A DNA stretch of 64,000 nucleotides, from IMG/VR virus record IMGVR_UViG_3300032516_000001, positions 124,001 through 188,000 of that record; one strand, given 5' to 3'. The translations under genes were made by a program, and so were the position numbers. Each line of letters begins with the position of its first letter. Position 1 is the first letter of the stretch. Positions 1 to 64,000 of the stretch are shown piece after piece. The notes under the pieces are model-generated. The model did no database searches and was not told the origin of the DNA. It saw nothing but the letters and a program-made list of their open reading frames with translations.

Positions 1-357
1 TCCAGCTCGGACATATAACCCATCTTTGTCATTCGGATTAGCTATGCCCTCAGATCCAGCAGTCAAACCCGAAAATGGTCCTAAAAATCCACCAGTTGTA
101 TGGGATGCTGATATTGTATCGAGTTCATCAGGCCATATGAATTCAACAAATCCACCATATGTCATAACAACATTCTTACTTTTGGTGAATTTCTCGCCAA
201 AACTCTCCGGATTCGTATGTAAAGCCAACACATAACCAAAGATCGGACGGCCGATTGGATCGGTTATTTGAAACAGCATAGGGCGGCCACGCCGACTACC
301 GCGCCCAGCTTGGAGTGTATCACCAACAAACGGATTTGGGGTATATGGTAATGGCAT
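1..357 (-). CDS. Partial CDS (runs off the window), probable baseplate/tail-tube-initiator type structural protein
   Basis: Manual translation from ATG at 357 is open to base 1 (MPLPYTPNPFVGDTLQAGRGSRRGRPMLFQITDP...LALHTNPESF...VMTYGGFVEFIWPDELDTISAS); lies downstream of the tape measure gene, a typical position. Confidence 0.55.
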   Translation of the reverse strand, partial: MPLPYTPNPFVGDTLQAGRGSRRGRPMLFQITDPIGRPIFGYVLALHTNPESFGEKFTKSKNVVMTYGGFVEFIWPDELDTISASHTTGGFLGPFSGLTAGSEGIANPNDKDGLYVRAG

Positions 358-361
358 CTAA

Positions 362-1156
362 TTACTCATACTTCAAGATTGATTTATTATCTTGAATTGA
401 TTTAGCACGACATGTGGTCCTAATGCGATGGCAGTTTGCACATACTAACTCACATTTCGCGATCTCTGCCATCAATTTTTCTCTCGATTGATGTACCATC
501 GAACCAACACTACGAACTTTAGGTACCATGACATGATCAAAGTCCATCTGGCATGGTTCAAAAAATTCAAGGCAATCTATACATGGATTACTTCGTTTCA
601 ATTTATCTAGAAATAAACGGTTTCTGATCTTGGTTTCATTGTTATTTTTACTCGGTTTATTTGTACGAAGTCTATGACAATTGGCACATATAACATCGCA
701 TTTCTGAATTTCATTTAATAACTTCAATAGTGATGAGTGATAAACCATACGATGTATGTCACATGTCTTAATTTTATGACCACGATGATGGAAATCGATT
801 GCACAAACTGGAAATATTTTTCCACAATCAACACACGGGACAGATTTTAATTTGCGTATTAAATTTATTCTTTCAGATTTTTGTTTTAAATGTGATCTTC
901 TTTGTACTTCACGAGTTCTATTGGTATTCTTCGTTTTAATCCAACGTTCATGTCGTCTGTCTTTATGATTTAACGAATATTTATTAGCTGCAGCTCGACT
1001 TGCTTCTGGTGACTTCCGACGTTTCGGTAATTTAATTGACTCGTAATATTGATGATCATACGCCTTAAAACAATTATCACATCGTCTATCTCTAAATTTT
1101 AGACGTTTAAAAACAACATCAGGTTCGGATAAACCACATTTAGTACAAACAGTCAT
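362..1156 (-). CDS. HNH homing-endonuclease-like protein with two tandem HNH modules
   Basis: CVDCG..IDFHH..KCDVICANCHRLRT and CIDC..MDFDH..KCELVCANCHRIRT; N-terminal CxxC..CxxC. Confidence 0.8.
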   Translation of the reverse strand: MTVCTKCGLSEPDVVFKRLKFRDRRCDNCFKAYDHQYYESIKLPKRRKSPEASRAAANKYSLNHKDRRHERWIKTKNTNRTREVQRRSHLKQKSERINLIRKLKSVPCVDCGKIFPVCAIDFHHRGHKIKTCDIHRMVYHSSLLKLLNEIQKCDVICANCHRLRTNKPSKNNNETKIRNRLFLDKLKRSNPCIDCLEFFEPCQMDFDHVMVPKVRSVGSMVHQSREKLMAEIAKCELVCANCHRIRTTCRAKSIQDNKSILKYE

Positions 1157-1182
1157 ATTATGTGATCCTATAAGGATCCTAT

Positions 1183-4100
1183 TTAGGATTTCCTAGCATG
1201 CCTATCCATCGCGCCGTATACTGCGTGTTCTAGTTGTTGTGGGCTTAGATCAGTTCCATTTATAGTTATATTATAAACGTTTCCTCCTCCACCTCCGCCC
1301 CCACCAATTCCTCCACCAGTTGTTGGCATTACCCTTTCACCACGATGCATCATATATGATCCAGTAGCTGGGATTATGCCACCAGTTGCTTTTCCGCCCA
1401 AAACATCCTTTTGTATTCTGCCCTCCGGTCCTCCCCAATCCCCCCCATGCCAAGGAAGTTGCACTATCTTATCTATACCAACTCCCGCTTCAGATAAAGC
1501 TTTCCCATTTTCAGTAAGAGCATCCCTGACCTCGGAATTCTCTATTGCAGCCATTAGTATTACATGTTCGAGTAATGCGATTCGCAAAACATCAAGCGTC
1601 ACATCTCTGTATTTCTTGAAGTATTTGGTGAAAAAGGTGCTTTTGAATACTATGCCGTCTCTGAGAGATCCAGAGACATCTACCATTGAATCAGCGGATT
1701 CACGCGTATTCTTGGCGGTTTCACCTGAACTTTCTACTTGTTCTACAGCAGCCTCCATTATTTGTTCATCTGTTGAAGCTGCGGCTATTTCAGCTGCAGG
1801 CGGTGCTCCAGCTGCAGGCGATGCTCCTCCACCACCCCCAAACATTCCAAGCATTGGGAATGTTTTTCCCAATAATTTTTGAGCTCCCTCTTTTTCTATA
1901 TCAGCCGCTGGTGATGCTCCTCCACCACCCCCAAACATTCCAAGCATTGGGAATGTTTTTCCCAATAATTTTTGAGCTCCCTCTTTTTCTATATCAGGGG
2001 CTGGTCCTGCGGTAGCACCAGCTAGAACTGCGCCCTTCGCTCCCCCTTTTTTAGCTTCTTCTTCCGCCCTCTTCTTCGCTATTTCTGCCTGTTTAACTTC
2101 AATTTTTGCAGCTTTATCCAAAAGCTTATTTCTATCCTCTTCAGTTTTAGCTTTCGCAGCATCCTGTCTAATCACTCGAGTATCTATATCAGCAACTTTT
2201 GTTGCTGCGGCTTCCGCAAGCTGCTCTTCTTTTTTCTTCTGTTTACGTACTTCTACTGGTTCTGCTCCTGGTCTGACACCAGCTTTAGCATATCCGGCTC
2301 GTTTTACAGCCTCTTCTGATACACCGCGCCCATGTGTAACAAGTTTCGCTTCCATTGCCGATAATGATTCAGGCATGCTGCTCAAAAGTTCCATAACCTT
2401 CTTCTGATCACCAGCTGCAATGGCCTTCTTGAGATTGTTAACGGCTTCCCCAAGAGCATCGGTTGGTAAGCCCCCAGCTGTGAATATATCAGCCATTTCT
2501 TGATTACTCAAAGTTGATACATCTTCTAATGAAGGTAAATATTTTTCGACTGCTGCCGCTAAATCAGTTCCTGTCTTCCCAGATTTAACGGCTTCTTGTA
2601 ATGATTGATTAAACAATTTCATTTGTTCGCCCCTTTCCGGAGCAAGATCTTTGAATGCTTCAGCAACTTCATTTGTAGAATCTGTCATTCTAGCGAACAT
2701 TTTTTGTTGATCTTTATCACCAGTTATCCAACTCCAGAGATCATCCAATAAACCTAATATTGGTTGTAAAACACTGTATAACTTCTCAAGTAAAAATGCT
2801 ATGATATTCGATATTTTGTCAGATATCGATAAGGTTGCATCAACTTGTTCTGCGGCCAAATTTGAAGTTATCTCTTGAACATCCATAGCCGCATCTTGTT
2901 TATTTGATAATTCAGCTGCTTGAAATAATTGTTCATCAGTGGCATTTCTCATCGCTTCCTGTACCTGAGCATCACTCATGTCTTCTTTACCTTGTTTTAC
3001 AGTCTCCTCCAATGCTTTATTCATTGATTTGCTGGAAGTCCGCCCATACATCTTCAATTCGGCACGTTGCGCCTGAAGCGTTTGAGATGTAGTACGTAGC
3101 ATTTCCTGTTGTTCTTGGGAAATGCCTAATGATGTCATGACCTGTTCGCTTATACCATCAAATCCATTAGTAAGAGTTCCTCCCATCTTCGATAAAATTT
3201 GATATGTTCCATATACCCCAGCTCCTTTAAGAGCCGTGGCCATCGATAATGCATCGCCCTTGGCCCTGGCAGCCTCATACCCAGCTAATTTCATAGCATC
3301 GGCTATATCAGCTGGATTTAATTGTTCTCCCTCCGCAGCAGCGCCACCTCTAGCTTTGGCAATAAGTTTGGCCATCGCCCCTTCCCCGCCCTTCATGGCG
3401 GCAATCATATCATCTTCACTAACTCCGTATTTTTTAAAATTTTTAGCCATGGTTTTGGCTTTAATATTGAAATCCTTCTGTAATGCCCCACTAACAAATT
3501 CGGTTCCAGCAACCAATACAGTCTTTAGTCTTTGTTTAAAATCGACAGTTTTAAATCCTTTAGCGAAAGCATCCATGAATTTCTGAACATCTCGAGGACT
3601 CATGGTTCTCGAGAGCAATTTAATGGTGCCAGTTAATTCTTCTAATCTATTCTGATAAAGTTCAACATCGGGTAATACTGATCTGAATATACCCATAAAT
3701 TTTGTCATCGGCATATTAGCAGTAGCGGCAGCCTTTACAATGTTCTCCATCGACAATTGGACATTTTCTGCCGTTATTCCTATCTCACTGACCATCTTGC
3801 CCATCATTCCGGCAGCTTCCTCGGCCTCCATTCCGAGTGCTTTCCCGTATGCGATAGCACTAATGGTAAATTTCTTCACGCCTTCATCTAAAGTTCCTCC
3901 CATATCGATCAAAGTGCTTTGGGTCTTAATCAACGATCCGGTAGACTCCATTGCGAATTTATTAATGACTTTAGCAACAGTTTCGGAAGTAGCCCCATAC
4001 TGCAATAAGTCACCAGCTGCATTGATAGAAGATTGACGTAAATTGTCTATGGCACCGCGGTATGATTTAGCATCTGAAGTAAAGTCATTAGCAGTAGCCG

Positions 4101-4893
4101 ACCCTGCAACTATTGCCTTATTCAATTTGGTCATGTGTTCGCTAGCTGCGCTAAGAACTTGCCAAAATGCTGCAAAAATTCCAACAGCCGCTGTTAATAT
4201 TGGTAGGAATTTGGCTATTGTCCCCATAGCTTGGGCCATAGCACCAGCAGCCCCGGGCCCGGCCCCTTCAGCTCCCAGTCCACCTGCACGAGTAGCTGCA
4301 CCAGCAGCTCCTTTACCCAATGCGTCCGTTAGTCCTTTTCCAATGGCCGCTGGACCGCCGCCTTTACCAAAGGATGCACCGATTCCCTTAATAGCATCCA
4401 TCACTCCAAACTTGGCGGCGTTCCCTAGTTTTTCATATGATTCAGATACTTTATTTACTTTAAGTCCGTGAGCCTTATATTTCTTTTGTGCATTCTCGAT
4501 CTCATTATTCAGCCCTTTGATTTTCTCTTGAACTCCTTTGAAACTCTTGCCTAATTCCTCTTCCTCCTTAGATCCCCCTTGTGCTGATTTCAATCCTTTT
4601 TTTAATGCTTCAGCTTCGTCTAATGCGTCATTTAATTTATCACTTAATTTTCCTAATTCTTTGCCTGATGCTTGTACTCCACTAGATAATGCTTTGCTGT
4701 ATTCTTTTGTTGCTTTCGCTATGTCAGCAAGAGATTCAACGGATATTTTGGTTTGTTTAGATATTTTATTCCATTCAATTCTCGATTTTTGTAATTTCTT
4801 TTGGAATTCACTGAATTGATTTATTGCATCCTGGACGGCTTTTGGATCCATCTCAGGAGTAATAAGCAACTTCACGACGTTTTCGCGTGCCAT
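1183..4893 (-). CDS. Tail tape measure protein
   Basis: 1236 aa, Ala/Gly/Lys-rich and helical; C-terminal ATGG..YMMHRGERV motif typical of tape measure proteins; follows tube and chaperone genes. Confidence 0.85.
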   Translation of the reverse strand: MARENVVKLLITPEMDPKAVQDAINQFSEFQKKLQKSRIEWNKISKQTKISVESLADIAKATKEYSKALSSGVQASGKELGKLSDKLNDALDEAEALKKGLKSAQGGSKEEEELGKSFKGVQEKIKGLNNEIENAQKKYKAHGLKVNKVSESYEKLGNAAKFGVMDAIKGIGASFGKGGGPAAIGKGLTDALGKGAAGAATRAGGLGAEGAGPGAAGAMAQAMGTIAKFLPILTAAVGIFAAFWQVLSAASEHMTKLNKAIVAGSATANDFTSDAKSYRGAIDNLRQSSINAAGDLLQYGATSETVAKVINKFAMESTGSLIKTQSTLIDMGGTLDEGVKKFTISAIAYGKALGMEAEEAAGMMGKMVSEIGITAENVQLSMENIVKAAATANMPMTKFMGIFRSVLPDVELYQNRLEELTGTIKLLSRTMSPRDVQKFMDAFAKGFKTVDFKQRLKTVLVAGTEFVSGALQKDFNIKAKTMAKNFKKYGVSEDDMIAAMKGGEGAMAKLIAKARGGAAAEGEQLNPADIADAMKLAGYEAARAKGDALSMATALKGAGVYGTYQILSKMGGTLTNGFDGISEQVMTSLGISQEQQEMLRTTSQTLQAQRAELKMYGRTSSKSMNKALEETVKQGKEDMSDAQVQEAMRNATDEQLFQAAELSNKQDAAMDVQEITSNLAAEQVDATLSISDKISNIIAFLLEKLYSVLQPILGLLDDLWSWITGDKDQQKMFARMTDSTNEVAEAFKDLAPERGEQMKLFNQSLQEAVKSGKTGTDLAAAVEKYLPSLEDVSTLSNQEMADIFTAGGLPTDALGEAVNNLKKAIAAGDQKKVMELLSSMPESLSAMEAKLVTHGRGVSEEAVKRAGYAKAGVRPGAEPVEVRKQKKKEEQLAEAAATKVADIDTRVIRQDAAKAKTEEDRNKLLDKAAKIEVKQAEIAKKRAEEEAKKGGAKGAVLAGATAGPAPDIEKEGAQKLLGKTFPMLGMFGGGGGASPAADIEKEGAQKLLGKTFPMLGMFGGGGGASPAAGAPPAAEIAAASTDEQIMEAAVEQVESSGETAKNTRESADSMVDVSGSLRDGIVFKSTFFTKYFKKYRDVTLDVLRIALLEHVILMAAIENSEVRDALTENGKALSEAGVGIDKIVQLPWHGGDWGGPEGRIQKDVLGGKATGGIIPATGSYMMHRGERVMPTTGGGIGGGGGGGGNVYNITINGTDLSPQQLEHAVYGAMDRHARKS
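1820..1997. repeat. Two exact 85-bp direct repeats (period 93 bp) inside the tape measure gene
   Basis: 1820-1904 equals 1913-1997; encodes DIEKEGAQKLLGKTFPMLGMFGGGGGAS twice. Confidence 0.95.
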
Positions 4894-4924
4894 ATACTGA
4901 TCCCCATAATGGGAAGTCTAGATA

Positions 4925-6112
4925 TTATTTCTTATTAGCAGTCTGCGTATAATCCATCGGATTTGGCAAATCCAGATTGACCTTTTCGAATTGTTTAACT
5001 CGTTCCAAGTCTATCTGTTGCCATCTATCTCTATATGCCTCTGCTTCAACGCGCCCACCACCCAAAATTCTAGATCCACCAGCTAATGGGAGTGATTTAG
5101 ATTCCGCTGCCTCATCTAAAATTGGGGGTCTCGCATACAGCTGCTTCCTGTATTTATCAATAGATCTAGCCCGTCTACGTAGTTCTTTTTGTTTAATCTC
5201 AATAACCTTATCGTGATAGTCTTTTTCATCTGATAACGCGGCTGATAACTGATTCGCAAGCTCTTCCACTGACTCAGCCCTGAACAATTTCTCAACCGTG
5301 GCCATCCGGCCATCCGGAAGCGTGACTTGTTTCGGCGCAACGTCTTCAGGACCAGCATCGCGATTCAAATACCTAAACAGAACCTTAGTTTTAAGATCAT
5401 ATAAATCCAACTTCTCTTTTTCTTTTCGTCCTTTGTCTTTTTCTTCAACAGCTCTAATACCTTTACCAGCAAAACACCCGCCCATAAATTTGGTATTGGA
5501 CCAATCCGCCTCCAATTGCTCTCGGTTGTCCAATAATCTATTTAATGCAACCCACATCTGTTGACAATAGTTCGCACCCAGTTCATCTGTACCTTGAATT
5601 CCTGTGTTTAATGGTGAATTAATTGGGGAACTTTGCATATGTAACCATTTGAATCTTGATCTATTCTCATGAGCATATACTTCAGTCAATGGATATAATC
5701 TATTAGCTCGAGCATTTAATGAACCAAGATTCCCAGTCATTTCTTCTTGGACTCCGGCTGGGATTTTAGATATTGTCGATATCAATCTACGAATATGTCT
5801 CATTCTATCATATAATGTATTTTCCCCATCAATATATAATATACTATGAGCAATGAATGATGCCCTAAAAGAGGCTCTCACTTCTGTGGATGATTTGCGT
5901 AATAATTTGAAATAATCTAAATTTCGAACTTCATGATGGTTCAATGTCTTGAATATAAACGTTCTGTCTAATATATAAGCTGAACTAGTCAAAAATCCAG
6001 TAAACAGATATTTCTCTAATTCCTCCCAAACATTTTCATCTATCTTTTTATAGTAATCAGGTACACTGATTTCAATACGTCGCTTCTTAACTGGAGCCGT
6101 ATTATCCGTCAT
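4925..6112 (-). CDS. Hypothetical protein, probable tail assembly chaperone-like
   Basis: 395-aa ORF directly upstream of the tape measure gene; assignment is positional only. Confidence 0.5.
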   Translation of the reverse strand: MTDNTAPVKKRRIEISVPDYYKKIDENVWEELEKYLFTGFLTSSAYILDRTFIFKTLNHHEVRNLDYFKLLRKSSTEVRASFRASFIAHSILYIDGENTLYDRMRHIRRLISTISKIPAGVQEEMTGNLGSLNARANRLYPLTEVYAHENRSRFKWLHMQSSPINSPLNTGIQGTDELGANYCQQMWVALNRLLDNREQLEADWSNTKFMGGCFAGKGIRAVEEKDKGRKEKEKLDLYDLKTKVLFRYLNRDAGPEDVAPKQVTLPDGRMATVEKLFRAESVEELANQLSAALSDEKDYHDKVIEIKQKELRRRARSIDKYRKQLYARPPILDEAAESKSLPLAGGSRILGGGRVEAEAYRDRWQQIDLERVKQFEKVNLDLPNPMDYTQTANKK

Positions 6113-6135
6113 CCACAGATTATTCTAATGACAGT

Positions 6136-7089
6136 TTATCGATTAGGTTTACTGAATCTGGGATTCTTACTTTGATTGGCAGGATTCTTATTTATTTGAG
6201 GAGGGGATACAGGAGGCTGTCCGGATACTCTCTGATCTAATACTTCATTATTAACAGATGGCAATCCAACCAATGGTTTCTCGGGGGTACTTTGAGGTGC
6301 ATTGTGTTCCAGTATATTAGTTTGAGATGTTTTTCTCTGGGCTATGGCCTGCTCAATAGGACTCATTTTGCTCATATCTGGAACTGGTAGGGAGGTCACC
6401 GGCTCTGGGATAGTCGGTGGAACCTGGTTCTGGATATAGCCTTCCTGGCTTTCCTCGGGCTCAGAAAGGGTTTTAAATGGGTCGAAAGCTACAGAGGTAG
6501 CTTTTGGCTCAAGAGAGGCTTCCGAGCCCGAAGAAGCGGGCTCTTCGGTCTTGTCTCCAGATTCCATAAGCGGGCGTAAATGTAGTTGCTTTCGAAGGTC
6601 GGCCGCCTTCATTTCTAGTTCAACTAGCTCCTCATGGGGATCCTGAGCATTTTCAAATTTAATTTTTGCCTTATTTCCTTTATTGAATGACTCCATCAAG
6701 TCAGCAAAAATATCGAATGTAGTATCCATCCAATCAGTACTCCAATTTGCCATCTTATAATATACATATTTAGATAAATCTACCCTTATCATTTCTCCTG
6801 GTTTTCTGGGATCCGGAACAGTAAATATTTCTCCTTTATCCCGATAAGGTCTCAAATCTATTTCATCTATTCCAACTATCGCATGAGAAAGACTGACCCT
6901 TTTACTTTCCGCTATAAGGAAGGCTCCTGAGACCCCCTCAGTAGTTATTGTCTCAGTGACTTTAAGCTGGGCTGTGTATGAAATAGGGGATAACCATACG
7001 ATTCTCCCACCGACTTCTCTTTTCCAACACTCATCCCTACCAACGTTAGATATTTGTTCGTCTAATTGTGCTAGAAAATCGTTATCCAT
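6136..7089 (-). CDS. Hypothetical protein, probable tail assembly chaperone
   Basis: Between tube and tape measure genes; N-terminal folded region plus Pro/Ser-rich tail; assignment is positional. Confidence 0.5.
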   Translation of the reverse strand: MDNDFLAQLDEQISNVGRDECWKREVGGRIVWLSPISYTAQLKVTETITTEGVSGAFLIAESKRVSLSHAIVGIDEIDLRPYRDKGEIFTVPDPRKPGEMIRVDLSKYVYYKMANWSTDWMDTTFDIFADLMESFNKGNKAKIKFENAQDPHEELVELEMKAADLRKQLHLRPLMESGDKTEEPASSGSEASLEPKATSVAFDPFKTLSEPEESQEGYIQNQVPPTIPEPVTSLPVPDMSKMSPIEQAIAQRKTSQTNILEHNAPQSTPEKPLVGLPSVNNEVLDQRVSGQPPVSPPQINKNPANQSKNPRFSKPNR

Positions 7090-7124
7090 ATATGGATACA
7101 GTACCGAAGTTGTTCATTCCGAAG

Positions 7125-8924
7125 TTATGGACGCCATACCCATCGTTTCTTACCAAGATCCCATATTTTACTGAAACCCTGTTGTGTCCGTAATTCTTCT
7201 TCCGTAGTTAATGATTTTTTCTCGTTTCCTTTTTTCCGAAGGCCCGATTTGTGGTATCTTTTGTTTGCCTTTACCCAATAATAATCTGGAAGTACTTCCC
7301 CATCCAACTTAAATCCAAGTTTATTATATATCCTACCACTAAACAAACGATTATCAGAAAATGACACAATTGACGTTGGGTCATTTTGTTGTATGAAAAG
7401 ACCGAATATTTTCGACCATACACCATGAATTTTATACTCCGAATTAGAAACCATTCTGAGCAATTCCCAGGGATGAATAGATTGACGAGTTGGATACCCA
7501 AAGGAGATTGCGGCTATTATTTTATTATCTAGGAATACTCCATAATGGAGTTTAGCATTACAACTCCCTATGTAATGAAATTCATCATATAATGGTTTAA
7601 CTTCAGAATGTAAAACAGTCCGTATTTTGCATTCTGAAGGGCGGATAGATTGTGCTCCGGAAAGTGATAATCGATTTTTCAATAATTGTTCAACTTTTGT
7701 TCGTTTAAACGTCCATTCATCTTCAAACAAGGAAATGAAATCAAAACCAGCATTAATGGCGTTATTATATTTTTGTAAATCCCGTCGTTTTGCCCCGAGT
7801 CCACTATGCCAACGGAGTCCGTTATACTCAAGTAGAAAATTTTTACTAGGAATATAAATATCATATTTATACTTATCGATAGGGTGTTCCATTATAACTT
7901 CTAAACCGAGGCTTTCAAACCATGATGCTAAGTCCTGCTGAGCCATACTGATATGATTAGAAGCGCACCCGCAGGTAAGCGACGAACCTTTGACTATGTT
8001 ACCCCATATTGGATCATATCTTTCACCACAAGCGCCACATAAAGCTGGGAATGGCTCACAATATTTTTTTACATCTTCGAGTGGCTGAATCCATCCAGAC
8101 GGAATATCATTAACTGAAATCGGGGTCTTAAGGCTTCTTAGTAATTGTTCATTTTCTTTATACCATTTAACAGCTCTTGACTGACATAAACCACATCTGG
8201 TTGTTTTACCAGCGGTAACATCACATATAATGGACTCTAAAATCCCGCCACATTTACACTTCCATTTAACTTTCTTATTTGACCCGGGTGAGATGCTTTG
8301 CGGGTCAGACATTCTAAGTTGGCCAAATTCAGTATTGGTCCAGTATTCTAGGGATTTAACATTACATAATCCACAAGAAGAAGTGTGTCCTGATGTTACT
8401 AGCCAAATCGGTCTAACCGTTGTCTGTCCGCAATCACATTTCCATAACACTTCCGTATGAGAAGATGGATGAGATTCACATGGGTTGGCCATTTTAAGTT
8501 TGCCATATTTAGTAACCCGAAAATGTTCGGCAGATAATATTGAGCACTTTCCGCATGTTTTAGTGTGGCCCGAAGTAACAGAAGTAACTTGGATATCGAC
8601 TTCACGTCCACAATCACAAATCCAAGTGTGTTTTTTCTTGGATTTAGGCAATAAATCTTGTGGAAATTTTAGTCTTAAACTTCCGTATTTAATATTTTCC
8701 CAATAATCAGCGGTTAAAAGTCCGCATTTGCCGCAAGAAACAGTGCCGCCAGATACAACATCACAAACGGAAGCTATAACACTTCTGCCACAATCACAGA
8801 TCCATTCGACTTTGCGATGTGAACCCCGTGATGAGTCCGATGGACTCATCATCCGAAGTTTACCATATTTTATATTCTGAAAGTGATTGGCAGATAAAAA
8901 TGTAGTTGCAATTGTGTCCATCAC
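7125..8924 (-). CDS. Homing-endonuclease-like protein: Zn-ribbon repeats, PD-(D/E)XK nuclease, Hef-like GNAT-type C-terminus
   Basis: Repeated W.C.CG...SCG.C units; YDIYIP..LLEYNGLRWH nuclease motif; WELLRM..SFSDNR..GRIY.KLGF..KIWDLG. Start is GTG 8924 or ATG 8921. Confidence 0.75.
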   Translation of the reverse strand: MMDTIATTFLSANHFQNIKYGKLRMMSPSDSSRGSHRKVEWICDCGRSVIASVCDVVSGGTVSCGKCGLLTADYWENIKYGSLRLKFPQDLLPKSKKKHTWICDCGREVDIQVTSVTSGHTKTCGKCSILSAEHFRVTKYGKLKMANPCESHPSSHTEVLWKCDCGQTTVRPIWLVTSGHTSSCGLCNVKSLEYWTNTEFGQLRMSDPQSISPGSNKKVKWKCKCGGILESIICDVTAGKTTRCGLCQSRAVKWYKENEQLLRSLKTPISVNDIPSGWIQPLEDVKKYCEPFPALCGACGERYDPIWGNIVKGSSLTCGCASNHISMAQQDLASWFESLGLEVIMEHPIDKYKYDIYIPSKNFLLEYNGLRWHSGLGAKRRDLQKYNNAINAGFDFISLFEDEWTFKRTKVEQLLKNRLSLSGAQSIRPSECKIRTVLHSEVKPLYDEFHYIGSCNAKLHYGVFLDNKIIAAISFGYPTRQSIHPWELLRMVSNSEYKIHGVWSKIFGLFIQQNDPTSIVSFSDNRLFSGRIYNKLGFKLDGEVLPDYYWVKANKRYHKSGLRKKGNEKKSLTTEEELRTQQGFSKIWDLGKKRWVWRP

Positions 8925-8957
8925 TACATAATATCACAACGTAGTGATGGACACAAT
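8911..8957 (-). promoter_or_regulatory. Perfect 17-bp inverted repeat with a TG-A-TATTAT (-10) box in its loop and the endonuclease start codon in its 3' arm
   Basis: 8911-8927 ATTGTGTCCATCACTAC is the exact reverse complement of 8941-8957 GTAGTGATGGACACAAT; 13-nt loop. Confidence 0.8.
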
Positions 8958-8964
8958 ATTAAAA

Positions 8965-9654
8965 TCAGCCAAACACGCCTTGGAACAGGGTAGATCCCAT
9001 TCCTGGAAGAAGAATCGGATTATTACCAGCATCAAGTAAATCACCATAATTATCTGGTGACTCACCATACACCGTAGCCCCATCCGTTACATCGGTCACA
9101 GTTGCCGAAGCATCTTCTGCTACAATTGCTGAATCTGACGGGAAACTCGCGCTGATGCTGTTGAGCCAGCAAGCTTGATAAAATGTGATGAGTGCGAGAT
9201 TCCCAGAACCGTCACTAGCCGTTACTGGAGCTCCATAAATCTTAGTATCATTAGCATTCGTCACGAGTTCCGAAAACACTAATTCTGATTTGATATCAAA
9301 TGGCCATTTGTGTTGACGAAGACTTCTTACCAGACCATCAACACCACCACGATAACCAACTTCCTGAGCAATACCAGCGGTGTAGAGCAAAGTGCGGTTC
9401 AGGGTCAGCGTCATCGGCTCAGTGACACTGGGCACGAGTTCCTGAATCTTATCCCCGAAACCAACACCACGCACCGGATCGATTGTACGAGCTTCATTCC
9501 AGTCAAAAGTCGAAAGAACACCTATCTGTCTCTCAACTACTGGATCAGCACCCGGGTAGGGCTTGGAAATAACCCGGTTCTTCTGCGAAATCGCTACGCG
9601 CGTATTTGGTGAAGAACCACGCTGGTAGATGTAATTGTTTGCTGGAGCTGCCAT
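8965..9654 (-). CDS. Tail tube protein
   Basis: QIGVLSTFDWNE.RTIDPVRGVGFGD.IQELVP..TLTLNR..LY pattern resembles myovirus tube proteins; ATG at 9654 preferred over TTG 9675. Confidence 0.7.
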   Translation of the reverse strand: MAAPANNYIYQRGSSPNTRVAISQKNRVISKPYPGADPVVERQIGVLSTFDWNEARTIDPVRGVGFGDKIQELVPSVTEPMTLTLNRTLLYTAGIAQEVGYRGGVDGLVRSLRQHKWPFDIKSELVFSELVTNANDTKIYGAPVTASDGSGNLALITFYQACWLNSISASFPSDSAIVAEDASATVTDVTDGATVYGESPDNYGDLLDAGNNPILLPGMGSTLFQGVFG

Positions 9655-9740
9655 ATTTTCATAAGACACAAACATTCAAAAATTAATTTATATGTAAATC
9701 AATAATATAATAAACTGATTATTTGAGTGTAATTTATCTT

Positions 9741-11345
9741 ATGCCAATTAGAACCAAGGAGGATAAAGAACAAAGAAAAATAATGGAAGCAAACAAAACT
9801 GAAGAGTATAGAATCTTTTATGGTAATAATCAAAACTTAATACAAGAATGCAAATTATGTCACGACAAAAAACCTCTAAATGAATTCGTTTCTAATTATT
9901 CATTCAGATTCAGATGTAAAAAATGTCACCGTACGAAAACATATAGATGGAGAAATGAGAATAAACCAGCCTTCATAGAAATCAGACAACGTAGAGGAAA
10001 AAGATCTGCAGCATTCATCAGATCATTAAAAGAAGGAAAATCTTGTTGTCAATGTGAAAAACCATTTCCTCCGCATGTTTTGGATTTCCATCATTTATTC
10101 GATAAAGAATGGACAATTTCTCAGCTATATGGGAAAAGTCATGATAGAATACTGAAAGAAATAGGAAAATGTCAATTATTATGTGCTAATTGTCATAGAG
10201 ATACGACTCAAAACGAAATTTCTAAGATACCTATTCTAAAAAACAGATATTATGCCTCTGCATTAACTGATACCGAGATTAATATAGGAGATGCAACCAA
10301 GTTATGTATAAAATGTAACAAAACTAAACATATTAATGACTTTACTTTATTAAAGATAGGTAAACGTTTCACATATTGTAGAATGTGCATGAGAGAATAT
10401 AATACTACCCTATCTAAAAACAGAAAAAACAGAGCAGCAAAAGAAACTGTTAGAAATGAAAAAGATATGGCAGTATGCGTAGATTGTGGTAATAAATTTC
10501 ATTATTGGATATTTGACACTGATCATATAGGAGAAGACAAAATTGGAAATATAAATATTCTACAAAACGGATCGATACATGAAGTCAAAGATGAATTGAA
10601 TAAATGCGACATAATTTGTGTTAATTGTCATAGAAAACGAACTTGGCAATGGAGGAAAAATTCAGAACCATGTATATGCGGGTTTAAACCAAGAAGTGCA
10701 TCAGAAAAATCAAAACACATTAAAGATTGTCCGCTCCAAGAAAAACCAATCATAAACGAGTCAGAAGTTGATACCTTCATACAAAAAATAGAATCATTCA
10801 GAACAAATAACTTAGAAGAATCTCATGCAATACTCGATAAATATCATTATGCTAAATTTGGTAGATCAGCCTACGTTGTATATAAAGCATTATATGATAA
10901 TGAAATAGTAGCTATCGTGAAATTCGCTACCCCAGTGAGAAAAGAAGTTGCCACGTCTTTAGGGTGGAATTACTCAGAAGTATTGGAGTTAGATAGATTT
11001 TGTATCCTGCCTAAATTTCAAGTAAAAAATTTAGCGTCTAAAGTTATGGCACAAGTGATAAAGTTAGTAAAATCAGATTTTCCGCATATAGTGTTATTAG
11101 TATCATTTGTCGATCCAGAACAGGGGCATATCGGGACTATATATAAAGCATCCAATTGGACATATATTGGAACTACGGCCAATTCCTATACGTATATAGA
11201 TGAAAAAGGCGACGAAATTAATAAAAAAACCATTTACAACAGAGCAATAAGTAATAACATGAAGGAGAAAGAATATGCAGAGAAAATGAATTTGTCGAAA
11301 GTAAAAATAGGAGTAAAGGATAAATATGGGTACGAACTTAATTGA
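9741..11345 (+). CDS. Double-HNH endonuclease fused to a C-terminal Mom-like (GNAT) domain
   Basis: LDFHH..CANCHR and DTDH..CVNCHRKRT modules, then LDKYHY..KFATPVR..EVLELDRFCI..LVSFVDP.QGH.GTIYKASNW. ATG 9741 follows TAATTT by 5 nt. Confidence 0.75.
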   Translation: MPIRTKEDKEQRKIMEANKTEEYRIFYGNNQNLIQECKLCHDKKPLNEFVSNYSFRFRCKKCHRTKTYRWRNENKPAFIEIRQRRGKRSAAFIRSLKEGKSCCQCEKPFPPHVLDFHHLFDKEWTISQLYGKSHDRILKEIGKCQLLCANCHRDTTQNEISKIPILKNRYYASALTDTEINIGDATKLCIKCNKTKHINDFTLLKIGKRFTYCRMCMREYNTTLSKNRKNRAAKETVRNEKDMAVCVDCGNKFHYWIFDTDHIGEDKIGNINILQNGSIHEVKDELNKCDIICVNCHRKRTWQWRKNSEPCICGFKPRSASEKSKHIKDCPLQEKPIINESEVDTFIQKIESFRTNNLEESHAILDKYHYAKFGRSAYVVYKALYDNEIVAIVKFATPVRKEVATSLGWNYSEVLELDRFCILPKFQVKNLASKVMAQVIKLVKSDFPHIVLLVSFVDPEQGHIGTIYKASNWTYIGTTANSYTYIDEKGDEINKKTIYNRAISNNMKEKEYAEKMNLSKVKIGVKDKYGYELN

Positions 11346-11646
11346 AGTCACGAATAACTATGCCGAACTTCGTAAAAGACAAATATTACGACGACGGTTC
11401 GAAACACGAGAATTCATTATAAGTCTTAAACAACAACCATGTACTGATTGTGGCGGTACATTCCATTACTGTCAAATGGATTTTGTTGCTAAAAATGGCA
11501 ATGAACCATTCAAAATAAGCAATTTTCTCAATAGGTCGAGAAAACGTATAATACTAGAAATTAATAAACGTGATTTGGTTTGCGCGAATTGCGGCAGGCT
11601 TCGAACCTGGAATACGCAACGAGCTAAAAGATCGGGGCCTACTTAA
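11326..11646 (+). CDS. Small single-module HNH protein
   Basis: CTDCG..QMDF..DLVCANCGRLRT; the His positions are degenerate. Confidence 0.6.
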   Translation: MGTNLIEVTNNYAELRKRQILRRRFETREFIISLKQQPCTDCGGTFHYCQMDFVAKNGNEPFKISNFLNRSRKRIILEINKRDLVCANCGRLRTWNTQRAKRSGPT

Positions 11647-11956
11647 TGATTCTAGCTGCTATGCGACGAAGAGTGGAAGCCGTCTTTTCTTCGGTTCCAG
11701 TTTCTTTTTCAAATTTAGTCTTGGACTCTGAAACTTCTTCTTCCGATTCAGTAGCCTTTTGGGCCCACTGTGATCCATCAGGCATTTCAAAAACCGCAGA
11801 TTTGTAACCTTGAATAGTCAAATATCCTGAAAACTCAGATTCCCTAACCACCTTCTCCGGGATTTCTTTTATTCCCCAATTCCCGTCCGGTTGTAAATAA
11901 AATCCGGTGCCTTTAGATAAACTTGGATCCGCAGCATAAGCACCAGCGTTTCTCAT
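11639..11956 (-). CDS. Hypothetical protein ending in LRRIAARII
   Basis: 105-aa ORF co-oriented with the structural operon. Confidence 0.6.
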   Translation of the reverse strand: MRNAGAYAADPSLSKGTGFYLQPDGNWGIKEIPEKVVRESEFSGYLTIQGYKSAVFEMPDGSQWAQKATESEEEVSESKTKFEKETGTEEKTASTLRRIAARIIK

Positions 11957-12024
11957 ATTAAATACCTTTTTCCCCTGGCCACAGATGAAGTAGCCAGGGG
12001 AAATATTGATTCATCAGTATCTGT

Positions 12025-12597
12025 TTATGGTCCAGGACCAGTGGGTCCAGTAGCGCCCGCAGGACCAGTTGCTCCAGTAGCGCCCTCAGGACCAGTGGGT
12101 CCAGTAGCTCCAGTAGCGCCCTCAGGACCAGTGGGTCCAGTTGCTCCAGTAGCGCCCTCAGGACCAGTGGGTCCAGTAGCTCCGGTGACGCCCGCAGCTC
12201 CCTCAGGACCAGTGGGTCCAGTAGCTCCGGTGACGCCCGCAGCTCCCTCAGGACCAGTGGGTCCAGTGACGCCTTGAACACCAGTGGCGCCTTGAACACC
12301 AGTGGCGCCTTGAACACCAGTGGCGCCCTGTGGCCCTGTGGCACCCATCGCTATTACTGTTAGCGCACCAGTATTATATTCAGGATCTCCAGTCCATTTA
12401 TAGATGAGCCCAGTTGTTAACCGCTGAGCTTCAAGACTTGTGAATTGCGCCCCAGTACAAACAGTTAGCTCGCTAGTTATGTCGAAAGCCGGACCACGAG
12501 CCGGCGGAGCGGAACTCTTCGGAATTGTTCGGGCAGGGTGACCGGCAGCCATTGTTATGGCACTACCAACGGTGTTGTACACATAAAGTGGTGGCAT
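12025..12597 (-). CDS. Collagen-like (Gly-X-Y) repeat virion protein
   Basis: C-terminal run of GAT/GVQ/GPT/GPE triplets; tandem DNA repeats at about 12040-12335. Confidence 0.8.
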
Positions 12598-12621
12598 TGT
12601 AGTTCTCCCTATCCCTACCTA

Positions 12622-13047
12622 TTAGGTCAAGGCTCCCATGGCATTGTGCCAAGCTACCCCATCTGAATAATTGTAGGCATTATCATCTGTATTCCAGATT
12701 CCAGCGCCTACGGGATAGAGATTTGCATTTGGCCGAGACACATCGTCGTATTCCTCTGGCTTTAGGTACATCAGGGCTGTTATCAGCCCTGCAGCCACGA
12801 GTCTACGGATGGCACCGTTCTCATATGAAATCAGAGATTTCGAGGAAGCGGTGACATCAATATATCCGGCAGTCAATGGAGGAGCAGGAGGTGATGGTAG
12901 GTACCTCGGGACGTACACCGGCACTTTCCGATATTGGTATTCATAACCAACATCAAGATCCGGTACTAATACCGGACCGGTGTTTACACGACCGTCCTGG
13001 AGGAGCCCAGTGTGTGTGAGCCGAATGTAAAGACGCGGTGTTGCCAC
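12622..13047 (-). CDS. Hypothetical, probable virion protein
   Basis: 141-aa ORF in the structural operon; IWNTDDNAYNYSDG.W motif resembles fibre/baseplate termini. Confidence 0.55.
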   Translation of the reverse strand: MATPRLYIRLTHTGLLQDGRVNTGPVLVPDLDVGYEYQYRKVPVYVPRYLPSPPAPPLTAGYIDVTASSKSLISYENGAIRRLVAAGLITALMYLKPEEYDDVSRPNANLYPVGAGIWNTDDNAYNYSDGVAWHNAMGALT

Positions 13048-13078
13048 GGTTAAACCCTATTGTCTGGTTAGTTTGCGT

Positions 13079-13603
13079 TTACTTGTCGTAGTCGTATCGT
13101 CTCGGATGATTCTTCAAGTTTTTGCGCTCGAAATAGTACGTGCTATTTTTGCTCTGATCCTTGTAAATAGCAGCAACAGCTTTTTCAATCTGCTCGAGCG
13201 GCTTATCTAAATCGGCTGTAGTGTCAACCTCTGCGAATACCCCAGCCATCTTCTGTACTATGGTAGCTATATGGGGACGTACTGCAGCATTCTGAGGACG
13301 TGCGGCAAGCTTATGAATTGTTTCGACACCCTCGAGAATTTTAATGATTCTCTGATAATTCTTTAAGGGGATCTTAGCGGCGCTCTTCAATTTACTAATC
13401 TGATCGCCAATAAATTCAATATCGTCTTTCATAGACTTTTCGCCCCATGATCCTTTGGTGTCTTCTCGCGCCTGCTCCCCAAGCTGCTTTGCCTGTTCCT
13501 GTAAATCAGTAACTATCTGTTTGACGGCCTCATCATGGGGGTCCGTCTCAGCCAGCCGCTTGGAGGTTGCAATCAAGTTTTTGAGCGCGTCCATTTGTAC
13601 CAC
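13079..13603 (-). CDS. Hypothetical helical protein
   Basis: 174-aa ORF in operon orientation. Confidence 0.6.
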   Translation of the reverse strand: MVQMDALKNLIATSKRLAETDPHDEAVKQIVTDLQEQAKQLGEQAREDTKGSWGEKSMKDDIEFIGDQISKLKSAAKIPLKNYQRIIKILEGVETIHKLAARPQNAAVRPHIATIVQKMAGVFAEVDTTADLDKPLEQIEKAVAAIYKDQSKNSTYYFERKNLKNHPRRYDYDK

Positions 13604-13636
13604 TGTCCTCTTCTATGGCCCGGCATGAAGGGTCTA

Positions 13637-15124
13637 TTACTGTGATACTAATCTAACATTAGCATCCACATTAACATCGTGATGTTTCTTGACCTTTTTT
13701 CCGATGTTGTAGTTACGCATGACCTGTTCTGAAGCAGACATTAAATCGTCGGAATCAAAGGTTGCTCTATTCTTAGTGACCCTACCATTTGCTACCGCAT
13801 GAATAACTGTGCATTTAACCAATTCTTTTATATAATCTCCTGTAAATCCTTCTGTAATTTCTATCATATTATTCCAAGTATCCTTGGTTATGGACGAATC
13901 TGGAAATGCATTAACGGCCTTAAAGAATGATTGTATCATTTTGGCCCTGTCCTCAACATCAGGATAGGGAATCTCAACCTTTAGATTGAATCTCCCGGGT
14001 CTATTGATAAGGGCTTCATCCATTGAAGCCACGTTATTCGTAGATGCTAATATGACAACCCCAGCGTTAAGTTGGGTCCCGTCCAATTGAGTTAAAAATT
14101 CATTTAAAACCTGGCTAAACCCACCAAGTCCAGACCTGTCCTGCCCGAATAAATCCATATCCTCGATAAATACTATGGTGGGGGCCAGAGTCCTGGCGGC
14201 TTCAAATAATGAGGTGACATCCTCCGGACATCCTATGGATTTACCAGTACACCAGACCCTGGTTACTTCATTCGATAACTCATTTGATATGGCCCTAAAC
14301 ATGGTAGTTTTGGCCATTCCAGGAGGGGATATTAATATGACATTACGATTTGGACACATTCCGATTGAAGCCAAAGCCTCAATATTTTTGAGAATGCCTA
14401 CTGAGTTGTCCCTGATAATATTTTTGATATTATCCTTCAATATGACATCGTTCCAATTTGTAGACGTTATTTTAATAAAATCCAGTCTTCCTTTATCAAA
14501 CATTAGACATTTTTTGTAATAAATGTCGTTAAGTCGAATTGATGCCTCGAGATCCTGGATGAATTTTTCGGCTATTGTTTGATACTTTGGATTGGATCGT
14601 ATCGATATAGTACAAATTCTCTCATAAAAACAAAAATCGAAGAACACTACTAATGGGATATTCTCAGACTTGCTCTTGATGAAAAATGTTCCATGAATTG
14701 GAAGTGTGACCTCCATCCCAAGATCTATTGATACCTGCTCATATTCAATCTTGATCTTATAATCATCCAAAAGATAATCTCTATGTTTGTATGTCTGTAA
14801 AAATGGATGTATTTCATACTGGGCTTCTGGACCACCATATTGAGTAAATAATTTGGAAAATGCCCAAGCATTCAGATTACGGGCAAAAGATGGATATGAT
14901 CTATTGATATTTATAGCTGTATGATATTCACATCCGAGCCATTTCTCCTGAATATCAGCTGATGGATTCTTAGGTAGAATATCTCCAAGTTTTCTTAACT
15001 GTTCCTCTTTGGAAAAGAATGAATCGATAAAGTAGTTAATCGCTCCAGAAATTTGAATTGGTATACCGTATTGTTCAGGGGACAATCCTTTAAGATATGC
15101 CGCAGTTCTATGTATAATACCCAT
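13637..15124 (-). CDS. AAA+ family ATPase
   Basis: Walker A variant SPPGMAKT, Walker B IVFIEDMD, second region of homology ASTN..DEALINRPGRF. Confidence 0.85.
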   Translation of the reverse strand: MGIIHRTAAYLKGLSPEQYGIPIQISGAINYFIDSFFSKEEQLRKLGDILPKNPSADIQEKWLGCEYHTAININRSYPSFARNLNAWAFSKLFTQYGGPEAQYEIHPFLQTYKHRDYLLDDYKIKIEYEQVSIDLGMEVTLPIHGTFFIKSKSENIPLVVFFDFCFYERICTISIRSNPKYQTIAEKFIQDLEASIRLNDIYYKKCLMFDKGRLDFIKITSTNWNDVILKDNIKNIIRDNSVGILKNIEALASIGMCPNRNVILISPPGMAKTTMFRAISNELSNEVTRVWCTGKSIGCPEDVTSLFEAARTLAPTIVFIEDMDLFGQDRSGLGGFSQVLNEFLTQLDGTQLNAGVVILASTNNVASMDEALINRPGRFNLKVEIPYPDVEDRAKMIQSFFKAVNAFPDSSITKDTWNNMIEITEGFTGDYIKELVKCTVIHAVANGRVTKNRATFDSDDLMSASEQVMRNYNIGKKVKKHHDVNVDANVRLVSQ

Positions 15125-15506
15125 GTCTAACTCATACCAAAGGAAGTTTATTATCGTAAATTTATTTTCAAAGAAAGTATTTAATTTTATGACACACCAA
15201 ATCGCGTCGAAATTCTATAGACTAAAGATGACGGATGATATCCATAATCTGATATTGAGCATTCCATTTAGAAATTTAGAAGAGATAACCGTAAGAGAAC
15301 AAGTATACCGCGCCTATGGAGAGATTCAAGTTGGGTCTAAATATCATCCTGTCGATGTCAGAATTTGGTTACAAGACGGGGCTCCTAAGCTTGAAATTAA
15401 ATCTAAGCAGGCCCAAATCTATGCCGTATATCCATTCAACACCAGAAATGAGCAAGAGGAAGCTAAAAATGACCTGAATAATCTGTTGTTAAAATGGTGG
15501 AACTAG
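15123..15506 (+). CDS. Hypothetical protein
   Basis: 127-aa ORF divergent from the AAA gene; the true start may be the internal ATG (MTHQIAS). Confidence 0.5.
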   Translation: MSNSYQRKFIIVNLFSKKVFNFMTHQIASKFYRLKMTDDIHNLILSIPFRNLEEITVREQVYRAYGEIQVGSKYHPVDVRIWLQDGAPKLEIKSKQAQIYAVYPFNTRNEQEEAKNDLNNLLLKWWN

Positions 15507-15707
15507 ATGCGCATAGAATGTGCCTGTTACATGTGCTATAACAATCCGACCCGTTGATTTAAGCTTAGAAATAATACTGAGCTGGAGCCAAGAATTTCTG
15601 CCGCCTGTGAAAAACATTTCCGTTATATGACGGAATATACAGTATTCGACACTTATGAAGAACTAACTTCGAATGAAATTGAAGTCCTTAAAATCATGCA
15701 TTACTAA
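15507..15707 (+). pseudogene. Small Zn-finger family member interrupted by an in-frame TGA
   Basis: Manual translation MRIECACYMCYNNPTR*FKLRNNTELEPRISAACEKHFRYMTEYTVFDTYEELTSNEIEVLKIMHY; TGA at 15555-15557. Confidence 0.65.
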
Positions 15708-15751
15708 ATATTCAGATGAAATTTTTATAATACCGTGCAAATTGCCTAAAT

Positions 15752-16405
15752 TCAATCTCTAGGATCACATTTCTTAGTTTTTGGTAGCGGAACAACTGCT
15801 GGGGCGGGCCATTGGGGGTCAAAATAAAAAATAACAACTTGATATTTAACCATCTTCACACTATCGATCCCGCCACAATTTGAATCATAAACTGTGTCAA
15901 ATTTATAATAGTCAGTTATTTGTGTGCCACAAAGTCCGTTAATTTGGGCGGATTCAACGCATCTGCCCTGGTTACAAAACCCAGTTTTTACTACCCATTC
16001 ATCACGGCCATCATCGTTCACATCAATTACCTTAATTACAACACCTTCTGAATCAGCATCTAAAACTATCTTTCCATTTCGAACAATATAGACTCGAGTC
16101 TTGCCGTAATTATTGTAATGGGCTGAAGAACAATCCACAAAATGGACTGTGTAGAGTTGCTCCTTTCTACCCTTTTCGGTAAATGATCCATTAGCAATAC
16201 TGGAAACATGTGGTACGGATCCATTATAGTCTGTACACTTAACCTGGTGCTTTCCAAGAATTTTAGATAATATAACTGATTCCTCAATTTTCGAGGGTAT
16301 GACAGGTTCCATGTATGGTTGATAAATTGTAACTGGTTTGTATGATTCGGATTTTGTTAACGGAGCGAATAGTATAGATACAGCAGCTAACAAACCTGTG
16401 ATCAT
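15752..16405 (-). CDS. Secreted/periplasmic hypothetical protein
   Basis: Hydrophobic N-terminal signal (MITGLLAAVSILFAP); FG-GAP-like Ca-binding loop DVNDDGRDEW; paired cysteines. Confidence 0.6.
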   Translation of the reverse strand: MITGLLAAVSILFAPLTKSESYKPVTIYQPYMEPVIPSKIEESVILSKILGKHQVKCTDYNGSVPHVSSIANGSFTEKGRKEQLYTVHFVDCSSAHYNNYGKTRVYIVRNGKIVLDADSEGVVIKVIDVNDDGRDEWVVKTGFCNQGRCVESAQINGLCGTQITDYYKFDTVYDSNCGGIDSVKMVKYQVVIFYFDPQWPAPAVVPLPKTKKCDPRD

Positions 16406-16410
16406 ATCAT

Positions 16411-16416
16411 ATTATA
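16411..16416 (-). promoter_or_regulatory. -10 box TATAAT 5 nt before ATG
   Basis: TG-TATAAT-ATGAT-ATG. Confidence 0.55.
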
Positions 16417-16434
16417 CATAGAAAATCTTTGAAT

Positions 16435-17163
16435 TTACGATACTTTCAGCTTCAATACTCCATCCACAACTGAGTGGCTATTGGCTCTTACCCAATCAAA
16501 AAATGCCCCTTCATTTATTTTGTTTTTATTCATGAACGGGCCTAATTTAACCCAAGCAGCATTTTCGACAGCTTTGCTTGCTGGTTCGAATATTTTTGTA
16601 ATAGGATCAAAATCTTTAACACCCATGCTAGAAGCTATTTCGTCCCATCTCTGATCATTGGCCAGACTTTCGAATTTATCGTTTTTATTCTTATTGGTCA
16701 ACACCAGGGTTTTGAACACTGCACCGTTCAAATTGGTGGTGACATCCATGTGTACTTCGGTCAATTCAGGATTAGAGAAATGCATCTCAATGCTAAGTGA
16801 TTCCTCTTGTTTTACATCATTATATTCATACTTGTCTATATTATATCTAATATTATCGACGGTTCCTGTATTAGGAACAAACTGTAATTTTCCACCCATT
16901 TTCTTCAATATTGCGAATTCATCTATGGCTTCATTTAGATCTTTATATTGAATACCATTCATCTTCGGTTTCATTGATGGATCAACATCAACATCGGTAA
17001 CTTCTAATTCATATCCCTTTTCTATTTCTCCTTTGTAATTATTGGTACCCGGAACTTGACGCATAAATGGTGGATATATTCCTTTATCGTTGAAAGCTTT
17101 GTCTATCATGAGCAACGTATCGCTGCGAACAGCTACCCGGGCAGCAATCTGTAGAAAATTCAT
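16435..17163 (-). CDS. Hypothetical protein starting with the IAARVA tag
   Basis: ATG at 17163 gives MNFLQIAARVA. Confidence 0.6.
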   Translation of the reverse strand: MNFLQIAARVAVRSDTLLMIDKAFNDKGIYPPFMRQVPGTNNYKGEIEKGYELEVTDVDVDPSMKPKMNGIQYKDLNEAIDEFAILKKMGGKLQFVPNTGTVDNIRYNIDKYEYNDVKQEESLSIEMHFSNPELTEVHMDVTTNLNGAVFKTLVLTNKNKNDKFESLANDQRWDEIASSMGVKDFDPITKIFEPASKAVENAAWVKLGPFMNKNKINEGAFFDWVRANSHSVVDGVLKLKVS

Positions 17164-17227
17164 AATAATATGATCAAACAAATGGTTTAATACTTCATTT
17201 TATATTACAAATGATGTATTCAAGTGG

Positions 17228-17233
17228 TAAAGT
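17228..17233 (+). promoter_or_regulatory. Extended -10 box (TGG-TAAAGT) 5 nt before ATG; probable leaderless promoter
   Basis: Same geometry as many other genes in the window (see findings). Confidence 0.55.
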
Positions 17234-17238
17234 AAATT

Positions 17239-17709
17239 ATGAACACCAAAAAATGTATCAAATGTGGAAAAACAAAAAGTATAGAAGAATTTGGTCATTT
17301 TAAAGTAAAAAAGAAATATGACTATGTAAGAAAGATATGTACACGGTGCATGTCAAATGCCAGAATTGTATATAATAAAAACCATCGATTTAAACAAACA
17401 TATCAAAATTGTGTTAAATTCAATAAGTTATTTGGAATAAAATGTGATTTCAGTCCGGAATTCGTAGAAAACATAATTAACCAGCCCTGTGCATATTGTG
17501 ATGATAATGAAGTGAAGATTGGACTGGATCGAATTGATAATGATAAACCATACTCAAAACATAACATTGTTCCATGCTGTATTAGATGTAATTATATAAA
17601 AAGGGATATGCCAACCCGAGCATGGAATATGTTGCATCCTGAAATCAAGAAAATAAGAGAACAAGGATTGTTCGGTAGTTGGTGTCCAAGAGGGTTGAAA
17701 TTAACATGA
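17239..17709 (+). CDS. HNH endonuclease-like protein
   Basis: CAYC..IGLDRIDN.K.Y...NIVPCCIRCN.IK; TGG-TAAAGT lies 5 nt before ATG. Confidence 0.75.
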   Translation: MNTKKCIKCGKTKSIEEFGHFKVKKKYDYVRKICTRCMSNARIVYNKNHRFKQTYQNCVKFNKLFGIKCDFSPEFVENIINQPCAYCDDNEVKIGLDRIDNDKPYSKHNIVPCCIRCNYIKRDMPTRAWNMLHPEIKKIREQGLFGSWCPRGLKLT

Positions 17710-18200
17710 GAATTTGTAGAATTTGTAAAGAAGAAAAATTATTAAATGAATTTTATTCACAAATTATGAAGTTGGCCAGTGGGCCGAAAAGAATGTATAG
17801 AACAGAATGCAAAAAATGCACTGATAAAACCTCAAGGAAATATCATCAAAATCATAGGGACAGAATGATATTGGATAATTCGAGAAGGGAAGACAAGAGG
17901 AATAATTTAAAAACAGAAATTACCAGAGAACAAATTTGTGAATTAATAAATAAACCATGTCATTACTGTGGAGAAACGTGCATTCCGATCGGAATCGATA
18001 GAGTCGACAATAATAAGGGCCACACCAATAATAATATTGTTTCATGTTGTATTAGATGCAATTCACTTAAAAGTGATATGCCAACACAAGCATGGATGAA
18101 GTTAGTACCCACTGTTCGAAGAATTCGAGAACTGGGATTCTTCGAACAGTGGGTTGGTCACAATCTGGGATCTAGAAAATTAGGTATCAGACATCGCTAA
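17706..18200 (+). CDS. HNH endonuclease-like protein, tandem paralog of 17239-17709
   Basis: CHYCG..IGIDRVDNNKGH..NIVSCCIRCN.LK; ATGA overlap with the preceding stop. Confidence 0.75.
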   Translation: MRICRICKEEKLLNEFYSQIMKLASGPKRMYRTECKKCTDKTSRKYHQNHRDRMILDNSRREDKRNNLKTEITREQICELINKPCHYCGETCIPIGIDRVDNNKGHTNNNIVSCCIRCNSLKSDMPTQAWMKLVPTVRRIRELGFFEQWVGHNLGSRKLGIRHR

Positions 18201-18218
18201 TACTGAACAAATGTTCAG

Positions 18219-21200
18219 TTATATACGGATCCTTATCTGACTTGTATGAACCACGTACTCTAGGGGAAACACCGGGACATAGATGCACTCAGTTCTCATG
18301 ATCGTCGGATCATCTTCATCAACCGATGCCTTGATGCCGGCGACCTTGGCAACAATCTGCTGTTGAATCAGATTTTGGAACATGCCCAACAAGGCGGTTT
18401 CTGAAGACTTCAGAAGTTGTGGCGTGAACTTCTGCCCGATCATCGGATCGAGGACTTTACGGACCGTCTGTTGAACGAGTTGAATGGTCAAAATGACTGA
18501 CGGAGTCCGGGTGATGACCGAACTCATATTAGTCGTAAGACCATGCCGTACTCGCATCACAGTATCGACTTGCTCGATAACAGTGACACCACTAACAGCA
18601 GTCTGATTTGCTTCAGTCGGGTCAAGAACGCGTCCAAGTTTCTTGAACCCCAAGACTTGGCGACGAGTCAGTGGAACCGCCACGTCCGAAGCCGGATTTG
18701 TCAATATACCAGAAAGAGCTGCCGCCATGTAGGAGGCGTCAACCAACTGGTCAAAGACGTTGCCAAGATCGTCCTGGACGCTCATGACGTATCTATCAGG
18801 ATACGTGACGATCATCATCTCAGACTGGAGTGCAGTTGCGACGGTTCGCGCACCAGTCGGAGTTGTTCCGGCCGCTGTTCCAACGATTCCGATCCGCTCA
18901 CCTTGCTGCCGTGGTGCGCTCATGAAAACGCAATGCTGGTTCAGGTAAGCGAATATGTTTGGATCCGTTCCCAGTGGAACAATAATGTCGGGCTTGACAC
19001 TACCCTCAATCGGTCTCCTCTGTTCATCGATAGCCGCAGTGAACGACCCTACTGCAGCCTGACCGGAACCGGGGGCCTTCAGAACTTGTTTCATTCCAAG
19101 AAGCACTGCACCATTCAGCAAAGCCAAACGGGCTGCGAGCGCGAGCGGGAATTCAGGAGTTGGAGGACCGAAATTCTGCTGAATCTTCTTGAGATCCTGG
19201 AACAGTCCAGTGTCGAGATCCGTCTTTTGGTACTGGTAGCTGATATAATAAACGTCGCCAATTGCTGGTTCAGATCCACCCTTGTTAAAGGTCTGTACTA
19301 AAGCAGTCGAATCGACGTTGATATTCAATGTATTGAATACCGTCAATTCCAGACCTGGGATGCTCTTGGATGGGATCGCAGCGTCAGCCGTCCAAATTGA
19401 ACCCACAATTAACGTAAATTTCCCGGCGGTCGAATAGGTCCCGGCCGAAGCAGGAAGGATCGTGAATCGTAGACCAGTTACTGCATCTGTATAGGTCTGT
19501 CCAGGAACCCCGGTGCCAGATGACCCATTCGGATTGGACGATATGACCGTATACCCAGCCGTAGCAGCTTCACCAGAATCTCCGCTGGTGCCCACCACGA
19601 TTCCAAGACCAGTCTCTGGAATAAACGCAGTGTTAACAACAGCGGTGAATGCTATCGTCGAAGTCGTGCCAGTAGTTAACGAGCACATCTTGACGAATGA
19701 GCCGAGACCAGATACGAGAGCTGGCCAAGCAGCTGCTGCTGCTTTGAAGTTGGTGTCATTATTCAATGCACCGGCAACTGCATCAGCAGTCGGCTGCCAA
19801 CGTCCTACTGAATCACCAGAAGTGAATCCAAGAACGTCGAGAGCCGTGCTAGTGTTATTAATACCGACTAGCGAAGACACCGTATTGGTTCTCGATGTCA
19901 ACACCAATTTATTGATATTGAGACCGAGTCCAGTATGGGCTACGAGCTGCGAAATCGTCAATACTGATGTATTGACAGCATCCGCGATTAGATGGAATGC
20001 CAGACCTGCAATGTGCGCAGTGTACTTATCACGGATTTCAATCGCTAAAACGATAGCTGATTGAAGATCAGTAGCATCAGCTGCCGTTACGATATTTACC
20101 GTGTCAGGTCCAGTGGCAAAGGTGCTATGCCATGCACCACCAGTATTTGAAATGTGTCTATTGTACTTTGTTTTAATATCATTAACTAAAGTGATTAATG
20201 CAGGCAAAGCAGCTGCAGCTGCGGCTGTAACGTCATTGACGTTATCAAGTACGCCGTGGAATACCCCACCAACGCTCGAGTGGTGACCGGCACCAATAGT
20301 GCCATACTTGGTTCTGAGATCATTGGCCAACGCTATCGCATCAGCTAATAATGTCGCTGAATCAGCTGCCGGGCCATTATTGGCGTACGCAGCCTGGACA
20401 TAATCGGCGACTTGGTTCAATGTGATGGCGGGGCCAGCCGGAAGATACAGGCTGTAGTCTGTTCCATCGATATTGATACTGAAGAAATCGGTTACGCCAG
20501 CTTGGATGACGAATGGACCATCCTTAGTACCGACCAACGCCGCTGGATGATTCAGTGCGCTATACTGACCATAGGCAACTTGATTGGGCTGCAAACCAAC
20601 CTTAGCCGCAGCATTAGTCTGTCCAACCGTAGTGGGGGTTAGTACCTTTACATTCGAAGAATAACCATTGGTGGCGGTCTCCGTGTTACGACCAACGATC
20701 TTCAGGATTTCCTGAGTTCCGTAGGTCACAACAGTCGCCGGTACATAGCCACCAATCGGGTTGAATGCCGCAGTACCGTCTGGATGGACTTGGACATCCG
20801 CCCCTACTACAGCATTGATTGCAGCCGCCACTAAAGTCAAGGTGACAATACCCGTCATGGCGATCGGGGCCAGAATGACATCGTCGATTTGAAGGACTAG
20901 ATAGTCCGTCGTGGCGAAGGCCGTTGTTGGACTAACCGGCTGTCCAAGAAGATTGGCCGGGAATCCAGTGGTCATGTTCACCGAGAATGCCGCAGCACCA
21001 TCAACCTTCACACCACCAAACGAACGTGAAGCGGTGTAAAGATCGTATGGCTCAGCTCCCGGAGTCGTGAAACAGGCATGAGTCGCCGGAAGTAACGCCG
21101 AACTAAATTCGATTGTTACAGTTTCGGAAACGGGTGTGCCGCCATAATGGATGGCATCAGGAACAGTCTCTACGCCGGATGGCCACTGCACGATCTGCGG

Positions 21201-22922
21201 AAGAGCCGATTTCGTACCGAATCTAGTCTGGAACAACGGAGCATTGTTGTTCAACTCCGACGTAACGGTGAATTTCCCGATCCCGCTTGGGCCGGGGGTT
21301 ATCACCTTTAGTGTATAGGTATCGTCAACCAATCGGCTATACCAGAAAGTAGCATAGACCTTGGAATCAGCTGTCACCGCATTCTTGAGAGTAATAGTGT
21401 TAGTTGACGAGTCTACTCCCAATACTGCCACAGCAGGCCGTGAATAGGCATCTCGAAAACTGGTACCGACATAGACCGTCACAAGATCCGGCCGATTGGT
21501 CGGAAGATCAATACGGCTGTTGGTGACAGTCTGATAAAGTGACAATCCAAGTGGGGTGTCACGACCATTTCCGGTAGTCGGAGTTAATGGGAGAGTGAAT
21601 TTGGTAGCTGAAGCCGTGTTAGTTATCGGGTCAGTATAACGGGTAGCTTCGACACCGAAAATACGGTCATCAACTAACAGTCCGTAAATTTGTACTGAAT
21701 CGAATGAGACGGTTCCGGTTACCAGACCAGAACTGATCTGGAATGCCGACCCCCAATAGATCTTGGATTGATCACCTTCATTCACGACTGTGAAATCGGG
21801 ACCATTGAGATAATCCCTCCGACCTGGGGCTATACCAACATTCCCCATCGTGATTATGTTGCTATTGGGCAGATAGTCGAAGGTATCTTGCCAAGTATTG
21901 AAATAATATTGGATTGTTATCGTTGCCGTCTCAGCAGGAGCCGATGCTAAAGTAACAGTGCTATTGGCACCATCGACCCCTGATGGGATTACTTGAATCC
22001 CATTAACTAGAACGGTGACCTTTGATGTATCGGTGGTAGTAATTCCACCACCGGATCCATCAACGATAGGTCCATTAAATACGCGGAATGCCCGATTGCG
22101 ATTGGTGTAGTCACCAGGATTGAATCCAAATGCCCCATTGGCATTACCAGATCCAATGAGAATATTTCCATAAGCCATAAGCTGGATGTGATACAGACCC
22201 TGATTGTCAGTATCGACTGCAGCTGTAAGCCCGGCGATGGCCGCTAGATTCACATCATTTGCAATATCAGTAGCCGAACGTGTGCCAGAAGTTAATGTGA
22301 TCGCTACCGGCGCAGTCGAATCATCCAAGTAAACCTGGAGCGTATCACTAGTTCCAGTAACGATTGTATAGGTTTCGGCCTTCGGAGAAATCAGTATTGC
22401 CCGACCAACAGTAATCTGACTAGAAACATTATCCGTGACACGGGTGTCACCACGATGGAAAAAGTAATTAACCGATATCGCATCAGTTGGACTTGGAGGA
22501 ACAAGAAGAGTGATCAGACCATTTGCCCCGTCGACAGCCGCCACGACAACTGGTTCACCATTGACAGTGACAGATACCCTATTCGTTTCATACGTGGTTT
22601 TGCCAATCCCAGTTCCATCCACGATAGGATAATTACGAACCCTTAACTGGAACCGATTCCCATCCTGGAGTCCAATAGTAGGATTGGAGGCTGTGCCACC
22701 AGTGACCCAACGACCAGTTGGATCCTCACCAAATATGGGTGTATCGGCTACGCTGCTCGACCCACGAATCATCTCATAATCGGATTGAGTCAAACTTTCC
22801 TGACCCACCCCAATCAACAGTGGGACCCTGAGACCGTTCAGTAATTGGCCGACAACCGGCTCAATAACAGAGCGAGTGTAAACACCAGGAGGAGCATATG
22901 TAGTGAATGGTCCAATACCCAT
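18219..22922 (-). CDS. Contractile tail sheath protein with large insertion domains
   Basis: N-terminal YAPPGVY; C-terminal sheath signature (VTVIEQ..RVRHGLTT..IQLVQQTVR..IG.K..DPT....YVPVFPLEY); 1567 aa. Confidence 0.92.
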   Translation of the reverse strand: MGIGPFTTYAPPGVYTRSVIEPVVGQLLNGLRVPLLIGVGQESLTQSDYEMIRGSSSVADTPIFGEDPTGRWVTGGTASNPTIGLQDGNRFQLRVRNYPIVDGTGIGKTTYETNRVSVTVNGEPVVVAAVDGANGLITLLVPPSPTDAISVNYFFHRGDTRVTDNVSSQITVGRAILISPKAETYTIVTGTSDTLQVYLDDSTAPVAITLTSGTRSATDIANDVNLAAIAGLTAAVDTDNQGLYHIQLMAYGNILIGSGNANGAFGFNPGDYTNRNRAFRVFNGPIVDGSGGGITTTDTSKVTVLVNGIQVIPSGVDGANSTVTLASAPAETATITIQYYFNTWQDTFDYLPNSNIITMGNVGIAPGRRDYLNGPDFTVVNEGDQSKIYWGSAFQISSGLVTGTVSFDSVQIYGLLVDDRIFGVEATRYTDPITNTASATKFTLPLTPTTGNGRDTPLGLSLYQTVTNSRIDLPTNRPDLVTVYVGTSFRDAYSRPAVAVLGVDSSTNTITLKNAVTADSKVYATFWYSRLVDDTYTLKVITPGPSGIGKFTVTSELNNNAPLFQTRFGTKSALPQIVQWPSGVETVPDAIHYGGTPVSETVTIEFSSALLPATHACFTTPGAEPYDLYTASRSFGGVKVDGAAAFSVNMTTGFPANLLGQPVSPTTAFATTDYLVLQIDDVILAPIAMTGIVTLTLVAAAINAVVGADVQVHPDGTAAFNPIGGYVPATVVTYGTQEILKIVGRNTETATNGYSSNVKVLTPTTVGQTNAAAKVGLQPNQVAYGQYSALNHPAALVGTKDGPFVIQAGVTDFFSINIDGTDYSLYLPAGPAITLNQVADYVQAAYANNGPAADSATLLADAIALANDLRTKYGTIGAGHHSSVGGVFHGVLDNVNDVTAAAAAALPALITLVNDIKTKYNRHISNTGGAWHSTFATGPDTVNIVTAADATDLQSAIVLAIEIRDKYTAHIAGLAFHLIADAVNTSVLTISQLVAHTGLGLNINKLVLTSRTNTVSSLVGINNTSTALDVLGFTSGDSVGRWQPTADAVAGALNNDTNFKAAAAAWPALVSGLGSFVKMCSLTTGTTSTIAFTAVVNTAFIPETGLGIVVGTSGDSGEAATAGYTVISSNPNGSSGTGVPGQTYTDAVTGLRFTILPASAGTYSTAGKFTLIVGSIWTADAAIPSKSIPGLELTVFNTLNINVDSTALVQTFNKGGSEPAIGDVYYISYQYQKTDLDTGLFQDLKKIQQNFGPPTPEFPLALAARLALLNGAVLLGMKQVLKAPGSGQAAVGSFTAAIDEQRRPIEGSVKPDIIVPLGTDPNIFAYLNQHCVFMSAPRQQGERIGIVGTAAGTTPTGARTVATALQSEMMIVTYPDRYVMSVQDDLGNVFDQLVDASYMAAALSGILTNPASDVAVPLTRRQVLGFKKLGRVLDPTEANQTAVSGVTVIEQVDTVMRVRHGLTTNMSSVITRTPSVILTIQLVQQTVRKVLDPMIGQKFTPQLLKSSETALLGMFQNLIQQQIVAKVAGIKASVDEDDPTIMRTECIYVPVFPLEYVVHTSQIRIRI

Positions 22923-22992
22923 TTTAGTTTCCTACCGTTCGAGCAGATTGAGTGTGAGTATCTGGTCTACGTATAAAGGAGCACAAAACAAG

Positions 22993-23047
22993 TCTATGTA
23001 TTTGTATGGGTCTTCCATGCTCGATTTCGAATAAGCATGGACATAGA
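22993..23047 (-). terminator. Possible hairpin/attenuator upstream of the sheath gene
   Basis: CCATGCT/AGCATGG stem plus an outer TCTATGT/ACATAGA stem, followed by TTGTTTTGT on the minus strand. Confidence 0.35.
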
Positions 23048-23064
23048 GAGTTTATCGTATACTA

Positions 23065-24396
23065 TTATTCTTGTGCGGCTTTATCTTTGATCCGCTTAAA
23101 AGTTGTAAGAGCTTTCTCTCTAATTTGCATAGTATTATTATCTGCTGGAACGGGTTTTCCCGTACTAGGATCTATTGACAATGCATGAGTTCCGGCCTGC
23201 CTGCGTATTTTAGCCCTTTCTACTCTATCCGCATCATATGCTTCCCATTTTCGATTGGCAGAACGACCAACAGCAATATCTAATGAAGGATTATCGTGTG
23301 AACCAGTACTCCTTCTAGGAATTGGACCAGATTCACCCATATTGTTAAATTTGAAATTTGTGGCAGAAGGTATCCTAGGTACCAACTTCCCACATTTTTT
23401 ACACGGATGTTTTTCGGAATATTGCTTTATATCATCTGATGAGAGCAACAACTCTTCAAACACTATACGACAGTCATTACATTGATATTCAATGATCGGC
23501 AAGGCCACTTCTCCTAATATACTATACTGATGATTTTTGAAGTTTTTTCTATGCCAATACTTCGACATATTCCGCGCATTCGTACAAATTTTGCACTCGA
23601 GAGAATCATTTCTACCTTTATGTTTATGGCGATAACAATCTGCAATGGGGATCAATCCGTGTTTTTTACATAATTTGTGTGTTTCAGTATAAGAAATAGA
23701 TTTGCTTCGGTAATTCGGATCCTGCCACAATATCTTTGCTGCAATAGAATTACTTATTCGTACTTTCTCACGATATTCCGGATTCTGCCACATCTTCAAA
23801 GTCGCATTGTGCATTTTCTCCTTGATTTCGGGTCGAGCAAAAGTTATCTTCTTGGTAGCTGTTGATTTAGCTATGGATTCCGGACTTGGGGGTTTTCCCA
23901 AACGTGCTTTAGCAATAACAACAGACATCTTTTCCCGGTATTCAGGATCTTGCCATAGTTTTTTCATTTCAGCAGATTTTTGTTCTGATGACATAAATAA
24001 ATAGTCTTTAAAATTGTCTAAGGATCGAGGCAGTGCCTTTTCACGATATTCCGGATTATTCCAGGGATTTTTATTTATATGTGGTTTGTGTTCACCACCC
24101 TTAGCCAAATTAAACCCGAACTGCGGATCTCTTGTATTGAAATGATTGATCCACTTCTCTTCAGCTAAATCGGCTGCTTCTAACGTATCGCAAATTTCTA
24201 GAATTCCATGAGTGAATGCGTCTTTCCCATATTTACGAATAGCATTCCAAAAATGGGCACAACCTCTGCCCCGCTTGTGTTTTGCATTCGCTATATGCTG
24301 ATTCCAACGCTTCATCATCGTTAATTTGGTTAACCCGATGTAACGACGTTGTGAATCAATATGTGTATGCGAATAAATCGTCCAGTGAAGTCCCAT
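23065..24396 (-). CDS. GIY-YIG homing endonuclease fused in frame to an FmdB-like Zn-ribbon protein
   Basis: WTIYSH..RRYIGLT..RWNQH..E GIY-YIG pattern; NUMOD-like repeats (KLWQDPEYREK); C-terminal (M)PIIEYQCNDC..FEEL..CKKCG. Confidence 0.75.
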   Translation of the reverse strand: MGLHWTIYSHTHIDSQRRYIGLTKLTMMKRWNQHIANAKHKRGRGCAHFWNAIRKYGKDAFTHGILEICDTLEAADLAEEKWINHFNTRDPQFGFNLAKGGEHKPHINKNPWNNPEYREKALPRSLDNFKDYLFMSSEQKSAEMKKLWQDPEYREKMSVVIAKARLGKPPSPESIAKSTATKKITFARPEIKEKMHNATLKMWQNPEYREKVRISNSIAAKILWQDPNYRSKSISYTETHKLCKKHGLIPIADCYRHKHKGRNDSLECKICTNARNMSKYWHRKNFKNHQYSILGEVALPIIEYQCNDCRIVFEELLLSSDDIKQYSEKHPCKKCGKLVPRIPSATNFKFNNMGESGPIPRRSTGSHDNPSLDIAVGRSANRKWEAYDADRVERAKIRRQAGTHALSIDPSTGKPVPADNNTMQIREKALTTFKRIKDKAAQE

Positions 24397-24416
24397 AAGG
24401 AACTTTACCAGACGAT
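24377..24416 (-). promoter_or_regulatory. 18-bp hairpin containing the -10 box (TAAAGT) and the ATG of the GIY-YIG gene
   Basis: mRNA strand AUCGUCUGGUAAAGUUCC-UUAU-GGGACUUCACUGGACGAU pairs 17 of 18 positions (3 G-U). Confidence 0.75.
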
Positions 24417-24441
24417 CTATTCAACCGATATTCGTAAGCCG

Positions 24442-25653
24442 CTAAATCACTCTCTCGTAGCCAATGTCCTTTCCAATCACAATTGCCATTCCTGCAATTT
24501 GGGATGGGTCACTCATAACTTGTAATTGATCCCAAGTATATGAACCATCAAGGAACCCCTTTTGCTGTTCCTCAGTCTTAGATATAGGATCGACTTGTGT
24601 CGAAGTAATGGGTAATGGAATATAAATTTCCCAGTCCACTCTCATTGAAAGCGATATTGCTCCATCATAATAATATGCATCCAATGTTTCATTATATATT
24701 TCTTCGCTTTCTCCACCAGGCGCGACATCAATCAACTCGAGCCCTTCGAATCCCCAATAATTCTGTCGTTCCAATATTTTATTTACTACATAATCACTGA
24801 GTTTTTCACGATCTTCAGCATCTCTAGAAAATACTATCAAATCAAAGTGGACTTCGAATTTTCCACCATAAATATCCGCAACTTCGGTCCTGCTTTCGGT
24901 TACTACTATTTCGATTTCATCGCATTCCTGGATTCTATCCCCGAATGCGAGAACAGCGCCAGGAATTGCAGTTAGGTTAGTAGTTTCAGCTTTAAACTGA
25001 AATGGACCCTGATCTTCGATCTTATATCTGTAATCAGCATATATAACGGAATCAATTGGTGTAGGCTTTAGGAAGGTTATTCCTCCTGTACCATAATCAG
25101 CAGTATAATCAACACCATTCGATAGCGGATGCTTTCCATCTATCCACAATCTAATTGAACCCGGATAGATATTCTCTCTAGACAACTGCCCGGTTGGATC
25201 AGATGATGTAACGAATTGGATTACTGGTTCGTCTGTAACTGTTAGATTTGGCTCGAGTATGAATGTTCCAGGGATATTGTGTGGTTCATCAGGAAGAGAT
25301 GTGACTTTGAGTAAATAAACGCCGGGTGGACTAGGAAATATATTTCGAGTCGAAGATACCTTCTCTAGATATAACTGGTTCTCCTTAATCCATTCTAATG
25401 AAGTACCGAGATGATTTTTAGCTGGCAAGTGTACTACGAATGACTTTAATCTACCTATATAGTTATTTGCAGATAACCTAACTCTATCAGCTGAAGTTCC
25501 GTTTATGATAACCCCCCTTTGAGGTCTTTCCTCAAAAGAGAATTTATTCTTCACATTTTCAGAATCAGAACGATAGCGTGGATGCTCATAAAGTATTCTT
25601 TTGAGCTCCCATATTATTCTTTTCTTGGTAGCCGATGTAAGAGAATTTTTCAT
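24442..25653 (-). CDS. Probable tail-completion/neck structural protein
   Basis: 403 aa in the structural operon upstream of the sheath; contains an Ig-like beta insert (DYTADYGTGGITF..P..DSVIYADY). Confidence 0.5.
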   Translation of the reverse strand: MKNSLTSATKKRIIWELKRILYEHPRYRSDSENVKNKFSFEERPQRGVIINGTSADRVRLSANNYIGRLKSFVVHLPAKNHLGTSLEWIKENQLYLEKVSSTRNIFPSPPGVYLLKVTSLPDEPHNIPGTFILEPNLTVTDEPVIQFVTSSDPTGQLSRENIYPGSIRLWIDGKHPLSNGVDYTADYGTGGITFLKPTPIDSVIYADYRYKIEDQGPFQFKAETTNLTAIPGAVLAFGDRIQECDEIEIVVTESRTEVADIYGGKFEVHFDLIVFSRDAEDREKLSDYVVNKILERQNYWGFEGLELIDVAPGGESEEIYNETLDAYYYDGAISLSMRVDWEIYIPLPITSTQVDPISKTEEQQKGFLDGSYTWDQLQVMSDPSQIAGMAIVIGKDIGYERVI

Positions 25654-26012
25654 TTACCAGGGATAGCCCCAGCTTCTACTAAGCGTCTAGCTAGTTGAGC
25701 CTTGTTTCCAGTTACATCAAGCCCCGAATCCTGGGCTAATTTAATCAGCTCAGATTTCGTATATTGTTCAATAAATAAAGCGACAGCATCGGATTCAATC
25801 TCAGTTTCTCCATCTATAGATATAACCGGCACGTCAATCGCTGGCGGTGGAAACGGTGGAGGTGGCGGCATTACCGGCACTACCAAAGGAGGAGGCACTA
25901 CTGGAGGTTGTGGAGAAGGTAGTGTGGGAGACGCTGCTGGGATTTCAGCAAACTTCATTCCGTACGAATGCTCTAGCACATCGTTTTCGGTTAATAGAAC
26001 TTTCCGTTTCAT
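25650..26012 (-). CDS. Pro-rich protein with a C-terminal SAP-like DNA-binding motif
   Basis: Poly-Pro linker; YTKSELIKLAQDSGLDVTGNKAQLARRL fits the SAP pattern. Confidence 0.7.
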   Translation of the reverse strand: MKRKVLLTENDVLEHSYGMKFAEIPAASPTLPSPQPPVVPPPLVVPVMPPPPPFPPPAIDVPVISIDGETEIESDAVALFIEQYTKSELIKLAQDSGLDVTGNKAQLARRLVEAGAIPGK

Positions 26013-26038
26013 GTTTACACCATCCGATTAAAAGCTGG

Positions 26039-27049
26039 TTAGTCATTAGGCATTTGTGACAACAAAAGAAGGCCAGTGGCTACGGCTGTTATCGGATCTT
26101 TAGCAGGCCTAATATCCGATATTTGAATCGGGAATTTATCTTTATACACATTAAATCTAGATTCAAATTTATCTACGAAACCAGCGGCCAATGAAGTTCC
26201 GCCACTTATGATTATTGGTATGGATTGAGGAACATGGATGGTATCTTTAACTTTAGCAAAATGCTTGATTATATTTTCGATTGAATAATCAATCAGACCT
26301 TGAATAAAAACTGCCAATGCTTCGACTTCACGAGATTTAGGACTGTTTATATCGGCTCCACTTTCTTTGATAGCACACATTTTAGCGGCCGTGGTATTTA
26401 CAGCCTTGGCCGCATGAATATCTATCCAGTCCCCGCCTCTGGTCAAAGAGAATTCAAGCGCATTCATCGCATTATATGATAAACAAATGTTGGTCATACC
26501 GCTTCCGAATGATATCCCAATACCAGAAAAATCTGGTATGCATTCAGAGAATATGATAGCCTGTCCTTCATTGTGAGGAGACGCATCATATCCGTTCTCT
26601 GTAATAATTTTCTTTAAGATAGCAGTATGATATGCATTAGTGGAATCAGGAACATCAATAGCCGGGGCAGGAACAGAGAAACAGCATTTTTCATTCTCAA
26701 TCTGCGGCTTACCAAGAATTTGTTGTAATATTAGAGCTATTACTTGTTGAGCATCAATTTCCCCAGGAGATATCATGCCTTTAGACAAAGGACGACGAGC
26801 TTCTCTATTAAAAAGATTAGCCGTCTCCATCGCTTCATCACCAATAATCAGTAATCTGCCATCAAATTCTACATAACTCTTCTTAGACAGTCTTAAGAGT
26901 CGTTTGTTCTCGAGCGGAAGATCGATAAAAGCGTCCCTAATCCTAATAGTCTTTACATTACCCTTGCTAGTCTCACGGGCAGAAACTATGTTCATCGTGC
27001 CGAGATCCAGCCCAACACCAAAGGTGTCATTTTCCTCAATAGTCATCAT
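26039..27049 (-). CDS. Actin-like ATPase (MreB/ParM/FtsA superfamily)
   Basis: Phosphate-1 GLDLGTMNIV, phosphate-2 GISFGSGMTN, adenosine ISGGTSL, connect-2 PITAVATG; ATG at 27049 overlaps the HNH stop (ATGA). Confidence 0.85.
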   Translation of the reverse strand: MMTIEENDTFGVGLDLGTMNIVSARETSKGNVKTIRIRDAFIDLPLENKRLLRLSKKSYVEFDGRLLIIGDEAMETANLFNREARRPLSKGMISPGEIDAQQVIALILQQILGKPQIENEKCCFSVPAPAIDVPDSTNAYHTAILKKIITENGYDASPHNEGQAIIFSECIPDFSGIGISFGSGMTNICLSYNAMNALEFSLTRGGDWIDIHAAKAVNTTAAKMCAIKESGADINSPKSREVEALAVFIQGLIDYSIENIIKHFAKVKDTIHVPQSIPIIISGGTSLAAGFVDKFESRFNVYKDKFPIQISDIRPAKDPITAVATGLLLLSQMPND

Positions 27050-27942
27050 GCGGCCTTTCGACGTTCTACTGTGCGACTTACGTGACACCAACAGCATACG
27101 ACTTCGCATTTATTCAACTCCACCATAATTCTGGACAAACTAGCCTGACTACCAATTAGATTAGAAACATTATCAAGTTTTTCATCAATGTGATCCAGAT
27201 CCATTTGCCACGGATTGAACATGTTACCACAATCGATACATGGTTTACTTTTATACTGTCTTACTAAATCTAATCGTCTAGCTCGAAATCTAGCTAAACC
27301 AGCATAATGAATACATTTTTTACACCCCGGTTTATATACTGGTCTGTGCTCCTTACATGACGTTACATATTCAGATAGTCTATCATGTGATCTATTCCTA
27401 TGACATCCAACACAAACCAAATCACATTTTTCTAATTCATTTTTCAATTTTTCAAGACTAGCAGTTGGATGATTAACTAATCTATATATATCATATATCT
27501 TATCAGTACGATGATCAAATGTCATAGCTTCTTTCTGATATACATGACCACAATCAATACAAGGATTTGATTTTATTAAAGAAACATATGCACGTTTGGC
27601 TTCCCGACAAGAAGATCTTTTTATAGAAAGTTTTTCGGCATTGGTAGCTCTGTAATTAGAATTATATAAACTTCTACACCTCTTACACATTCCCTTATTG
27701 AATTCAGTAATGTGTTTTTCTTGATTACACAAACTACATTTCTTATGATTGATATCACACCCATGCTTTAATTCATGGATTTCTATTCGTTTTTGTTCCC
27801 TTAACCCTAAGATATCACGTGATTTCCAACTATTGCAATTACATCTATGACGTTTTAAAGTCGATAGTGAACTCGCAACATAACCGCATATACACATTAA
27901 ACCAATCATATTATTTATCCTTAATTTCTTATCTTGTATCAA
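27046..27942 (-). CDS. Double-HNH homing-endonuclease-like protein
   Basis: CIDCG..MTFDH..KCDLVCVGCHR and CIDCG..MDLDH..KCEVVCCWCH. Confidence 0.78.
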   Translation of the reverse strand: MIQDKKLRINNMIGLMCICGYVASSLSTLKRHRCNCNSWKSRDILGLREQKRIEIHELKHGCDINHKKCSLCNQEKHITEFNKGMCKRCRSLYNSNYRATNAEKLSIKRSSCREAKRAYVSLIKSNPCIDCGHVYQKEAMTFDHRTDKIYDIYRLVNHPTASLEKLKNELEKCDLVCVGCHRNRSHDRLSEYVTSCKEHRPVYKPGCKKCIHYAGLARFRARRLDLVRQYKSKPCIDCGNMFNPWQMDLDHIDEKLDNVSNLIGSQASLSRIMVELNKCEVVCCWCHVSRTVERRKAA

Positions 27943-27943
27943 A

Positions 27944-28459
27944 TTACTTTACTGTTGATCTCAATTTCTTCAAAGCCTCTACTCCCTTACTTAAATCATT
28001 CTTGAATATTTTACCCTCACGCAACTTGATATCAGTTTCAGCTTTGTCGGGGGTTATCTTGGATGGAATAAACATCGGTTCCGGCGTCTCATCCGAATGG
28101 TTTGAACGCTCTTGAATTATTATGTGCTTCTCAGTAATTGATTCAGACTTCGGCTTAGATTCAATTTTAAGTAGAATATTTGCCAGCAGTGATTTAATTT
28201 CGTCCATATCTTTATGAACATCATTCGGAATTTGTGAATTATGTGGTTCCGATTTAGGTTTGACAAATGGCCATATTGGCATGACGTTCATTTCTCGAAT
28301 TTTATCTATTCGAATTAAATCACAGTTAGCAATAAGATCCTTAGACCTATCAGCAGTATTGGCATCTACGATAGCACTGCTACCTTTTCCAGCTAAGCGA
28401 ATACTCAAATCCTCTATTATTACATCAGCATTAACTATGTTTGTGATCCTATATTTCAT
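27944..28459 (-). CDS. Hypothetical protein
   Basis: 171-aa ORF coupled to its neighbours in the operon. Confidence 0.6.
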   Translation of the reverse strand: MKYRITNIVNADVIIEDLSIRLAGKGSSAIVDANTADRSKDLIANCDLIRIDKIREMNVMPIWPFVKPKSEPHNSQIPNDVHKDMDEIKSLLANILLKIESKPKSESITEKHIIIQERSNHSDETPEPMFIPSKITPDKAETDIKLREGKIFKNDLSKGVEALKKLRSTVK

Positions 28460-29121
28460 TCTCCGGCGTACTCTGCGATTATCTCGCCCAATTTTGGAAC
28501 AAAAGTATTCATTATAACTTTATCTAACTGATCCATGAATTTATCGATTATCCCTTGATTATCACCTTGTGGAAGTTGGATTCCGGTTTTTGTTTTTTGG
28601 ACCATTCGTCTTGTAGACACCGACAATTTACCTTCACTCGTTATTCTAGCAGAACGCGGCATAGTAAGAGCAACTTCGTGCTCTAAAGTCCGAATTTCTG
28701 CGGTCTTCTTATGACTTTGTAACTTCTTTCTGGCATCGATAGCGGGCTTTCTGGCGTCCTTTGCAGGCTTATTTTTGCTGACTAACCGCCTAGGTCCATG
28801 GCTACCCCATCCATATGTACGAGCCCTTTCTTCTAATTTCTGCTTGGCTTGCTTTTCAGCCAATTTTTCTTTAGCTATGTCCTGTTCAGTAACTTGATCA
28901 GCTGGGACCATAGCGCCTTCATCTAATATGATTTCAAATTCAACAGTATTACCATATGCATGAGCGAATATTTCATAATTTTTGAGAAATTCTGAATTTG
29001 GAAACCCAGCTGTATCAAGCGTCCTTTTTAATGCGATTAACCCCTCTTTTGCTATGACATCGATCGATTCATCGACGGCTCTGTGCATGGCCGCCCATAA
29101 AGTAGTAGCAATATCATCCAT
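28456..29121 (-). CDS. Hypothetical protein (possible neck/tail-completion)
   Basis: 221-aa ORF between the head-closure-like gene and the actin module. Confidence 0.5.
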   Translation of the reverse strand: MDDIATTLWAAMHRAVDESIDVIAKEGLIALKRTLDTAGFPNSEFLKNYEIFAHAYGNTVEFEIILDEGAMVPADQVTEQDIAKEKLAEKQAKQKLEERARTYGWGSHGPRRLVSKNKPAKDARKPAIDARKKLQSHKKTAEIRTLEHEVALTMPRSARITSEGKLSVSTRRMVQKTKTGIQLPQGDNQGIIDKFMDQLDKVIMNTFVPKLGEIIAEYAGE

Positions 29122-29129
29122 AACTGCCG

Positions 29130-30455
29130 TTAGTAGATTATATTTTCGCCAGTCACACTGCTGCTTCGTAATTCACGCTCATCGGGAATATTCTTTTTCT
29201 CAGTCATCATCGGAGTGGCATCGCCTTCCCCGGGCTTGATGTAGCGCGTACGTGGGAACTCCATAAAATATGGATCCAGAATTGGAACCGTGTATCTGAT
29301 GTCAGGTTCGTCTAAATGGGATATTGTAAAGAATTGTTGTAATTGCATACCACGATTAGTCGGCATGCGTACCGGACCTAATCCGTATCTATCACCATTG
29401 AGTTTGACTATAAAATCTCTCTGTGAAAGCAAGGGAGTCGGAATAGTCCAGGTATCATAAGAATGTGTTAAAGATCTGCCTCTATTACTTTGGGCTATGC
29501 TACGTTCGGCATCATCGGGCGCAATTATAATATCGTATCCTCCATCGTAACCACCTATGATTCCGGTATTGAAGCAAGTGCGGCAGTCACTCTTTGCTTG
29601 TCCATGAGATTCCACGTAGCATCCACATTTTGGTCCAGATGTCTTGCGAATAAATACTTTTACGCGCTCTCCACCCTGATACAGAATCCAATGATTTCTA
29701 CGGATGGCTTCAGCCCAAATATAATCAAGCTTTTCGACTTCTTGACTATTAGTTTTGGCTGCTCGTTCTAATGGCGTTTCAATTAATTGCCGGTTCACAT
29801 CATCATATGCTACAGTAGTTAGCCGATAAAATACCCGCTTAGCTAAATTCGTTCTAACTTCATTCGTTACATATTTATACGTTGCCAAAACCACATCATT
29901 TGATGACTGTGGTAATACTGGTCCAACTGCCTTCTGTGATGCAACATCATAATATGGATAATTTCGTATCTCCACAGCTCCATCGACAGACCAAATTCTT
30001 TCAACAGGCGAATGCACCCCATTTACCGTGACCTGCACATTCAAATCCGTACAATTTGCAGCTCCAATAGATGGGTGTAATATTATTGGCTTGAATTTAG
30101 TACTGAAAATATATTTACCCTCTGGATCAGTCTCCGGCCCCATTTTAGTAAATGAATTAGATACATTTTCTTGGAGAGATAAAACCACTTGAGTCTTGTC
30201 TCTCCAAAACGTGGATCCAACCGGAATATTATTAATCCTGAACCATGGACCGAATTCTGAATCGAAACTTCGATAAATATTTACTCCGAGAACGTTGAAT
30301 TTAGCATTAGCAGATATTTGCCCCGGACATGTCCAACGTATATCTACAGTGCTCTTTTCTGGAACATAAGAAGATATATTGATTGGGGGATGTGGCGAAC
30401 AGGGGTAATCCTGCTCGAGTATGTGCGGATACCGATCTCGTGGTGCGGGAGACAT
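29130..30455 (-). CDS. Probable head-closure/neck protein
   Basis: C.C..C..CF.TG..GGY motif followed by DFIV..NGDRY, as seen in head-tail joining proteins; N-terminal FN3-like strands. Confidence 0.55.
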   Translation of the reverse strand: MSPAPRDRYPHILEQDYPCSPHPPINISSYVPEKSTVDIRWTCPGQISANAKFNVLGVNIYRSFDSEFGPWFRINNIPVGSTFWRDKTQVVLSLQENVSNSFTKMGPETDPEGKYIFSTKFKPIILHPSIGAANCTDLNVQVTVNGVHSPVERIWSVDGAVEIRNYPYYDVASQKAVGPVLPQSSNDVVLATYKYVTNEVRTNLAKRVFYRLTTVAYDDVNRQLIETPLERAAKTNSQEVEKLDYIWAEAIRRNHWILYQGGERVKVFIRKTSGPKCGCYVESHGQAKSDCRTCFNTGIIGGYDGGYDIIIAPDDAERSIAQSNRGRSLTHSYDTWTIPTPLLSQRDFIVKLNGDRYGLGPVRMPTNRGMQLQQFFTISHLDEPDIRYTVPILDPYFMEFPRTRYIKPGEGDATPMMTEKKNIPDERELRSSSVTGENIIY

Positions 30456-30488
30456 ATCTCCCTATAATTCTCTAGTAAGAGGCGAAGA

Positions 30489-30779
30489 TTATTCGGGGCT
30501 AGTTGCTACTTCATCCGGCAATGATACAAAACGTACTTCACCATTTGGTAATACATTTATATTATCAATCTTATCGGCTTTGAACCCGGCCTTCTCTATA
30601 GTCTTCTTTATGAATTGCTCGCGAGACTCATAAAGACCAGCTAACTGAACTTCTAGCCCACGTACTCGTAAAGCAGTGAGTCCCAGCTCTCTGGACCAAT
30701 GAGTGATAGAATGTTCTATCTTGTTCAGATAATCTGTGGATTCTGGATCTAAATTGAATGAATGGCTAGTAGCGTCCAT
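30489..30779 (-). CDS. Small coiled-coil hypothetical protein
   Basis: 96-aa ORF; TAAAGT 6 nt upstream of ATG. Confidence 0.6.
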   Translation of the reverse strand: MDATSHSFNLDPESTDYLNKIEHSITHWSRELGLTALRVRGLEVQLAGLYESREQFIKKTIEKAGFKADKIDNINVLPNGEVRFVSLPDEVATSPE

Positions 30780-30797
30780 CTATTGACTTTACTGTTG

Positions 30798-31178
30798 TTA
30801 CACTTCTTCCGTATCGGTATCTATGTCATCTTCGATAGCAGCTTGGTCATTGACAGCCAATTCCATATTAACAGCTTTGACCCGGGCAACGGTAGATTGT
30901 AAATCGAATTCCTCGGCAACTATCGTCATACCATTCTGTATAGCGGCAATTAGTTCACTCTGTATTTTCTTTTCCAATGCTTCTTTCGCAGCATTACCTT
31001 CAAAGTCAACAGTTATTGATAAGTCGATATGAGCTGAATATTCAGTTCTAGGGGTGGTAAAATCAGCCTTTGGCTTAGAAACACGTTTTGGCTTCTTAGT
31101 ATTCTTGGTATCTTTCTTACGCCTAGCCGCTTCAACACTAACAGAAGCTATGCGTTCAGCCAAAACCTTAAAATCCAT
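30798..31178 (-). CDS. Hypothetical protein starting with the LAERIA tag
   Basis: MDFKVLAERIAS followed by a basic patch. Confidence 0.6.
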   Translation of the reverse strand: MDFKVLAERIASVSVEAARRKKDTKNTKKPKRVSKPKADFTTPRTEYSAHIDLSITVDFEGNAAKEALEKKIQSELIAAIQNGMTIVAEEFDLQSTVARVKAVNMELAVNDQAAIEDDIDTDTEEV

Positions 31179-31204
31179 ACCAACCTATTTCAATGAACGG
31201 CTTA

Positions 31205-31495
31205 TTATTCATTCATAGTTATGTAGACTGTCCACAATGCCTTAAGTTCGTTTATAGCATTTCTAATCTCAGGGATATTTGGCATGTCTGGAGTTCCGAC
31301 CTCTATTATTTCTCCTAAGTGATCATCAAATATAAATTTGGATAACACTCTCCTACGATCATCCGCATGATATCTTATAAATAAATCGGCATGCTTATAT
31401 GTAGATTCAGGGTTCCCCTCCATAAGTTCAATAACATATAGACCGATAAATCTTCGCCAAACGTGCGGTTCGAATCTTTGGTGTCTAGTACACAT
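31205..31495 (-). CDS. Hypothetical protein
   Basis: 96-aa ORF overlapping the purB stop. Confidence 0.45.
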   Translation of the reverse strand: MCTRHQRFEPHVWRRFIGLYVIELMEGNPESTYKHADLFIRYHADDRRRVLSKFIFDDHLGEIIEVGTPDMPNIPEIRNAINELKALWTVYITMNE

Positions 31496-32801
31496 CTATA
31501 TCTTCGATGATTTTATCGACATGTCGTAGTGCATATTTGGTCGAACAACGAGATGCTAAATCATCTTTATTGAGTTTTCCGTCGGATATCAACTCACGTA
31601 CTTTAGAATGATTAAGTAATACCCCCAATAACTCTCCGATTTGGGTTTTCGATGCTTTTAATACCATCTCTTGAACTATGTCATGCGATTCTTTCCTCGT
31701 TAACCCAGTAGAAATTAGAGTTAACAATATGGTCTCACTACACCAGAAACGACTGTTCACTAGGTTATCTTCAATCTGCTTCTCATCTATCACAAGATTC
31801 TGAATTAGTTTAATAGTTCTATGCAGCATGAATCCAACAGTCGAAGTAATATCCGGAGCTATAAATCTTTCCACCGATGAATGGGATATGTCTCTTTCGT
31901 GCCAGAGTATGCAATTCTCCAAAGCCGGTGCAACTATGCCGCGCACATATCGAGAAAGCCCACAGAGATTTTCACTCAGGATAGGATTCTGTTTGTGGGG
32001 CATTGCACTCGAACCCTTTTGCCCCGACGCAAAACCTTCGTGAATTTCCGATACTTCACTGCGCTGTAGATGTCTAACATTAATGGCTAATCGTTCGATA
32101 GCAACCGCGATCAATGATAATGTCATGAAGAATGCAGCATATCTATCACGGGCGATGACTTGAGTAGATCCAATTGCTGGGTTGAGCCCTAACGTTTCTA
32201 GGGCTATACGTTCAATTTTAGGATCAAGATGGGCATAAGTACCAACAGCACCGGATAATTTACCGACCGCAAAATCTGTCTTAGTATTCTCCAATCTCAA
32301 TATATTGCGTTTGAATTCAGCCAAATGTCTAGCCAACATAAGCCCAAGAGTGATGGGTTCAGCATGCATTCCATGCGTTCTACCAATCATAGCAATATTG
32401 GATGTTTCTTTAATTTTGTATCTTAAAGCATCAACTATTCCATGGAGATAGTTATTGATTATCCGATACGAGTTCAATAATGCTATTGAGAATGATGTAT
32501 CGACTATATCACTGGACGTAAGACCGTAATGCAGCCATCTGGCATCAGGACCTACCTTTTCTTCTATATATTGAAGAAATGCAACAAGATCATGCTTAGT
32601 TGTTTCTTCTAATTGTTCAATTTTGGAAATATCTATGATTGATGGTAATTTTGATACAATTTTCTCGGAAGTTCCAACTGGCACAATTCCAGCTGCCTCC
32701 ATGGCTTCACAAGCCATTACCTCAACTGTTAACCAATTCTCATATTTAGTTTTTTGAGACCAAATTACATCAAATTCCGGTAGGGAATAGCGCGAAATCA
32801 T
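31485..32801 (-). CDS. purB: Adenylosuccinate lyase
   Basis: Fumarate-lyase signature GSSAMPHKQNP; TKHD, HYGLTSSD, GRTHGMHAEP, WHERDISHSSVER; 438 aa. Confidence 0.95.
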   Translation of the reverse strand: MISRYSLPEFDVIWSQKTKYENWLTVEVMACEAMEAAGIVPVGTSEKIVSKLPSIIDISKIEQLEETTKHDLVAFLQYIEEKVGPDARWLHYGLTSSDIVDTSFSIALLNSYRIINNYLHGIVDALRYKIKETSNIAMIGRTHGMHAEPITLGLMLARHLAEFKRNILRLENTKTDFAVGKLSGAVGTYAHLDPKIERIALETLGLNPAIGSTQVIARDRYAAFFMTLSLIAVAIERLAINVRHLQRSEVSEIHEGFASGQKGSSAMPHKQNPILSENLCGLSRYVRGIVAPALENCILWHERDISHSSVERFIAPDITSTVGFMLHRTIKLIQNLVIDEKQIEDNLVNSRFWCSETILLTLISTGLTRKESHDIVQEMVLKASKTQIGELLGVLLNHSKVRELISDGKLNKDDLASRCSTKYALRHVDKIIEDIDVY

Positions 32802-32814
32802 ATCATAACATACA

Positions 32815-33240
32815 TCAGATAAGTTTTTTGGCTATACGAGCGAGATGATCTTCCCCATGATTAAGAGCGAACGCTATCGCCATGCCATCTTCTCTACGGG
32901 ATTTGGGTAAAACATGATTAATAAATTCATCTGGCGGCTTCACATCGTGTGCTTCAAGATAATGGGCGAATCCTTGAGGCCAAACATAGGTTCCATCAGA
33001 CAGGCAACATGATCCGTTTCTTTGCCCACAGAATCTGCAACTTGACCACCCACGCCATCTAGCTACAACTCTTCCCTCATTTAGGTGCTGTATTATCGCA
33101 TTACGTTCTATCTGATCCCAATTCGGATCAACAAAGTTATGTGGATCAGGTAAATCGGCTTGATGTTTATTGTACCAATAGCCGATAGCTCGCATTCCGC
33201 GAGCCTCGACCGGACTATCAGGGTGTTCGTCTAATATCAT
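32815..33240 (-). CDS. Conserved-type hypothetical metal-binding protein
   Basis: CRFCG..NGS..LSDG.Y.WP.GFAHY...H motif. Confidence 0.6.
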   Translation of the reverse strand: MILDEHPDSPVEARGMRAIGYWYNKHQADLPDPHNFVDPNWDQIERNAIIQHLNEGRVVARWRGWSSCRFCGQRNGSCCLSDGTYVWPQGFAHYLEAHDVKPPDEFINHVLPKSRREDGMAIAFALNHGEDHLARIAKKLI

Positions 33241-33548
33241 GGCGGTGGGATATTACAAACAGTTTCGATTTCTTCACACGTTGTAATTTGTGTCAAGCAA
33301 TCGGTATTCCAATATACACCGTTGTCATGCTGATAAATGCAAAATTCCTCACAGCTGATAGTCCCGCCATCAGCTGTGATCACAGGCTGAGATTCTTCAC
33401 ATGGTCCACCATCGGGGGCAATGATAGCCATGTGCGCGCAAGCTTCACCACATTTCTCAGCTCCGGGTACAGGGGTGACATGCGGCTCAGGTTCTCCGCT
33501 TCCACCACAACAACTGCAGATTATGACTAATGCCCATGCGTATTTCAT
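33237..33548 (-). CDS. Cys-rich lipoprotein
   Basis: MKYAWALVIICSCCGG signal and lipobox; regularly spaced Cys; ATGA overlap with the peptidase stop. Confidence 0.65.
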   Translation of the reverse strand: MKYAWALVIICSCCGGSGEPEPHVTPVPGAEKCGEACAHMAIIAPDGGPCEESQPVITADGGTISCEEFCIYQHDNGVYWNTDCLTQITTCEEIETVCNIPPP

Positions 33549-34408
33549 GCTAATGCTCCTTTGGTAAGTACCCAAAAAGATTTTGTTCCTGAATAGTTGA
33601 TAATATAATCGGTGTGCATCCAGACGTAACCTTGATCACCCCAATATTTACTCCAAGAATTTCGTACCTTGAACGCAGATTTAGCTTGGGACCAACCCAC
33701 GATGACCATCGCATGTCGACCAACAATAGGAGTACTGGGCTTATGGGCAATACCAGATTTATAAGCCATGAAGGCTTCATCTACATCGGTACCAAAGATG
33801 ACACTATGACGAGCCGCCAAAGCCTGAAGGATTAATTGTAGTCTGTCATTTCCTGTTTCTTTAATAGAATAAAATGCAGCGTATGTGTGCGCAAAAGCTT
33901 CTCTATAAGACATTAAGGAAGGCCTGTGAGCAGCATTATCAGCAATATATGGCCACCGAACTTCAGTACAAATACCATGACGCAGCATGCCATCAAGGAT
34001 AAGCCGGTTGTAGCAACCGGATGAAGCATTATAACCCTGAGGTGGATCTATCAATTGTCGCCCATTGAACCAAGCGAACATGCGAGAAAGATCTGGAGTA
34101 GTACTAACTGCCTGACTCAGAGTCATCCCATCATCTATTTTGCCTATGATAACTTGGGATTCCCCCGCGTCAACTGCTGCATTAGCAGTACACGACGGAA
34201 ATGATAACTGGTCCGAGATAGGGCGGTAAAACGAAGACACGTCCATTTCGTTCTGGACTGCGCCTCCTAAAACGAGTAATTTTGAATCTTTAGCTAATGA
34301 AAGATCTTTTTTTCCTATGTCCGGTAGATCATCTATCCAACCGAACCGCGGGATCAATCGAATCTGTGTTACATTTGTCAGTGTGATCATGGTGTTGCCT
34401 AATTTCAT
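33545..34408 (-). CDS. Papain-family (C1) cysteine peptidase
   Basis: DQ..FPSCTANA (catalytic Cys), GRHAMVIVGW (His), VRNSW...WGD.GY (Asn); the start may be TTG at 34357. Confidence 0.9.
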   Translation of the reverse strand: MKLGNTMITLTNVTQIRLIPRFGWIDDLPDIGKKDLSLAKDSKLLVLGGAVQNEMDVSSFYRPISDQLSFPSCTANAAVDAGESQVIIGKIDDGMTLSQAVSTTPDLSRMFAWFNGRQLIDPPQGYNASSGCYNRLILDGMLRHGICTEVRWPYIADNAAHRPSLMSYREAFAHTYAAFYSIKETGNDRLQLILQALAARHSVIFGTDVDEAFMAYKSGIAHKPSTPIVGRHAMVIVGWSQAKSAFKVRNSWSKYWGDQGYVWMHTDYIINYSGTKSFWVLTKGALA

Positions 34409-34811
34409 CTCTAACTTGCATCAACAGCTTACCAAGCCAGTTCTTGCCCCTACCCCCAACCTTACCCCATGTAGTGTCGCCCCAAGTATTTCCCTCTATT
34501 AACGTAGCATTGCCCGTAGCCAGGAGTTTGTCTCGTAATTCTGGTATAGCGAATTTGATCCGAAGAATATCTAACATAATATTTATCTTGATAAATTCCC
34601 AGTCTGGCCGTAACGTAACTTCCTTGCCCATTCGTTTTGCCTTGCCAGGGCTAGAAGCGAAACGGATTTGTCGCCGTTCATTCTCATTCAATGTCTTGGC
34701 CGCCTGAAATACGTGCTCACTCGAATCATAAGTATGCCCATCATACGCAATTTTACACAAATGAAAATTACTTAGGAATTCATATTCATCATCAAACCTG
34801 TCAATAATCAT
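34329..34811 (-). CDS. NADAR (YbiA-like) family protein
   Basis: FLSNF, SEH.FQA.K, LLATG...LIE.N.W.D..WG, G.NWLGKLLM.VR. Confidence 0.92.
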   Translation of the reverse strand: MIIDRFDDEYEFLSNFHLCKIAYDGHTYDSSEHVFQAAKTLNENERRQIRFASSPGKAKRMGKEVTLRPDWEFIKINIMLDILRIKFAIPELRDKLLATGNATLIEGNTWGDTTWGKVGGRGKNWLGKLLMQVRDEIRQHHDHTDKCNTDSIDPAVRLDR

Positions 34812-35008
34812 ATGCGCATGACCTCGAATGCTAGAGCTTCTTCTTTGGTAACTTCAGATATGATTTCGGAAATCTTGCTGCGCCTACGGACATCTTTGGC
34901 GCATTCATCACAACAAATTACAATCCGCTTCAGATCGTATCCACTCAAGAAATAGGTAGTAGGTATGTCTCCACAAAATTCACAAGTATTGAAATCAGCA
35001 AATCTCAT
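34808..35008 (-). CDS. Small Zn-finger protein, EVM-tag family
   Basis: CEFC..CCDEC; ends TKEEALAFEVMRI. Confidence 0.7.
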   Translation of the reverse strand: MRFADFNTCEFCGDIPTTYFLSGYDLKRIVICCDECAKDVRRRSKISEIISEVTKEEALAFEVMRI

Positions 35009-35289
35009 TCTGTCATTATTTCTTCAACAAGTTCGTCATCAAATGAAATGGTAGCATACTTAATAGAACCTTTCCCGTAAAGACCACAATTACTTTTGAT
35101 CAACTCTTTCAATCGTTTAACCGCGTCTTCTTCAGTCTCACCTGCAGAACGAAGTTGTGGGTTTGCGATACACACAGCTATGAACGGTTTTCCACTAGCT
35201 ATTGCAGTGGATATAGCGAAAGCATCGATAGGATCATGTGCACTATAACTAGCATTCATTATAACTATCGGAATTCTTGGGTATTTCAT
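35005..35289 (-). CDS. Small HicB-like fold protein, EVM-tag family
   Basis: AGETEEDAVKRL resembles HicB; ends DDELVEEIMTE. Confidence 0.55.
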   Translation of the reverse strand: MKYPRIPIVIMNASYSAHDPIDAFAISTAIASGKPFIAVCIANPQLRSAGETEEDAVKRLKELIKSNCGLYGKGSIKYATISFDDELVEEIMTE

Positions 35290-35528
35290 TCGGACATCAC
35301 CTCTGTAACCACGACTTCTTCTTCGGATGAATCGTCAAAATTCTGTGCAAGTTCGCACAATCTAAAATTGTAACATGAATCACAAACAGCAATTATCTTT
35401 CCGCTAATAACATTTTTTAGAAATCTGTCTGATGGTCTCATACAGTATCTACATTCTCTATTATGAGCGGAGAAATGAATTGGAAATGAATTCAAATAGT
35501 TACTCGCTATCTGTTTTAGGTTGGACAC
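35286..35528 (-). CDS. Small Zn-finger protein, EVM-tag family
   Basis: CRYC..VCDSC; ends SEEEVVVTEVMSE. Confidence 0.7.
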   Translation of the reverse strand: MSNLKQIASNYLNSFPIHFSAHNRECRYCMRPSDRFLKNVISGKIIAVCDSCYNFRLCELAQNFDDSSEEEVVVTEVMSE

Positions 35529-36088
35529 GGGAAATGTTTTCGTATTAGTTGCACTACTTCATCATACATCACGGGATAGAAATCCCAGGCGTCCACTCCA
35601 ACATGAATCATATTCTCGAACACCTGTTGGTTCTTGTGCGTATGACCATGGATTAAGATTTCGCCTTTCCTCCGTTCGGGTCGCTTTTCTAAAAATCTAT
35701 CATCCTCCCCTTTATTGTGTTCGACACCCGCATACGGATAATGACAAAAACGACAAATCCGACCGGCTATGGTCAAAGAGGCGCTATCCATGATTAGCGC
35801 AAAGCCTAAATCGGTCATAGACTTAACGCTTCTATCGTGGTTTCCCGGTATAAGGAATTTTATACCGTTCATCTGTCTTACAATTTCTCTGGCTCTTTCT
35901 TTATGACAGAGGAAAACGTCACCAAGCCAGAGAACGATATCGCTCATTCCTATTCGCTCATTATATCTACGGACAAGCTCCACATCCATTTCGTCAACGG
36001 AGTTAAATGGCCGATTCGCTAACTTACAAATATCCGTACGAGAGCTTTTGTGTCCAAAATGCGGATCACTATAATATGCGGTTATCAC
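35516..36088 (-). CDS. Calcineurin-like metallophosphoesterase
   Basis: SDPHFGH, LGD, GNHD and HGHTH motifs. Confidence 0.92.
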   Translation of the reverse strand: MITAYYSDPHFGHKSSRTDICKLANRPFNSVDEMDVELVRRYNERIGMSDIVLWLGDVFLCHKERAREIVRQMNGIKFLIPGNHDRSVKSMTDLGFALIMDSASLTIAGRICRFCHYPYAGVEHNKGEDDRFLEKRPERRKGEILIHGHTHKNQQVFENMIHVGVDAWDFYPVMYDEVVQLIRKHFPCPT

Positions 36089-36117
36089 AAATGACCATAC
36101 ATTCGATATTTAAAAAT

Positions 36118-36321
36118 TTACGACAACATGACCTGTAATACTATGAATTCTTCAATTGAAACAGCCCGCCTCTGGTAACAAAAACTCCCAAGACCAATAT
36201 TATCATAATCTTTGTGATCGTCACAAACTGGTATGCACTTTATCTTGGTATTAACCGGATCGATATAAAATAGTATTACTTGGGTAGCGTCATTCGCACA
36301 TACAGCCATATCACATTTCAT
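36118..36321 (-). CDS. Small Zn-finger protein, EVM-tag family
   Basis: C...VC..VCDDH; ends SIEEFIVLQVMLS. Confidence 0.7.
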   Translation of the reverse strand: MKCDMAVCANDATQVILFYIDPVNTKIKCIPVCDDHKDYDNIGLGSFCYQRRAVSIEEFIVLQVMLS

Positions 36322-36566
36322 TGAGCCATTACCTGCAAAACTTCATATTCATCAAGTGATAAATCCTGTTTGTAGGAAAAGGGCCATGGAATTTGGAAAT
36401 TCCTATGCTCATCGCATACAAAATATTGACCCCAATAAGGGCCAAGAGTCGACTCTTGTCTAAAAAAGATGACCCTTGTGACTTTGCCGTTACATTCTAC
36501 TTTTCTTCCATCCTGTGTCATTGTTGTGCACACAACATGATTTGTGTAAAAATTTATTAACTCCAT
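36318..36566 (-). CDS. Small Zn-finger protein, EVM-tag family
   Basis: VCDEH; ends SLDEYEVLQVMAQ. Confidence 0.7.
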   Translation of the reverse strand: MELINFYTNHVVCTTMTQDGRKVECNGKVTRVIFFRQESTLGPYWGQYFVCDEHRNFQIPWPFSYKQDLSLDEYEVLQVMAQ

Positions 36567-36567
36567 A

Positions 36568-36843
36568 TCATGGCATCAATCTATGTATTATCCACCAAAA
36601 TACACCATCGAATACACGAACAAATATACTAGGTTTCTTGACATCACGATCTTGAACGATTTGCTTTATTGTACGACGCTTAGCAATCCAATTGCCATAT
36701 TCTACCGGCGTCATACCAAGATATTCATATAATGTAACGTCAGATTTCTCAAATCTATCGTGCCAATTCGCAATCCACCCGTCTATATCGTCCTCATGAA
36801 GGTCGCCAAGAACATAACCTTCCATGAAAGTTGGGTGCTGCAT
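36568..36843 (-). CDS. Hypothetical protein
   Basis: DDIDGWIANWH..LYEYLGMT..EY..W pattern, common in phage small proteins. Confidence 0.65.
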   Translation of the reverse strand: MQHPTFMEGYVLGDLHEDDIDGWIANWHDRFEKSDVTLYEYLGMTPVEYGNWIAKRRTIKQIVQDRDVKKPSIFVRVFDGVFWWIIHRLMP

Positions 36844-36865
36844 AATCTAAATTTACATATAAAGT

Positions 36866-37141
36866 TTATTTCTTACACAAATCGGCACAATGATCGGCTA
36901 GGCGTTTCCCGTAATTTGGATCACCAACGATTTCACCTTTCTTAATGTCACCCTCAGTTATTGGTGGAAGATTTTGCTTGGCACGTTCTGCATTCACCGT
37001 CTCGAGCATCAATGAACGCTCATGCTTGATCCAAGCTGGAGTGTTAGTACCGTCGTCATCAATCATGTGCTGGTACTTATCACGGTCTGCGCTTGCAGTC
37101 CATAATGCGTTGTAGAATCTCGCTGATAGTATATTGTTCAT
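36866..37141 (-). CDS. Hypothetical protein
   Basis: GAGGA ribosome-binding site 4 nt before ATG 37141 (MNNILSARFYNALW...YGKRLADHCADLC). Confidence 0.6.
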   Translation of the reverse strand: MNNILSARFYNALWTASADRDKYQHMIDDDGTNTPAWIKHERSLMLETVNAERAKQNLPPITEGDIKKGEIVGDPNYGKRLADHCADLCKK

Positions 37142-37188
37142 GTGGTCCTCACTATCGTTTCTTGATTTTACCAAATGAAAGTCTAATG

Positions 37189-37194
37189 TATACT
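37189..37194 (+). promoter_or_regulatory. -10 box TATACT 5 nt before ATG
   Basis: TG-TATACT-TATTT-ATG, no Shine-Dalgarno sequence. Confidence 0.55.
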
Positions 37195-37199
37195 TATTT

Positions 37200-37667
37200 A
37201 TGCCGTTTCCGATATCCTCGACATCAGTATTTAGAATCGATCCTATATATGATGAACAAGAGCCATATATTGATAATGGACTGAATGATATACCGCATAA
37301 TATTCCAGGACTATTTATTGCTATACGTAATCCAATCATAAGACCAATCCCAATAACTTTTGATATCAAATTTCGAGGAACACGATACACGATTGTCCAT
37401 CCCAATATAGCCAAAATGATGATTAGGGCAGACAATTTCTGTAATGATTCATTCAATTTTGGTAGTATGGCCCCAATCACTACCTTTTCCCATGCATTTC
37501 CATTTGGACCAATCACAGATACCATTGACATTGACGAGAGAAAGAGAAATGAATTATTGCAAAAATTACGGAAAGACCTGAGCGATTGCTATAATGCAGG
37601 GATATCAGATAAAGAAATCCAACAGGTATGGGATTTCCAGTTAGTTGACAGTGTTCATCAGGAATAA
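37200..37667 (+). CDS. Hypothetical protein with an EVM-like C-terminus
   Basis: TG-TATACT lies 5 nt before ATG; ends QLVDSVHQE. Confidence 0.55.
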   Translation: MPFPISSTSVFRIDPIYDEQEPYIDNGLNDIPHNIPGLFIAIRNPIIRPIPITFDIKFRGTRYTIVHPNIAKMMIRADNFCNDSFNFGSMAPITTFSHAFPFGPITDTIDIDERKRNELLQKLRKDLSDCYNAGISDKEIQQVWDFQLVDSVHQE

Positions 37668-37679
37668 ATATCCAAATAC

Positions 37680-38055
37680 ACGAAAGCCACGGAATGAATT
37701 GCTCCACCCGTGGCCTCGCTGGTTCGCGGTTAAGCGAACCCGGTAGATGATGTAAACCCGAAAGCCTACTCCGCACTAGGTGCCCGCGCTACATCAACCG
37801 AAAGCGCGCTACCGTCTGAAGTGTTACCTTCACCCAAAACTAACTTGCGCCAACTTTGGGCCTTGCGGAACGGGAGCTCCAGGCAGCGTTTCCGCTGTCC
37901 TTTCCGGTTCATTGAGAACCCGAGGAAACCCCGGCCTCTCTCCACGGATGTTTACCTGGTGTTACCACCAGGAGGTTTCGGAGGGCTTGTCTCCGTACCG
38001 GTCGTTAATCCATTGCTGCATCAAACGACCGAAATTCCAGAGTCATTAAAGGCCC
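37680..38055 (-). ncRNA. Large structured non-coding RNA, class unassigned
   Basis: GC-rich island in AT-rich DNA with at least 10 stems. The minus strand shows GNRA tetraloops (GUAA, GAAA, several GCAA) and UUCG loops with G-U pairs. Overlapping ORFs have no recognisable content. Confidence 0.75.
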
Positions 38056-38056
38056 A

Positions 38057-38437
38057 TTAAATAATTGAGGATTCAATAAATTCAACAAAATCGTCCATGG
38101 TTGATAATCCAAAGCTATCTATGTCTGAATCGGTAGCTTCATCCAAATCGATAAAATCTATTTTGCCTGAATCCACCAAATCAATCAACTTCCTTATATC
38201 ATCATCACCCTGCATTTCTATAACGCTAGGATCTGATCCCGAGTAAAGTATCTGATCGAGTGTAGGGTCAATTTCAACAGAATTCCTACCATCTGATAAT
38301 TTAACAAAAGTACGTGTAATCGTCTCAGTTTTAACCTTAGACTTGGGCTTAGTAAGTAATATAGCAATTTTCTCAAGATTCATGTTGGCAACTCCGGAAG
38401 TTCGCCTGCATAGGGTGGCAATCTTATTAAGATCCAT
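38057..38437 (-). CDS. Hypothetical protein with a doubled N-terminal L..IA tag
   Basis: MDLNKIA...MNLEKIA; TATATT 5 nt before ATG. Confidence 0.65.
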   Translation of the reverse strand: MDLNKIATLCRRTSGVANMNLEKIAILLTKPKSKVKTETITRTFVKLSDGRNSVEIDPTLDQILYSGSDPSVIEMQGDDDIRKLIDLVDSGKIDFIDLDEATDSDIDSFGLSTMDDFVEFIESSII

Positions 38438-38465
38438 AACGGAATATAATACAAGAAACCTATAA

Positions 38466-38669
38466 TCAAACTCTGTCTATGTTATAAATAATTCCATAGA
38501 CACAGTCATCCTCTGGATGATACGGATAGATACTCGACATTAATACACCACATAATGGACAGTGACGTTCTAAAAGATCGAATCTCCTAGACTTAATATC
38601 CGCTATACTAATTGTAGATGTGGGAACATCAAATAAAGGAATGAAGACAAATTTGGGTTCCGGAATCAT
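38466..38669 (-). CDS. Small Zn-finger protein
   Basis: HCPLCG..HPEDDC. Confidence 0.6.
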   Translation of the reverse strand: MIPEPKFVFIPLFDVPTSTISIADIKSRRFDLLERHCPLCGVLMSSIYPYHPEDDCVYGIIYNIDRV

Positions 38670-39226
38670 GAATGGTGAACCATGAGAGAATGTATTTCAA
38701 CATCAATTTTAGATTTAATGTGTTGACTGATATCTGGTTCCAGTTCACGTTCATTTGATTTAGGCTGCCAGCATTCAATAACGCCGCACCAAATGTAACC
38801 CTTTGGAATAGCTCTCGACACATAAATCGGAGTATTCCACAATTTTCTGTTAAAATGGCCGATTAATCCACGTTTCAAGTCATTTCGATTCATGCAAGGC
38901 GTAAATTCTTTCATGTGCATTATTACCGATACATCGAACGAACTGATAGTAAATGGATCATCACCCAGAATGGATGAACAGAATTCTTCGGGTGTGGCGT
39001 CTAGTGTTGGAATCTCAGAAGGCGGCCACTCAACGGGAGGAAGTTCATAGCATAGAGACTGCCACATCTCTAATTCATAATAAGATGCTTCACGCGTTTC
39101 ACTCTTCCATCCTCTGTGTTCCGTAATATATCCGAATTTATCGATATGAAATGTTAATTGATGACGAGCAGCGACTCTATGATATTGATCCTGTTCTCGA
39201 TGTATTGGTTCTATCACGGAAAGCAT
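38666..39226 (-). CDS. Hypothetical protein
   Basis: 186-aa ORF coupled by overlap; ends DVEIHSLMVHHS. Confidence 0.6.
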   Translation of the reverse strand: MLSVIEPIHREQDQYHRVAARHQLTFHIDKFGYITEHRGWKSETREASYYELEMWQSLCYELPPVEWPPSEIPTLDATPEEFCSSILGDDPFTISSFDVSVIMHMKEFTPCMNRNDLKRGLIGHFNRKLWNTPIYVSRAIPKGYIWCGVIECWQPKSNERELEPDISQHIKSKIDVEIHSLMVHHS

Positions 39227-39243
39227 AGATCACGATACTAAGA

Positions 39244-40818
39244 CTAAAATCGATAAATATATTTGATCTTAGCCGGAATTGCAATCTTGGTCAAACCAAG
39301 CTTATCAACGTACTCACGTTCTTTTAATTTCAAATTACAAGCCTTATCATAAACAGATTTTTTGTTTATTTCATTTCCATCTTTATCAACGTAAACATAA
39401 CTAGAAGTAGTTTGACCAACTTCTTCCCAATTACTTGCTTTATATATGGTACCAACATGTCCAAATCGTGGATCGGCAAACGAAACAAGACATTTAATTT
39501 CGGGAAAAGCGCTAGACACCTTCTTAATAACTCTAGACATGAGATAAGAAGCAAAATTCTTCTTATGATAACTGGGATCAATACAGAATCTGTCTAATTC
39601 CAAGACTTCGCCATGATTTAAATCAAGTGTATGCGCTATACCTTGTCTAACAGGAGTAGCGAATTTAATAACAGCAACAACTAGTTCTTGAATTTTGGCA
39701 ACAAATATAACTTTAGATGCTCGGCCAAATCCAGCATAATGATACTTATCCAAAAATTCGGTAACATCTGGAGAATGGAGTACTTGGGAAATAACTATAG
39801 AATCAAAAGAAAAATCGATAACATCAATATTTGATCTGTTATGATAACAAACCCCATTTCCAATATACTTACTATAATTACAATTCCAGCACAAAAGCTG
39901 ATATTTTGACATTAACGATGGCTTTTTAACTAATTTTTTGTAAAGATCGATTCCAGATCCTTCACCTATCTTTCTACATGCTGAACCATCATTGTATTTA
40001 TGATCCAAAGTTAACTTATAAAGATCCTTCTCTCCACAACATACGCATTTTCCACCCAATAATGTTAAACAACTCTGTCTGAATTTATCAGTTATTATTC
40101 TACGGCAAGGCAGACATCTATTACTGCCATGAGACAACTGTGATGGGAATTCGTTAACGTCTTTTTCTTTTAAACAAATATTACAAATTTTGGTTATACC
40201 TGATGAAATAACTACTTTTAACTGATGTATTGGGTTAATTCTATATTTCTTATTATTACAATTGTGGCACAATACCTGATAACGTGTTTTATCTGACTCA
40301 CCGTTTAAAATCCTACGTTTCCAACCAAGACTGCCAAAACTACGTTCAGTATTACCATCGTTATTTACATGATCTATTGTCAGAAACTCTTTAATATCTA
40401 AACCGCATGTAACGCATTTTTGACCCAATAAATCAAGAACTTGATTAATAATTGACTGTCTGTACACTCTATGACTTTCAACTACATGTTCAGCGTTATC
40501 ATCAGTCCATTTTTTTATTCTTACCCTAATCTTATCAAGATTTTTCAATCTGTATTCTGATTTATTCTTTAGTATTGCTGCACGATTTTCTTTATAATAT
40601 TCATGTTTATCATTCAAAATTTGATCATGATTATCAGCATACCATTTCTTCCTGATAACTTTTAACTTTTCACTATTTTCTATTTCATATATTTTATTAT
40701 GTTTCTTTCTACATTCCTTACACTTTGAGTCTTTCCCGTTTTTCTTAATTGTGTTATTAAAATACTCAGAAAGCAATTTTTCAACACCACATTTAACACA
40801 AATTTGTGTTGCATCCAT
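39244..40818 (-). CDS. Double-HNH endonuclease fused to a C-terminal Mom-like (GNAT) domain
   Basis: C..CG..LTIDHVNNDG..CHNCN and C.CCG..LTLDH.YNDG..CWNCN; then LDKYHY..KFATPVR..EVLELDRFCI..SFADP..GH.GTIYKASNW. Confidence 0.78.
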   Translation of the reverse strand: MDATQICVKCGVEKLLSEYFNNTIKKNGKDSKCKECRKKHNKIYEIENSEKLKVIRKKWYADNHDQILNDKHEYYKENRAAILKNKSEYRLKNLDKIRVRIKKWTDDNAEHVVESHRVYRQSIINQVLDLLGQKCVTCGLDIKEFLTIDHVNNDGNTERSFGSLGWKRRILNGESDKTRYQVLCHNCNNKKYRINPIHQLKVVISSGITKICNICLKEKDVNEFPSQLSHGSNRCLPCRRIITDKFRQSCLTLLGGKCVCCGEKDLYKLTLDHKYNDGSACRKIGEGSGIDLYKKLVKKPSLMSKYQLLCWNCNYSKYIGNGVCYHNRSNIDVIDFSFDSIVISQVLHSPDVTEFLDKYHYAGFGRASKVIFVAKIQELVVAVIKFATPVRQGIAHTLDLNHGEVLELDRFCIDPSYHKKNFASYLMSRVIKKVSSAFPEIKCLVSFADPRFGHVGTIYKASNWEEVGQTTSSYVYVDKDGNEINKKSVYDKACNLKLKEREYVDKLGLTKIAIPAKIKYIYRF

Positions 40819-40823
40819 GTGTA

Positions 40824-40829
40824 ACTATA
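40824..40829 (-). promoter_or_regulatory. -10 box TATAGT 5 nt before ATG
   Basis: TG-TATAGT-TACAC-ATG. Confidence 0.55.
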
Positions 40830-40937
40830 CAACGAATTGGAATTCAGAAAACGTATTTGGAATTAAGAAGAGTTGTATTTGTAGCTATAAATTCAAATTG
40901 TCATTAAACCAATAACATCTGTAAGAAGTTATCTAAG

Positions 40938-41021
40938 TTTTCTGAACGTAGAAGATAATTTTCTGACCGTAGAAGGTATTTTTCTGACCGTAGAAGGTAT
41001 TTTTCTGACCGTAGAAAGTAT
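40938..41021. repeat. Four tandem 21-bp repeats (TTTTCTGACCGTAGAAGGTAT)
   Basis: Units start at 40938, 40959, 40980 and 41001; each contains the dyad TTCT-N6-AGAA. Confidence 0.92.
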
Positions 41022-41135
41022 CAGTATGGTGTAAACGTTCCCCCGTCCTACTTAGATACCAATAAGGGCAAATAACCCCAAAAAGACCATCATCATCAAG
41101 ATTCACATGCATATTTCATGTTACATTCTGTACCG

Positions 41136-42407
41136 TTAAACATTTACAGCCAAGAAATTTCGAACACGATCATCTAAAATTTGAAGATCATCCTTAAGTT
41201 CATGCTCCCATACAGTCAGACACTTTAGTCCAACCTCATTCCACTGATTGATAATCTTTCGCGCATGAACCTTGTTGCTTTCGCCAGTTTTATCTTTCCC
41301 GTGCCAATAATCACCAAGAATTTCAACGACATGAGTCACGCGTTTGAAAGATGGAGACCCGTCTTGTTTCGGATAAACAGGAAAACAAAAATCCGGATTT
41401 CGATTGTTCTGAACGGATGGAATAAGCTTCCAGAAACTCCCATTGCCAGAGAAACAAAAGAATGGGTATAACTTATTAAATGCCAACTCGGGCTTATTCG
41501 GACCAGCACGACGCGAATGCTCCAAATGCTTACGCGCATACTCCGGGTTCATCATCGGATGAGGCACACCATATTTCTTCATACATGTAGATCGGTACGA
41601 TTCTTCATTATGGGTCAAACTGTAAATCAAACGATTACTCTCAATGGACATAAATCGTCTTAGTGATTCATTCATCGATGATTTGGTCTTAGAGTCCTGA
41701 GTAGTCCACTCAACCCCGTAACGCACCAGATTAGTTTGTTTGATTTTTTCTTGGACTTCTGGCGCTTGCGCTGGGTCCGGTACACCGAATTGGGCGATAT
41801 TGGTTTGACGCCCCTTCTCACGAATTTCTGGAACTCGTAACGTTTGTTCATCACCATAACGCTCGAGATTGGTGGCGAGTTGTTTGGCCCTGATCTCAGG
41901 AACTTGAGACGGATTCTCTACACCGTATTTCTCAAGGTTTGTTTGACGAATCTTTTCCTTTATTTCGGGACGCGCAAAATTGTCCTTCGGGAGATGTGCG
42001 GTTCTATCTTTCCCGTCCCAATGTGATTGGACCTGTTTGTATAGAGTGGACTTCTTACAGAACACATTCTCGGCGCCATAACGTTCCGTTATTGTGGCCG
42101 CTTTCTTCTCAGCAGCACCCGGCACCATCAAAGCGTTTGTAACATCGTCCCCGTATTTCTTCTGGAATGTTGATTTGATCCGTTCAAGAGCAACGGCATT
42201 CTTATCTCTTGACTGCCAAGCCTGACAGTCTTTCCTATGGCGTTTCATCTGAGTCAGAGATGTGCTTTTATGACCGCAGAGACACGCTAACGGTTTTCTA
42301 TCTGGATTTGCTGCTAAAAACTCAGGGCACTTACGTTTATGTCCCGAAGTTACCGGCCTATCAAATTCTTTTCCACAGAATTCGCAATGAAAACTCACAA
42401 TCATCAT
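41136..42407 (-). CDS. Homing-endonuclease-like protein with KYGV..P repeats and a C-terminal Vsr/PD-(D/E)XK-like nuclease
   Basis: About 7 repeats of the (K/R)YG.EN..Q.PEI type; NPDF..VEILGDYWHG..CLTVWEHE. Confidence 0.75.
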   Translation of the reverse strand: MMIVSFHCEFCGKEFDRPVTSGHKRKCPEFLAANPDRKPLACLCGHKSTSLTQMKRHRKDCQAWQSRDKNAVALERIKSTFQKKYGDDVTNALMVPGAAEKKAATITERYGAENVFCKKSTLYKQVQSHWDGKDRTAHLPKDNFARPEIKEKIRQTNLEKYGVENPSQVPEIRAKQLATNLERYGDEQTLRVPEIREKGRQTNIAQFGVPDPAQAPEVQEKIKQTNLVRYGVEWTTQDSKTKSSMNESLRRFMSIESNRLIYSLTHNEESYRSTCMKKYGVPHPMMNPEYARKHLEHSRRAGPNKPELAFNKLYPFFCFSGNGSFWKLIPSVQNNRNPDFCFPVYPKQDGSPSFKRVTHVVEILGDYWHGKDKTGESNKVHARKIINQWNEVGLKCLTVWEHELKDDLQILDDRVRNFLAVNV

Positions 42408-42469
42408 ACACTAAAGTATAACACATTTTCGGACTAAGCGCAAGTATTGGTGTTCTTATCCCAAACCGA

Positions 42470-43360
42470 CTAAATTCCCAAGAACCTTCTGGGTGTTAAT
42501 GCTCCACGCCCGACCGAAGGTCCGAATGACGACCTTATACCTATCCCATAACGTGACTGTTTCAAACCGCGTATTATTTTAACAGTTTCTTTTGCAGCAG
42601 TAACCATTGAATCAAACCGGGACTGTGCGTCTGATGCCAGAGATTGATATTTAGAAGATTTTTCAATAGATAGAGACACACCCCCTATGTTATAGTCGAA
42701 TTCATCCACGACCCAGTTAAGAGCCAATGCATTCACTGCATATATAGTAGCTCCAACCAGGCACAACGATCTCCAATTCCTATGCTGTGTAATTAACTGG
42801 TCTAAACTGGCATAGAACGTTTGCGGAGGATACATATTTAGTGCATCGTTTGATATGCGCAAGAATTCCAATAATTCCTCATCTTCCCAAATAAATCCAA
42901 ATACTCTATTATACTGATTAATCGTAGTTTCTCCCGCAGGTGGCGTGAAATGATAGTTGCGATCAGGATTGTTATCTCGTAACATTATTCTAAGACCATG
43001 AACTAAATCATATTCAATGGGTGTAAAATCAGTACAAGTTGTAACTGTTGGTTCAACAACATTAAATTCTTGTAATACTTCAACGAATTGACTATTTAGA
43101 TACTGTCTGAAATGCCATCGGATTCTATAGGGTCCGATATTAGCATCTGCCGGAATTATGAATGATGCATAATATTCCCCGATCGATGGATTTATTGGGA
43201 TACGATTTGCTGGCGATAACAACACTTCCACGCCAGTTGTATAATCGTATATGTCATATGAGACTTCAGCAGCATTTACTGGATTGCCACCTTTAGCTTT
43301 TAAGTATAAAGCAAGATCCCCACGGCAAAGCTCTTGACACCTCTTATATGCACAGCCCAT
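42470..43360 (-). CDS. Probable neck / head-tail adaptor protein
   Basis: Ig-like N-terminal half; WEDEELLEFL..ALNMYPP..YQSLA pattern of adaptor proteins; ATG 43360 lies 5 nt after TATTGT. Confidence 0.55.
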   Translation of the reverse strand: MGCAYKRCQELCRGDLALYLKAKGGNPVNAAEVSYDIYDYTTGVEVLLSPANRIPINPSIGEYYASFIIPADANIGPYRIRWHFRQYLNSQFVEVLQEFNVVEPTVTTCTDFTPIEYDLVHGLRIMLRDNNPDRNYHFTPPAGETTINQYNRVFGFIWEDEELLEFLRISNDALNMYPPQTFYASLDQLITQHRNWRSLCLVGATIYAVNALALNWVVDEFDYNIGGVSLSIEKSSKYQSLASDAQSRFDSMVTAAKETVKIIRGLKQSRYGIGIRSSFGPSVGRGALTPRRFLGI

Positions 43361-43393
43361 ATAACACAATACATATTAATTGGCTATCACCGC

Positions 43394-44614
43394 CTAAATA
43401 ATCTGCATCTTCTGCTTGGCGAAGAACGGCGAGTCAAAAAGATCACGGACGTCTTCGTCTTTTGATAATTCAGCTAAAACTTCCGAAGGAGTTGAAGTAT
43501 TCCCCGCGACAAACCTTTTGACTACAGCATCTTTATCTTTCGCCAATTCGGCTAAAACTTCTGGAGGAGTTGAAGTATTCCCAGCAACACCAGATCTTAT
43601 ACTAGAATCTTCATTCTTTGCTAATTTAACTAAGGCTTCCACTGGAGTATCTGGATCGTAAATAATTTGGTATAGAACGTCATGATCAATTATATCTGTT
43701 AATTGGGGCATTAGATGCCCATACACATCATAAAATTCTTTCCGACCTTCCATGAATAATCCTTCTGTCGTTGCAAAATTCATTTCACGAAATACTTTAA
43801 GTACTTCATTATCATCTAGTTCACCTGATGTCATTCTGGTTAAAGGAGATTTCGGATAAGATTTGGTTATGGACTTAATTTTTGGCATTATCCCTGAAAA
43901 ATCTCTGCCGGTATACTTTTCCACTGTAGATTCTTCTATGTCATTGTCTTTAGCATCATAATACTCAATCTCATTTGGTTCATTATTTTCATCTCTTTGT
44001 ATCGAAATTGCTATTTTATATAATGAATTCTGCTCTTCGGGACTAAGTGTTTGATTTATATTCTTAGTTAGTATAAAGAAGAATACTACGTTATTCATAT
44101 CATAATCATCAAAATATGCTGCATCTTTCATACTGATGCACCACTTAGTACCAAGCCCGTAATGAGCCGCAGCTTCTTTATTCTTAACTTGTATCACTCT
44201 AAACTTTTCCGAATCATATACTTCTTCATAATCGCATTTATCAGATAATTTATATCTTTCTTCTACTTTTTCCTTTCTTTTGCCCTGTTTGTCTCTTATC
44301 TCGAACAATTTATCACGTAATTCGGTGAAATCCGTTGGTTCATACTGATTTATGTCTTTCTTCTCTAATTGTCTACCATGTTTATGGAATAGATCGGTAA
44401 CGTCAGCAATCTCTCGAGCGAGAGCCTGTTTAGATTGAAGAATTTTCATTTGCCAATCAATATATTTCAAAGAATGAGATGGGTCTCTAGAAATGAAATA
44501 CTCCACGTCCTTCTCATATTTTGGGTATTTCTTTAGTATCTCTTCTTTCCTTCCAGCTATACGTATAGCAATATTCGTAAGAACTATGTTAAATGCAATC
44601 CGGCGAAGATCCAT
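43394..44614 (-). CDS. Protein with IA.RIA tag, YG.GTKWC domain and leucine-rich-variant (LRV) repeats
   Basis: MDLRRIA..IAIRIA; AAAHYGLGTKWCIS; three TP.EVL..LAKD....VAGN.ST repeats. Confidence 0.7.
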   Translation of the reverse strand: MDLRRIAFNIVLTNIAIRIAGRKEEILKKYPKYEKDVEYFISRDPSHSLKYIDWQMKILQSKQALAREIADVTDLFHKHGRQLEKKDINQYEPTDFTELRDKLFEIRDKQGKRKEKVEERYKLSDKCDYEEVYDSEKFRVIQVKNKEAAAHYGLGTKWCISMKDAAYFDDYDMNNVVFFFILTKNINQTLSPEEQNSLYKIAISIQRDENNEPNEIEYYDAKDNDIEESTVEKYTGRDFSGIMPKIKSITKSYPKSPLTRMTSGELDDNEVLKVFREMNFATTEGLFMEGRKEFYDVYGHLMPQLTDIIDHDVLYQIIYDPDTPVEALVKLAKNEDSSIRSGVAGNTSTPPEVLAELAKDKDAVVKRFVAGNTSTPSEVLAELSKDEDVRDLFDSPFFAKQKMQII

Positions 44615-44642
44615 CTTAACCTCTAATTAATCAGCGTCCAAT

Positions 44643-44882
44643 ATGAGTCTAAAATGTAAAGTGGGTAAAATGAATAAATCAAGAAAATATCACAGAGATT
44701 CAGATTATCCTTTAGACAGGATCGAAGACAAGGATGATTGCCAATCCTATTCGAAATGCCTGAATGAAGCCGCTAAGAATACTAAAATTCTGAATCTACC
44801 ATGTATAGGTTGCGTCAACTATATAAAGATCGGATCGCAATTAGATGCTTGGAGAAAACGCCAAGACGGATATACGTGGTAA
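44643..44882 (+). CDS. Small Cys-rich hypothetical protein
   Basis: C..YSKCL..AA..PC.GC motif. Confidence 0.55.
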   Translation: MSLKCKVGKMNKSRKYHRDSDYPLDRIEDKDDCQSYSKCLNEAAKNTKILNLPCIGCVNYIKIGSQLDAWRKRQDGYTW

Positions 44883-45118
44883 AAGCTCATTTCTATAAAG
44901 ACATCAAATTTTATGAAGAAGGAGACCAACTCTGTTGGCTTTGTAGATCCAGTACTGCTTCGACGTATCTTCTCGTAGAGAACCATCTCTTGAAAATGGC
45001 AGAAATCTTCAAAATTTGTTCGAGGTGTGTACCTGCAATTTATTTCACTACCCTTGGTAGCATTCGCATTGAATTATCTAAAGATGAAGTAGAAGTATAC
45101 AAAATCATGGAAACATGA
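44876..45118 (+). CDS. Small Zn-finger protein, EVM-tag family
   Basis: CWLC..ICSRC; ends SKDEVEVYKIMET; GTG start at 44876. Confidence 0.7.
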   Translation: MVKAHFYKDIKFYEEGDQLCWLCRSSTASTYLLVENHLLKMAEIFKICSRCVPAIYFTTLGSIRIELSKDEVEVYKIMET

Positions 45119-45119
45119 T

Positions 45120-45447
45120 ATGCGATCCACTGAATTTGCTCGCTATCTACGCGCTTGGTTTCGTGACAAGAAGCATAATTTCCGTGCAGCAAATTTTGGG
45201 ATTACTGCAGCGAAGTGTACTAAATGTGGTCTAGTAGTTACTATTCGTGGACGAATTTTTAGTTCAACTCATACCTGGCTTCCCAACGATATCCGAAAAT
45301 TTGTTAATTTTAAGGCGAAACCGGGTTCCAAATTGTATCGAGTGTCACATTATCCCAAAAAAATTTTCTCCATCCCAACTTCATGAGATACTACAACCCA
45401 TACCGGATTGCGGCGTTGTAATTGTTTATGCAATCACAGAATCTTGA
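45120..45447 (+). pseudogene. Possibly frameshifted Zn-finger/EVM-tag gene (ORFs 45120-45386 and 45247-45447)
   Basis: KCTKCG is in one frame and the tag-like end DCGVVIVYAITES is in the +1 frame; an A7 run (CCCAAAAAAATTTT) lies in the overlap. Confidence 0.35.
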
Positions 45448-46078
45448 ATATGATTGCTGCCACGCGTTTAGCTATGGCTGCCAAATTCACGCTCATTCTA
45501 GAATACGTAATTCCAGTCAAATTATCCGCAATTTCTTCCATGGCATCCAGATCTTTATGTTTAGCAGCACTGGCTAAGCCGCCCATAAAGTCTTTTAAAG
45601 CAGCAGTGTCTAATATCTCATCGACACCAGGAGTTTTAGATATCTGGATCCCAAGATTTACAATAGATGAAACTAAAGAGGCATCACCGGTCTGTTCAAT
45701 TAAATCTGTAGCATTTAATATAGAATTCTTGAGAGCCATGATGGCCCCCTTGGAATTTCTGTTACTTATATTATTTCTTATTGAAGTTAAATTCTGTTCT
45801 ACCAACGTCCCGGGATCATAACCACTCTTGCGCTTCTTGCCCTTCTTCTTACCCTTTCCTTTCCCCTTCATGTGCTTGAAAGCTTCGACTTGCTGTAATC
45901 TTTTGCTCGCTTCTTCTTTAGTATCATAGCAGCCCCCATTCCAATCAGGGGATTTTTTTGACTTAACGCAATATTTACCATCTTCTTTCTTTATATATGC
46001 TAAGCGAGTACTTGTTTCAATAGCCAATTCGGATATCCTGGCAGCTATAGATGCATTCCTGAATACATAATTATCCAT
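45434..46078 (-). CDS. Hypothetical, probably head-associated protein
   Basis: SIAARIS near the N-terminus and IAKRVAA at the C-terminus; KEDGKYCVKS..GCYDTKEEA.KRLQQVE.FKH motif common in phage head-related proteins. Confidence 0.6.
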   Translation of the reverse strand: MDNYVFRNASIAARISELAIETSTRLAYIKKEDGKYCVKSKKSPDWNGGCYDTKEEASKRLQQVEAFKHMKGKGKGKKKGKKRKSGYDPGTLVEQNLTSIRNNISNRNSKGAIMALKNSILNATDLIEQTGDASLVSSIVNLGIQISKTPGVDEILDTAALKDFMGGLASAAKHKDLDAMEEIADNLTGITYSRMSVNLAAIAKRVAAIIFKIL

Positions 46079-46136
46079 GCTATTAATATATAATAAAAGG
46101 CCCGAAAATTCCAGACTGTCTAAAGTATGAAATTAT

Positions 46137-46778
46137 ATGCTGAATGGATTTACTTGGTGGAAATACGTTATGAAACCGGTCTTGATTAATGAAAAAGTAT
46201 TTGAAGGACTGGATCCATTGAGTTATACAATGGAACCAAAATTCGACGGCTATCGAATCCCTACTATTGCAGGATCTGATCGAGTTTTCACTTTTACCCG
46301 ACAGAAGAACCCGTTGAAACTCCCCGCGACTCTCCAAGATGAACTCAATAGCCTTAATCTACCGGCCGGCACAGTCCTTGATGGAGAAATCTGGAGTCCA
46401 GCTAAACGAGGAGGATGGGATAATCTTCCACAAGGACAATGTAAATTATCCTTTTGGGACGTAATCCGGGAAGGGACTAAAGACGTTTCAAGTGAGTCAA
46501 TCGAAACCCGTCGTCAAATTCTTACTAATTTACTGTCTAATTCTACCCCGAATATCATGCAAGCGACTGTGTATGCTGTGTCATTTGAAAATTTGCGAAT
46601 GCTCGAGCAACAGGCACGAGAAGTTAGAGATGGCCAGGCACTACGTTCCGGCTTCATTCATGGTGTTGTGTTGAAGCGAAACGGGTCACCACGACGAGAT
46701 CATGCATGTAGATCTGTCGAACATCCTGATTGGCTTAAAATTGTGTACCGTGATCTCTCCGGATGGGCGCCAAGATAA
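46137..46778 (+). CDS. ATP-dependent ligase-like nucleotidyltransferase domain with no OB domain
   Basis: Motif I EPKFDGYR, III VLDGEI, IIIa SFWDVI, IV HGVVLK, V WLKI; only 213 aa. Confidence 0.8.
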   Translation: MLNGFTWWKYVMKPVLINEKVFEGLDPLSYTMEPKFDGYRIPTIAGSDRVFTFTRQKNPLKLPATLQDELNSLNLPAGTVLDGEIWSPAKRGGWDNLPQGQCKLSFWDVIREGTKDVSSESIETRRQILTNLLSNSTPNIMQATVYAVSFENLRMLEQQAREVRDGQALRSGFIHGVVLKRNGSPRRDHACRSVEHPDWLKIVYRDLSGWAPR

Positions 46779-47062
46779 TTTTTATTCCTAAGTTAAATGT
46801 GACCAAGGATTACGCACCTGATACTATTGATGCTGCCATAATCGCTACCTTAAAAATGCTCTTTAGAGGCAAAGCCGTTGTATGGCAGGGTGCTAGAATG
46901 TATACGGCTGGTGGTACTACATGTATAAATGGGAAACCAGTTGGTGATATGGTGAGTGCCACATTCGTGTGGTTCACACAATACAGCACAGCTGACCCAT
47001 ATAAGAGTCATTGGGGGGAATCATCGTCTTCTGTTGAATTTCTTAGGAGACGATTTACTTAA
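46763..47062 (+). CDS. Hypothetical protein
   Basis: 99-aa ORF overlapping the end of the ligase-like gene. Confidence 0.45.
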   Translation: MGAKIIFIPKLNVTKDYAPDTIDAAIIATLKMLFRGKAVVWQGARMYTAGGTTCINGKPVGDMVSATFVWFTQYSTADPYKSHWGESSSSVEFLRRRFT

Positions 47063-47867
47063 TATCGGTCAAAATTTTCATGATATTCAAATTGAATTCT
47101 GGATCATATCTCCAATCGATAGTATTATTTACAAAGGAATGGATTACTTCTGATAATGGTAACGGTGAAGAAAATTCTATAGAGTTATTTAATTTCAAAC
47201 TTGGTATTAATCCATCATACATTATATATCCATCACTACCAATTACAGAAAATTTCCTTTCTTTACAGTTATGTCCGTTTCCAACTTTGATTGTGGCGTG
47301 AATCCCAACGAAATCTAACTCTAGAATATATATCTCTCCAGGATTTTTCTCCTCTTTAGTAATCTTAATTGAGTTTGGATAATTTTTAGTAACTCCAAAA
47401 CACATAGATAAATCATGTGGACCATAATCCAAAAGCGAAGAATATTCGCGGAACGGACCATGATTTAAACCGAATGATTCGATATTGAATGGGTGCTCCC
47501 AATTGGAAACCATGCTTCGTAATGCAACATAAGCCGGCGAAAATAGATGAGTATTATCAATTAAAATAGTTGTATTCTGCCTCTGCGCAGTATTAAAAAT
47601 AGCTTCGGCATCTCCTAGAGTCTCAGCGACTGGCTTTTCAAGTAGAACCGGTATCCCAGCCTCAAGAAAATGAGTGGCTATTTCCCAGTGAGTTGACGGC
47701 GGAGTAGCTATTATTACTTTATCTATTTTAGATATAATTTCACGGTAATCTGTAATCGGTCCCGTCTTGTCACATATAGCTACAAGCTCGGCGCTCGGGA
47801 CAGATTCGATAGTCTTTATGTAGTTCCTGCCCCAGGCCCCACACCCGACTAACCCCAATCTAATCAT
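47055..47867 (-). CDS. Gfo/Idh/MocA family oxidoreductase
   Basis: GLVGCGAWG, IATPPSTH, VLLEKP. Confidence 0.9.
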   Translation of the reverse strand: MIRLGLVGCGAWGRNYIKTIESVPSAELVAICDKTGPITDYREIISKIDKVIIATPPSTHWEIATHFLEAGIPVLLEKPVAETLGDAEAIFNTAQRQNTTILIDNTHLFSPAYVALRSMVSNWEHPFNIESFGLNHGPFREYSSLLDYGPHDLSMCFGVTKNYPNSIKITKEEKNPGEIYILELDFVGIHATIKVGNGHNCKERKFSVIGSDGYIMYDGLIPSLKLNNSIEFSSPLPLSEVIHSFVNNTIDWRYDPEFNLNIMKILTDIK

Positions 47868-50800
47868 TCAGCATATGCTTTTTCAGCCCATTTGAAGAAA
47901 CGGGTTAATCCCTCTCGTAATGAAATTTTCGGATTATATCCAATTTGACTCTGGGCTTTCGTGATATCTGGACAACGTCGATTCGGTTCATCAGCCGGAT
48001 AACTATCAGGATATTCGGCCACGTTATATTCTATTTTTCTATCCAATGCTCTTTCGATTTCTTTCACTAAATCAAGCACAGATATTTCGGGAGTTGGATT
48101 CCCAATATTATATGGTTCGCCAGGTACGCCATTAACCAACACCTGTAAGAACCCACGGATTGCATCCGTAGCATAACAGAACGTCCTGGTTTGATTACCA
48201 GTTCCATAAACTTGCAGAGGTTTCTTCTCTAAAACTTTGGCTCCAAAATTTGGCAAAACACGATAATCAGTCTTCTGCATACCCGGTCCATAACAATTAT
48301 GACACATGATTCCTAAATCGCCCCCAAAGAAATTTTCTGTTCCGGGAACCGTAAAATCATACACAAAACCATCAATGGTTTTGCGATCAATAGACTTAAT
48401 CTCCGCAAAAGCAATATCAGCATGGACGTCACTCCCATTCCTAGGAGAAAGCTCATGAAGTTTATCCACTTCAGTACCATTTACACCATGAACCTCAATT
48501 CGATGAGCCGTGACATAATTCTTGTGTTTGGCTGCTCTTGTTCTAAATGAGTGGACCGAACCAAGAAGCCCGAGGCGAAGAAGAAGAGCATTTAACCCCT
48601 GAATTACACCCCAATTTGAGTTATTAAAAAGAATAAACTTCCCAGTTGTTTTCGCGTCATGATTTCCATCCCCACACCAGAATCCATGAAGAAATTTTGA
48701 TATTCTATGTTTCGGTAATTTTAATACCCATCCTGGGACACACTTTGAACTTCCAGCCCCAGCCATGCCAAAGCTCTTGAAAAGTTCAACAAGGACTCTA
48801 GAATGAATAATCATAATAGGCGTTTTTGTCCTATCGATATTAATTAACGAATTTATACCAAATAACTCTTTAATGATGCGCGCCACTTTATCTAAATATT
48901 TTTTGTGTTTATCTGAATATTCAAGAGAATAAGATCCACCACTGTCACAAACATGACCATCAGCTAGGGTGTAGCCAAATAACCACAAAAGACTGTCAAT
49001 ATCCGAAATATAGTTACTGATAAATTTATCCGAACTTCTATAACATACAGATTCTTCCTTCACATGAGGAATTGATGCTGATTTAAAAATCCCAGCCGGA
49101 ATCCTATCATTTGAATCCCATTTTAAACAATTAGCAGAAAATAACCTTGATGCGACTCCGTAATCACCCGCTGCCTTTCTAAGAATGGGCGGACGGGATA
49201 AAATGACTTCTCTAATTACTTCCGAACGAAGAGATAAACCTTCATTTGGGATTTTGTCGGAAATGAAAAATGGAAGAAGATCGCTCTCTGGGATAGGCAA
49301 ACTCCGCGGAATCACGATTTTGTCACCAACATTCAAATCCTTCCCAGCTACAGCTCTGATTTCTCCATTTATAAAACGAAAAAGGTCATGATCCTCTGTA
49401 ACGGTAATAGACCTGCCCCACTTAGTATGGAAAGTAATAACTTCTTCGTTTACTTTGCGTCGAAGAATGGCCGATATAGAACGCATTATCACTCGCCCAT
49501 CAGTATTAAAAGACGGGACGGTAACTCCACCAGGAGATCCCCCAGTACGTTCATAGCACTTTTCAAAGCTTTCAAATAATAACTCTCCATCCTTTTCATA
49601 TAAAACTTTTTGATCCCCAGTCAAACAATTGAATGGACGGACTATCTTACCCTGCACCCCATAATGTTCATGGAAGATTTGAACAAGCGTCTCCCCCAAT
49701 CGCTTGCTTTCATCATAACAATTGCCGCACCAGACAGCTTTCCCATTACGACGAACACATATGATGTGGTTTTTCACATTGACACAATAAACACGCCCAT
49801 CATATTCATAACGTTTAATATTAGTTATTTTAGCATATCTCGGGCGTCTAATATTTACATGATAAAGACCTCTGACTGACTGACTTATGCAAGCAGCGTA
49901 ACCAACTCGTAGTGCTAATTCTTGTACATCATCAGCAAGTTTCTTAGACTTAGTGTAATAGATTATATGACCACCTTTCCTACCATTTTTTGCTTTTTTA
50001 ACGGTTCCATCTCCTAGTACCAAAGCATCAAGCAAAATTTTAGATTGACGAGGTGACAAATTCATATACTCACGTGGTACATATTTATCACCAGCTTTAC
50101 CAAGCGGTTTTAATAAATTAACCAAAAATTTACTACAAATTCTAAATTGATGATGATCTGAATCCATGTAATTTATACCGATACGATCCAGACAAGCAGA
50201 TATTTTTTTACGACCTTCAAGTTTAACTTGTGATATCAAGATATAATATCTTGATACATCATAAATTTTTCCATCTTCACTCATTTTAACAAAATGACAT
50301 CCACTCCGCTTTTCTTTGGTTTTTCTAGTATAAGCGCATCCTTCTGATATATAATAACCAAGAAATTCAAGCCAGTCATCCATACTTATTTTCTTCAAAT
50401 CTGGCCTAAATCGAGACGGATTTTCACTGAATTCCATCCATTTTTTCTCCGCTCCAGTAAAATTGGCCCCGGTCGGCACCCCCCAAGAGGGGCCGTATTT
50501 GATGTTACCAGCTTTGATAAATCGAAATTTCCCTATTTTATCTTTGACATATAAATTGTGATCTGGCGTAACATTTAAATCTGTTACTGTGCTAGAAAAT
50601 TGAACCATGTCACCTTTATGTTTGTACTCGATATATTCAGTCGGAACGTGATATTCAACTATTCCTTCAGGATTAAGTGTAGCAACACTAATTTCTTTTG
50701 TTAGTTTAGAAAACGATTCCCATCCGTTCTCAGTTAAAATCTCAGTTTTGTCGTCGTAACATGCCCGTTTGCCAAGAGAACTGACATTACCCCAATAGCT

Positions 50801-51301
50801 TTCAGCCGTCGGAACCCGTTTTGGATCCGGGTCCCCATAAATTTCACTGGAGCTAAAGAAAAGCAACTTAGCATTCGGTTGCCTTTTAGCTAATTCCAAA
50901 ACATTCGTTAACCCGGTGGTAGCGACCTGCAACGTCTCTAATGGGTATCTCCGATAATAGTAAGGACTGGCTATGCCGGCTGCATGTATTACAAAGTCCA
51001 CCGGTCTTTCTGGATAAAATGGTTTAATTATATCATGTTCAACAAATGCCATGTCCCGCGAAATAGGAACATCCTTACCTTTTTCGCCAGCAGTAATGAA
51101 ATTATCTAAAACAATGAGTTCACATAGCGGTTTCCCATTATCCCAGAATAAATTTTTGTTCAAATAAATAAAGACATCGCTGAAATATCTGCCGAGGAAC
51201 CCACGCCCACCGGTTATGAGTATTCTCTTTCCCGAGAACTCCCAAGCGAGATCGCCCAGGCTCTCAGCAATTTCTTCTATATCACTCTTCAATAAAAACA
51301 T
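47864..51301 (-). CDS. NAD-dependent epimerase/dehydratase (UDP-glucuronate decarboxylase-like) containing two inteins
   Basis: TGGRGFLG, HAAGIASP..Y, SSSEIYGDP, YWGNV..RA|CYDESKRLGE, RPFN|CYGP; the spliced product would be 354 aa. Confidence 0.9.
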   Translation of the reverse strand: MFLLKSDIEEIAESLGDLAWEFSGKRILITGGRGFLGRYFSDVFIYLNKNLFWDNGKPLCELIVLDNFITAGEKGKDVPISRDMAFVEHDIIKPFYPERPVDFVIHAAGIASPYYYRRYPLETLQVATTGLTNVLELAKRQPNAKLLFFSSSEIYGDPDPKRVPTAESYWGNVSSLGKRACYDDKTEILTENGWESFSKLTKEISVATLNPEGIVEYHVPTEYIEYKHKGDMVQFSSTVTDLNVTPDHNLYVKDKIGKFRFIKAGNIKYGPSWGVPTGANFTGAEKKWMEFSENPSRFRPDLKKISMDDWLEFLGYYISEGCAYTRKTKEKRSGCHFVKMSEDGKIYDVSRYYILISQVKLEGRKKISACLDRIGINYMDSDHHQFRICSKFLVNLLKPLGKAGDKYVPREYMNLSPRQSKILLDALVLGDGTVKKAKNGRKGGHIIYYTKSKKLADDVQELALRVGYAACISQSVRGLYHVNIRRPRYAKITNIKRYEYDGRVYCVNVKNHIICVRRNGKAVWCGNCYDESKRLGETLVQIFHEHYGVQGKIVRPFNCLTGDQKVLYEKDGELLFESFEKCYERTGGSPGGVTVPSFNTDGRVIMRSISAILRRKVNEEVITFHTKWGRSITVTEDHDLFRFINGEIRAVAGKDLNVGDKIVIPRSLPIPESDLLPFFISDKIPNEGLSLRSEVIREVILSRPPILRKAAGDYGVASRLFSANCLKWDSNDRIPAGIFKSASIPHVKEESVCYRSSDKFISNYISDIDSLLWLFGYTLADGHVCDSGGSYSLEYSDKHKKYLDKVARIIKELFGINSLINIDRTKTPIMIIHSRVLVELFKSFGMAGAGSSKCVPGWVLKLPKHRISKFLHGFWCGDGNHDAKTTGKFILFNNSNWGVIQGLNALLLRLGLLGSVHSFRTRAAKHKNYVTAHRIEVHGVNGTEVDKLHELSPRNGSDVHADIAFAEIKSIDRKTIDGFVYDFTVPGTENFFGGDLGIMCHNCYGPGMQKTDYRVLPNFGAKVLEKKPLQVYGTGNQTRTFCYATDAIRGFLQVLVNGVPGEPYNIGNPTPEISVLDLVKEIERALDRKIEYNVAEYPDSYPADEPNRRCPDITKAQSQIGYNPKISLREGLTRFFKWAEKAYAE
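48296..49627 (-). mobile_element. Intein 2 (444 aa) with a LAGLIDADG endonuclease
   Basis: Starts CLTGDQKV; TEDHDL; LFGYTLADG and FLHGFWCGDG; ends VYDFTV..IMCHN; +1 residue is Cys. Confidence 0.92.
49721..50761 (-). mobile_element. Intein 1 (347 aa) with a LAGLIDADG endonuclease
   Basis: Starts CYDDKTEILTENGW; block B TPDHNL; LAGLIDADG helices FLGYYISEG and LLDALVLGDG; ends VWCGN; +1 residue is Cys. Confidence 0.9.
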
Positions 51302-52519
51302 CTAACACTCCTTGAATTCCGGAATCGGAATTATGAACTTTCCGCCCTTTTGATGAAACGATTCGTTTTTCTGCATTATCGGATCAGCGAAATTCCAGGC
51401 CAAAATCAGCATGTAATTCGGGTTAAAACTAACGGCTCCAACACTAGACATGATCGGTATGTCAGTTCCAGGAATAAATTTGCCTTGTTTTAATGGACTA
51501 TCATCAATAATGCATTTTATATGATCAGAAGTCAACCTGAATTGATGAACTAAGGTCGTTGCTTTAGCAGGAGCACCGTATCCTATAACGGTCTTATTCC
51601 TTAATTTTAACTCATCTAATTTATTTGAGAGTTTAACTCCTAAATTAATGATTTTTGATTCAAATTCAGTGAAATTCAAATTCTTTTCCATTGATTCCGC
51701 AATTTCGACATTCTTCGAAATTGGACGCATGCCAAGATCAACATAACATCGAATCGATCCCCCATGAGTGTTGATGAAATCAACATCAAATAACCTCATC
51801 CCGTGAACTTTGAAGAATGAGATCAAAGGACTAATAGTGTGATATGACAAATGCTCATGGTAGATTGTATCAAATAGCAAATTCTTCAGCACATCAACTA
51901 AGTATGACACCTCGAATACAAACACACCATCTGGTTTGAGTAGTATTTTTACTCCTGACACAATATCGTGTAAATCATCGATATGAGCAAAAACGTTATT
52001 AGCTGTAATTGCATCTACCTGGCCATGATTTTCAACCATCATAGTGGCTAACTGACTATTGAAAAATTCTGGTAAAGTCATCAATCCATCACGGGTAGCC
52101 TGTCTAGCTATGGCAAAAGCCGGATCTACACCAAAAACAGACGCCCCAATATTATGCAAGCATTTTAAAAGTGTCCCATCATTGCTTCCGATATCTACTA
52201 CTGTAGATTGGTAACCAATCTTGAATCGATTGGCCAACATATCAGCATATGATTCAAAATGTTTAACAAACACCGGGCTCGTACCAGATACGTACACATA
52301 ATCTCTAAATAATCTTTCTGGGTCTACAATTATAGGTAATTGTACGTGCTTGCATTTGTCACATTGAACTAGGTATAACGGGAATTTTTCCTGATTTTTG
52401 GATTTTTCAGGATCGCGCAGTAACTCATTGGCAAGGGGTGTAGAATTGAGTTTGATTTTGGGGTCAAGCTGGTCGTGTCCACACAGTCTACAGTTAAGTC
52501 TAATATGATAATCAGCCAT
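51302..52519 (-). CDS. NDP-sugar C-methyltransferase (Zn-binding N-terminus, class I SAM)
   Basis: CRLCG..PLAN..YPL..C..C..VQL, DIGSNDG, IYHEH, HGGSIR, GYGAPAK, ILAWNF. Confidence 0.9.
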   Translation of the reverse strand: MADYHIRLNCRLCGHDQLDPKIKLNSTPLANELLRDPEKSKNQEKFPLYLVQCDKCKHVQLPIIVDPERLFRDYVYVSGTSPVFVKHFESYADMLANRFKIGYQSTVVDIGSNDGTLLKCLHNIGASVFGVDPAFAIARQATRDGLMTLPEFFNSQLATMMVENHGQVDAITANNVFAHIDDLHDIVSGVKILLKPDGVFVFEVSYLVDVLKNLLFDTIYHEHLSYHTISPLISFFKVHGMRLFDVDFINTHGGSIRCYVDLGMRPISKNVEIAESMEKNLNFTEFESKIINLGVKLSNKLDELKLRNKTVIGYGAPAKATTLVHQFRLTSDHIKCIIDDSPLKQGKFIPGTDIPIMSSVGAVSFNPNYMLILAWNFADPIMQKNESFHQKGGKFIIPIPEFKEC

Positions 52520-52552
52520 ATATGACTCTACTTCTTGTGATTTAGCTCTGTT

Positions 52553-53020
52553 TCAATACTTCTGTCGATTAGGGATCATGTCTTTTGTAATAAAACTAAC
52601 TCTTACCAAATCAGATTCATGGCTCTCGTGAGACCTAACATTCCTGGCCATAGTGATAAACGTAGTTTCTATCGGGAAATACATGGCATGTTCCATCATC
52701 GGTGGGGTGAAGAACATCTGTCCAGCCAAAAAAATCTGCGGTTTCGGTATTTCAATATCACCAATTTTTCTTTCAAAATATGTTATTCTACCTGATATTA
52801 TATATGCATAATGCATATCAGTTTTATGGTAGTGATTAGCACGGATAGTGTCGGCTTTACTAGTAATAACAGCTACGCTAGTAACCGGGCGTAAAATCAA
52901 ATTCTGTATAACTCCGGAGTCATTGATGAATGGCTGAGGTAATGGAACGAACCTTTCATTTGGCCAAATTCCACTATCTACGGCCGCAGTATATGCTTCG
53001 TGATCAATGCTACTGTTCAT
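52553..53020 (-). CDS. Cupin-fold sugar isomerase/epimerase-like protein
   Basis: RANHYHK..H....SG and PP...HA cupin motifs; located in the sugar cluster. Confidence 0.7.
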   Translation of the reverse strand: MNSSIDHEAYTAAVDSGIWPNERFVPLPQPFINDSGVIQNLILRPVTSVAVITSKADTIRANHYHKTDMHYAYIISGRITYFERKIGDIEIPKPQIFLAGQMFFTPPMMEHAMYFPIETTFITMARNVRSHESHESDLVRVSFITKDMIPNRQKY

Positions 53021-55113
53021 TTTTGATCCCATTCAACCGGAGAAAGGCCTTCTTCCCCTCTAGTCAATAGACACTTCTCTAAATCGTTTGTTAACGTTGA
53101 CCATTCAAATTTTTTGGCGTGTTCTCTACAACCTTCAGCTAGTCGCCTTCTTGATTTATCATTTTTCAAAATATGAATAAGTTTCTCGACATATTCGTCC
53201 TTATACTGTGCAAACGGAGGCGGAACATTTAACCCAACACCGCCCCATAATTCAGCAAAAGCATCAGCCGTGCATAAGACCGGGACCGTTCCAGCCGCAC
53301 AAGCTTCTAGAACAGTGACTCCAAATGCTTCCGTGTAACGTACTGGATCACATGGATAGGCAAGAATTTCAGAAGTAGCCATCTCTTCTTGAATTCTCTG
53401 TCTACTAACTGACTGATAAGTATGGACACCCTTGTCCTTAAGTCTTTTCATTGCCTCAAGCATGTATCTGGATCTATTAGCAAGCTCCGCCATGAATCCA
53501 GTAGCATTCGTAAGACGCGCGAAGCCCTCTAGCCCACTGAAATTATAGAATATATGAAGAGTGGCGTGCGGCACAGCTTGCTTGATCTTTGGAAATGCCT
53601 CCAACATCCAATGCAATCCGCGGTCATGAGATGAGGCCCAGATCATTTTACCTGGCGTTTTCTCCTTCGGTTTGAAATCATCGGTATTCACGCCATTATA
53701 TAACACTTTCCATTTTTCGGCCGGAAAACCAGAAGCCGGCTTCATGAAATTAGCGTGAGAATGAGAAACCACAGCCAGTGTGTCAACATATGACTCCCAG
53801 CCGGGTTCGCAGAGACTGAAATCGGTAACCTGTTGATCAAAAAGCCTGAATTGGGTTGGGTTAGCTATTTTCAACGGTTCTGGAGTCATCCATGAACACA
53901 AAGCATCCCAATGTTGATCTTTATATATCGATGCCCATTCATCGTAATTGCAACAAACCACGCGTTCTAAATTAGCTGCTTTAGTAATTCCGGTAAATAT
54001 TGTTATCCAATGCCCCCTACGAGCCATTTCGAGGGCATACATGATAAATGTCATTTCAGAACCAGTAAGCCCACGGTCTGATGTCCATATATTATCTACA
54101 TCCATGGGTGCACGTATCTGAGACGGTGGGAAAAAGAACGCGCACCTAAGCTTTCTACTAGATGGCTGTATTGGATCTACTATTGGTTGTATTTGCTTTA
54201 TTTGCTCTCGAGTTCTCTTTATTTGCTCTCGAGTTCCTTTTAAATTCCAGTTATTTACAAGTGGATAACCAAGATTTCTCTTTTTATGCCAAATTGCTTC
54301 ATTTGAGGCATGTGATCTGGATTGCCGTGGAAGAGGAAAAACGCAATCCGCATTAACTACATATACGATATTTGATGGATTGTTAACCCATTGGATACCT
54401 TTATTAGTTAATCGATCAGCGACATTGCTATTTTGATAGGCATAAGCCCCATCTAAATCCTCATCCCAGCCATTGATATCGAGAATTGACGCCAATTTGC
54501 AGCTTTCATTTTTAGCATAGAAGAAAATAGATGAAATACCACCAATTGGCATAGACAACTTTGGATCATTATTGCCTTTAAGTGGATCTATCAGTAATGA
54601 ATCAATCGATTCGCATTCTTGATTTAGAATGCTCCACTTATAGTTGTTGAGCCTCCCGGATCCGATATCAGAAACATATTGATCGACTTGGTTTTCTTGG
54701 TATCTCGGAAAATCGGGGCTTAACTCCGGTAAACTCTTATATTGATTGGGACTTATTAATCCCGCGTTTATCCCATTAGCTTTATGGAACAAAGCATGTG
54801 TCTTTACACAATTTGACGGTAACCAAGTGTAATCATTGATAAATAAAACGACTTCACTATTGGCATGAACTAAGGCGGTATTTATATATCTACCAAGGCT
54901 GTCAAGAGGAAACGGATTACTGATTGGTTCAATATGTCTTACTTTAAAAGCATACAATTTTTGGATTTCTTCAACCTCATTCTTCCTATATTTATAGATT
55001 CCATCCGAAATAATGAGTTCGAAATCAGTGAAAGATTGTTGTGCTAAGCTATTAAATATGATATCAAGTCCACCAACTCGCATCGTTGGCAGAATAATTG
55101 AGATGTACGGCAT
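53017..55113 (-). CDS. Two-domain glycosyltransferase (GT2 + GT4-like)
   Basis: ISIILPT..LIISD..FINDY..GWDED N-terminal half; NGVNTDDF..SSHDRGL..E.FG..VLEA.AAG C-terminal half. Confidence 0.85.
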   Translation of the reverse strand: MPYISIILPTMRVGGLDIIFNSLAQQSFTDFELIISDGIYKYRKNEVEEIQKLYAFKVRHIEPISNPFPLDSLGRYINTALVHANSEVVLFINDYTWLPSNCVKTHALFHKANGINAGLISPNQYKSLPELSPDFPRYQENQVDQYVSDIGSGRLNNYKWSILNQECESIDSLLIDPLKGNNDPKLSMPIGGISSIFFYAKNESCKLASILDINGWDEDLDGAYAYQNSNVADRLTNKGIQWVNNPSNIVYVVNADCVFPLPRQSRSHASNEAIWHKKRNLGYPLVNNWNLKGTREQIKRTREQIKQIQPIVDPIQPSSRKLRCAFFFPPSQIRAPMDVDNIWTSDRGLTGSEMTFIMYALEMARRGHWITIFTGITKAANLERVVCCNYDEWASIYKDQHWDALCSWMTPEPLKIANPTQFRLFDQQVTDFSLCEPGWESYVDTLAVVSHSHANFMKPASGFPAEKWKVLYNGVNTDDFKPKEKTPGKMIWASSHDRGLHWMLEAFPKIKQAVPHATLHIFYNFSGLEGFARLTNATGFMAELANRSRYMLEAMKRLKDKGVHTYQSVSRQRIQEEMATSEILAYPCDPVRYTEAFGVTVLEACAAGTVPVLCTADAFAELWGGVGLNVPPPFAQYKDEYVEKLIHILKNDKSRRRLAEGCREHAKKFEWSTLTNDLEKCLLTRGEEGLSPVEWDQK
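54197..54236. repeat. 21-bp-period tandem duplication in the interdomain linker (TREQIK x2)
   Basis: TTTATTTGCTCTCGAGTTC at 54197 and 54218. Confidence 0.85.
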
Positions 55114-55122
55114 GATATACCT

Positions 55123-56085
55123 CTATGTTGATCTTACTTGAGACTCGATCCATTTGTATGTCCGATTCATACCATCTTCAAAACCAATATGCGGTTCCCA
55201 TTTCAACACACTACGAAGCATTGAGTTATCTGAATTTCTGCCACGAACACCCTGTGGTTTTGATTCGTCATATCGCTTTCTAATAGTCTTTCCGGCAATT
55301 TTTGCTACAATATCACACAATTCATTAATGGACACTAAACGATCCGTTCCAAGATTGATAGGATCGTGGTGATCGGATTCCATCAGACGTATCAATCCAT
55401 CGACACAATCATCTATGAAACAATATGAACGTGTCTGTTTTCCATCACCCCAAACCTCTATTTCATCATTAGACTTCGCTAATGCTATTTTACGGCATAT
55501 AGCGGCGGGACTTTTTTCACGCCCACCATCATAAGTTCCCAGTGGACCGTATATATTATGGAACCGTACTACACGCGTATCGAAACCGAGATCTTCACGA
55601 TAATGACGACATATTCTTTCCATCGTTAATTTTTCCCAGCCATATCCATCTTCTGGTAATGCCGGGTATGCGTCCTCTTCACGCAGCGGAATGACGTTTA
55701 CTTGTTCCTGCATGCTTGTCGGATATATACATGCTGAGGATGAAAATAGAAGACGTTTCGCATTATGTCTGAATGCTTCCTCGATAACATTCAAGTTAAT
55801 ACGCGAATTATTCACTATTATTTGACATCTGTGGCTCTCAATGAAACCTATCCCCCCCATATCAGCAGCTAAATGATAAATTCTATCATACGGTTCATCA
55901 TCGAAAAACTTTTTCACAACAGATTCAGAGCGTAAATCAGTATTTGCGTAAAATTGGGTAGCAGTTGTCTTCCCAAATTCCGGAAATTTCAAATCCACTC
56001 CGGTAACTTCATGGCCATCATTAATTAACCTTGTAGTGAGATGACTCCCTATAAACCCGCCGGCCCCTGTTACCAGAATTCTCAT
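55123..56085 (-). CDS. GDP-mannose 3,5-epimerase-like SDR
   Basis: TGAGGFIGSHL, HLAADMGGIGFI, SSACIYP, YGWEKL, RFHNIYGP.GT.DGGREK.PAA.CRK. Confidence 0.88.
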   Translation of the reverse strand: MRILVTGAGGFIGSHLTTRLINDGHEVTGVDLKFPEFGKTTATQFYANTDLRSESVVKKFFDDEPYDRIYHLAADMGGIGFIESHRCQIIVNNSRINLNVIEEAFRHNAKRLLFSSSACIYPTSMQEQVNVIPLREEDAYPALPEDGYGWEKLTMERICRHYREDLGFDTRVVRFHNIYGPLGTYDGGREKSPAAICRKIALAKSNDEIEVWGDGKQTRSYCFIDDCVDGLIRLMESDHHDPINLGTDRLVSINELCDIVAKIAGKTIRKRYDESKPQGVRGRNSDNSMLRSVLKWEPHIGFEDGMNRTYKWIESQVRST

Positions 56086-56093
56086 TTTATCAC

Positions 56094-57275
56094 CTATAGA
56101 GTGCTCGGAATCCTTAGTGACAAATCTAAAACTTTGATCTTAGATGATTCAGCTAATCTATTACGAATATCAGGATAATCAACACAGAGTATGACAAAAT
56201 CAGCATTGTTCACAACGTAATCGATATTCGGCGCATGAATCCAAGATGGTTTGATTTCAAGAACAATGTTCTTAACAGTTGGGTCATAGACAATCGGGTT
56301 TAGTTTCTCAATAGCGTTGGCTATCGTCATACCAACAGCATCAGTTATATCAAGCGCATTGGGCTTATAACCTAAGCCAACAACTGCAATTTTACGATTC
56401 GTGACCTCATGTAATTTGACCCATTCAGTAGCTATTTTTGCATATTTATTGAGTGTCTGCGCGTGTGAATTCATCACAGCATCAGATGTAGGAGACTGAT
56501 GGATGTCGTTCCAGATCAAACTATCTCTAGGGAGGCAAGGCCCGCCCGGAGGAGGGCCGGGTAACATATAACTTGTTCCGCCAATTCTCGGTTCAAATCC
56601 AAGTGCTCTGAAAACAACATCGGCATCTGCTCCCAGTTTTGATAGCTTGGCATTGATATCGTTGCCCCACGCACCACGCGCTGACAAGGTTGCGTTTATT
56701 GCTAATTTGGCGCAAGCGATTGAAATGACATTGCCACGCACTTCATTTGCGCATTTATTGTTCCAAATTGATGCTAATTCATCCTGAAGCTCTTTGCTGT
56801 CGACGTCATCACAACCCAAAAACATAATATGAGCATGAGCAAAATCGTAAGCTACCTGCCCCAATCTGATGAGTGGAGGATTATAGATTATCCGAAGTTT
56901 ATTGTGACCATTACAAACTTCACGCGCATCGCGTGGGTCTAAAGTTGACACCACATTTACTTTATATTTATCAGAAACAATGCTGTCGATTTCATTAATG
57001 ATATTAGTTATGAATGCCGAAGATAGCGTTTTACCGGATAATGGAGTAGGTGCTATAACAAACGCCCACTCTGTTTTCTCTACAGCCTCGACAGATGAAT
57101 CTGCTAAATTGAAATTCCATTCTATATGCTCAAACAGCGGGTTTTCTTTCCGCCGTAGCTTTCGCATCAACTCTTTATTTACATCGTACCCCCATACTTC
57201 GTGACCTAAACATCCAAGGTGATATGCCATGGGAAGACCGACCTTCCCGAGACCAAAAACGGCAATGCTTGTCAT
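56094..57275 (-). CDS. UDP-glucose/GDP-mannose dehydrogenase family protein
   Basis: GLGKVGLP, AKLAINA, GGPCLPRD, GLGYKPN..D. Confidence 0.85.
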   Translation of the reverse strand: MTSIAVFGLGKVGLPMAYHLGCLGHEVWGYDVNKELMRKLRRKENPLFEHIEWNFNLADSSVEAVEKTEWAFVIAPTPLSGKTLSSAFITNIINEIDSIVSDKYKVNVVSTLDPRDAREVCNGHNKLRIIYNPPLIRLGQVAYDFAHAHIMFLGCDDVDSKELQDELASIWNNKCANEVRGNVISIACAKLAINATLSARGAWGNDINAKLSKLGADADVVFRALGFEPRIGGTSYMLPGPPPGGPCLPRDSLIWNDIHQSPTSDAVMNSHAQTLNKYAKIATEWVKLHEVTNRKIAVVGLGYKPNALDITDAVGMTIANAIEKLNPIVYDPTVKNIVLEIKPSWIHAPNIDYVVNNADFVILCVDYPDIRNRLAESSKIKVLDLSLRIPSTL

Positions 57276-57276
57276 T

Positions 57277-58584
57277 TCATTTTCCCTGTTTCAGTGCCTG
57301 CATTTTGAATTCCCACGCGTTATAGTGGCCCAATCTAGAAATATCAACAAACCCAATTTTTCTTAACAGTGACTCTAAGGATGACTCGGTGTATCCCCAT
57401 AAATGAAAATCGGCGTCATAAGTATTTCCACGCGTTCCCCAAATACATGTTGCCCATTCATCAACCATCCCATCAGCAATAATCCTCTTTAATGCGAATT
57501 CCATATCAGTTACCATTATATATAACGATCCACCAGGTCGTAGTATGCGTAAACACTCATTTAGAACTTTCTCGCCAGCCTCGGCTGACAAATGATTGAT
57601 CAGATGGATCATTTTAATCTTATCGGCGTGTCCATCGTGAAGTGGAATAATACCTTTGCTAAGATCACATACAATATCAACCCCTGGAATTGCCCTAACA
57701 TCTACATTGGGATGATAAACATCAGCAGAACCGCCACCCCCTAATTCGACCCACGTCGATTGCCCACACGTAGAACATGTCGGGCCAACACCCCCTGGTG
57801 GCGGCATCGGACCAATTGCTTGATACTGTCGTACGTCCATACTCCGCTTTACATCAACTTGGCTGGAGTACATCTCATCATCTTTGATAAATTTTGCCCA
57901 CATATAAGAATTACCATTGAAAATCCTGTAATGTTCGAGTTTCAATCCAAGCAGGGCTTGTAACTGTTCTATTGTATACCCTCTATTGTACGGACCTTCG
58001 TTAGTAAGTGCATTCTCATAAGGATAGTAAACTGTCGTATAAACCATGCAGAGAAATGTGCCACCGGGTTTAAGACATCGTTTAAATAATTCAACTACAT
58101 ATTGAACTTTTCCCGGTTGTATAGCATGCAAAACCCCATCCAAAAGTATTAAATCAAACATTCCTAACTGATTAATATCATCATATTCTTTAAGCAAAAC
58201 AGCTTTTGATGGATAACCTTCTAAAATTTTCGAGGTTAACTGCACATTTGAAGGAGTTATATCGACAGCAATAACATCCGCACCAGCTTGTGACATATAA
58301 AGTGAATCAACACCCATGCCACAGCCAAAATCCAAAACCCGCAAGCCTTTAAGATTTATAGCTAAAAGTTCTTCATAATAAATCTCACCTGTAAGAACTT
58401 TGTCCCAACGCATTCTGTTACGGAATTCCCAGTGTTCTTTAACATGTCGCTTTGTATCTTCGATATTATTAAGTGCGTCACTAGTTTTCTGAGCTGGTCC
58501 ATCATCCCAAAAACACGCGTCCCAATATGCTATGGAATCCCGACTGATTTGCGAATTTTCGTTCTTCATCGCATGGCCTTCCAT
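57277..58584 (-). CDS. Protein with two class I SAM methyltransferase domains
   Basis: VLDFGCGMG in domain 1; CSTCG linker; VELGGG..LRPGG in domain 2. Confidence 0.82.
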   Translation of the reverse strand: MEGHAMKNENSQISRDSIAYWDACFWDDGPAQKTSDALNNIEDTKRHVKEHWEFRNRMRWDKVLTGEIYYEELLAINLKGLRVLDFGCGMGVDSLYMSQAGADVIAVDITPSNVQLTSKILEGYPSKAVLLKEYDDINQLGMFDLILLDGVLHAIQPGKVQYVVELFKRCLKPGGTFLCMVYTTVYYPYENALTNEGPYNRGYTIEQLQALLGLKLEHYRIFNGNSYMWAKFIKDDEMYSSQVDVKRSMDVRQYQAIGPMPPPGGVGPTCSTCGQSTWVELGGGGSADVYHPNVDVRAIPGVDIVCDLSKGIIPLHDGHADKIKMIHLINHLSAEAGEKVLNECLRILRPGGSLYIMVTDMEFALKRIIADGMVDEWATCIWGTRGNTYDADFHLWGYTESSLESLLRKIGFVDISRLGHYNAWEFKMQALKQGK

Positions 58585-58586
58585 CT

Positions 58587-59333
58587 TTACACAAATTCAT
58601 TCGGAATGCATAGCAGATCAACACTGATAGGCGCACCGTGAGGTGAAATACTTGCTATGTCGCTAGGCGTAGTTAAATTATTGGGGACCCTTGATATCGT
58701 TGTTACTGAATAATTCTCATTTAAAAGAAGTTTTCCGAGTTCAAATGAAGAATCTCCGACTTTATCCATGGTATAATTACATACTTCAACTACCATAGAT
58801 GGCCTATATTTACGCAAACATTCTAAAGAACCACGTAATACGCGCAATTCCCACCCATCAACGTCAATTTTGATGAAAGTTGGCTCTATATTTAGAATTG
58901 ATACTATTTGATCTGTTGTTAACACCTCTACTGTAAATGGCTTTGCTTCCTTGAGTTCTACATAGGGTAAAAAATATTGGTTGTTCTTATTCAATTCATG
59001 ATCCGGTGATAATAATGTCCAATGTCCTTGATGAACTACACTAATTGGGTTGCATGTCCGGCAATCGGATAAAGCTGCCCTGATGCATGTAACATTATTA
59101 TATGTGAGATTTTGTACACGATTAACTAAACATGCGAATGCTTTAGGACCCGGTTCTACGGCTACGACTTTTCCATCGTGGGAAGCTTCTATAGCCAACG
59201 GAATGGTTAAATCTCCTACGTTAGCCCCTATATCAATGATTACACATTTACCAAATCTTTTGATATAATTACGAAATGATGACAACAAATCAGTCTCATT
59301 GTAATTAGAAGCTATTTCACTGATAATATTCAT
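58587..59333 (-). CDS. FkbM family methyltransferase
   Basis: IDIGANVG, AVEP, FIKIDVDGWE..VLRG. Confidence 0.85.
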   Translation of the reverse strand: MNIISEIASNYNETDLLSSFRNYIKRFGKCVIIDIGANVGDLTIPLAIEASHDGKVVAVEPGPKAFACLVNRVQNLTYNNVTCIRAALSDCRTCNPISVVHQGHWTLLSPDHELNKNNQYFLPYVELKEAKPFTVEVLTTDQIVSILNIEPTFIKIDVDGWELRVLRGSLECLRKYRPSMVVEVCNYTMDKVGDSSFELGKLLLNENYSVTTISRVPNNLTTPSDIASISPHGAPISVDLLCIPNEFV

Positions 59334-59347
59334 AGTCTACTATCCAA

Positions 59348-60436
59348 TCATGGCGACTCTGGCCATATTTCACATCCCCAGTATTCTAAGTCACTAACGT
59401 CTATTGATTTTACCGGATGATTTCGCTCTTCTCTCCATAAATCTAAACGCGATGCGAGTTCATCCATAATGTAATTATTTTTAGCATGACATATTTTTGA
59501 ACGGTCATTTGACGCGTGTATTTCATTTCTACGCATCTCGTTGTAGTTCATTCCGTCTCTAAAACTCCACCTTCCTTCAATGCGTTCCTCCATGCCTCCC
59601 CATGGCAAAGATCCACAAATCCAGCGTGGATTTGGAACGATCGGGTCTTTCATTCTAGGTTCCCACCACAAATTGAGTCCAAGACCTTCAATCCTTATTG
59701 CAAAATCAGTATCCATCGGACCTTTCCCCCGTTCCAAACGTTCATCAAGGCCGCCCAATCTCCACAAGGTGTCACGCCTCATAGATTCATTTTTAACATG
59801 AATCCAACTAGGCGCCTTGGTACCCGGAACATTCCCAGACATAAGACGTCGGGAGTCTTGAATTTGATCCTGCCCGTGAACTTTTAAGGATGGAATAATC
59901 GAAGAATCGAAAGGTCCATCCTGGAATATAAACATTTCTGGTAAAATTCCGCCCTCGATTACTGGCGATGTAGTAACACAATGACCCGAATATCCAGATA
60001 AAGATGAATGGGCGTATTCCTTAGAAAAATCATAATCTCTCAGTAATTTTAATTTTGGAAGATCCGTATGCAGATATGGACCGATTAAATACAGATTATC
60101 TCTTTGTGAATGGTATTCAAGATGAGATTCGATCCACTCAGGATGACAATAACAATAATCCTGTAATATTAGGATGTATTCACCACGCGCAAGAGCAAAA
60201 GCAGTGTTCCACGCAGAACAGAACGTAGTCCATTTACCATTACGTCTATGTTCTGGTACGTGAATGCACTTAATTCCATATTTATTCGCTAAATCAATCA
60301 CTTCGGAATGACGCTTTTCATAACGGTTATCACATATGATTAATTCGAAATCTTTAAAATTCTGATCTCGCATGCCAGCAAGAGTAATATCTAAACCGCC
60401 AGGTCTAAATGTAGAAACGCATACCGAAACTTTCAT
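59348..60436 (-). CDS. GT2-family glycosyltransferase
   Basis: VSVCVSTFR, ELIICD, N.AFALARGEYILILQDY, GGLDE. Confidence 0.82.
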   Translation of the reverse strand: MKVSVCVSTFRPGGLDITLAGMRDQNFKDFELIICDNRYEKRHSEVIDLANKYGIKCIHVPEHRRNGKWTTFCSAWNTAFALARGEYILILQDYCYCHPEWIESHLEYHSQRDNLYLIGPYLHTDLPKLKLLRDYDFSKEYAHSSLSGYSGHCVTTSPVIEGGILPEMFIFQDGPFDSSIIPSLKVHGQDQIQDSRRLMSGNVPGTKAPSWIHVKNESMRRDTLWRLGGLDERLERGKGPMDTDFAIRIEGLGLNLWWEPRMKDPIVPNPRWICGSLPWGGMEERIEGRWSFRDGMNYNEMRRNEIHASNDRSKICHAKNNYIMDELASRLDLWREERNHPVKSIDVSDLEYWGCEIWPESP

Positions 60437-60457
60437 GTGATTACTATACTATACGAA

Positions 60458-61150
60458 TTAAGTTATTGGGAAATAGAGGCTATGGGAAATAGGACCACAT
60501 GGAATAGTTGAAATCTCATTATATTTTACTCCAAATTTCCCACCAATAAGAGAATCTCGAATTTCTTCATAAATAGATGCACGTTTAAAAACATGGTTCT
60601 CAACTTGGATTTTCGGATGAAATTCAGATATAAGATTTTTTGATCCTTTTAAAACTTCTACCTCAGCCCCCTCAACATCTAATTTCATCCAATCCACGCG
60701 CGATAGATTAACCGAAGTCATCCATGAATCGATGATAGTCACCGGAATGATATAACCATCACAGATCCCGGGATCCATGGAGAAAAATTCTTGTGTCATA
60801 GTATGCAACCAACCATCACGATCATAGACTCCGGATTCAATGACACAACATTTATCGGACCACCCATTCAATGCTAAAGTTTTACGCAGTATATTTGCCT
60901 CTGATTCATCACCAGTTCCTTGAGGAGACCAGGCCCATACGTAAGAAGCTCCTTGCGCTAAAGCTGTAACTGTATATGAACCATAGGCTGCTCCGACGTC
61001 GAGGACGACATCCCCCGGGAGTATATGCCAATACGCCTCTCTAACAGACGCCTCATCTTCAAATGTGTACCAAGTCGGGTGTTTTGGAATATTATCTAAA
61101 CAAACGATTTTGTATGATTTTCCCCGAAACGTAAACTCTTTAATAGACAT
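60458..61150 (-). CDS. FkbM family methyltransferase (tandem paralog A)
   Basis: VLDVGAAYGSY, MKLDVEGAE.EVLKG. Confidence 0.85.
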   Translation of the reverse strand: MSIKEFTFRGKSYKIVCLDNIPKHPTWYTFEDEASVREAYWHILPGDVVLDVGAAYGSYTVTALAQGASYVWAWSPQGTGDESEANILRKTLALNGWSDKCCVIESGVYDRDGWLHTMTQEFFSMDPGICDGYIIPVTIIDSWMTSVNLSRVDWMKLDVEGAEVEVLKGSKNLISEFHPKIQVENHVFKRASIYEEIRDSLIGGKFGVKYNEISTIPCGPISHSLYFPIT

Positions 61151-61154
61151 GGAA

Positions 61155-61874
61155 TTAGATTATTGGGAAGTATAGACTATGGGAAATGAAATGATATGAA
61201 ACAGTCGAGATTTCCCTATATCTTATCCCCAGTTTTCCTTCAACAAGAAGATCATAAACCTCTTGATACAAAGATGCGCGTCTAAAAAGGTGATTTTCAA
61301 CGAGAATCTTTGGACAAAAATTAGATATTAGATTCTTAGCGCCTTTTATAACTTCTCCTTCGGCCCCCTCAACGTCTAACTTCATCCAATCTACGCGCGA
61401 TAGATTAACCGAAGTCATCCATGAATCGATCGTAGTTACCGGAATAACATCCAGAGGTAATCCGTTTGCCGGCCCATCCGGAATTGCGGGAGAGTCAGCA
61501 TAAAATTCTTGTGTATCAACGTTTAACCAACCATCACGATCATAGACTCCAGATTCAATAACACAACATTTATCAGCCCATCCATTTAGCGCTAAAGTCT
61601 CACGCATCAACTGTGCCCCGGTATCAATGACCCCTCTTCCCGTATAAGGAGACCAAGCCCATACATAAGAGGCCCCCTGAGACAAAGCCGGCATCGTGTA
61701 TGAGCCGTAGGAAGCCCCGATATCGAAAACAACATCATCCGGGAGTATGTGCCAATTCCTATCTCTAACGGATGACTCATCTTCGAATGAATACCAACTC
61801 GGGTGGTCCTTGGTTTCTGTAGTATAAGCGATCTTATACATCTTTCCTCGAAACGTGAGTTCTTTTATGAGCAT
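61155..61874 (-). CDS. FkbM family methyltransferase (tandem paralog B)
   Basis: FDIGASYGSY, MKLDVEGAE.EVIKG. Confidence 0.85.
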   Translation of the reverse strand: MLIKELTFRGKMYKIAYTTETKDHPSWYSFEDESSVRDRNWHILPDDVVFDIGASYGSYTMPALSQGASYVWAWSPYTGRGVIDTGAQLMRETLALNGWADKCCVIESGVYDRDGWLNVDTQEFYADSPAIPDGPANGLPLDVIPVTTIDSWMTSVNLSRVDWMKLDVEGAEGEVIKGAKNLISNFCPKILVENHLFRRASLYQEVYDLLVEGKLGIRYREISTVSYHFISHSLYFPII

Positions 61875-61882
61875 ATGGCTAC

Positions 61883-64000
61883 CTAACTAGCTGCTTTATA
61901 CATAGGAACGATGTTTTGTTCGACATCCTTAATAATGTCGTATAACATTTTCTCCCAATCAACAGCAAGAGAATCCCATCCGAAATTATTCTTGGCGTAT
62001 TGTTGCAGGGATATTCTATCTTCGTTCCCAAATTTAGTCATTGCCTGTATAACAGCATTGGTCCATTTGTCTTGATAATCTTCTGAAAGCCAATCACCAG
62101 GAATCATATAACCACGCGGACCAACCGTTTCGTTCAAAGCGGCGATCGGTGACGTCACCATTCGTAATCCGGCCGCTTGTGCTTCCATAGCAGTAATACA
62201 GCTTGATTCGGAAAACCATGTCGAATATGCCCAAACACCTGAAGAAAGAAACTCTTTAGCTAATTCTATTTGGTTAATTCTGTCTTTGAAAAATATCCCG
62301 TATTTTTTACCATCTTCAAGTTGTTGCTTTAAACGAGCAATCAAAGCAAGTTGACCACGATCATTCATACTCGTGGCTGAAACCTCCCAATTTTTAAATC
62401 CATAAAATACATGTAATTCCGCATCAACAATTTTTTCACGAATCCTGGGCCAACAACACATAGCAACTTCAAGACCACGATCCGGGCTTGAACTATAAAC
62501 GGCTTTATGCGGGTTACGATCAATTTTGAAATTAAACCTATCTAAATCTATACCATTACGGGTAGTAATAACCTGAGATGGATGAACAAATTTGTGAACA
62601 GACAAGAAGAAATCGTGGTGCCACTCACTAAGAACCAAGAATCGGTCGATTTTCAACGCTCGTTCATGAGTAAGGGCGCCTCCAAGATGAATATCATGTA
62701 CCCAACAAAACGATACCTTATATTTGATATTATATTCACTATCCATTATATGTGGACGGCGTGAAGTAATGAATACGTCGCATTCTATGTTTCTACAATT
62801 AGTATGATGTATGTAATCAACACCATCATACTTCCCCTCAATTCCTAAACAATCCCCGTAAACACGTACTTTGTGTCCTTTAGCTGCCAGTCTCTTTCCC
62901 ATCTCGATGACAGCAGTTTCTGATCCGCCAATACCACCATCACGCATAGTTGCCGGCGTCCATGGTTCACAACTATTTCCTATATAGAATACTATATCCA
63001 GTTTTGGTGCGACAGAAGTTTCTAATTTTGGCGTAACAGGAGTATCTGACTGTGCGACGCTCGATCCAGACGTAGTTGAACAAACTTTAGGAATAGTCTC
63101 AGACTCACCTACAAACGAAATAGATGCTCTTCCATGAATAACGTTTATGACGAAACTTCTTACTTGTTCATCGATTACATTGCTATTCAATAACGTATTC
63201 AGACCCTGCTCTATTTTCTGTCGTGCAAAGAATTCTTCATATAATTTTTTGTTCAAAAGTAAACTGTCATCAGGTTTAATCAATAGTGCCTTATTCACAC
63301 TTTCAAGAGCACCGCCTACATCTCCTATTTTATTTAGAGCTAGATTTAGATAACGGTGAATATCAAAATCTCGTTCGATTGGATTAACAAACAGAATAGT
63401 TTTTGTAGGCGGAAGCTGTAGTCCTAATTTAGCAAAATGAACGCTTTTCTCCCAATTTCGGTGTTCATTTGGTCCGCCCCGCTGTGCTAGATAATAATAA
63501 CTCTTGGCTAGAGAAAAATAAGCTTCGGCCCAACCCTCGCGCACAGTTAACGCTTTAAGTGCCCATTCGACAGCATTATCATAGTCACCCCTATTTTGAT
63601 AATGCTTGGCAATCTCGAGACATGCTAAAAATTTTTCATCGTCCCATCCTGATAATTCAACATAACGCTTATGAAATTTGATAGAACTTTCTATATCACC
63701 ATTGTTTGCATACTCCAACCCAAGGTAATATAATTGTCGTATATCTGATTCGCCAACCTTTGCAAAATGAGCCTTGAGAATTCTTAAGTTTCTGCCGGAC
63801 TCAATAACCTTGCCCGATTGCATTCTGCGATGGATAATTGTTATACTGTCTTTTTGGTCCATCCATGTAGATCGTTTTGGTACTAACACTTCATGGACCG
63901 GGCCAGTCCATTTAAAAGCTTCTTTAGGAGTTACAATTCTTTCTCGATAGTGGTAGCAAGTAATATTGCCTTTTTCATCATGAGCATACTCATACGGTAA
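61883..64000 (-). CDS. GT2 + TPR + GT4 glycosyltransferase (5' end outside the window)
   Basis: The frame stays open to 64000 (..YRERIV..FKWTGPVHEVL), a SunS-like GT2 signature; TPR helices; GGSE..RNGID..SSPDRGL..E.SCI.AMEAQAAG GT4 domain. Confidence 0.88.
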   Translation of the reverse strand, partial: LPYEYAHDEKGNITCYHYRERIVTPKEAFKWTGPVHEVLVPKRSTWMDQKDSITIIHRRMQSGKVIESGRNLRILKAHFAKVGESDIRQLYYLGLEYANNGDIESSIKFHKRYVELSGWDDEKFLACLEIAKHYQNRGDYDNAVEWALKALTVREGWAEAYFSLAKSYYYLAQRGGPNEHRNWEKSVHFAKLGLQLPPTKTILFVNPIERDFDIHRYLNLALNKIGDVGGALESVNKALLIKPDDSLLLNKKLYEEFFARQKIEQGLNTLLNSNVIDEQVRSFVINVIHGRASISFVGESETIPKVCSTTSGSSVAQSDTPVTPKLETSVAPKLDIVFYIGNSCEPWTPATMRDGGIGGSETAVIEMGKRLAAKGHKVRVYGDCLGIEGKYDGVDYIHHTNCRNIECDVFITSRRPHIMDSEYNIKYKVSFCWVHDIHLGGALTHERALKIDRFLVLSEWHHDFFLSVHKFVHPSQVITTRNGIDLDRFNFKIDRNPHKAVYSSSPDRGLEVAMCCWPRIREKIVDAELHVFYGFKNWEVSATSMNDRGQLALIARLKQQLEDGKKYGIFFKDRINQIELAKEFLSSGVWAYSTWFSESSCITAMEAQAAGLRMVTSPIAALNETVGPRGYMIPGDWLSEDYQDKWTNAVIQAMTKFGNEDRISLQQYAKNNFGWDSLAVDWEKMLYDIIKDVEQNIVPMYKAAS

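What the first reader, a model, noticed from the sequence alone, without database searches (positions are those of the whole stretch)
8911..8957. Promoter-in-hairpin switch gating a homing endonuclease inside the tail operon
Seen: a perfect 17-bp inverted repeat between the tail tube stop and the endonuclease gene. The 13-nt loop holds an extended -10 box (TG-A-TATTAT), and the 3' arm holds GTG/ATG and the first codons, with no Shine-Dalgarno sequence. Established: T-even homing endonuclease genes such as I-TevI and mobE are silenced on read-through transcripts by hairpins that occlude translation initiation and are released by an internal promoter. Inference: abundant operon mRNA folds and hides the start codon, while transcription from the loop yields a leaderless mRNA lacking the 5' arm. 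This would be a leaderless version of the T4 logic. A DNA cruciform could also modulate the promoter.
Basis: partly seen in the sequence, partly recalled or inferred. Interest (0 to 1): 0.72.

Follow-up and report, generated by a model that had tools for sequence, protein, structure and literature searches.

The report
Hairpin-gated leaderless start of a homing endonuclease
A conserved RNA hairpin in an uncultivated sediment jumbo phage carries a promoter-like box at its tip and buries the start codon of a selfish endonuclease gene, so the gene is probably silent on read-through tail-gene transcripts and translated only from its own short, leaderless transcript, as in phage T4 but without a ribosome-binding site.

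Summary
There is a perfect 17-bp inverted repeat at 8911-8927/8941-8957 with a 13-nt spacer. On the minus (coding) strand the spacer reads TG-A-TATTAT. The 3' arm holds GTG (8924) and ATG (8921), which are the only possible starts of a 599-aa Hef-like homing endonuclease gene (HEG). No Shine-Dalgarno sequence is present.

New evidence favours a functional mRNA structure. Five homologous HEGs (55-62% identical) carry the same architecture with different arm sequences. 14 of the 17 positions paired in the window show compensatory double changes. Cognate arms pair far better than swapped ones. Sense-strand folds beat antisense folds through G·U pairs.

A TG(n)TAnnnT box lies 3-9 nt (mostly 5-6) before the start codon in 11 of 14 family members, with or without the hairpin. 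The same spacing is enriched genome-wide.

Homologs without the start hairpin have a GC-rich terminator-like hairpin after the tail-tube-like gene instead. An unrelated GIY-YIG HEG family in the same genome has an analogous covarying hairpin.

The T4-like occlusion and internal-promoter logic, in a leaderless version, is therefore the best reading. No start site or translation data exist and no RNA run was listed. The cruciform idea is disfavoured. I rate it a new variant of a known kind.

The parts
8965..9675 (-). Upstream 236-aa virion protein, tail-tube-like. The true start is probably Met8 at 9654. The TGA stop is at 8967-8965.
   Evidence: It is 36% identical to the Tunturiibacter phage Tunturi_5 'virion structural protein'. 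It has no Pfam, PHROG or PDB sequence hit. The ESM Atlas features and structure lead point to tail-tube families Phi812_tail_tube, Phage_tube_2 and T4 gp19. Alignment A1 places the homologs' Met at residue 8. The AF2 model was unusable, with pLDDT 30.
8941..8957 (-). 5' arm of the hairpin. It is non-coding and contains a -35-like TTGTGT at 8956-8951.
   Evidence: A TTG(T/C)GT hexamer at 17-18 nt spacing from the -10-like hexamer also occurs in L098, L099 and L100 (read from the sequences shown).
8928..8940 (-). Loop or apex holding an extended -10-like box. TG is at 8936-8935 and TATTAT at 8933-8928, ending 6 nt before ATG 8921.
   Evidence: The TG(n)TAnnnT box is conserved 3-9 nt (mostly 5-6) upstream of the start in 11 of 14 family members. 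Hexamers matching TATAAT at 5 of 6 positions or better, ending 5-6 nt before start codons, occur in 14 ORFs against about 2.5 expected.
8911..8927 (-). 3' arm, made of the spacer GTA, GTG (8924-8922), ATG (8921-8919) and codons 2-4 of the endonuclease gene. The predicted transcription start is about 8921.
   Evidence: The pairing probability of the start codon is 1.00. Public gene calls give a 598-aa product, which corresponds to ATG 8921.
7125..8924 (-). Hef-like free-standing homing endonuclease gene. It has four DUF4379 treble-clef Zn-finger repeats, a Vsr/REase_MTES_1575-like nuclease domain and a Mom/GNAT-like C-terminal domain. It is inserted between the tube-like gene and the 317-aa gene.
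   Evidence: Pfam hits. PHROG 559 and 3339, annotated 'HNH/homing endonuclease', at E 2e-68 and 2e-58. Campylobacter phage 'Hef-like homing endonuclease' hits. Most relatives have the two flanking genes adjacent.
7087..7105 (-). The downstream 317-aa gene's own conserved GGTACTGT box (7105-7098), lying 8 nt before its ATG (7089-7087).
   Evidence: The GGTA(T/C)nGT box is conserved upstream of this gene in relatives, at variable distance from the ATG.

Best explanation
The hairpin is a conserved structure of the mRNA-sense RNA that gates expression of a free-standing Hef-like homing endonuclease gene.

Transcripts that read through from the upstream tail-tube-like gene carry both arms, because no terminator intervenes. 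They fold into a 19-bp stem that buries the only possible start codons, so the endonuclease is not translated from the abundant structural message.

A sigma-70-type promoter lies across the hairpin. TTGTGT is in the 5' arm and TG-n-TATTAT is in the loop. It should start transcription at or next to the A of ATG 8921. That transcript lacks the 5' arm and is leaderless, or nearly so, so the start codon is free.

Basis of each step:
- Shown by sequence and comparison: the anatomy, conservation of the structure with compensatory changes, the sense-strand preference, and the conserved box and its spacing.
- Inferred only: the start site, leaderless translation, read-through, and timing.
For: Anatomy and stability of the hairpin are established.

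Covariation:
- Homologs L098, L099, L100, L101 and L105 (55-62% aa identity) keep the hairpin with different sequences. Their fold z-scores run from -4.2 to -8.6, and the start codon is paired in all.
- 14 of the 17 positions paired in the window show at least one compensatory double change.
- Cognate arm duplexes average -29.0 kcal/mol against -17.1 for swapped arms.
- Sense folds are 2-14 kcal/mol more stable than antisense folds, with 1-5 G·U pairs in each.

Promoter:
- A TG(n)TAnnnT box lies 3-9 nt (mostly 5-6) before the start in 11 of 14 family members, including those without a hairpin.
- The same spacing is enriched genome-wide, 14 observed against about 2.5 expected.
- A related box is conserved upstream of the 317-aa gene in relatives, at variable distance from its ATG.

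Insulation logic:
- Homologs without the start hairpin (L102, L103, L104, L106) carry a GC-rich terminator-like hairpin right after the tube-like gene.

Recurrence:
- The three most structured start regions among all 216 ORFs of the genome are HEGs.
- The GIY-YIG HEG family has an analogous covarying hairpin with its ATG at the apex.

Precedent:
- The T4 and Aeh1 endonuclease hairpins work this way (PMC2988022).
Against: - There are no RNA data. No RNA run was listed, so the start site, read-through and translation are all untested.
- In L098 the ATG is only 3 nt from the hexamer. L099 and L100 start with GTG or TTG, which are poor leaderless starts in E. coli.
- An internal AUG without a Shine-Dalgarno sequence might be poorly translated even without a hairpin, so occlusion may not be the selected function.
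- The same kind of hairpin occurs at an ordinary gene's start in L011.
- Hairpin-less family members show that it is dispensable.
- The phage encodes a sigma-70-like protein, so the promoter class and its timing are unknown.
Confidence: 0.6

Rival explanations
1. The hairpin is mainly the 3'-end element of the tail-tube-like gene's mRNA. It would act as a terminator or attenuator, an RNase III site, or a stabiliser against 3' exonucleases. On this view it overlaps the next gene's start only because the junction is compact, and silencing of the endonuclease is a by-product.
For: HEG-less relatives have a strong hairpin at exactly this junction. In L011 that hairpin (21 bp) includes the next gene's -10-like box and ATG. 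Family members without the start hairpin have a GC-rich terminator-like hairpin instead, giving a complementary distribution. A perfect 19-bp dsRNA stem is a plausible RNase III substrate (general knowledge).
Against: No T-run follows the stem in the window or in any of the five homologs, and the terminator scan lists nothing here. The hairpin always pairs the start codon itself. The GIY-YIG family hairpin, which sits behind a different upstream gene, does the same. No RNase III gene was found in the 57%-complete record, although a host enzyme remains possible.
Confidence: 0.2
2. The feature acts at the DNA level. The palindrome would be either an operator for a dimeric regulator, possibly the endonuclease itself as in I-TevI autorepression, or a cruciform that modulates the promoter.
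For: The palindrome brackets the promoter-like box. I-TevI represses its own late promoter through an operator (PMC2988022).
Against: The arm sequences are not conserved while their complementarity is. The strand asymmetry from G·U pairs would appear as C·A mismatches on the other strand of a cruciform. A 13-nt spacer disfavours extrusion (general knowledge).
Confidence: 0.05
3. The hairpin only represses and there is no internal promoter. The TG-TAnnnT box would have another role, and the endonuclease would be made at a low level when ribosomes terminating 7 nt upstream, or thermal breathing, open the stem.
For: The upstream stop codon lies 7 nt before the stem, so a terminating ribosome would melt its outer pairs. 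No start site has been mapped.
Against: The box and its spacing are conserved even in hairpin-less homologs with intergenic regions of 124-170 nt. The distance from the upstream stop to the hairpin varies between homologs.
Confidence: 0.1
4. It is a neutral or recent palindrome produced by template switching, with no function.
For: The arms are perfect, and no variation was seen among four samples.
Against: The structure is retained across homologs that are 55-62% identical, with many compensatory changes.
Confidence: 0.03

Closest known systems
T-even phage hairpin and late-promoter control of homing endonuclease translation (I-TevI, I-TevII, I-TevIII, segB, Aeh1 mobE)
   Same: A stable hairpin sequesters the translation-initiation region on transcripts that come from upstream genes. 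A promoter sits inside or just after the 5' arm, so its own transcripts cannot form the stem. The regulated gene is a homing endonuclease embedded in a same-strand operon (PMC2988022).
   Different: Here there is no Shine-Dalgarno sequence. The start codon itself is what is buried, and the promoter-to-ATG spacing predicts a leaderless mRNA. The promoter box is sigma-70-like with an extended -10, not the T4 late TATAAATA. The endonuclease family is different (Hef-like, with Zn-ribbon, Vsr-like and Mom-like domains). The phage lineage is an unrelated uncultivated jumbo phage. Nothing has been tested experimentally.
PeSLs (promoter-early stem-loops) of T4-type phages
   Same: Both are composite stem-loop-plus-promoter cassettes lying between genes in plastic regions (PMC2839356, PMC4122927).
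   Different: PeSLs are described as repeated, sequence-conserved terminator/promoter motifs that mediate recombination. This arm sequence is unique in its genome, the promoter box is inside the loop, and the stem includes the start codon.
Intrinsic terminator followed by a promoter after a highly expressed structural gene
   Same: It sits in the same position as the GC-rich hairpins that follow the tube-like gene in relatives.
   Different: It has no U-tract, its stem is AT-rich and 17-19 bp long, and it overlaps the next gene's promoter box and start codon.

Membership tests
T4-type hairpin/internal-promoter translational control of HEGs | The regulated ORF is a homing endonuclease gene on the same strand as upstream genes. 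| tested here: met
   PHROG and Pfam hits. It is an insertion relative to most relatives. The upstream gene is on the same strand.
T4-type hairpin/internal-promoter translational control of HEGs | A stable RNA hairpin sequesters the translation-initiation region. | tested here: met
   This is met by prediction and covariation only. The fold z-score is -7, the start-codon pairing probability is 1.0, and compensatory changes occur in five homologs.
T4-type hairpin/internal-promoter translational control of HEGs | A Shine-Dalgarno sequence is the sequestered element. | tested here: not met
   There is no SD-like motif within 20 nt upstream. The start codon itself is buried.
T4-type hairpin/internal-promoter translational control of HEGs | A promoter is placed so that its transcripts lack the 5' arm, with a mapped start. 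| tested here: inconclusive
   A conserved TG(n)TAnnnT box sits at the apex, 6 nt from the ATG. No start site is mapped, and no RNA run was listed.
T4-type hairpin/internal-promoter translational control of HEGs | There is a temporal switch between promoter classes, with early or middle read-through and a late internal promoter. | not testable with these tools
   The only hints are a second conserved motif (GTTTAT) upstream of the tube-like gene and a phage sigma-70-like ORF.
PeSL (promoter-early stem-loop) cassettes | The same stem-loop/promoter sequence is repeated at many intergenic sites of the genome. | tested here: not met
   The arm sequence occurs only at this site in 241,648 bp, allowing up to 2 mismatches.
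Intrinsic (Rho-independent) terminator | A GC-rich stem is followed directly by a U-tract. | tested here: not met
   The terminator scan finds none here. The stem is followed by TGCAACTACA before any T-run. The homologs likewise lack one.
Leaderless mRNA | The transcript's 5' end lies at or within a few nt of the start codon. | not testable with these tools
   It is predicted from the 5-6 nt spacing between the -10 box and the ATG. L098 (3 nt) and the GTG starts in L099 and L100 fit less well.

The most novel reading that the evidence does not exclude
In this clade of uncultivated sediment jumbo phages, hairpins that embed a leaderless promoter and bury the start codon may be a general, independently evolved device for insulating genes from strong structural-gene read-through. 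The genes concerned are chiefly two unrelated families of homing endonucleases (Hef-like and GIY-YIG). This would be the first described case where transcript identity, meaning a 5'-terminal AUG versus an internal and base-paired AUG, is the whole switch, with no ribosome-binding site involved.
Probability: 0.45. Interest if true: 0.7.

Novelty: new variant of a known kind. Interest (0 to 1): 0.6.

Why it matters
Homing endonucleases must be expressed without harming their host genome. T4 solved this with RBS-sequestering hairpins and late promoters.

Finding the same logic, supported by covariation, in an unrelated jumbo-phage lineage argues for convergent evolution of endonuclease silencing. 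It occurs here in two endonuclease families, and in a form with no ribosome-binding site.

It also gives a clean natural model for how leaderless and internal AUGs are told apart. It supplies a promoter and spacing rule that would improve start-codon calling and promoter annotation in these uncultivated phages. Several public gene calls in this family start at downstream ATGs, for example in L100.

Tried and rejected
- RNA evidence: no RNA run was listed for the tube gene plus hairpin.
- Population variation: contigs from four samples are identical in the hairpin, so covariation within the population cannot be tested.
- Homologs in IMG/VR: the matches to the endonuclease in the related loci (about 40% identity) lack the hairpin. 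A metagenome-contig scan returned only the source contig. The useful homologs came from the protein database instead.
- Alignment: the MAFFT/RNAalifold alignment A2 misregistered the start codons and one sequence. I therefore counted pairs from each sequence's own fold, anchored on the start codon.
- Structure of the 236-aa protein: the AF2 model was unusable at pLDDT 30, so no fold search was run. A PDB sequence search found nothing.
- Rfam: the only match was a sub-threshold miRNA-precursor hit on the hairpin, which I take as chance.
- Megablast against the phage collection found no match.
- A first, strict TGnTAnnnT genome scan understated the promoter class. A plain -10 hexamer spacing histogram showed it.
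- Rejected readings: PeSL membership (sequence unique in the genome), intrinsic terminator (no T-run), cruciform or operator (strand asymmetry, arms not conserved in sequence), and chance.

Full report
**What is there**

The window is bases 124001-188000 of a 241,648-bp IMG/VR virus record. The record is estimated 57% complete and comes from sediment metagenomes, so it is a jumbo phage.

The inverted repeat is exactly as described. Arms are 8911-8927 and 8941-8957, 17 nt, perfect, with a 13-nt spacer.

All relevant genes are on the minus strand, in this order:
- A 236-aa gene ends with TGA at 8967-8965.
- Seven nt later the 5' arm begins (8957-8941).
- The loop (8940-8928) reads GTTGTGATATTAT. 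This is TG-A-TATTAT, an extended -10.
- The 3' arm (8927-8911) reads GTA GTG ATG GAC ACA AT.

An in-frame TGA five codons upstream, and the first Zn-finger repeat beginning at residue 9, leave only GTG 8924 or ATG 8921 as possible starts. Public gene calls give 598 aa, which corresponds to the ATG. A -35-like TTGTGT lies in the 5' arm with a 17-nt spacer. No Shine-Dalgarno-like motif lies upstream.

As RNA the stem is 19 bp, and the surrounding 111 nt fold with z = -7.1. The arm sequence is unique in the genome. Perfect repeats of 14 nt or more number only seven in the whole genome. Contigs from four separate samples carry the stretch with no change in the hairpin.

**The genes**

The 599-aa protein is a Hef-like homing endonuclease. 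It has DUF4379 treble-clef Zn-ribbon repeats, a REase_MTES_1575/Vsr-like nuclease domain and a Mom/GNAT-like C-terminal domain. It matches PHROG 559 and 3339 at E 2e-68 and 2e-58, and it resembles the Campylobacter phage 'Hef-like homing endonucleases'.

The upstream 236-aa protein has no Pfam, PHROG or PDB sequence match. It is 36% identical to a Tunturi_5 'virion structural protein'. The ESM Atlas links it by features and by a neighbour's structure to tail-tube families. The AF2 model was unusable, so 'tail tube' is a reasonable lead and not a result.

The downstream genes are a 317-aa gene, a 395-aa gene and a 1236-aa protein with a weak tape-measure match.

In 17 related viral contigs the tube-like gene is 65-74% identical. 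In most of them the 317-aa gene follows it directly, so the endonuclease gene is an insertion. The junction is an insertion hot spot, with GIY-YIG genes in L003 and L014 and a truncated Hef-like remnant in L004.

**Is the hairpin functional?**

Closer homologs of the endonuclease (53-62% identity) were found in the protein database, and their contigs were fetched. Most are syntenic, in the order tube-like gene, endonuclease, 317-aa-like gene.

Five of them (L098, L099, L100, L101, L105; 55-62% identity) have the same architecture. Each has a non-coding 5' arm, a TG(n)TAnnnT box at the apex, and a 3' arm made of the spacer, the start codon and codons 2-5. Their arm sequences differ. Fold z-scores run from -4.2 to -8.6.

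I anchored each sequence on its start codon and counted pairs:
- 14 of the 17 positions paired in the window show at least one homolog that keeps the pair through changes on both sides.
- Cognate 5'/3' arm duplexes average -29.0 kcal/mol, against -17.1 for swapped arms.
- Sense-strand folds are 2-14 kcal/mol more stable than antisense folds, because 1-5 G·U pairs occur in each sense fold.

The non-coding arm therefore tracks the coding arm, and the structure is selected on the mRNA-sense strand. This argues against chance, against a sequence-specific palindromic operator, and against a cruciform.

**Is there a promoter at the apex?**

Across 14 family members, 11 have a TG(n)TAnnnT box ending 3-9 nt before the start codon, mostly at 5-6 nt. 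These include members without any hairpin and with intergenic regions of 124-170 nt.

Genome-wide, hexamers matching TATAAT at 5 of 6 positions or better end 5-6 nt before the most-upstream start codon in 14 of 216 ORFs. About 2.5 are expected from internal in-frame start codons.

A related box, GGTA(T/C)nGT preceded by T/C-G, is conserved upstream of the 317-aa gene in relatives at variable distance from its ATG (5 to about 30 nt). That is how a promoter element behaves, not a ribosome-binding site. The window's own 317-aa gene keeps one at 7105-7098.

With the usual 7-nt distance from a -10 hexamer, the start falls on the A of ATG 8921. That would give a leaderless mRNA lacking the 5' arm.

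Caveats:
- In L098 the ATG is only 3 nt from the hexamer.
- L099 and L100 have GTG or TTG starts.
- Only about 28% of ORFs in this genome have a Shine-Dalgarno motif, so its absence is not remarkable in itself.
- The record encodes a sigma-70-like ORF and no RNAP beta-like gene in the part available. Promoter class and timing are therefore open.

**Context that bears on mechanism**

Family members without the start hairpin (L102, L103, L104, L106) have a strong GC-rich terminator-like hairpin right after the tube-like gene, followed by a long spacer. HEG-less relatives have the same, followed by the 317-aa gene's box. None of the six start hairpins is followed by a T-run, and the terminator scan lists nothing at this site.

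Two alternative solutions therefore insulate the gene after the tube-like gene. One is a terminator followed by a promoter. The other is a hairpin that contains the promoter and buries the start.

In L011 the second solution is used for the ordinary 317-aa gene. There a 21-bp perfect stem has the -10-like box at its apex and ATGGAC in its 3' arm. The device is therefore not strictly endonuclease-specific.

It is, however, enriched at endonuclease genes in this genome:
- About 20 endonuclease genes occupy roughly 9% of the genome.
- The three most structured start regions of all 216 ORFs belong to the Hef-like gene and to two GIY-YIG genes that share one 5' end (z -6.3 to -6.8; endonuclease genes versus others, Mann-Whitney p = 0.0036).
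- The GIY-YIG hairpin has its TGGTAnnGT box in the 5' arm, its ATG at the apex and codons 2-8 in the 3' arm. It recurs with compensatory changes in relatives that are 41-44% identical.

**Comparison with what is known**

The review by Edgell, Gibb and Belfort confirms the T4 logic. A stable structure sequesters the RBS on early and middle transcripts, and a late promoter is placed so that late transcripts cannot form it. This applies to I-TevI, I-TevII, I-TevIII, segB and Aeh1 mobE (PMC2988022).

The present case works like that system but differs in four respects. It has no RBS and the AUG itself is buried. It has a leaderless geometry. Its promoter box is sigma-70-like. It involves a different endonuclease family and a different phage lineage.

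PeSLs (PMC2839356, PMC4122927) are repeated terminator/promoter cassettes, whereas this sequence is unique in its genome. A text search for leaderless, homing endonuclease, phage and hairpin together returned three papers, and the only one opened did not describe this arrangement.

**Verdict**

Structure, conservation and promoter geometry are now well supported by comparison. The transcription start, leaderless translation, read-through and timing remain inferred. The cruciform suggestion is disfavoured.

The main rival is that the stem is chiefly a 3'-end or processing element of the tube-gene mRNA. That reading is compatible with, and may coexist with, occlusion of the start codon.

I rate the finding a new variant of a known kind, with interest 0.6.

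Noticed in passing
window 24370-24423 (minus strand); also G000:C1 about 214328-214381: The GIY-YIG homing endonuclease gene at 23065-24396 has an imperfect 24-bp hairpin. TGGTAAAGT sits in its 5' arm, the ATG is at the apex and codons 2-8 form the 3' arm. A second GIY-YIG gene outside the window has an identical 5' end. Relatives (L014, L026-L029) keep the hairpin through compensatory changes.
   Followed up: partly
L011:4690-4745: This relative has no endonuclease gene at the junction. A 21-bp perfect hairpin follows the tube-like gene, with TGGTATCGT at its apex and the ATGGAC start of the 317-aa-like gene in its 3' arm. This is the same design at an ordinary gene.
   Followed up: partly
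window 18107-18154: An 18-bp perfect inverted repeat with a 12-nt loop lies inside the 3' part of a 173-aa HNH endonuclease ORF (17679-18200, plus strand). Four of the seven perfect repeats of 14 bp or more in the genome lie in endonuclease genes. The other two, besides this one and the finding itself, are at genome 29582-29626 in a GIY-YIG gene and at 84440-84473 in a 589-aa Hef/Mom-like paralog, just after a perfect TGTTATAAT.
   Followed up: partly
whole record; in the window e.g. 362-1156, 7125-8924, 9723-11345, 11326-11646, 17239-18200, 23065-24396, 27046-27942, 39244-40818: Homing endonuclease genes are unusually dense, at about 20 in 241 kb. They comprise 8 GIY-YIG genes, 5 with a Mom-like domain, and about 8 HNH-only genes.
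   Followed up: partly
window 9700-9715 (minus strand) and the equivalent position in L004-L018: A conserved GTTTAT(T/G) motif lies about 28-50 nt upstream of the tube-like gene in the window and in its relatives. It may be a second, possibly late, promoter class. Most relatives also have a clear Shine-Dalgarno sequence there, but the window does not.
   Followed up: no
window 9654-9675: The tube-like ORF probably starts at Met8 (ATG 9654), not at the most upstream ATG 9675, judging by alignment with 11 homologs.
   Followed up: partly
G000:C1:47991-48629 (minus strand; outside the window): A 212-aa ORF has a borderline Sigma70_r2 match (23-24 bits). It is flanked by two long perfect inverted repeats at genome 47014-47056 and 48959-49017.
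   Followed up: no
window 11958-12597: Overlapping ORFs here contain highly repetitive sequence. Relatives L015 and L016 give dozens of staggered tblastn matches to the 190-aa ORF, so this is probably a collagen-like or other tandem-repeat structural gene.
   Followed up: no
L100:1366-1500: The public gene call for this homolog starts at a downstream ATG. The family N-terminus and the hairpin and box indicate a GTG start about 90 nt upstream. Start-calling errors are likely for this promoter class.
   Followed up: partly

What the first reader, a model, noticed from the sequence alone, without database searches (positions are those of the whole stretch)
9741..11345. HNH nuclease fused to a Mom-like DNA-modifying domain (copy 1)
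Seen: two HNH modules followed by a domain with HY..KF.TP..ELDRFC..SF.DP..GH.GTIYKASNW. Established: this pattern resembles the phage Mu Mom family, GNAT-fold enzymes that modify adenine and block restriction. Inference: a single-polypeptide cut-and-protect selfish element, or a sequence-targeted DNA modifier that uses the Zn/HNH modules as DNA readers. It sits antisense inside the tail operon, as mobile endonuclease genes often do.
Basis: partly seen in the sequence, partly recalled or inferred. Interest (0 to 1): 0.7.

Follow-up and report, generated by a model that had tools for sequence, protein, structure and literature searches.

The report
Mobile HNH nuclease fused to Mom
A giant phage from sediment carries a mobile gene that joins two DNA-cutting HNH modules to a domain of the Mom family, which chemically marks adenine in DNA; nuclease-Mom fusions have been described in giant phages before, so this is a new variant (tandem HNH instead of a restriction-type nuclease), and nobody has tested what the marking domain does.

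Summary
ORF 9741..11345 (+), 534 aa, has two complete zinc-ribbon + HNH nuclease modules and a C-terminal Mom-family GNAT domain. The Mom assignment rests on Pfam PF25680 (83.7 bits, cut-off 27.1) and on an AlphaFold model whose best PDB match is Mu Mom, 8bv8 (Z 18.4; next GNAT 14.1).

Six of seven functional Mom residues are kept. The essential R151 is Glu here.

The gene behaves as a mobile endonuclease gene:
- It lies antisense next to a tail-tube-like gene, at 31% GC in a 42% GC genome.
- Relatives have this site empty, holding only a small HNH-like gene, or holding other endonuclease genes.
- Orthologues sit at the same site in three separate clades.
- This partial 242-kb jumbo-phage record has five nuclease-Mom genes. 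A complete 393-kb relative has none.

The kind is known. Iyer et al. 2021 described jumbo-phage Mom domains fused to restriction-fold nucleases and proposed cut-and-protect. The neighbouring copy, 7125..8924, belongs to the Hef-like homing endonucleases, whose C-terminal domain I show is Mom-related.

New here are the tandem-HNH architecture and the comparative evidence of mobility. Cut-and-protect remains an inference.

The parts
9741..11345 (+). Whole gene: 534-aa tandem HNH nuclease fused to a Mom-family GNAT domain ('copy A')
   Evidence: ORF. The start was chosen by alignment with homologues. Pfam and PHROG matches. AF2 model with mean pLDDT 88. GC is 31.2% against 42.3% for the genome.
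9849..9926 (+). Zinc ribbon 1 (CxxC...CxxC, residues 37-62)
   Evidence: The cysteines are conserved in 21-24 of 27 homologues.
10032..10220 (+). HNH module 1 (residues 98-160; H117/H118, N150, H152; CxxC...CxxC)
   Evidence: PHROG HNH matches. Catalytic and zinc residues are conserved in 20-26 of 27 homologues.
10305..10388 (+). Zinc ribbon 2 (residues 189-216)
   Evidence: C189, C192, C213 and C216 are invariant in 27 homologues.
10464..10655 (+). HNH module 2 (residues 242-305; D261-H262, N295, H297)
   Evidence: D261, H262, C246, C249, C293 and C296 are invariant in 27 homologues.
10767..11342 (+). Mom-family GNAT domain (residues 343-534): H369, Y370, R419, S433, D458, Y468 kept; E460 in place of Mu R151; two short helices between the last strands
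   Evidence: PF25680 at 83.7 bits. phmmer to 8bv8, E 1e-5. Foldseek to 8bv8, E 1.4e-10. VIA-align Z 18.4 over model 343-534. Residue mapping.
9676..9740 (.). 65-bp AT-rich divergent intergenic region between the tail-tube-like gene and copy A
   Evidence: Sequence. Promoter-like sites are no more frequent than in shuffles.
8965..9675 (-). Conserved tail-tube-like gene next to the insertion site (likely target neighbourhood)
   Evidence: 65-78% identical in 22 related loci. Structure and feature neighbours are tail-tube families.
11326..11646 (+). Small (106 aa) HNH-like gene without the catalytic histidines. Its start overlaps the end of copy A by 20 nt. It is a resident gene of this site in relatives.
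   Evidence: phrog_3106, E 4.7e-17. Alignment with four relatives' versions shows all of them lack both His. A Shine-Dalgarno-like AAGGA lies inside the end of copy A.
7125..8924 (-). Sister gene 'copy E' on the other side of the tail-tube gene: DUF4379 zinc fingers + Vsr-like nuclease + divergent Mom-like domain (Hef-like homing endonuclease type)
   Evidence: Pfam and PHROG matches, phrog_559 E 2.3e-68 and phrog_3339 E 1.8e-58. 392 phage records, many annotated as homing or Hef-like endonuclease. All seven Mom residues are kept.
39244..40818 (-).
   Evidence: PF25680, E 6.8e-21. phrog_1384 and phrog_2255. GC 31.4%.

Best explanation
The gene is a free-standing, mobile endonuclease gene of a jumbo phage.

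Shown:
- It encodes two complete zinc-ribbon + HNH nuclease modules and a C-terminal Mom-family GNAT domain whose Mom-type active site is selectively conserved.
- It occupies a site next to the tail-tube gene that is empty or differently occupied in related phages.

Inferred mechanism:
- The two HNH sites, one per strand, cut DNA at or near this site in genomes that lack the gene. Repair then copies the gene in, which is homing.
- The Mom domain binds double-stranded DNA, flips an adenine and acylates its N6. By analogy with Mu Mom the donor is most likely an aminoacyl-tRNA.
- That mark protects the carrier's own, already modified copies of the recognition sequence from the fused nuclease.

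The element would then be a single-chain restriction-modification-like selfish element whose self-immunity is epigenetic rather than genetic.
For: Domain identity:
- Pfam and PHROG matches.
- AF2 model, pLDDT 88.
- Best PDB match is Mu Mom 8bv8: Foldseek E 1.4e-10; VIA Z 18.4 against 14.1 or less for other GNATs.

Nuclease competence:
- Catalytic and zinc residues of both HNH modules are conserved in 27 homologues.

Mom active site:
- H58, Y59, R111, S124, D149 and Y159 (Mu numbering, PMC13219725 and PMC7261163) are at least 90% conserved in 60 fused domains.
- Only 26 of 176 core columns reach that level. Hypergeometric P is 3.8e-5.
- The set includes the Mom-specific R111 and the co-substrate-pocket residues H58 and S124.
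- The helical insertion between the last strands, essential in Mu Mom, is present in shorter form.

The Mom domain is an add-on, not the only DNA binder:
- HNHx2-only homologues exist, one of them at this very site in L017.
- Zinc ribbons or HTH modules lie at the N-termini of family members.

Mobility:
- GC is 31% against 42% for the genome.
- In 17 related loci the site is empty, holds only the small HNH-like gene, holds HNHx2 alone, or holds a copy-E-like gene.
- Orthologues at 42-59% identity sit at the same site in three separate clades of the tail-tube tree, needing at least 3 gains or losses.
- Copy number among relatives runs 0, 0, 0, 0 and 6, against 5 here.
- Two contigs 99.3% identical over 4.6 kb differ by an 1,846-bp copy-E-like gene. 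Identity falls to 90% beyond it.

Published support:
- Iyer et al. 2021 made the same functional prediction for REase-Mom fusions.
Against: - No biochemical datum exists for any fused Mom domain.
- R151 is essential in Mu Mom (R151A is inactive). It is Glu in this protein and variable in its subfamily: T, A, R, D or E.
- The dimer residue W48 is not conserved. A dimer prediction gave no answer.
- Cultured-phage Hef-like proteins have Y59 changed to L or I, and some have D149 changed to N. At least part of the wider family may therefore use the domain non-catalytically.
- The 57%-complete genome record holds no tRNA-Gly.
- No gene-less allele was seen in the metagenome contigs laid on the locus.
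- A modifier acting in trans would also protect a co-infecting target genome, so immunity would depend on timing.
Confidence: 0.5

Rival explanations
1. This is a classical homing endonuclease in which the Mom-like domain is only a DNA-binding, adenine-flipping recognition module with no transfer chemistry. Self-immunity is genetic, through target-site differences, as in the T4 Seg and Mob enzymes.
For: - R151 is lost. W48 is not conserved.
- Cultured Hef-like proteins have eroded Y59 and, in some, D149.
- Homing endonucleases are modular and routinely borrow DNA-binding domains (PMC3239194).
- The domain is always C-terminal to a swappable nuclease: 91 Vsr-like against 53 HNHx2.
Against: - Residues of the co-substrate pocket (H58, S124) are among the few columns at least 90% conserved. 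S124 is the catalytic-dead position in Mu Mom.
- The copy-E subfamily keeps all seven residues in 99-117 of 118 sequences.
- HNHx2-only proteins occupy the same site without the domain.
- Separate zinc-ribbon or HTH modules are available for DNA recognition.
Confidence: 0.25
2. This is a phage-beneficial restriction-momylation system rather than a selfish homing element. The Mom domain modifies the phage genome broadly against host restriction. The nuclease degrades host or superinfecting-phage DNA. This is the reading of Iyer et al. 2021.
For: - A published prediction exists for jumbo-phage REase-Mom fusions, with five copies in phage PA5oct.
- This genome also has five copies.
- Mu Mom is a broad anti-restriction modifier.
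Against: - A complete 393-kb relative and three other large relatives have no Mom-domain gene at all.
- The genes are low-GC inserts at polymorphic sites beside conserved structural genes. Hef-like homing endonuclease genes of cultured phages sit the same way.
- Hef-type relatives are named as a homing-endonuclease type in the literature.
Confidence: 0.17
3. The GNAT domain acts on something other than DNA, for example by acylating a protein or an aminoacyl-tRNA as toxin GNATs do. The fusion to a nuclease would then be for another purpose.
For: The GNAT fold is very versatile. There is a weak PF00583 match at 22.3 bits.
Against: - Mu Mom is by far the closest structure and family.
- The Mom-specific Arg (R111), thought to handle the DNA base, is conserved in 64 of 66 sequences.
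- The domain is fused to DNA nucleases and DNA-binding modules in nearly all of the 154 full-length relatives examined.
Confidence: 0.05

Closest known systems
Phage Mu Mom (PDB 8bv8; Gly-tRNA(Gly)-dependent adenine N6 modifier; Silva et al. 2026, PMC13219725)
   Same: - Same Pfam family, and the same GNAT fold as the best structural match.
- H58, Y59, R111, S124, D149 and Y159 are kept.
- A helical insertion lies between the last two strands.
   Different: - Mu Mom is a stand-alone 241-aa dimer. This domain is the C-terminal third of a 534-aa nuclease.
- R151 is Glu here and the dimer residue W48 is absent.
- The insertion is about 20 aa instead of about 35.
- Identity is only 17-21%.
Jumbo-phage Mom domains fused to restriction-fold endoDNases (Iyer, Anantharaman, Krishnan, Burroughs, Aravind 2021, PMC7824862)
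   Same: - A Mom domain and a DNA nuclease in one polypeptide of a jumbo phage.
- Several copies per genome: five in PA5oct and five here.
- The predicted logic is to modify self and cut non-self.
   Different: - The nuclease here is a tandem HNH (beta-beta-alpha-metal) pair, not a PD-(D/E)xK/REase fold.
- The passage I read does not mention HNH fusions, mobility or site polymorphism.
Hef and Hef-like free-standing homing endonucleases (Vsr-like 'EDxHD' family; Sandegren et al. 2005; Taylor et al. 2011, PMC3239194)
   Same: - Free-standing, often antisense, between conserved structural genes.
- The C-terminal domain is homologous to the Mom family (HHalign 99.3%, E 1.4e-20).
- The neighbouring copy E is of this type.
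   Different: - Copy A has HNH modules instead of the Vsr-like nuclease.
- Its Mom domain is much closer to Mom: 84 bits, against 0-24 bits for Hef-like proteins.
Free-standing HNH homing endonucleases of T-even and related phages (for example MobE, I-HmuI)
   Same: - HNH catalytic motif.
- Free-standing gene beside a conserved essential gene.
- Patchy distribution among relatives.
   Different: - Those have one HNH module plus helix-turn-helix or NUMOD DNA-binding parts, and no modifying domain.
- I-HmuI nicks one strand only (from my own knowledge).
Single-chain restriction-modification enzymes (Type IIG/IIC), as a functional analogue only
   Same: Nuclease and DNA-modifying domain in one polypeptide. 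Self/non-self is decided by an epigenetic mark.
   Different: Those use SAM-dependent methylation and PD-(D/E)xK nucleases, and they are cellular defence genes. No homology is claimed. This comparison rests on my own knowledge, not on a test here.

Membership tests
Mom family (PF25680), GNAT-fold DNA adenine N6 modifiers | Profile match above the curated cut-off | tested here: met
   83.7 bits against a cut-off of 27.1, E 1.8e-23. 87.3 bits in the genome scan.
Mom family (PF25680), GNAT-fold DNA adenine N6 modifiers | GNAT fold with Mu Mom as nearest solved structure | tested here: met
   AF2 pLDDT 88. Foldseek to 8bv8, E 1.4e-10, TM 0.63. VIA Z 18.4 against 14.1 for the next GNAT.
Mom family (PF25680), GNAT-fold DNA adenine N6 modifiers | Functional residues H58, Y59, R111, S124, D149, Y159 | tested here: met
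   They are H369, Y370, R419, S433, D458 and Y468. All are at least 90% conserved in 60 fused domains.
Mom family (PF25680), GNAT-fold DNA adenine N6 modifiers | Essential R151 | tested here: not met
   It is Glu460 here. In 66 fused domains the position is T 26, A 13, R 10, D 5, E 4. The copy-E subfamily keeps R in 117 of 118.
Mom family (PF25680), GNAT-fold DNA adenine N6 modifiers | Helix-turn-helix-like insertion between strands 6 and 7 (essential in Mu Mom) | tested here: inconclusive
   Two short helices (495-504 and 509-515) sit between the last strands, and the VIA alignment runs to the C-terminus. The insertion is shorter and not alignable in sequence. The W181 position is a gap.
Mom family (PF25680), GNAT-fold DNA adenine N6 modifiers | Homodimer through W48 | tested here: inconclusive
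   W48 is not conserved. The dimer prediction returned 'no answer'.
Mom family (PF25680), GNAT-fold DNA adenine N6 modifiers | Aminoacyl-tRNA-dependent modification of adenine in dsDNA | not testable with these tools
   This needs expression plus nucleoside LC-MS/MS or in vitro reconstitution.
HNH (beta-beta-alpha-metal) endonucleases | H-N-H catalytic residues and zinc-binding CxxC pairs | tested here: met
   Both modules are intact and conserved in 27 homologues.
Free-standing homing endonuclease genes | Presence/absence polymorphism at a fixed site beside a conserved gene in related genomes | tested here: met
   Site states in 22 related loci. At least 3 gains or losses on the tail-tube tree. 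Relatives carry 0 or 6 copies.
Free-standing homing endonuclease genes | Composition unlike the host genome | tested here: met
   31.2% GC against 42.3%. The four close copies are among the 11 lowest-GC ORFs of 216.
Free-standing homing endonuclease genes | Site-specific cleavage of the gene-less allele and gene conversion | not testable with these tools
   There is no cultured host. The contigs laid on the locus showed no gene-less joint.
Hef-like (Vsr-like EDxHD) homing endonucleases | Vsr-like PD-(D/E)xK nuclease domain | tested here: not met
   Copy A has no Vsr or MTES_1575 match and falls in the HNHx2 class of my HMM census. Copy E and genome copies B and C do have it.
Hef-like (Vsr-like EDxHD) homing endonucleases | Shared C-terminal domain | tested here: met
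   Profile-profile comparison of Hef-like C-termini against Mom/type-1 domains: 99.3%, E 1.4e-20, 169 columns.
Jumbo-phage nuclease-Mom fusions (Iyer et al. 2021) | Mom domain and endoDNase in one polypeptide, multiple per jumbo-phage genome | tested here: met
   There are five in this 242-kb partial record. The nuclease fold differs: HNH here, REase fold in the paper.
Jumbo-phage nuclease-Mom fusions (Iyer et al. 2021) | Phage DNA is momylated and unmodified DNA is restricted | not testable with these tools
   This is a prediction only, both in the paper and here.

The most novel reading that the evidence does not exclude
Nuclease-Mom fusions, including the long-known Hef-like homing endonucleases, are a large class of homing endonucleases with epigenetic self-immunity. 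The fused Mom domain writes an aminoacyl-tRNA-derived mark on an adenine of the enzyme's own recognition site. The element can then target a sequence that stays intact in its carrier genome, which classical homing endonucleases cannot do. This would tie tRNA-dependent DNA hypermodification to the spread of selfish genes.
Probability: 0.3. Interest if true: 0.75.

Novelty: new variant of a known kind. Interest (0 to 1): 0.45.

Why it matters
Mom was shown only in 2026 to modify DNA with an amino acid taken from a charged tRNA.

This domain, with its active site conserved, is welded to site-specific nucleases in a very large uncharacterised family:
- 2,356 clusters at 50% identity match at E 1e-3 or better.
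- Nearly all of the best 150 matches are 400-700 aa, with Mom at the C-terminus.

Relatives in cultured phages are annotated simply as homing or Hef-like endonucleases.

If the fused domain is active, these proteins would be natural, sequence-targeted writers of a bulky adenine mark coupled to a nuclease. That bears on three things:
- how selfish genes avoid cutting their own genome;
- phage-phage exclusion;
- programmable DNA modification as a possible tool.

If it is inactive, it is a case of an enzyme fold recycled as a DNA reader. Either answer is reachable with one expression experiment.

Tried and rejected
- Megablast of the locus against GenBank phages found no match.
- tblastn of the whole protein against the same collection found no cultured phage with HNH and Mom parts in one place. 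Best coverage was 44%.
- Promoter and terminator scans gave nothing above shuffles.
- Rfam gave no hit on 6500-13000, so there is no intron context.
- The dimer prediction for the Mom domain returned 'no answer'. It is not used as evidence.
- Laying contigs from four other sediment metagenomes confirmed the sequence and its junctions. No joint skipping the gene appeared, and depth was very low.
- HHalign of Hef-like C-termini against the single Mu Mom sequence was weak: 8.8%, E 0.004. The link became clear only profile against profile.
- Pfam recognised few of the nuclease domains in relatives, so I classified them with HMMs built here.
- Sandegren et al. 2005 (Hef) and Iyer et al. 2009 were not held. 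What I say about Hef experiments rests on citing papers.
- The cluster look-up gave no accession or useful name.

Rejected ideas:
- HNH modules as inactive DNA readers.
- The small downstream HNH-like ORF as a decayed remnant of an insertion. It is a conserved resident gene in relatives.
- The two ORFs at 17239..18200 as one split gene. Both match the same part of the endonuclease VII profile.
Full report
**What is there**

The window is bases 124001-188000 of a 241,648-bp IMG/VR virus record judged 57% complete. A related record with terminal repeats is 393 kb, so this is a jumbo phage. It occurs in sediment metagenomes.

Nearly all genes in the window are on the minus strand. The ORF of the finding is on the plus strand. 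The ORF listing starts it at a TTG at 9723. The stop is TGA at 11343-11345, and the protein has 534 residues.

**Domains**

PHROGs finds two HNH stretches: phrog_2255 at E 9e-46 and phrog_3106 at E 5.5e-33. Pfam finds the Mom family, PF25680, at E 1.8e-23 and 83.7 bits against a cut-off of 27.1.

The layout is [zinc ribbon + HNH] twice, then the Mom domain, with coordinates. In an alignment of 27 homologues, the zinc cysteines and the His-Asn-His residues of both HNH modules are conserved. D261, H262 and six cysteines are invariant. Both modules therefore look like working nucleases, not readers.

An AlphaFold2 model has mean pLDDT 88. Its best PDB match is the crystal structure of Mu Mom, 8bv8:
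- Foldseek gives E 1.4e-10 and TM 0.63.
- VIA-align gives Z 18.4 over model residues 343-534 against chain residues 20-222. Other GNATs reach at most 14.1.

**Is the Mom active site kept?**

Two papers define the functional residues of Mu Mom (PMC7261163; PMC13219725). They are H58, Y59, R111, S124, D149, R151 and Y159, plus W48 for dimerisation and a helix-turn-helix-like insertion at 175-209.

The second paper shows that Mom transfers glycine from Gly-tRNA(Gly) to N6 of adenine in double-stranded DNA.

By direct alignment to 8bv8 and a family alignment, this protein keeps H369, Y370, R419, S433, D458 and Y468. It has Glu460 where Mu has R151.

In 60 fused domains of this subfamily, only 26 of 176 core columns are at least 90% conserved. 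Six of the seven functional positions are among them (hypergeometric P 3.8e-5). W48 is not conserved. The insertion is present as two short helices but is shorter.

**The family**

This genome has five Mom-domain ORFs, and all are fused to nucleases:
- two with HNH modules: this one and 39244..40818;
- two with a zinc ribbon, repeats and a Vsr-like nuclease, both outside the window;
- one at 7125..8924, with DUF4379 zinc fingers, a Vsr-like nuclease and a divergent Mom-like domain.

A search of 1.8 billion cluster representatives with the Mom domain alone found 2,356 clusters at E 1e-3 or better, and 106 at E 1e-30 or better. Nearly all of the best 150 are 400-700 aa with the domain at the very C-terminus.

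Of 154 full-length relatives, 91 carry a Vsr-like nuclease, 53 carry two HNH modules, and 2 carry one. N-terminal parts include many HTH types, and one sequence has a LAGLIDADG-like domain. On a tree of the Mom domains the nuclease type changes at least 6 times, against 46 for shuffled labels (weakly supported FastTree).

HNHx2 proteins without any Mom domain also exist (P0025-27; window 362..1156).

**Link to known homing endonucleases**

The copy at 7125..8924 matches 392 GenBank phage records. Many are annotated 'homing endonuclease' or 'putative Hef-like homing endonuclease', and one is annotated 'putative nuclease/acetyltransferase protein'.

In Campylobacter phage CP30A, Acinetobacter phages 133 and DLP1, and Salmonella phage Jersey, these genes lie antisense between conserved structural genes:
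- neck and tail-sheath-stabiliser genes in CP30A;
- gp23 and gp24 in the two Acinetobacter phages;
- terminase and portal in Jersey.

Pfam sees Mom only weakly or not at all in those proteins. A profile of their C-termini nevertheless matches a Mom/type-1 profile at 99.3% probability and E 1.4e-20.

Hef-type enzymes were placed in the Vsr-like 'EDxHD' homing endonuclease family (PMC3239194). Hef of phage U5 is cited as cutting nrdB (PMC2988022).

In 118 metagenomic relatives of copy E all seven Mom residues are kept. The four cultured examples have Y59 changed to L or I, and two have D149 changed to N.

**Mobility at this locus**

The gene next door, 8965..9675, is tail-tube-like. It is 65-78% identical in 22 related loci.

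Upstream of it, relatives have one of the following:
- nothing (L014-16, L021-22);
- only a small HNH-like gene (L008-13, L018-19);
- an HNHx2 gene without Mom, 44% identical to residues 3-308 (L017);
- a copy-E-like gene (L007, L020).

Orthologues of the whole HNHx2-Mom gene, 42-59% identical, sit at exactly this site in L028, L029/30, L031/32 and the P0003 contigs. They are usually followed by the small gene.

On the tail-tube tree these occupy three separate clades, each next to gene-less relatives. At least 3 gains or losses are needed.

The gene has 31.2% GC in a 42.3% GC genome. Among five large relatives, four have no Mom-domain gene, including a complete 393-kb genome, and one has six.

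L029 and L030 are 99.3% identical over 4.6 kb, including their HNHx2-Mom gene. L029 has an 1,846-bp copy-E-like gene where L030 has 79 bp, and identity drops to 90.0% beyond it. That pattern is reported for nuclease genes at recombination boundaries (PMC10448857).

**Prior art**

Iyer et al. 2021 (PMC7824862) state three things:
- Momylation is predicted to protect phage DNA while the nuclease attacks host or superinfecting-phage DNA.
- PA5oct has five such enzymes.

The kind and the cut-and-protect idea are therefore published. My literature searches found no paper that describes HNH-Mom fusions or links the Hef-like C-terminus to Mom. The library is incomplete, and two key papers were not held.

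**Interpretation**

Firm conclusions:
- The gene encodes a tandem-HNH nuclease fused to a Mom-family domain.
- It is an accessory, mobile gene at a hot spot beside the tail-tube gene.

Probable: the Mom domain is still an enzyme, because its co-substrate pocket and the Mom-specific arginine are selectively conserved.

Inferred only: it marks adenine in the nuclease's own recognition site, so that already modified carrier genomes are immune while naive genomes are cut.

The main rival is a non-catalytic DNA-reader role. The loss of R151 and the erosion of residues in cultured Hef-like proteins support it.

The published 'phage-beneficial restriction-modification' reading fits less well. These genes are absent from close relatives, and they sit in the genome like homing endonuclease genes.

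Noticed in passing
window 11326..11646 (+): A 106-aa HNH-like gene that keeps the zinc cysteines but lacks both catalytic histidines (D-F-V in place of D-x-H; C-A-N-C-G in place of C-x-N-C-H). The same His-less gene sits divergently next to the tail-tube gene in at least four relatives, so it is a conserved, probably non-catalytic resident gene. Its function is unknown. A site-binding or regulatory role is conceivable.
   Followed up: partly
L029:1353-3198 versus L030:2344-2422: Two contigs 99.3% identical over 4.6 kb differ by a 1.85-kb Vsr-like + Mom-like endonuclease gene between the tail-tube gene and the next gene. Identity drops to 90% on the far side. This is a clean presence/absence allele at a recombination boundary.
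   Followed up: yes
L007:6687-7225: Downstream of the tail-tube gene, a copy-E-like gene appears as a remnant. Matches to residues 5-133 are followed directly by residues 544-597, an internal deletion that suggests a decaying endonuclease gene.
   Followed up: no
window 362..1156 (-), 17239..17709 (+), 17679..18200 (+): More low-GC HNH endonuclease genes: one HNHx2 gene without a Mom domain, and two adjacent endonuclease VII-like genes on the minority strand. The genome is heavily loaded with endonuclease genes.
   Followed up: partly
window 12025..12597 (-): A collagen-like (Gly-X-Y) repeat protein of tail-fibre type, with 54% GC. Metagenome contigs show repeat-length joints here ('goes back 50') and many related repeats pile up. 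The repeat number is probably polymorphic.
   Followed up: no
genome G000:C1:15604-15679 (outside the window): The only tRNA ARAGORN finds in the 242-kb record has anticodon TTA, so it is suppressor-like and would read UAA. No tRNA-Gly was found. I did not check whether any genes depend on read-through.
   Followed up: no
window 46137..46778 (+): A 213-aa ORF on the minority strand matches only the adenylation part of ATP-dependent DNA ligases or capping enzymes. It is possibly truncated, or a small nucleotidyltransferase.
   Followed up: no
related records G001-G005: Mom-domain nuclease genes come all-or-many: 0, 0, 0, 0 and 6 copies in five related jumbo-phage records, against 5 here. Some G005 matches contain in-frame stops, which could mean decaying copies.
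   Followed up: partly

What the first reader, a model, noticed from the sequence alone, without database searches (positions are those of the whole stretch)
16435..46078. Shared terminal IAxR(I/V)A peptide on unrelated proteins: candidate capsid-targeting signal
Seen: MNFLQIAARVA (17163), MDFKVLAERIA (31178), MDLRRIA..NIAIRIA (44614), MDLNKIA..MNLEKIA (38437), SIAARIS plus C-terminal LAAIAKRVAA (46078), and, just outside this span, C-terminal LRRIAARII (11639). The rest of these proteins is unrelated. Established: T4 internal head proteins share a ~10-aa N-terminal capsid-targeting sequence removed by the prohead protease. Inference: these are packaged or ejected head proteins of this phage, marked by an amphipathic tag.
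Basis: partly seen in the sequence, partly recalled or inferred. Interest (0 to 1): 0.62.

Follow-up and report, generated by a model that had tools for sequence, protein, structure and literature searches.

The report
Shared terminal tag in huge phages
A roughly 12-residue amphipathic peptide starts (or sometimes ends) 10 to 20 otherwise unrelated proteins in this sediment huge phage and its relatives; it is most likely a sorting signal that loads accessory enzymes into the phage head, but that destination is inferred, not shown.

Summary
The window lies in a 241.6-kb record (about 57% complete) of an uncultured huge phage from sediment. The consensus M-(D/N)-(F/L)-x-(R/K)-I-A-x-R-(I/V)-A occurs at protein termini far above chance: 6 N-terminal matches against 0.017 expected, and 6 strict core matches against 0.16. 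Two copies are identical as peptides but differ at 6 synonymous codon positions. Apart from the tag, the carrier proteins share no detectable similarity.

The same tag heads other proteins in at least eight related records. All those tested carry a major capsid protein 89-94% identical to this phage's. Complete relatives of 377-427 kb have 15-23 core sites each, against 0-1 in a reversed-pattern control.

Three observations point to the head. Tagged genes cluster directly downstream of the capsid gene, as a tandem array of six or seven in one relative. Orthologues keep the tag. Carriers include an ADP-ribosyltransferase, a ferritin-like protein, a NIF phosphatase and a SinI-like nuclease.

Capsid loading is therefore the best reading (about 0.5). 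Virion presence, the receptor and proteolytic removal remain untested; one complex prediction gave no answer.

The parts
17128..17163 (-). N-terminal tag (residues 1-12) of the 242-aa protein 16435-17163. The true start is the ATG at 17163. The body gives a marginal SinI-type restriction endonuclease match.
   Evidence: matrix score 24.0. Pfam PF09570, 23.3 bits against a cut-off of 22. Orthologues in another sample and in G009 keep the tag.
31143..31178 (-). N-terminal tag of the 126-aa protein 30798-31178, followed by a lysine-rich linker and an acidic tail.
   Evidence: score 19.5. The G009 orthologue (38% identity) keeps the tag but lacks the linker.
44552..44614 (-). Two tag copies in tandem (residues 1-21) at the start of the 406-aa LRV-repeat protein 43394-44614.
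   Evidence: Close homologues in G001-G003 carry the same motif. Distant homologues carry a different N-terminal helix at the place of the second copy.
46028..46057 (-). Tag near the N-terminus (residues 8-17) of the 214-aa protein 45434-46078.
   Evidence: score 19.5. The G001 homologue has an N-terminal tag.
45437..45487 (-). C-terminal tag of the same 214-aa protein.
   Evidence: score 22.1.
11642..11677 (-). C-terminal tag of the 105-aa protein 11639-11956, preceded by an acidic linker.
   Evidence: score 22.2. In G009 the homologous domain sits in a 554-aa protein with the tag at residue 305.
38363..38437 (-). Two half-motifs, M-(D/N)-L-x-K-I-A only, at two in-frame ATGs of the protein 38057-38437. 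A weak, partial case.
   Evidence: Below the matrix threshold.
13547..13594 (-). Possible degenerate N-terminal tag on the 171-aa protein 13079-13594. Seen by eye only.
   Evidence: N-terminus listed. Not supported by the matrix scan.
32818..32847 (-). Possible degenerate C-terminal tag (L-A-R-I-A) on the 141-aa protein 32815-33240. Seen by eye only.
   Evidence: C-terminus listed. Not supported by the matrix scan.
42470..43360 (-). Context: head-tail connector-like gene directly downstream of the tagged 406-aa gene.
   Evidence: blastp against the annotated protein of Tunturiibacter phage Tunturi_5, E 5e-41.
18219..22922 (-). Context: 1567-aa tail sheath gene, about 1 kb upstream (in the direction of transcription) of the tagged gene 16435-17163, with + strand ORFs 17239-18200 between them.
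   Evidence: blastp against the Tunturi_5 tail sheath, E 2e-51.

Best explanation
The peptide M-(D/N)-(F/L)-x-(R/K)-I-A-x-R-(I/V)-A is a short amphipathic helix used as a portable address label.

Shown: it is appended, usually at the extreme N-terminus and sometimes at the C-terminus, to many unrelated accessory proteins of one clade of 240-430 kb phages. Where the following sequence is low-complexity, a charged linker often comes after it.

Inferred: the helix docks onto a conserved component of the assembling head, either the scaffold core or the inner face of the HK97-fold shell. These proteins would then be enclosed in the prohead and delivered with the DNA at the next infection. This is the logic of the T4 capsid-targeting sequence and of encapsulin cargo-loading peptides.

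Unknown: whether the label is cut off afterwards.
For: 1. Non-random and terminal. In 39 of 47 distinct N-terminal instances the Met lies exactly 5 residues before I-A. The helical hydrophobic moment is 0.61 against 0.38 for shuffles.
2. Selection acts on the peptide, not the DNA. Two identical 11-residue tags differ at 6 synonymous codons. Orthologues at 38-53% identity keep the tag.
3. The tag is specific to one clade and goes with one capsid.
   - A degenerate DNA scan of IMG/VR recovers tagged ORF starts mostly on huge-phage contigs.
   - All five contigs tested have a major capsid protein 89-94% identical to this one.
   - Core sites against reversed control: 15 vs 1, 16 vs 0, 23 vs 0 and 17 vs 0, and 7 vs 0 in this record.
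   - Three unrelated huge phages have 0-1.
4. Head-gene linkage.
   - In this record the tagged and hairpin genes at genome 225.9-231.6 kb follow the capsid gene (234460-235356).
   - In G007 six or seven tagged small acidic genes with overlapping stops and starts begin 400 nt after the capsid gene.
   - In G009 the gene right after the capsid gene is tagged.
   - Window copies lie next to connector, sheath and minor-tail genes.
5. Carrier types.
   - ART-PolyVal ADP-ribosyltransferase (37.7 bits) and a ferritin-like protein (43.9 bits) in G009.
   - NIF phosphatase in G001.
   - SinI-like nuclease here.
   - T4 packages the ADP-ribosyltransferase Alt through its targeting sequence (PMC7411985). 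Ferritin-like proteins are classic encapsulin cargo (my own knowledge).
6. The prohead protease ends in a conserved tail, F-(F/L)-x-W-K-G-(R/K)-I-A-S, in six clade members. This resembles the second half of the tag. The HK97 protease is encapsidated through its C-terminus (Duda et al. 2013, as cited in PMC7411985).
Against: - No proteomic or structural evidence places any carrier in a virion.
- The receptor is not identified.
- No consistent cleavage motif follows the tags.
- A few sites are internal: the SWIM protein at residues 59-66, with conserved sequence upstream, and G009 proteins at residues 67 and 305.
- Three carriers in this record lie among small non-structural genes (genome 203-646, 9197-9520, 43309-43614).
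- Three more distant clade members, with capsid protein 87-91% identical, showed no canonical tags in the 20 kb around their head genes. That is unexpected if the nearly invariant capsid protein itself is the receptor.
- The protease tail resembles the tag only partly.
Confidence: 0.5

Rival explanations
1. The helix docks the carriers onto some other common hub, not the head. Candidates are a phage replication or transcription assembly, the phage's volactin-type actin filament, the AAA ATPase of the structural module, or a host complex such as RNA polymerase that the enzymes modify.
For: Carriers are enzymes typical of host takeover: an ADP-ribosyltransferase, a phosphatase, kinase-like proteins and a nuclease. 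The phage encodes an actin-like protein (PF25216, E 1e-65) and a classical AAA ATPase. Actin-family filaments and AAA unfoldases are known to recognise short terminal helices (my own knowledge). Some tagged genes lie outside structural clusters.
Against: Repeated placement of tagged genes directly after the capsid gene, on the same strand and partly with overlapping stop and start codons, fits late co-expression with head proteins. No candidate hub was tested. Strict co-occurrence with one capsid lineage is equally expected from shared ancestry, so it does not discriminate.
Confidence: 0.22
2. The helix anchors a varied set of decoration proteins on the outside of the capsid. They are capsid-bound but neither packaged nor ejected.
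For: An array of small acidic proteins sits right after the capsid gene. Decoration genes often sit there, and decoration proteins commonly bind through a terminal segment (my own knowledge). The capsid protein is extremely conserved.
Against: An ADP-ribosyltransferase, nuclease, phosphatase and ferritin-like protein have no obvious use on the outer surface. The lysine-rich DNA-binding-like linkers in window genes 30798-31178 and 45434-46078 suit the interior.
Confidence: 0.1
3. The peptide is a generic membrane-binding amphipathic helix that brings the proteins to the host inner membrane.
For: It has a clear helical hydrophobic moment. It is used at either terminus, as with MinD- or FtsA-type membrane-targeting helices (my own knowledge).
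Against: Ala at two positions and Arg at one position are invariant in 47 instances. That points to a specific protein interface. Membrane helices tolerate wide sequence variation and favour bulky hydrophobic and lysine residues.
Confidence: 0.06
4. There is no sorting function. The similarity reflects chance, hidden paralogy, or a conserved DNA or RNA element around start codons.
For: The patterns were defined after seeing the data. The four-to-five-member hairpin family is truly paralogous over 40 residues.
Against: Enrichment is 35- to 350-fold. The motif is replicated in other genomes with controls. Identical peptides have synonymous differences and upstream DNA is unrelated. There is no similarity beyond the tag.
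Confidence: 0.02

Closest known systems
T4 capsid-targeting sequence of internal proteins IPI-III and Alt (Mullaney and Black 1996; PMC3012670, PMC7411985)
   Same: A short N-terminal peptide shared by otherwise diverse proteins. The cargo includes an ADP-ribosyltransferase. Cargo genes are hypervariable.
   Different: The sequence is unrelated. Here the tag also works from C-termini and occurs in tandem copies. There are 15-23 carriers per genome rather than about four. Cleavage by the prohead protease and binding to the scaffold core are not shown. The phage is not T4-like (298-aa HK97-type capsid protein).
Encapsulin cargo-loading peptides (my own knowledge)
   Same: A short conserved terminal peptide on unrelated cargo enzymes. 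The shell has the HK97 fold. Cargo genes are often adjacent to the shell gene. One carrier is a ferritin-like protein.
   Different: Encapsulin peptides are mostly C-terminal and Gly/Ser/Leu-rich, with a different consensus. Here the shell is a DNA-filled virus head with portal, protease and tail. Binding to the shell is untested.
P1 DarB N-terminal packaging signal (PMC9024508)
   Same: An N-terminal signal of 30 residues or fewer that suffices to bring a protein into a myovirus head. The cargo is an anti-restriction enzyme.
   Different: According to that paper, P1 shows no consensus shared among its Dar proteins. Here the consensus is sharp and shared by many proteins.
C-terminal encapsidation tail of the HK97 maturation protease (Duda et al. 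2013, cited in PMC7411985)
   Same: A terminal peptide directs a protein into the prohead. This clade's protease has a conserved C-terminal tail that partly resembles the tag.
   Different: In HK97 the tail belongs to a single protein, not a family-wide label. The resemblance here covers only the R-I-A-S half.
Encapsulation peptides of bacterial microcompartments (my own knowledge)
   Same: An amphipathic helix of about 10-18 residues at either terminus, joined by a poorly conserved linker, on unrelated enzymes.
   Different: No microcompartment shell genes were seen. The shell fold and the biology are different.
Polyvalent proteins of phages and conjugative elements (Pfam PF18760 name; Iyer et al. 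2017, my own knowledge)
   Same: The effector domains are of the same kind (ADP-ribosyltransferase, nucleases) and are thought to be delivered with the DNA.
   Different: There the domains are fused into one giant protein. Here each domain is a separate small protein with its own tag.

Membership tests
T4-type capsid-targeting sequence | Short N-terminal peptide shared by otherwise unrelated proteins of one phage | tested here: met
   Some copies are C-terminal or internal.
T4-type capsid-targeting sequence | Peptide removed by the prohead protease at a consensus site | tested here: inconclusive
   A protease gene is present. No common motif follows the tags. A Glu within 10 residues is expected by chance in about 40% of cases.
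T4-type capsid-targeting sequence | Carriers present in proheads and virions and ejected with the DNA | not testable with these tools
   No isolate and no proteome. Only DNA runs from sediment hold the sequence.
T4-type capsid-targeting sequence | Peptide sufficient to package a foreign protein | not testable with these tools
   Needs an experiment.
T4-type capsid-targeting sequence | Sequence homology to the T4 peptide, and a T4-like head gene set | tested here: not met
   The capsid protein is a 298-aa HK97-type protein, 45% identical to that of Tunturi_5. No Pfam or PHROG match to T4 head families.
Encapsulin cargo-loading system | Conserved terminal peptide on diverse cargo, with cargo genes next to an HK97-fold shell gene | tested here: met
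   Some sources name relatives of the capsid protein 'HK97-fold major capsid protein'.
Encapsulin cargo-loading system | Peptide binds the inner face of the shell protein | tested here: inconclusive
   The single complex prediction gave no answer.
Encapsulin cargo-loading system | Shell is a DNA-free nanocompartment without portal, protease or tail | tested here: not met
   Protease, sheath, connector and tail genes are present.
Bacterial microcompartment encapsulation peptide | BMC-domain shell proteins encoded alongside | not tested
   None of the roughly 70 proteins scanned matched a BMC family. The whole record was not scanned.

The most novel reading that the evidence does not exclude
This clade of huge phages runs a general, encapsulin-like cargo-loading system. 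Any protein bearing the 12-residue label is enclosed in the HK97-fold head, giving each phage 15-23 interchangeable packaged effectors, among them an ADP-ribosyltransferase, phosphatase, nuclease, ferritin-like protein and small acidic proteins. The label would then be a ready-made handle for loading foreign proteins. It would also be a living link between phage heads and encapsulins.
Probability: 0.4. Interest if true: 0.8.

Novelty: new variant of a known kind. Interest (0 to 1): 0.7.

Why it matters
If the label is a head-loading signal, a simple sequence rule predicts the packaged protein set of a very widespread group of uncultured huge phages. The group is large: 1697 capsid homologues at E below 1e-5, and the top 120 clusters are 83-100% identical to this phage's capsid protein. 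The rule would show how such phages pre-arm themselves with many exchangeable enzymes. It would extend peptide-directed cargo loading from T4, P1 and encapsulins to a new lineage with far more cargo. It would also give a short portable tag for protein delivery experiments. Even if the destination proves different, a sharply conserved terminal address label on dozens of unrelated phage proteins is a clear, testable handle on the cell biology of huge phages.

Tried and rejected
- Complex prediction of the capsid protein (74-row alignment) with residues 1-36 of the protein 16435-17163 returned 'no answer' (ipSAE 0.01). It is neither support nor evidence against binding.
- AlphaFold2 of the protein 16435-17163 failed (mean pLDDT 38), so the nuclease fold and the tag-linker architecture could not be checked structurally.
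- AlphaFold2 of the 62-aa hairpin-plus-tag protein gave three helices (pLDDT 76). Foldseek against PDB gave nothing below E = 1.
- An exact back-translated pattern for the canonical 11-mer found nothing in IMG/VR. A looser pattern was needed.
- PHROGs and Pfam leave most carriers and all head proteins unannotated. Head genes were identified only through blastp against the annotated phage Tunturi_5.
- The Atlas search for the hairpin family gave no lead.
- A k-mer search of upstream regions found a T-A-G-A-C element about 40 nt before three tagged window genes, but also before untagged genes, so no promoter class could be assigned. The promoter and terminator scan between the capsid gene and the tag array in G007 was at chance level.
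- By eye, genome 229040-229864 looked ParB-like. No profile match supported this, so it is not claimed.
- No RNA runs hold the sequence.
- Records behind loci L088-L090 are not held, so they could not be scanned whole.
Full report
WHAT THE WINDOW IS. The window is bases 124001-188000 of a single 241,648-bp viral record with 42% G+C. CheckV rates the record 57% complete. Identical proteins occur on a 323-kb contig. Four sediment metagenome runs hold the DNA and no RNA run does. No near relative exists among deposited phages. The nearest cultured phage is the 309-kb myovirus Tunturiibacter phage Tunturi_5. Using its annotation, blastp identifies several genes:
- In the window: tail sheath (18219-22922), tail-terminator-like (24442-25653), minor-tail-like (29130-30455), a virion protein (8965-9654) and a head-tail connector-like protein (42470-43360).
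- Outside the window: the major capsid protein (genome 234460-235356, 298 aa, 45% identical) and the head maturation protease.

THE OBSERVATION. A six-frame regular-expression scan of the whole record shows the motif is not confined to the window.
- A second protein (genome 225884-226219) starts with the same 11 residues as the window protein 16435-17163.
- Further copies lie at genome 229864, 229501, 219037, 9197 and at the C-terminus of 203-646.
- A 40-residue helical hairpin module whose first helix resembles the tag heads four paralogues; a fifth carries it internally.

Against residue shuffles of the predicted proteome, the strict core is enriched about 38-fold and the N-terminal pattern about 350-fold. 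A position matrix separates 11 strong sites from background. The two identical tags differ at six synonymous codon positions and have unrelated upstream DNA. What is conserved is therefore the peptide, not a nucleotide element. All-against-all BLAST of the carriers finds nothing in common beyond the tag or the hairpin.

REPLICATION IN OTHER GENOMES. Homologues of the tagged 406-aa protein led to three related contigs, G001-G003. In these the same motif heads or ends other proteins. The capsid protein of G001 is 93% identical.

A degenerate DNA pattern for the N-terminal tag was scanned across IMG/VR. It returned 43 matches. About half look like chance or are internal. The rest are ORF starts, concentrated on huge-phage contigs. 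All five contigs tested encode a capsid protein 89-94% identical to this one, and three of them are complete genomes of 377-427 kb with terminal repeats.

Counts of the core pattern against a reversed-pattern control:

| Record | Core sites | Control |
|---|---|---|
| This record (G000) | 7 | 0 |
| G001 | 7 | 1 |
| G002 (35 kb) | 5 | 0 |
| G007 | 15 | 1 |
| G008 | 16 | 0 |
| G009 | 23 | 0 |
| G010 | 17 | 0 |
| Three unrelated huge phages | 0-1 | 0 |
| Tunturi_5 | 4 | 2 |

In G009, inspection of all 23 sites gives about 15 at N-termini, 2 at C-termini, 2 internal, and the remainder in unlikely frames.

From 47 distinct N-terminal instances the consensus is Met, Asn/Asp, Leu/Phe, x, Arg/Lys, Ile, Ala, Ser/Ala, Arg, Ile/Val, Ala, Ala/Ser. 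The Met lies exactly five residues before Ile-Ala in 39 of the 47. The helical hydrophobic moment is well above that of shuffled versions. One ORF in G010 carries the I-A-S-R unit six times in a row.

WHAT POINTS TO THE HEAD.
- Gene position in this record. The gene order is protease, a 439-aa acidic scaffold-like protein, a 225-aa protein, then the capsid protein. The tagged and hairpin genes at 225.9-231.6 kb follow on the same strand.
- Gene position in relatives. In G007 the capsid gene is followed after 400 nt by six or seven small acidic genes, each starting with the tag. Most have overlapping stop and start codons, and they share nothing else. In G009 the next gene after the capsid gene is tagged.
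- Gene position in the window. Tagged genes sit beside connector, sheath and minor-tail genes.
- Conservation. Orthologues in G001 and G009 at 38-53% identity retain the tag while linkers and bodies change.
- Carrier type. Where a profile matches, the carrier is an enzyme or a DNA-associated type:
  - an ART-PolyVal ADP-ribosyltransferase and a ferritin-like protein in G009;
  - a NIF-type phosphatase in G001;
  - two weak kinase-like matches;
  - a marginal SinI-type nuclease and an LRV-repeat protein in the window;
  - a SWIM-finger protein.
- Charged runs. Several carriers have long lysine-rich or acidic runs.

T4 packages Alt, an ADP-ribosyltransferase, and its internal proteins through an N-terminal targeting sequence that binds the prohead core (PMC7411985, PMC3012670). 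P1 packages DarB through its first 30 residues (PMC9024508).

The protease is split by two inteins in this record but is intact in G001. In six clade members it ends in a conserved tail that resembles the second half of the tag. This recalls the C-terminal encapsidation tail of the HK97 protease.

WHAT REMAINS OPEN. Nothing here shows that any carrier is in a virion.
- Structure predictions were uninformative.
- No shared cleavage motif follows the tags.
- Some sites are internal, and the upstream sequence is conserved between orthologues.
- A few carriers lie among non-structural small genes.
- In the 20 kb around the head genes of three more distant clade members, canonical tags were not seen.

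I therefore hold head loading as the best single explanation at about one half. A different common docking hub comes second. An outer decoration anchor and a membrane helix trail behind, and chance or paralogy is effectively excluded.

COMPARISON AND NOVELTY. The tag works like the T4 targeting sequence and like encapsulin and microcompartment cargo peptides, but it is not a member of any of these families. The sequence is unrelated. The head genes are not T4-like. The shell is a virus head. The tag is used at both termini, in tandem copies, and on many more proteins. I found no paper describing it. I class it as a new variant of a known kind of system.

Noticed in passing
window 34808-36521 and 44996-45118; genome 4918-5178, 14900-15566, 24799-26818, 59463-60423, 82197-82394: There is a second shared terminal peptide. 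Of 245 predicted proteins, 22 end in (V/I/L)-M-x-x-stop, usually after an acidic stretch, against 1.0 expected from shuffles. Most are small proteins of 50-140 aa. The same ending appears in distant clade members L088 and L089. I did not test whether these are one paralogous family or a second address label.
   Followed up: partly
genome 237647-241648 (beyond the window; locus L080): The head maturation protease gene is interrupted by two inteins, one carrying a LAGLIDADG endonuclease. The G001 orthologue is intact at 503 aa. The record ends inside this gene.
   Followed up: partly
genome 234460-235356 (locus L080:6460-7356): The 298-aa major capsid protein is extraordinarily conserved. There are 1697 homologues at E below 1e-5, and the best 120 clusters are 83-100% identical, on contigs up to 399 kb. 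Neighbouring head proteins are only about 45% identical between the same genomes.
   Followed up: partly
window 26039-27046 (-): This is an actin-like protein of the volactin family (PF25216, E 1e-65), encoded inside the structural gene cluster.
   Followed up: no
window 13637-15124 (-): This is a classical AAA ATPase (PF00004, E 1.5e-20), encoded downstream of the sheath gene among virion genes.
   Followed up: no
window 31485-32801 (-): This is an adenylosuccinate lyase homologue (PF00206, E 1e-49), next to the tagged gene 30798-31178.
   Followed up: no
genome 43309-43614, 223599-223865, 226228-226416, 229914-230318, 231167-231604: This family shares a 40-residue helix-loop-helix module whose first helix resembles the tag. 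In four members it is N-terminal; in 223599-223865 it is internal. The 62-aa member also ends in a tag. Downstream of 229914-230318, a 26-codon out-of-frame remnant encodes the same C-terminal tag, which suggests a frameshifted copy.
   Followed up: partly
window 7125-8921, 23065-24396, 39244-40818, 41136-42404: There are many homing endonuclease genes (HNH and GIY-YIG, some fused to Mom-like domains). They include several near-identical GIY-YIG N-termini elsewhere in the record.
   Followed up: no
genome 199684-211566; window 12025-12597: There is a 3960-aa collagen-like repeat protein and a 190-aa collagen-like protein. Their repeats dominate codon statistics.
   Followed up: no
window 38480, 44652, 46123 (about 40 nt upstream of the ATGs at 38437, 44614, 46078): A shared T-A-G-A-C element lies 38-45 nt before three tagged genes. 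It is also found before several untagged genes and may be a promoter element.
   Followed up: partly
locus L128:3791-3822 (G010): This ORF starts with the tag, and its I-A-S-R unit is repeated six times in tandem.
   Followed up: no
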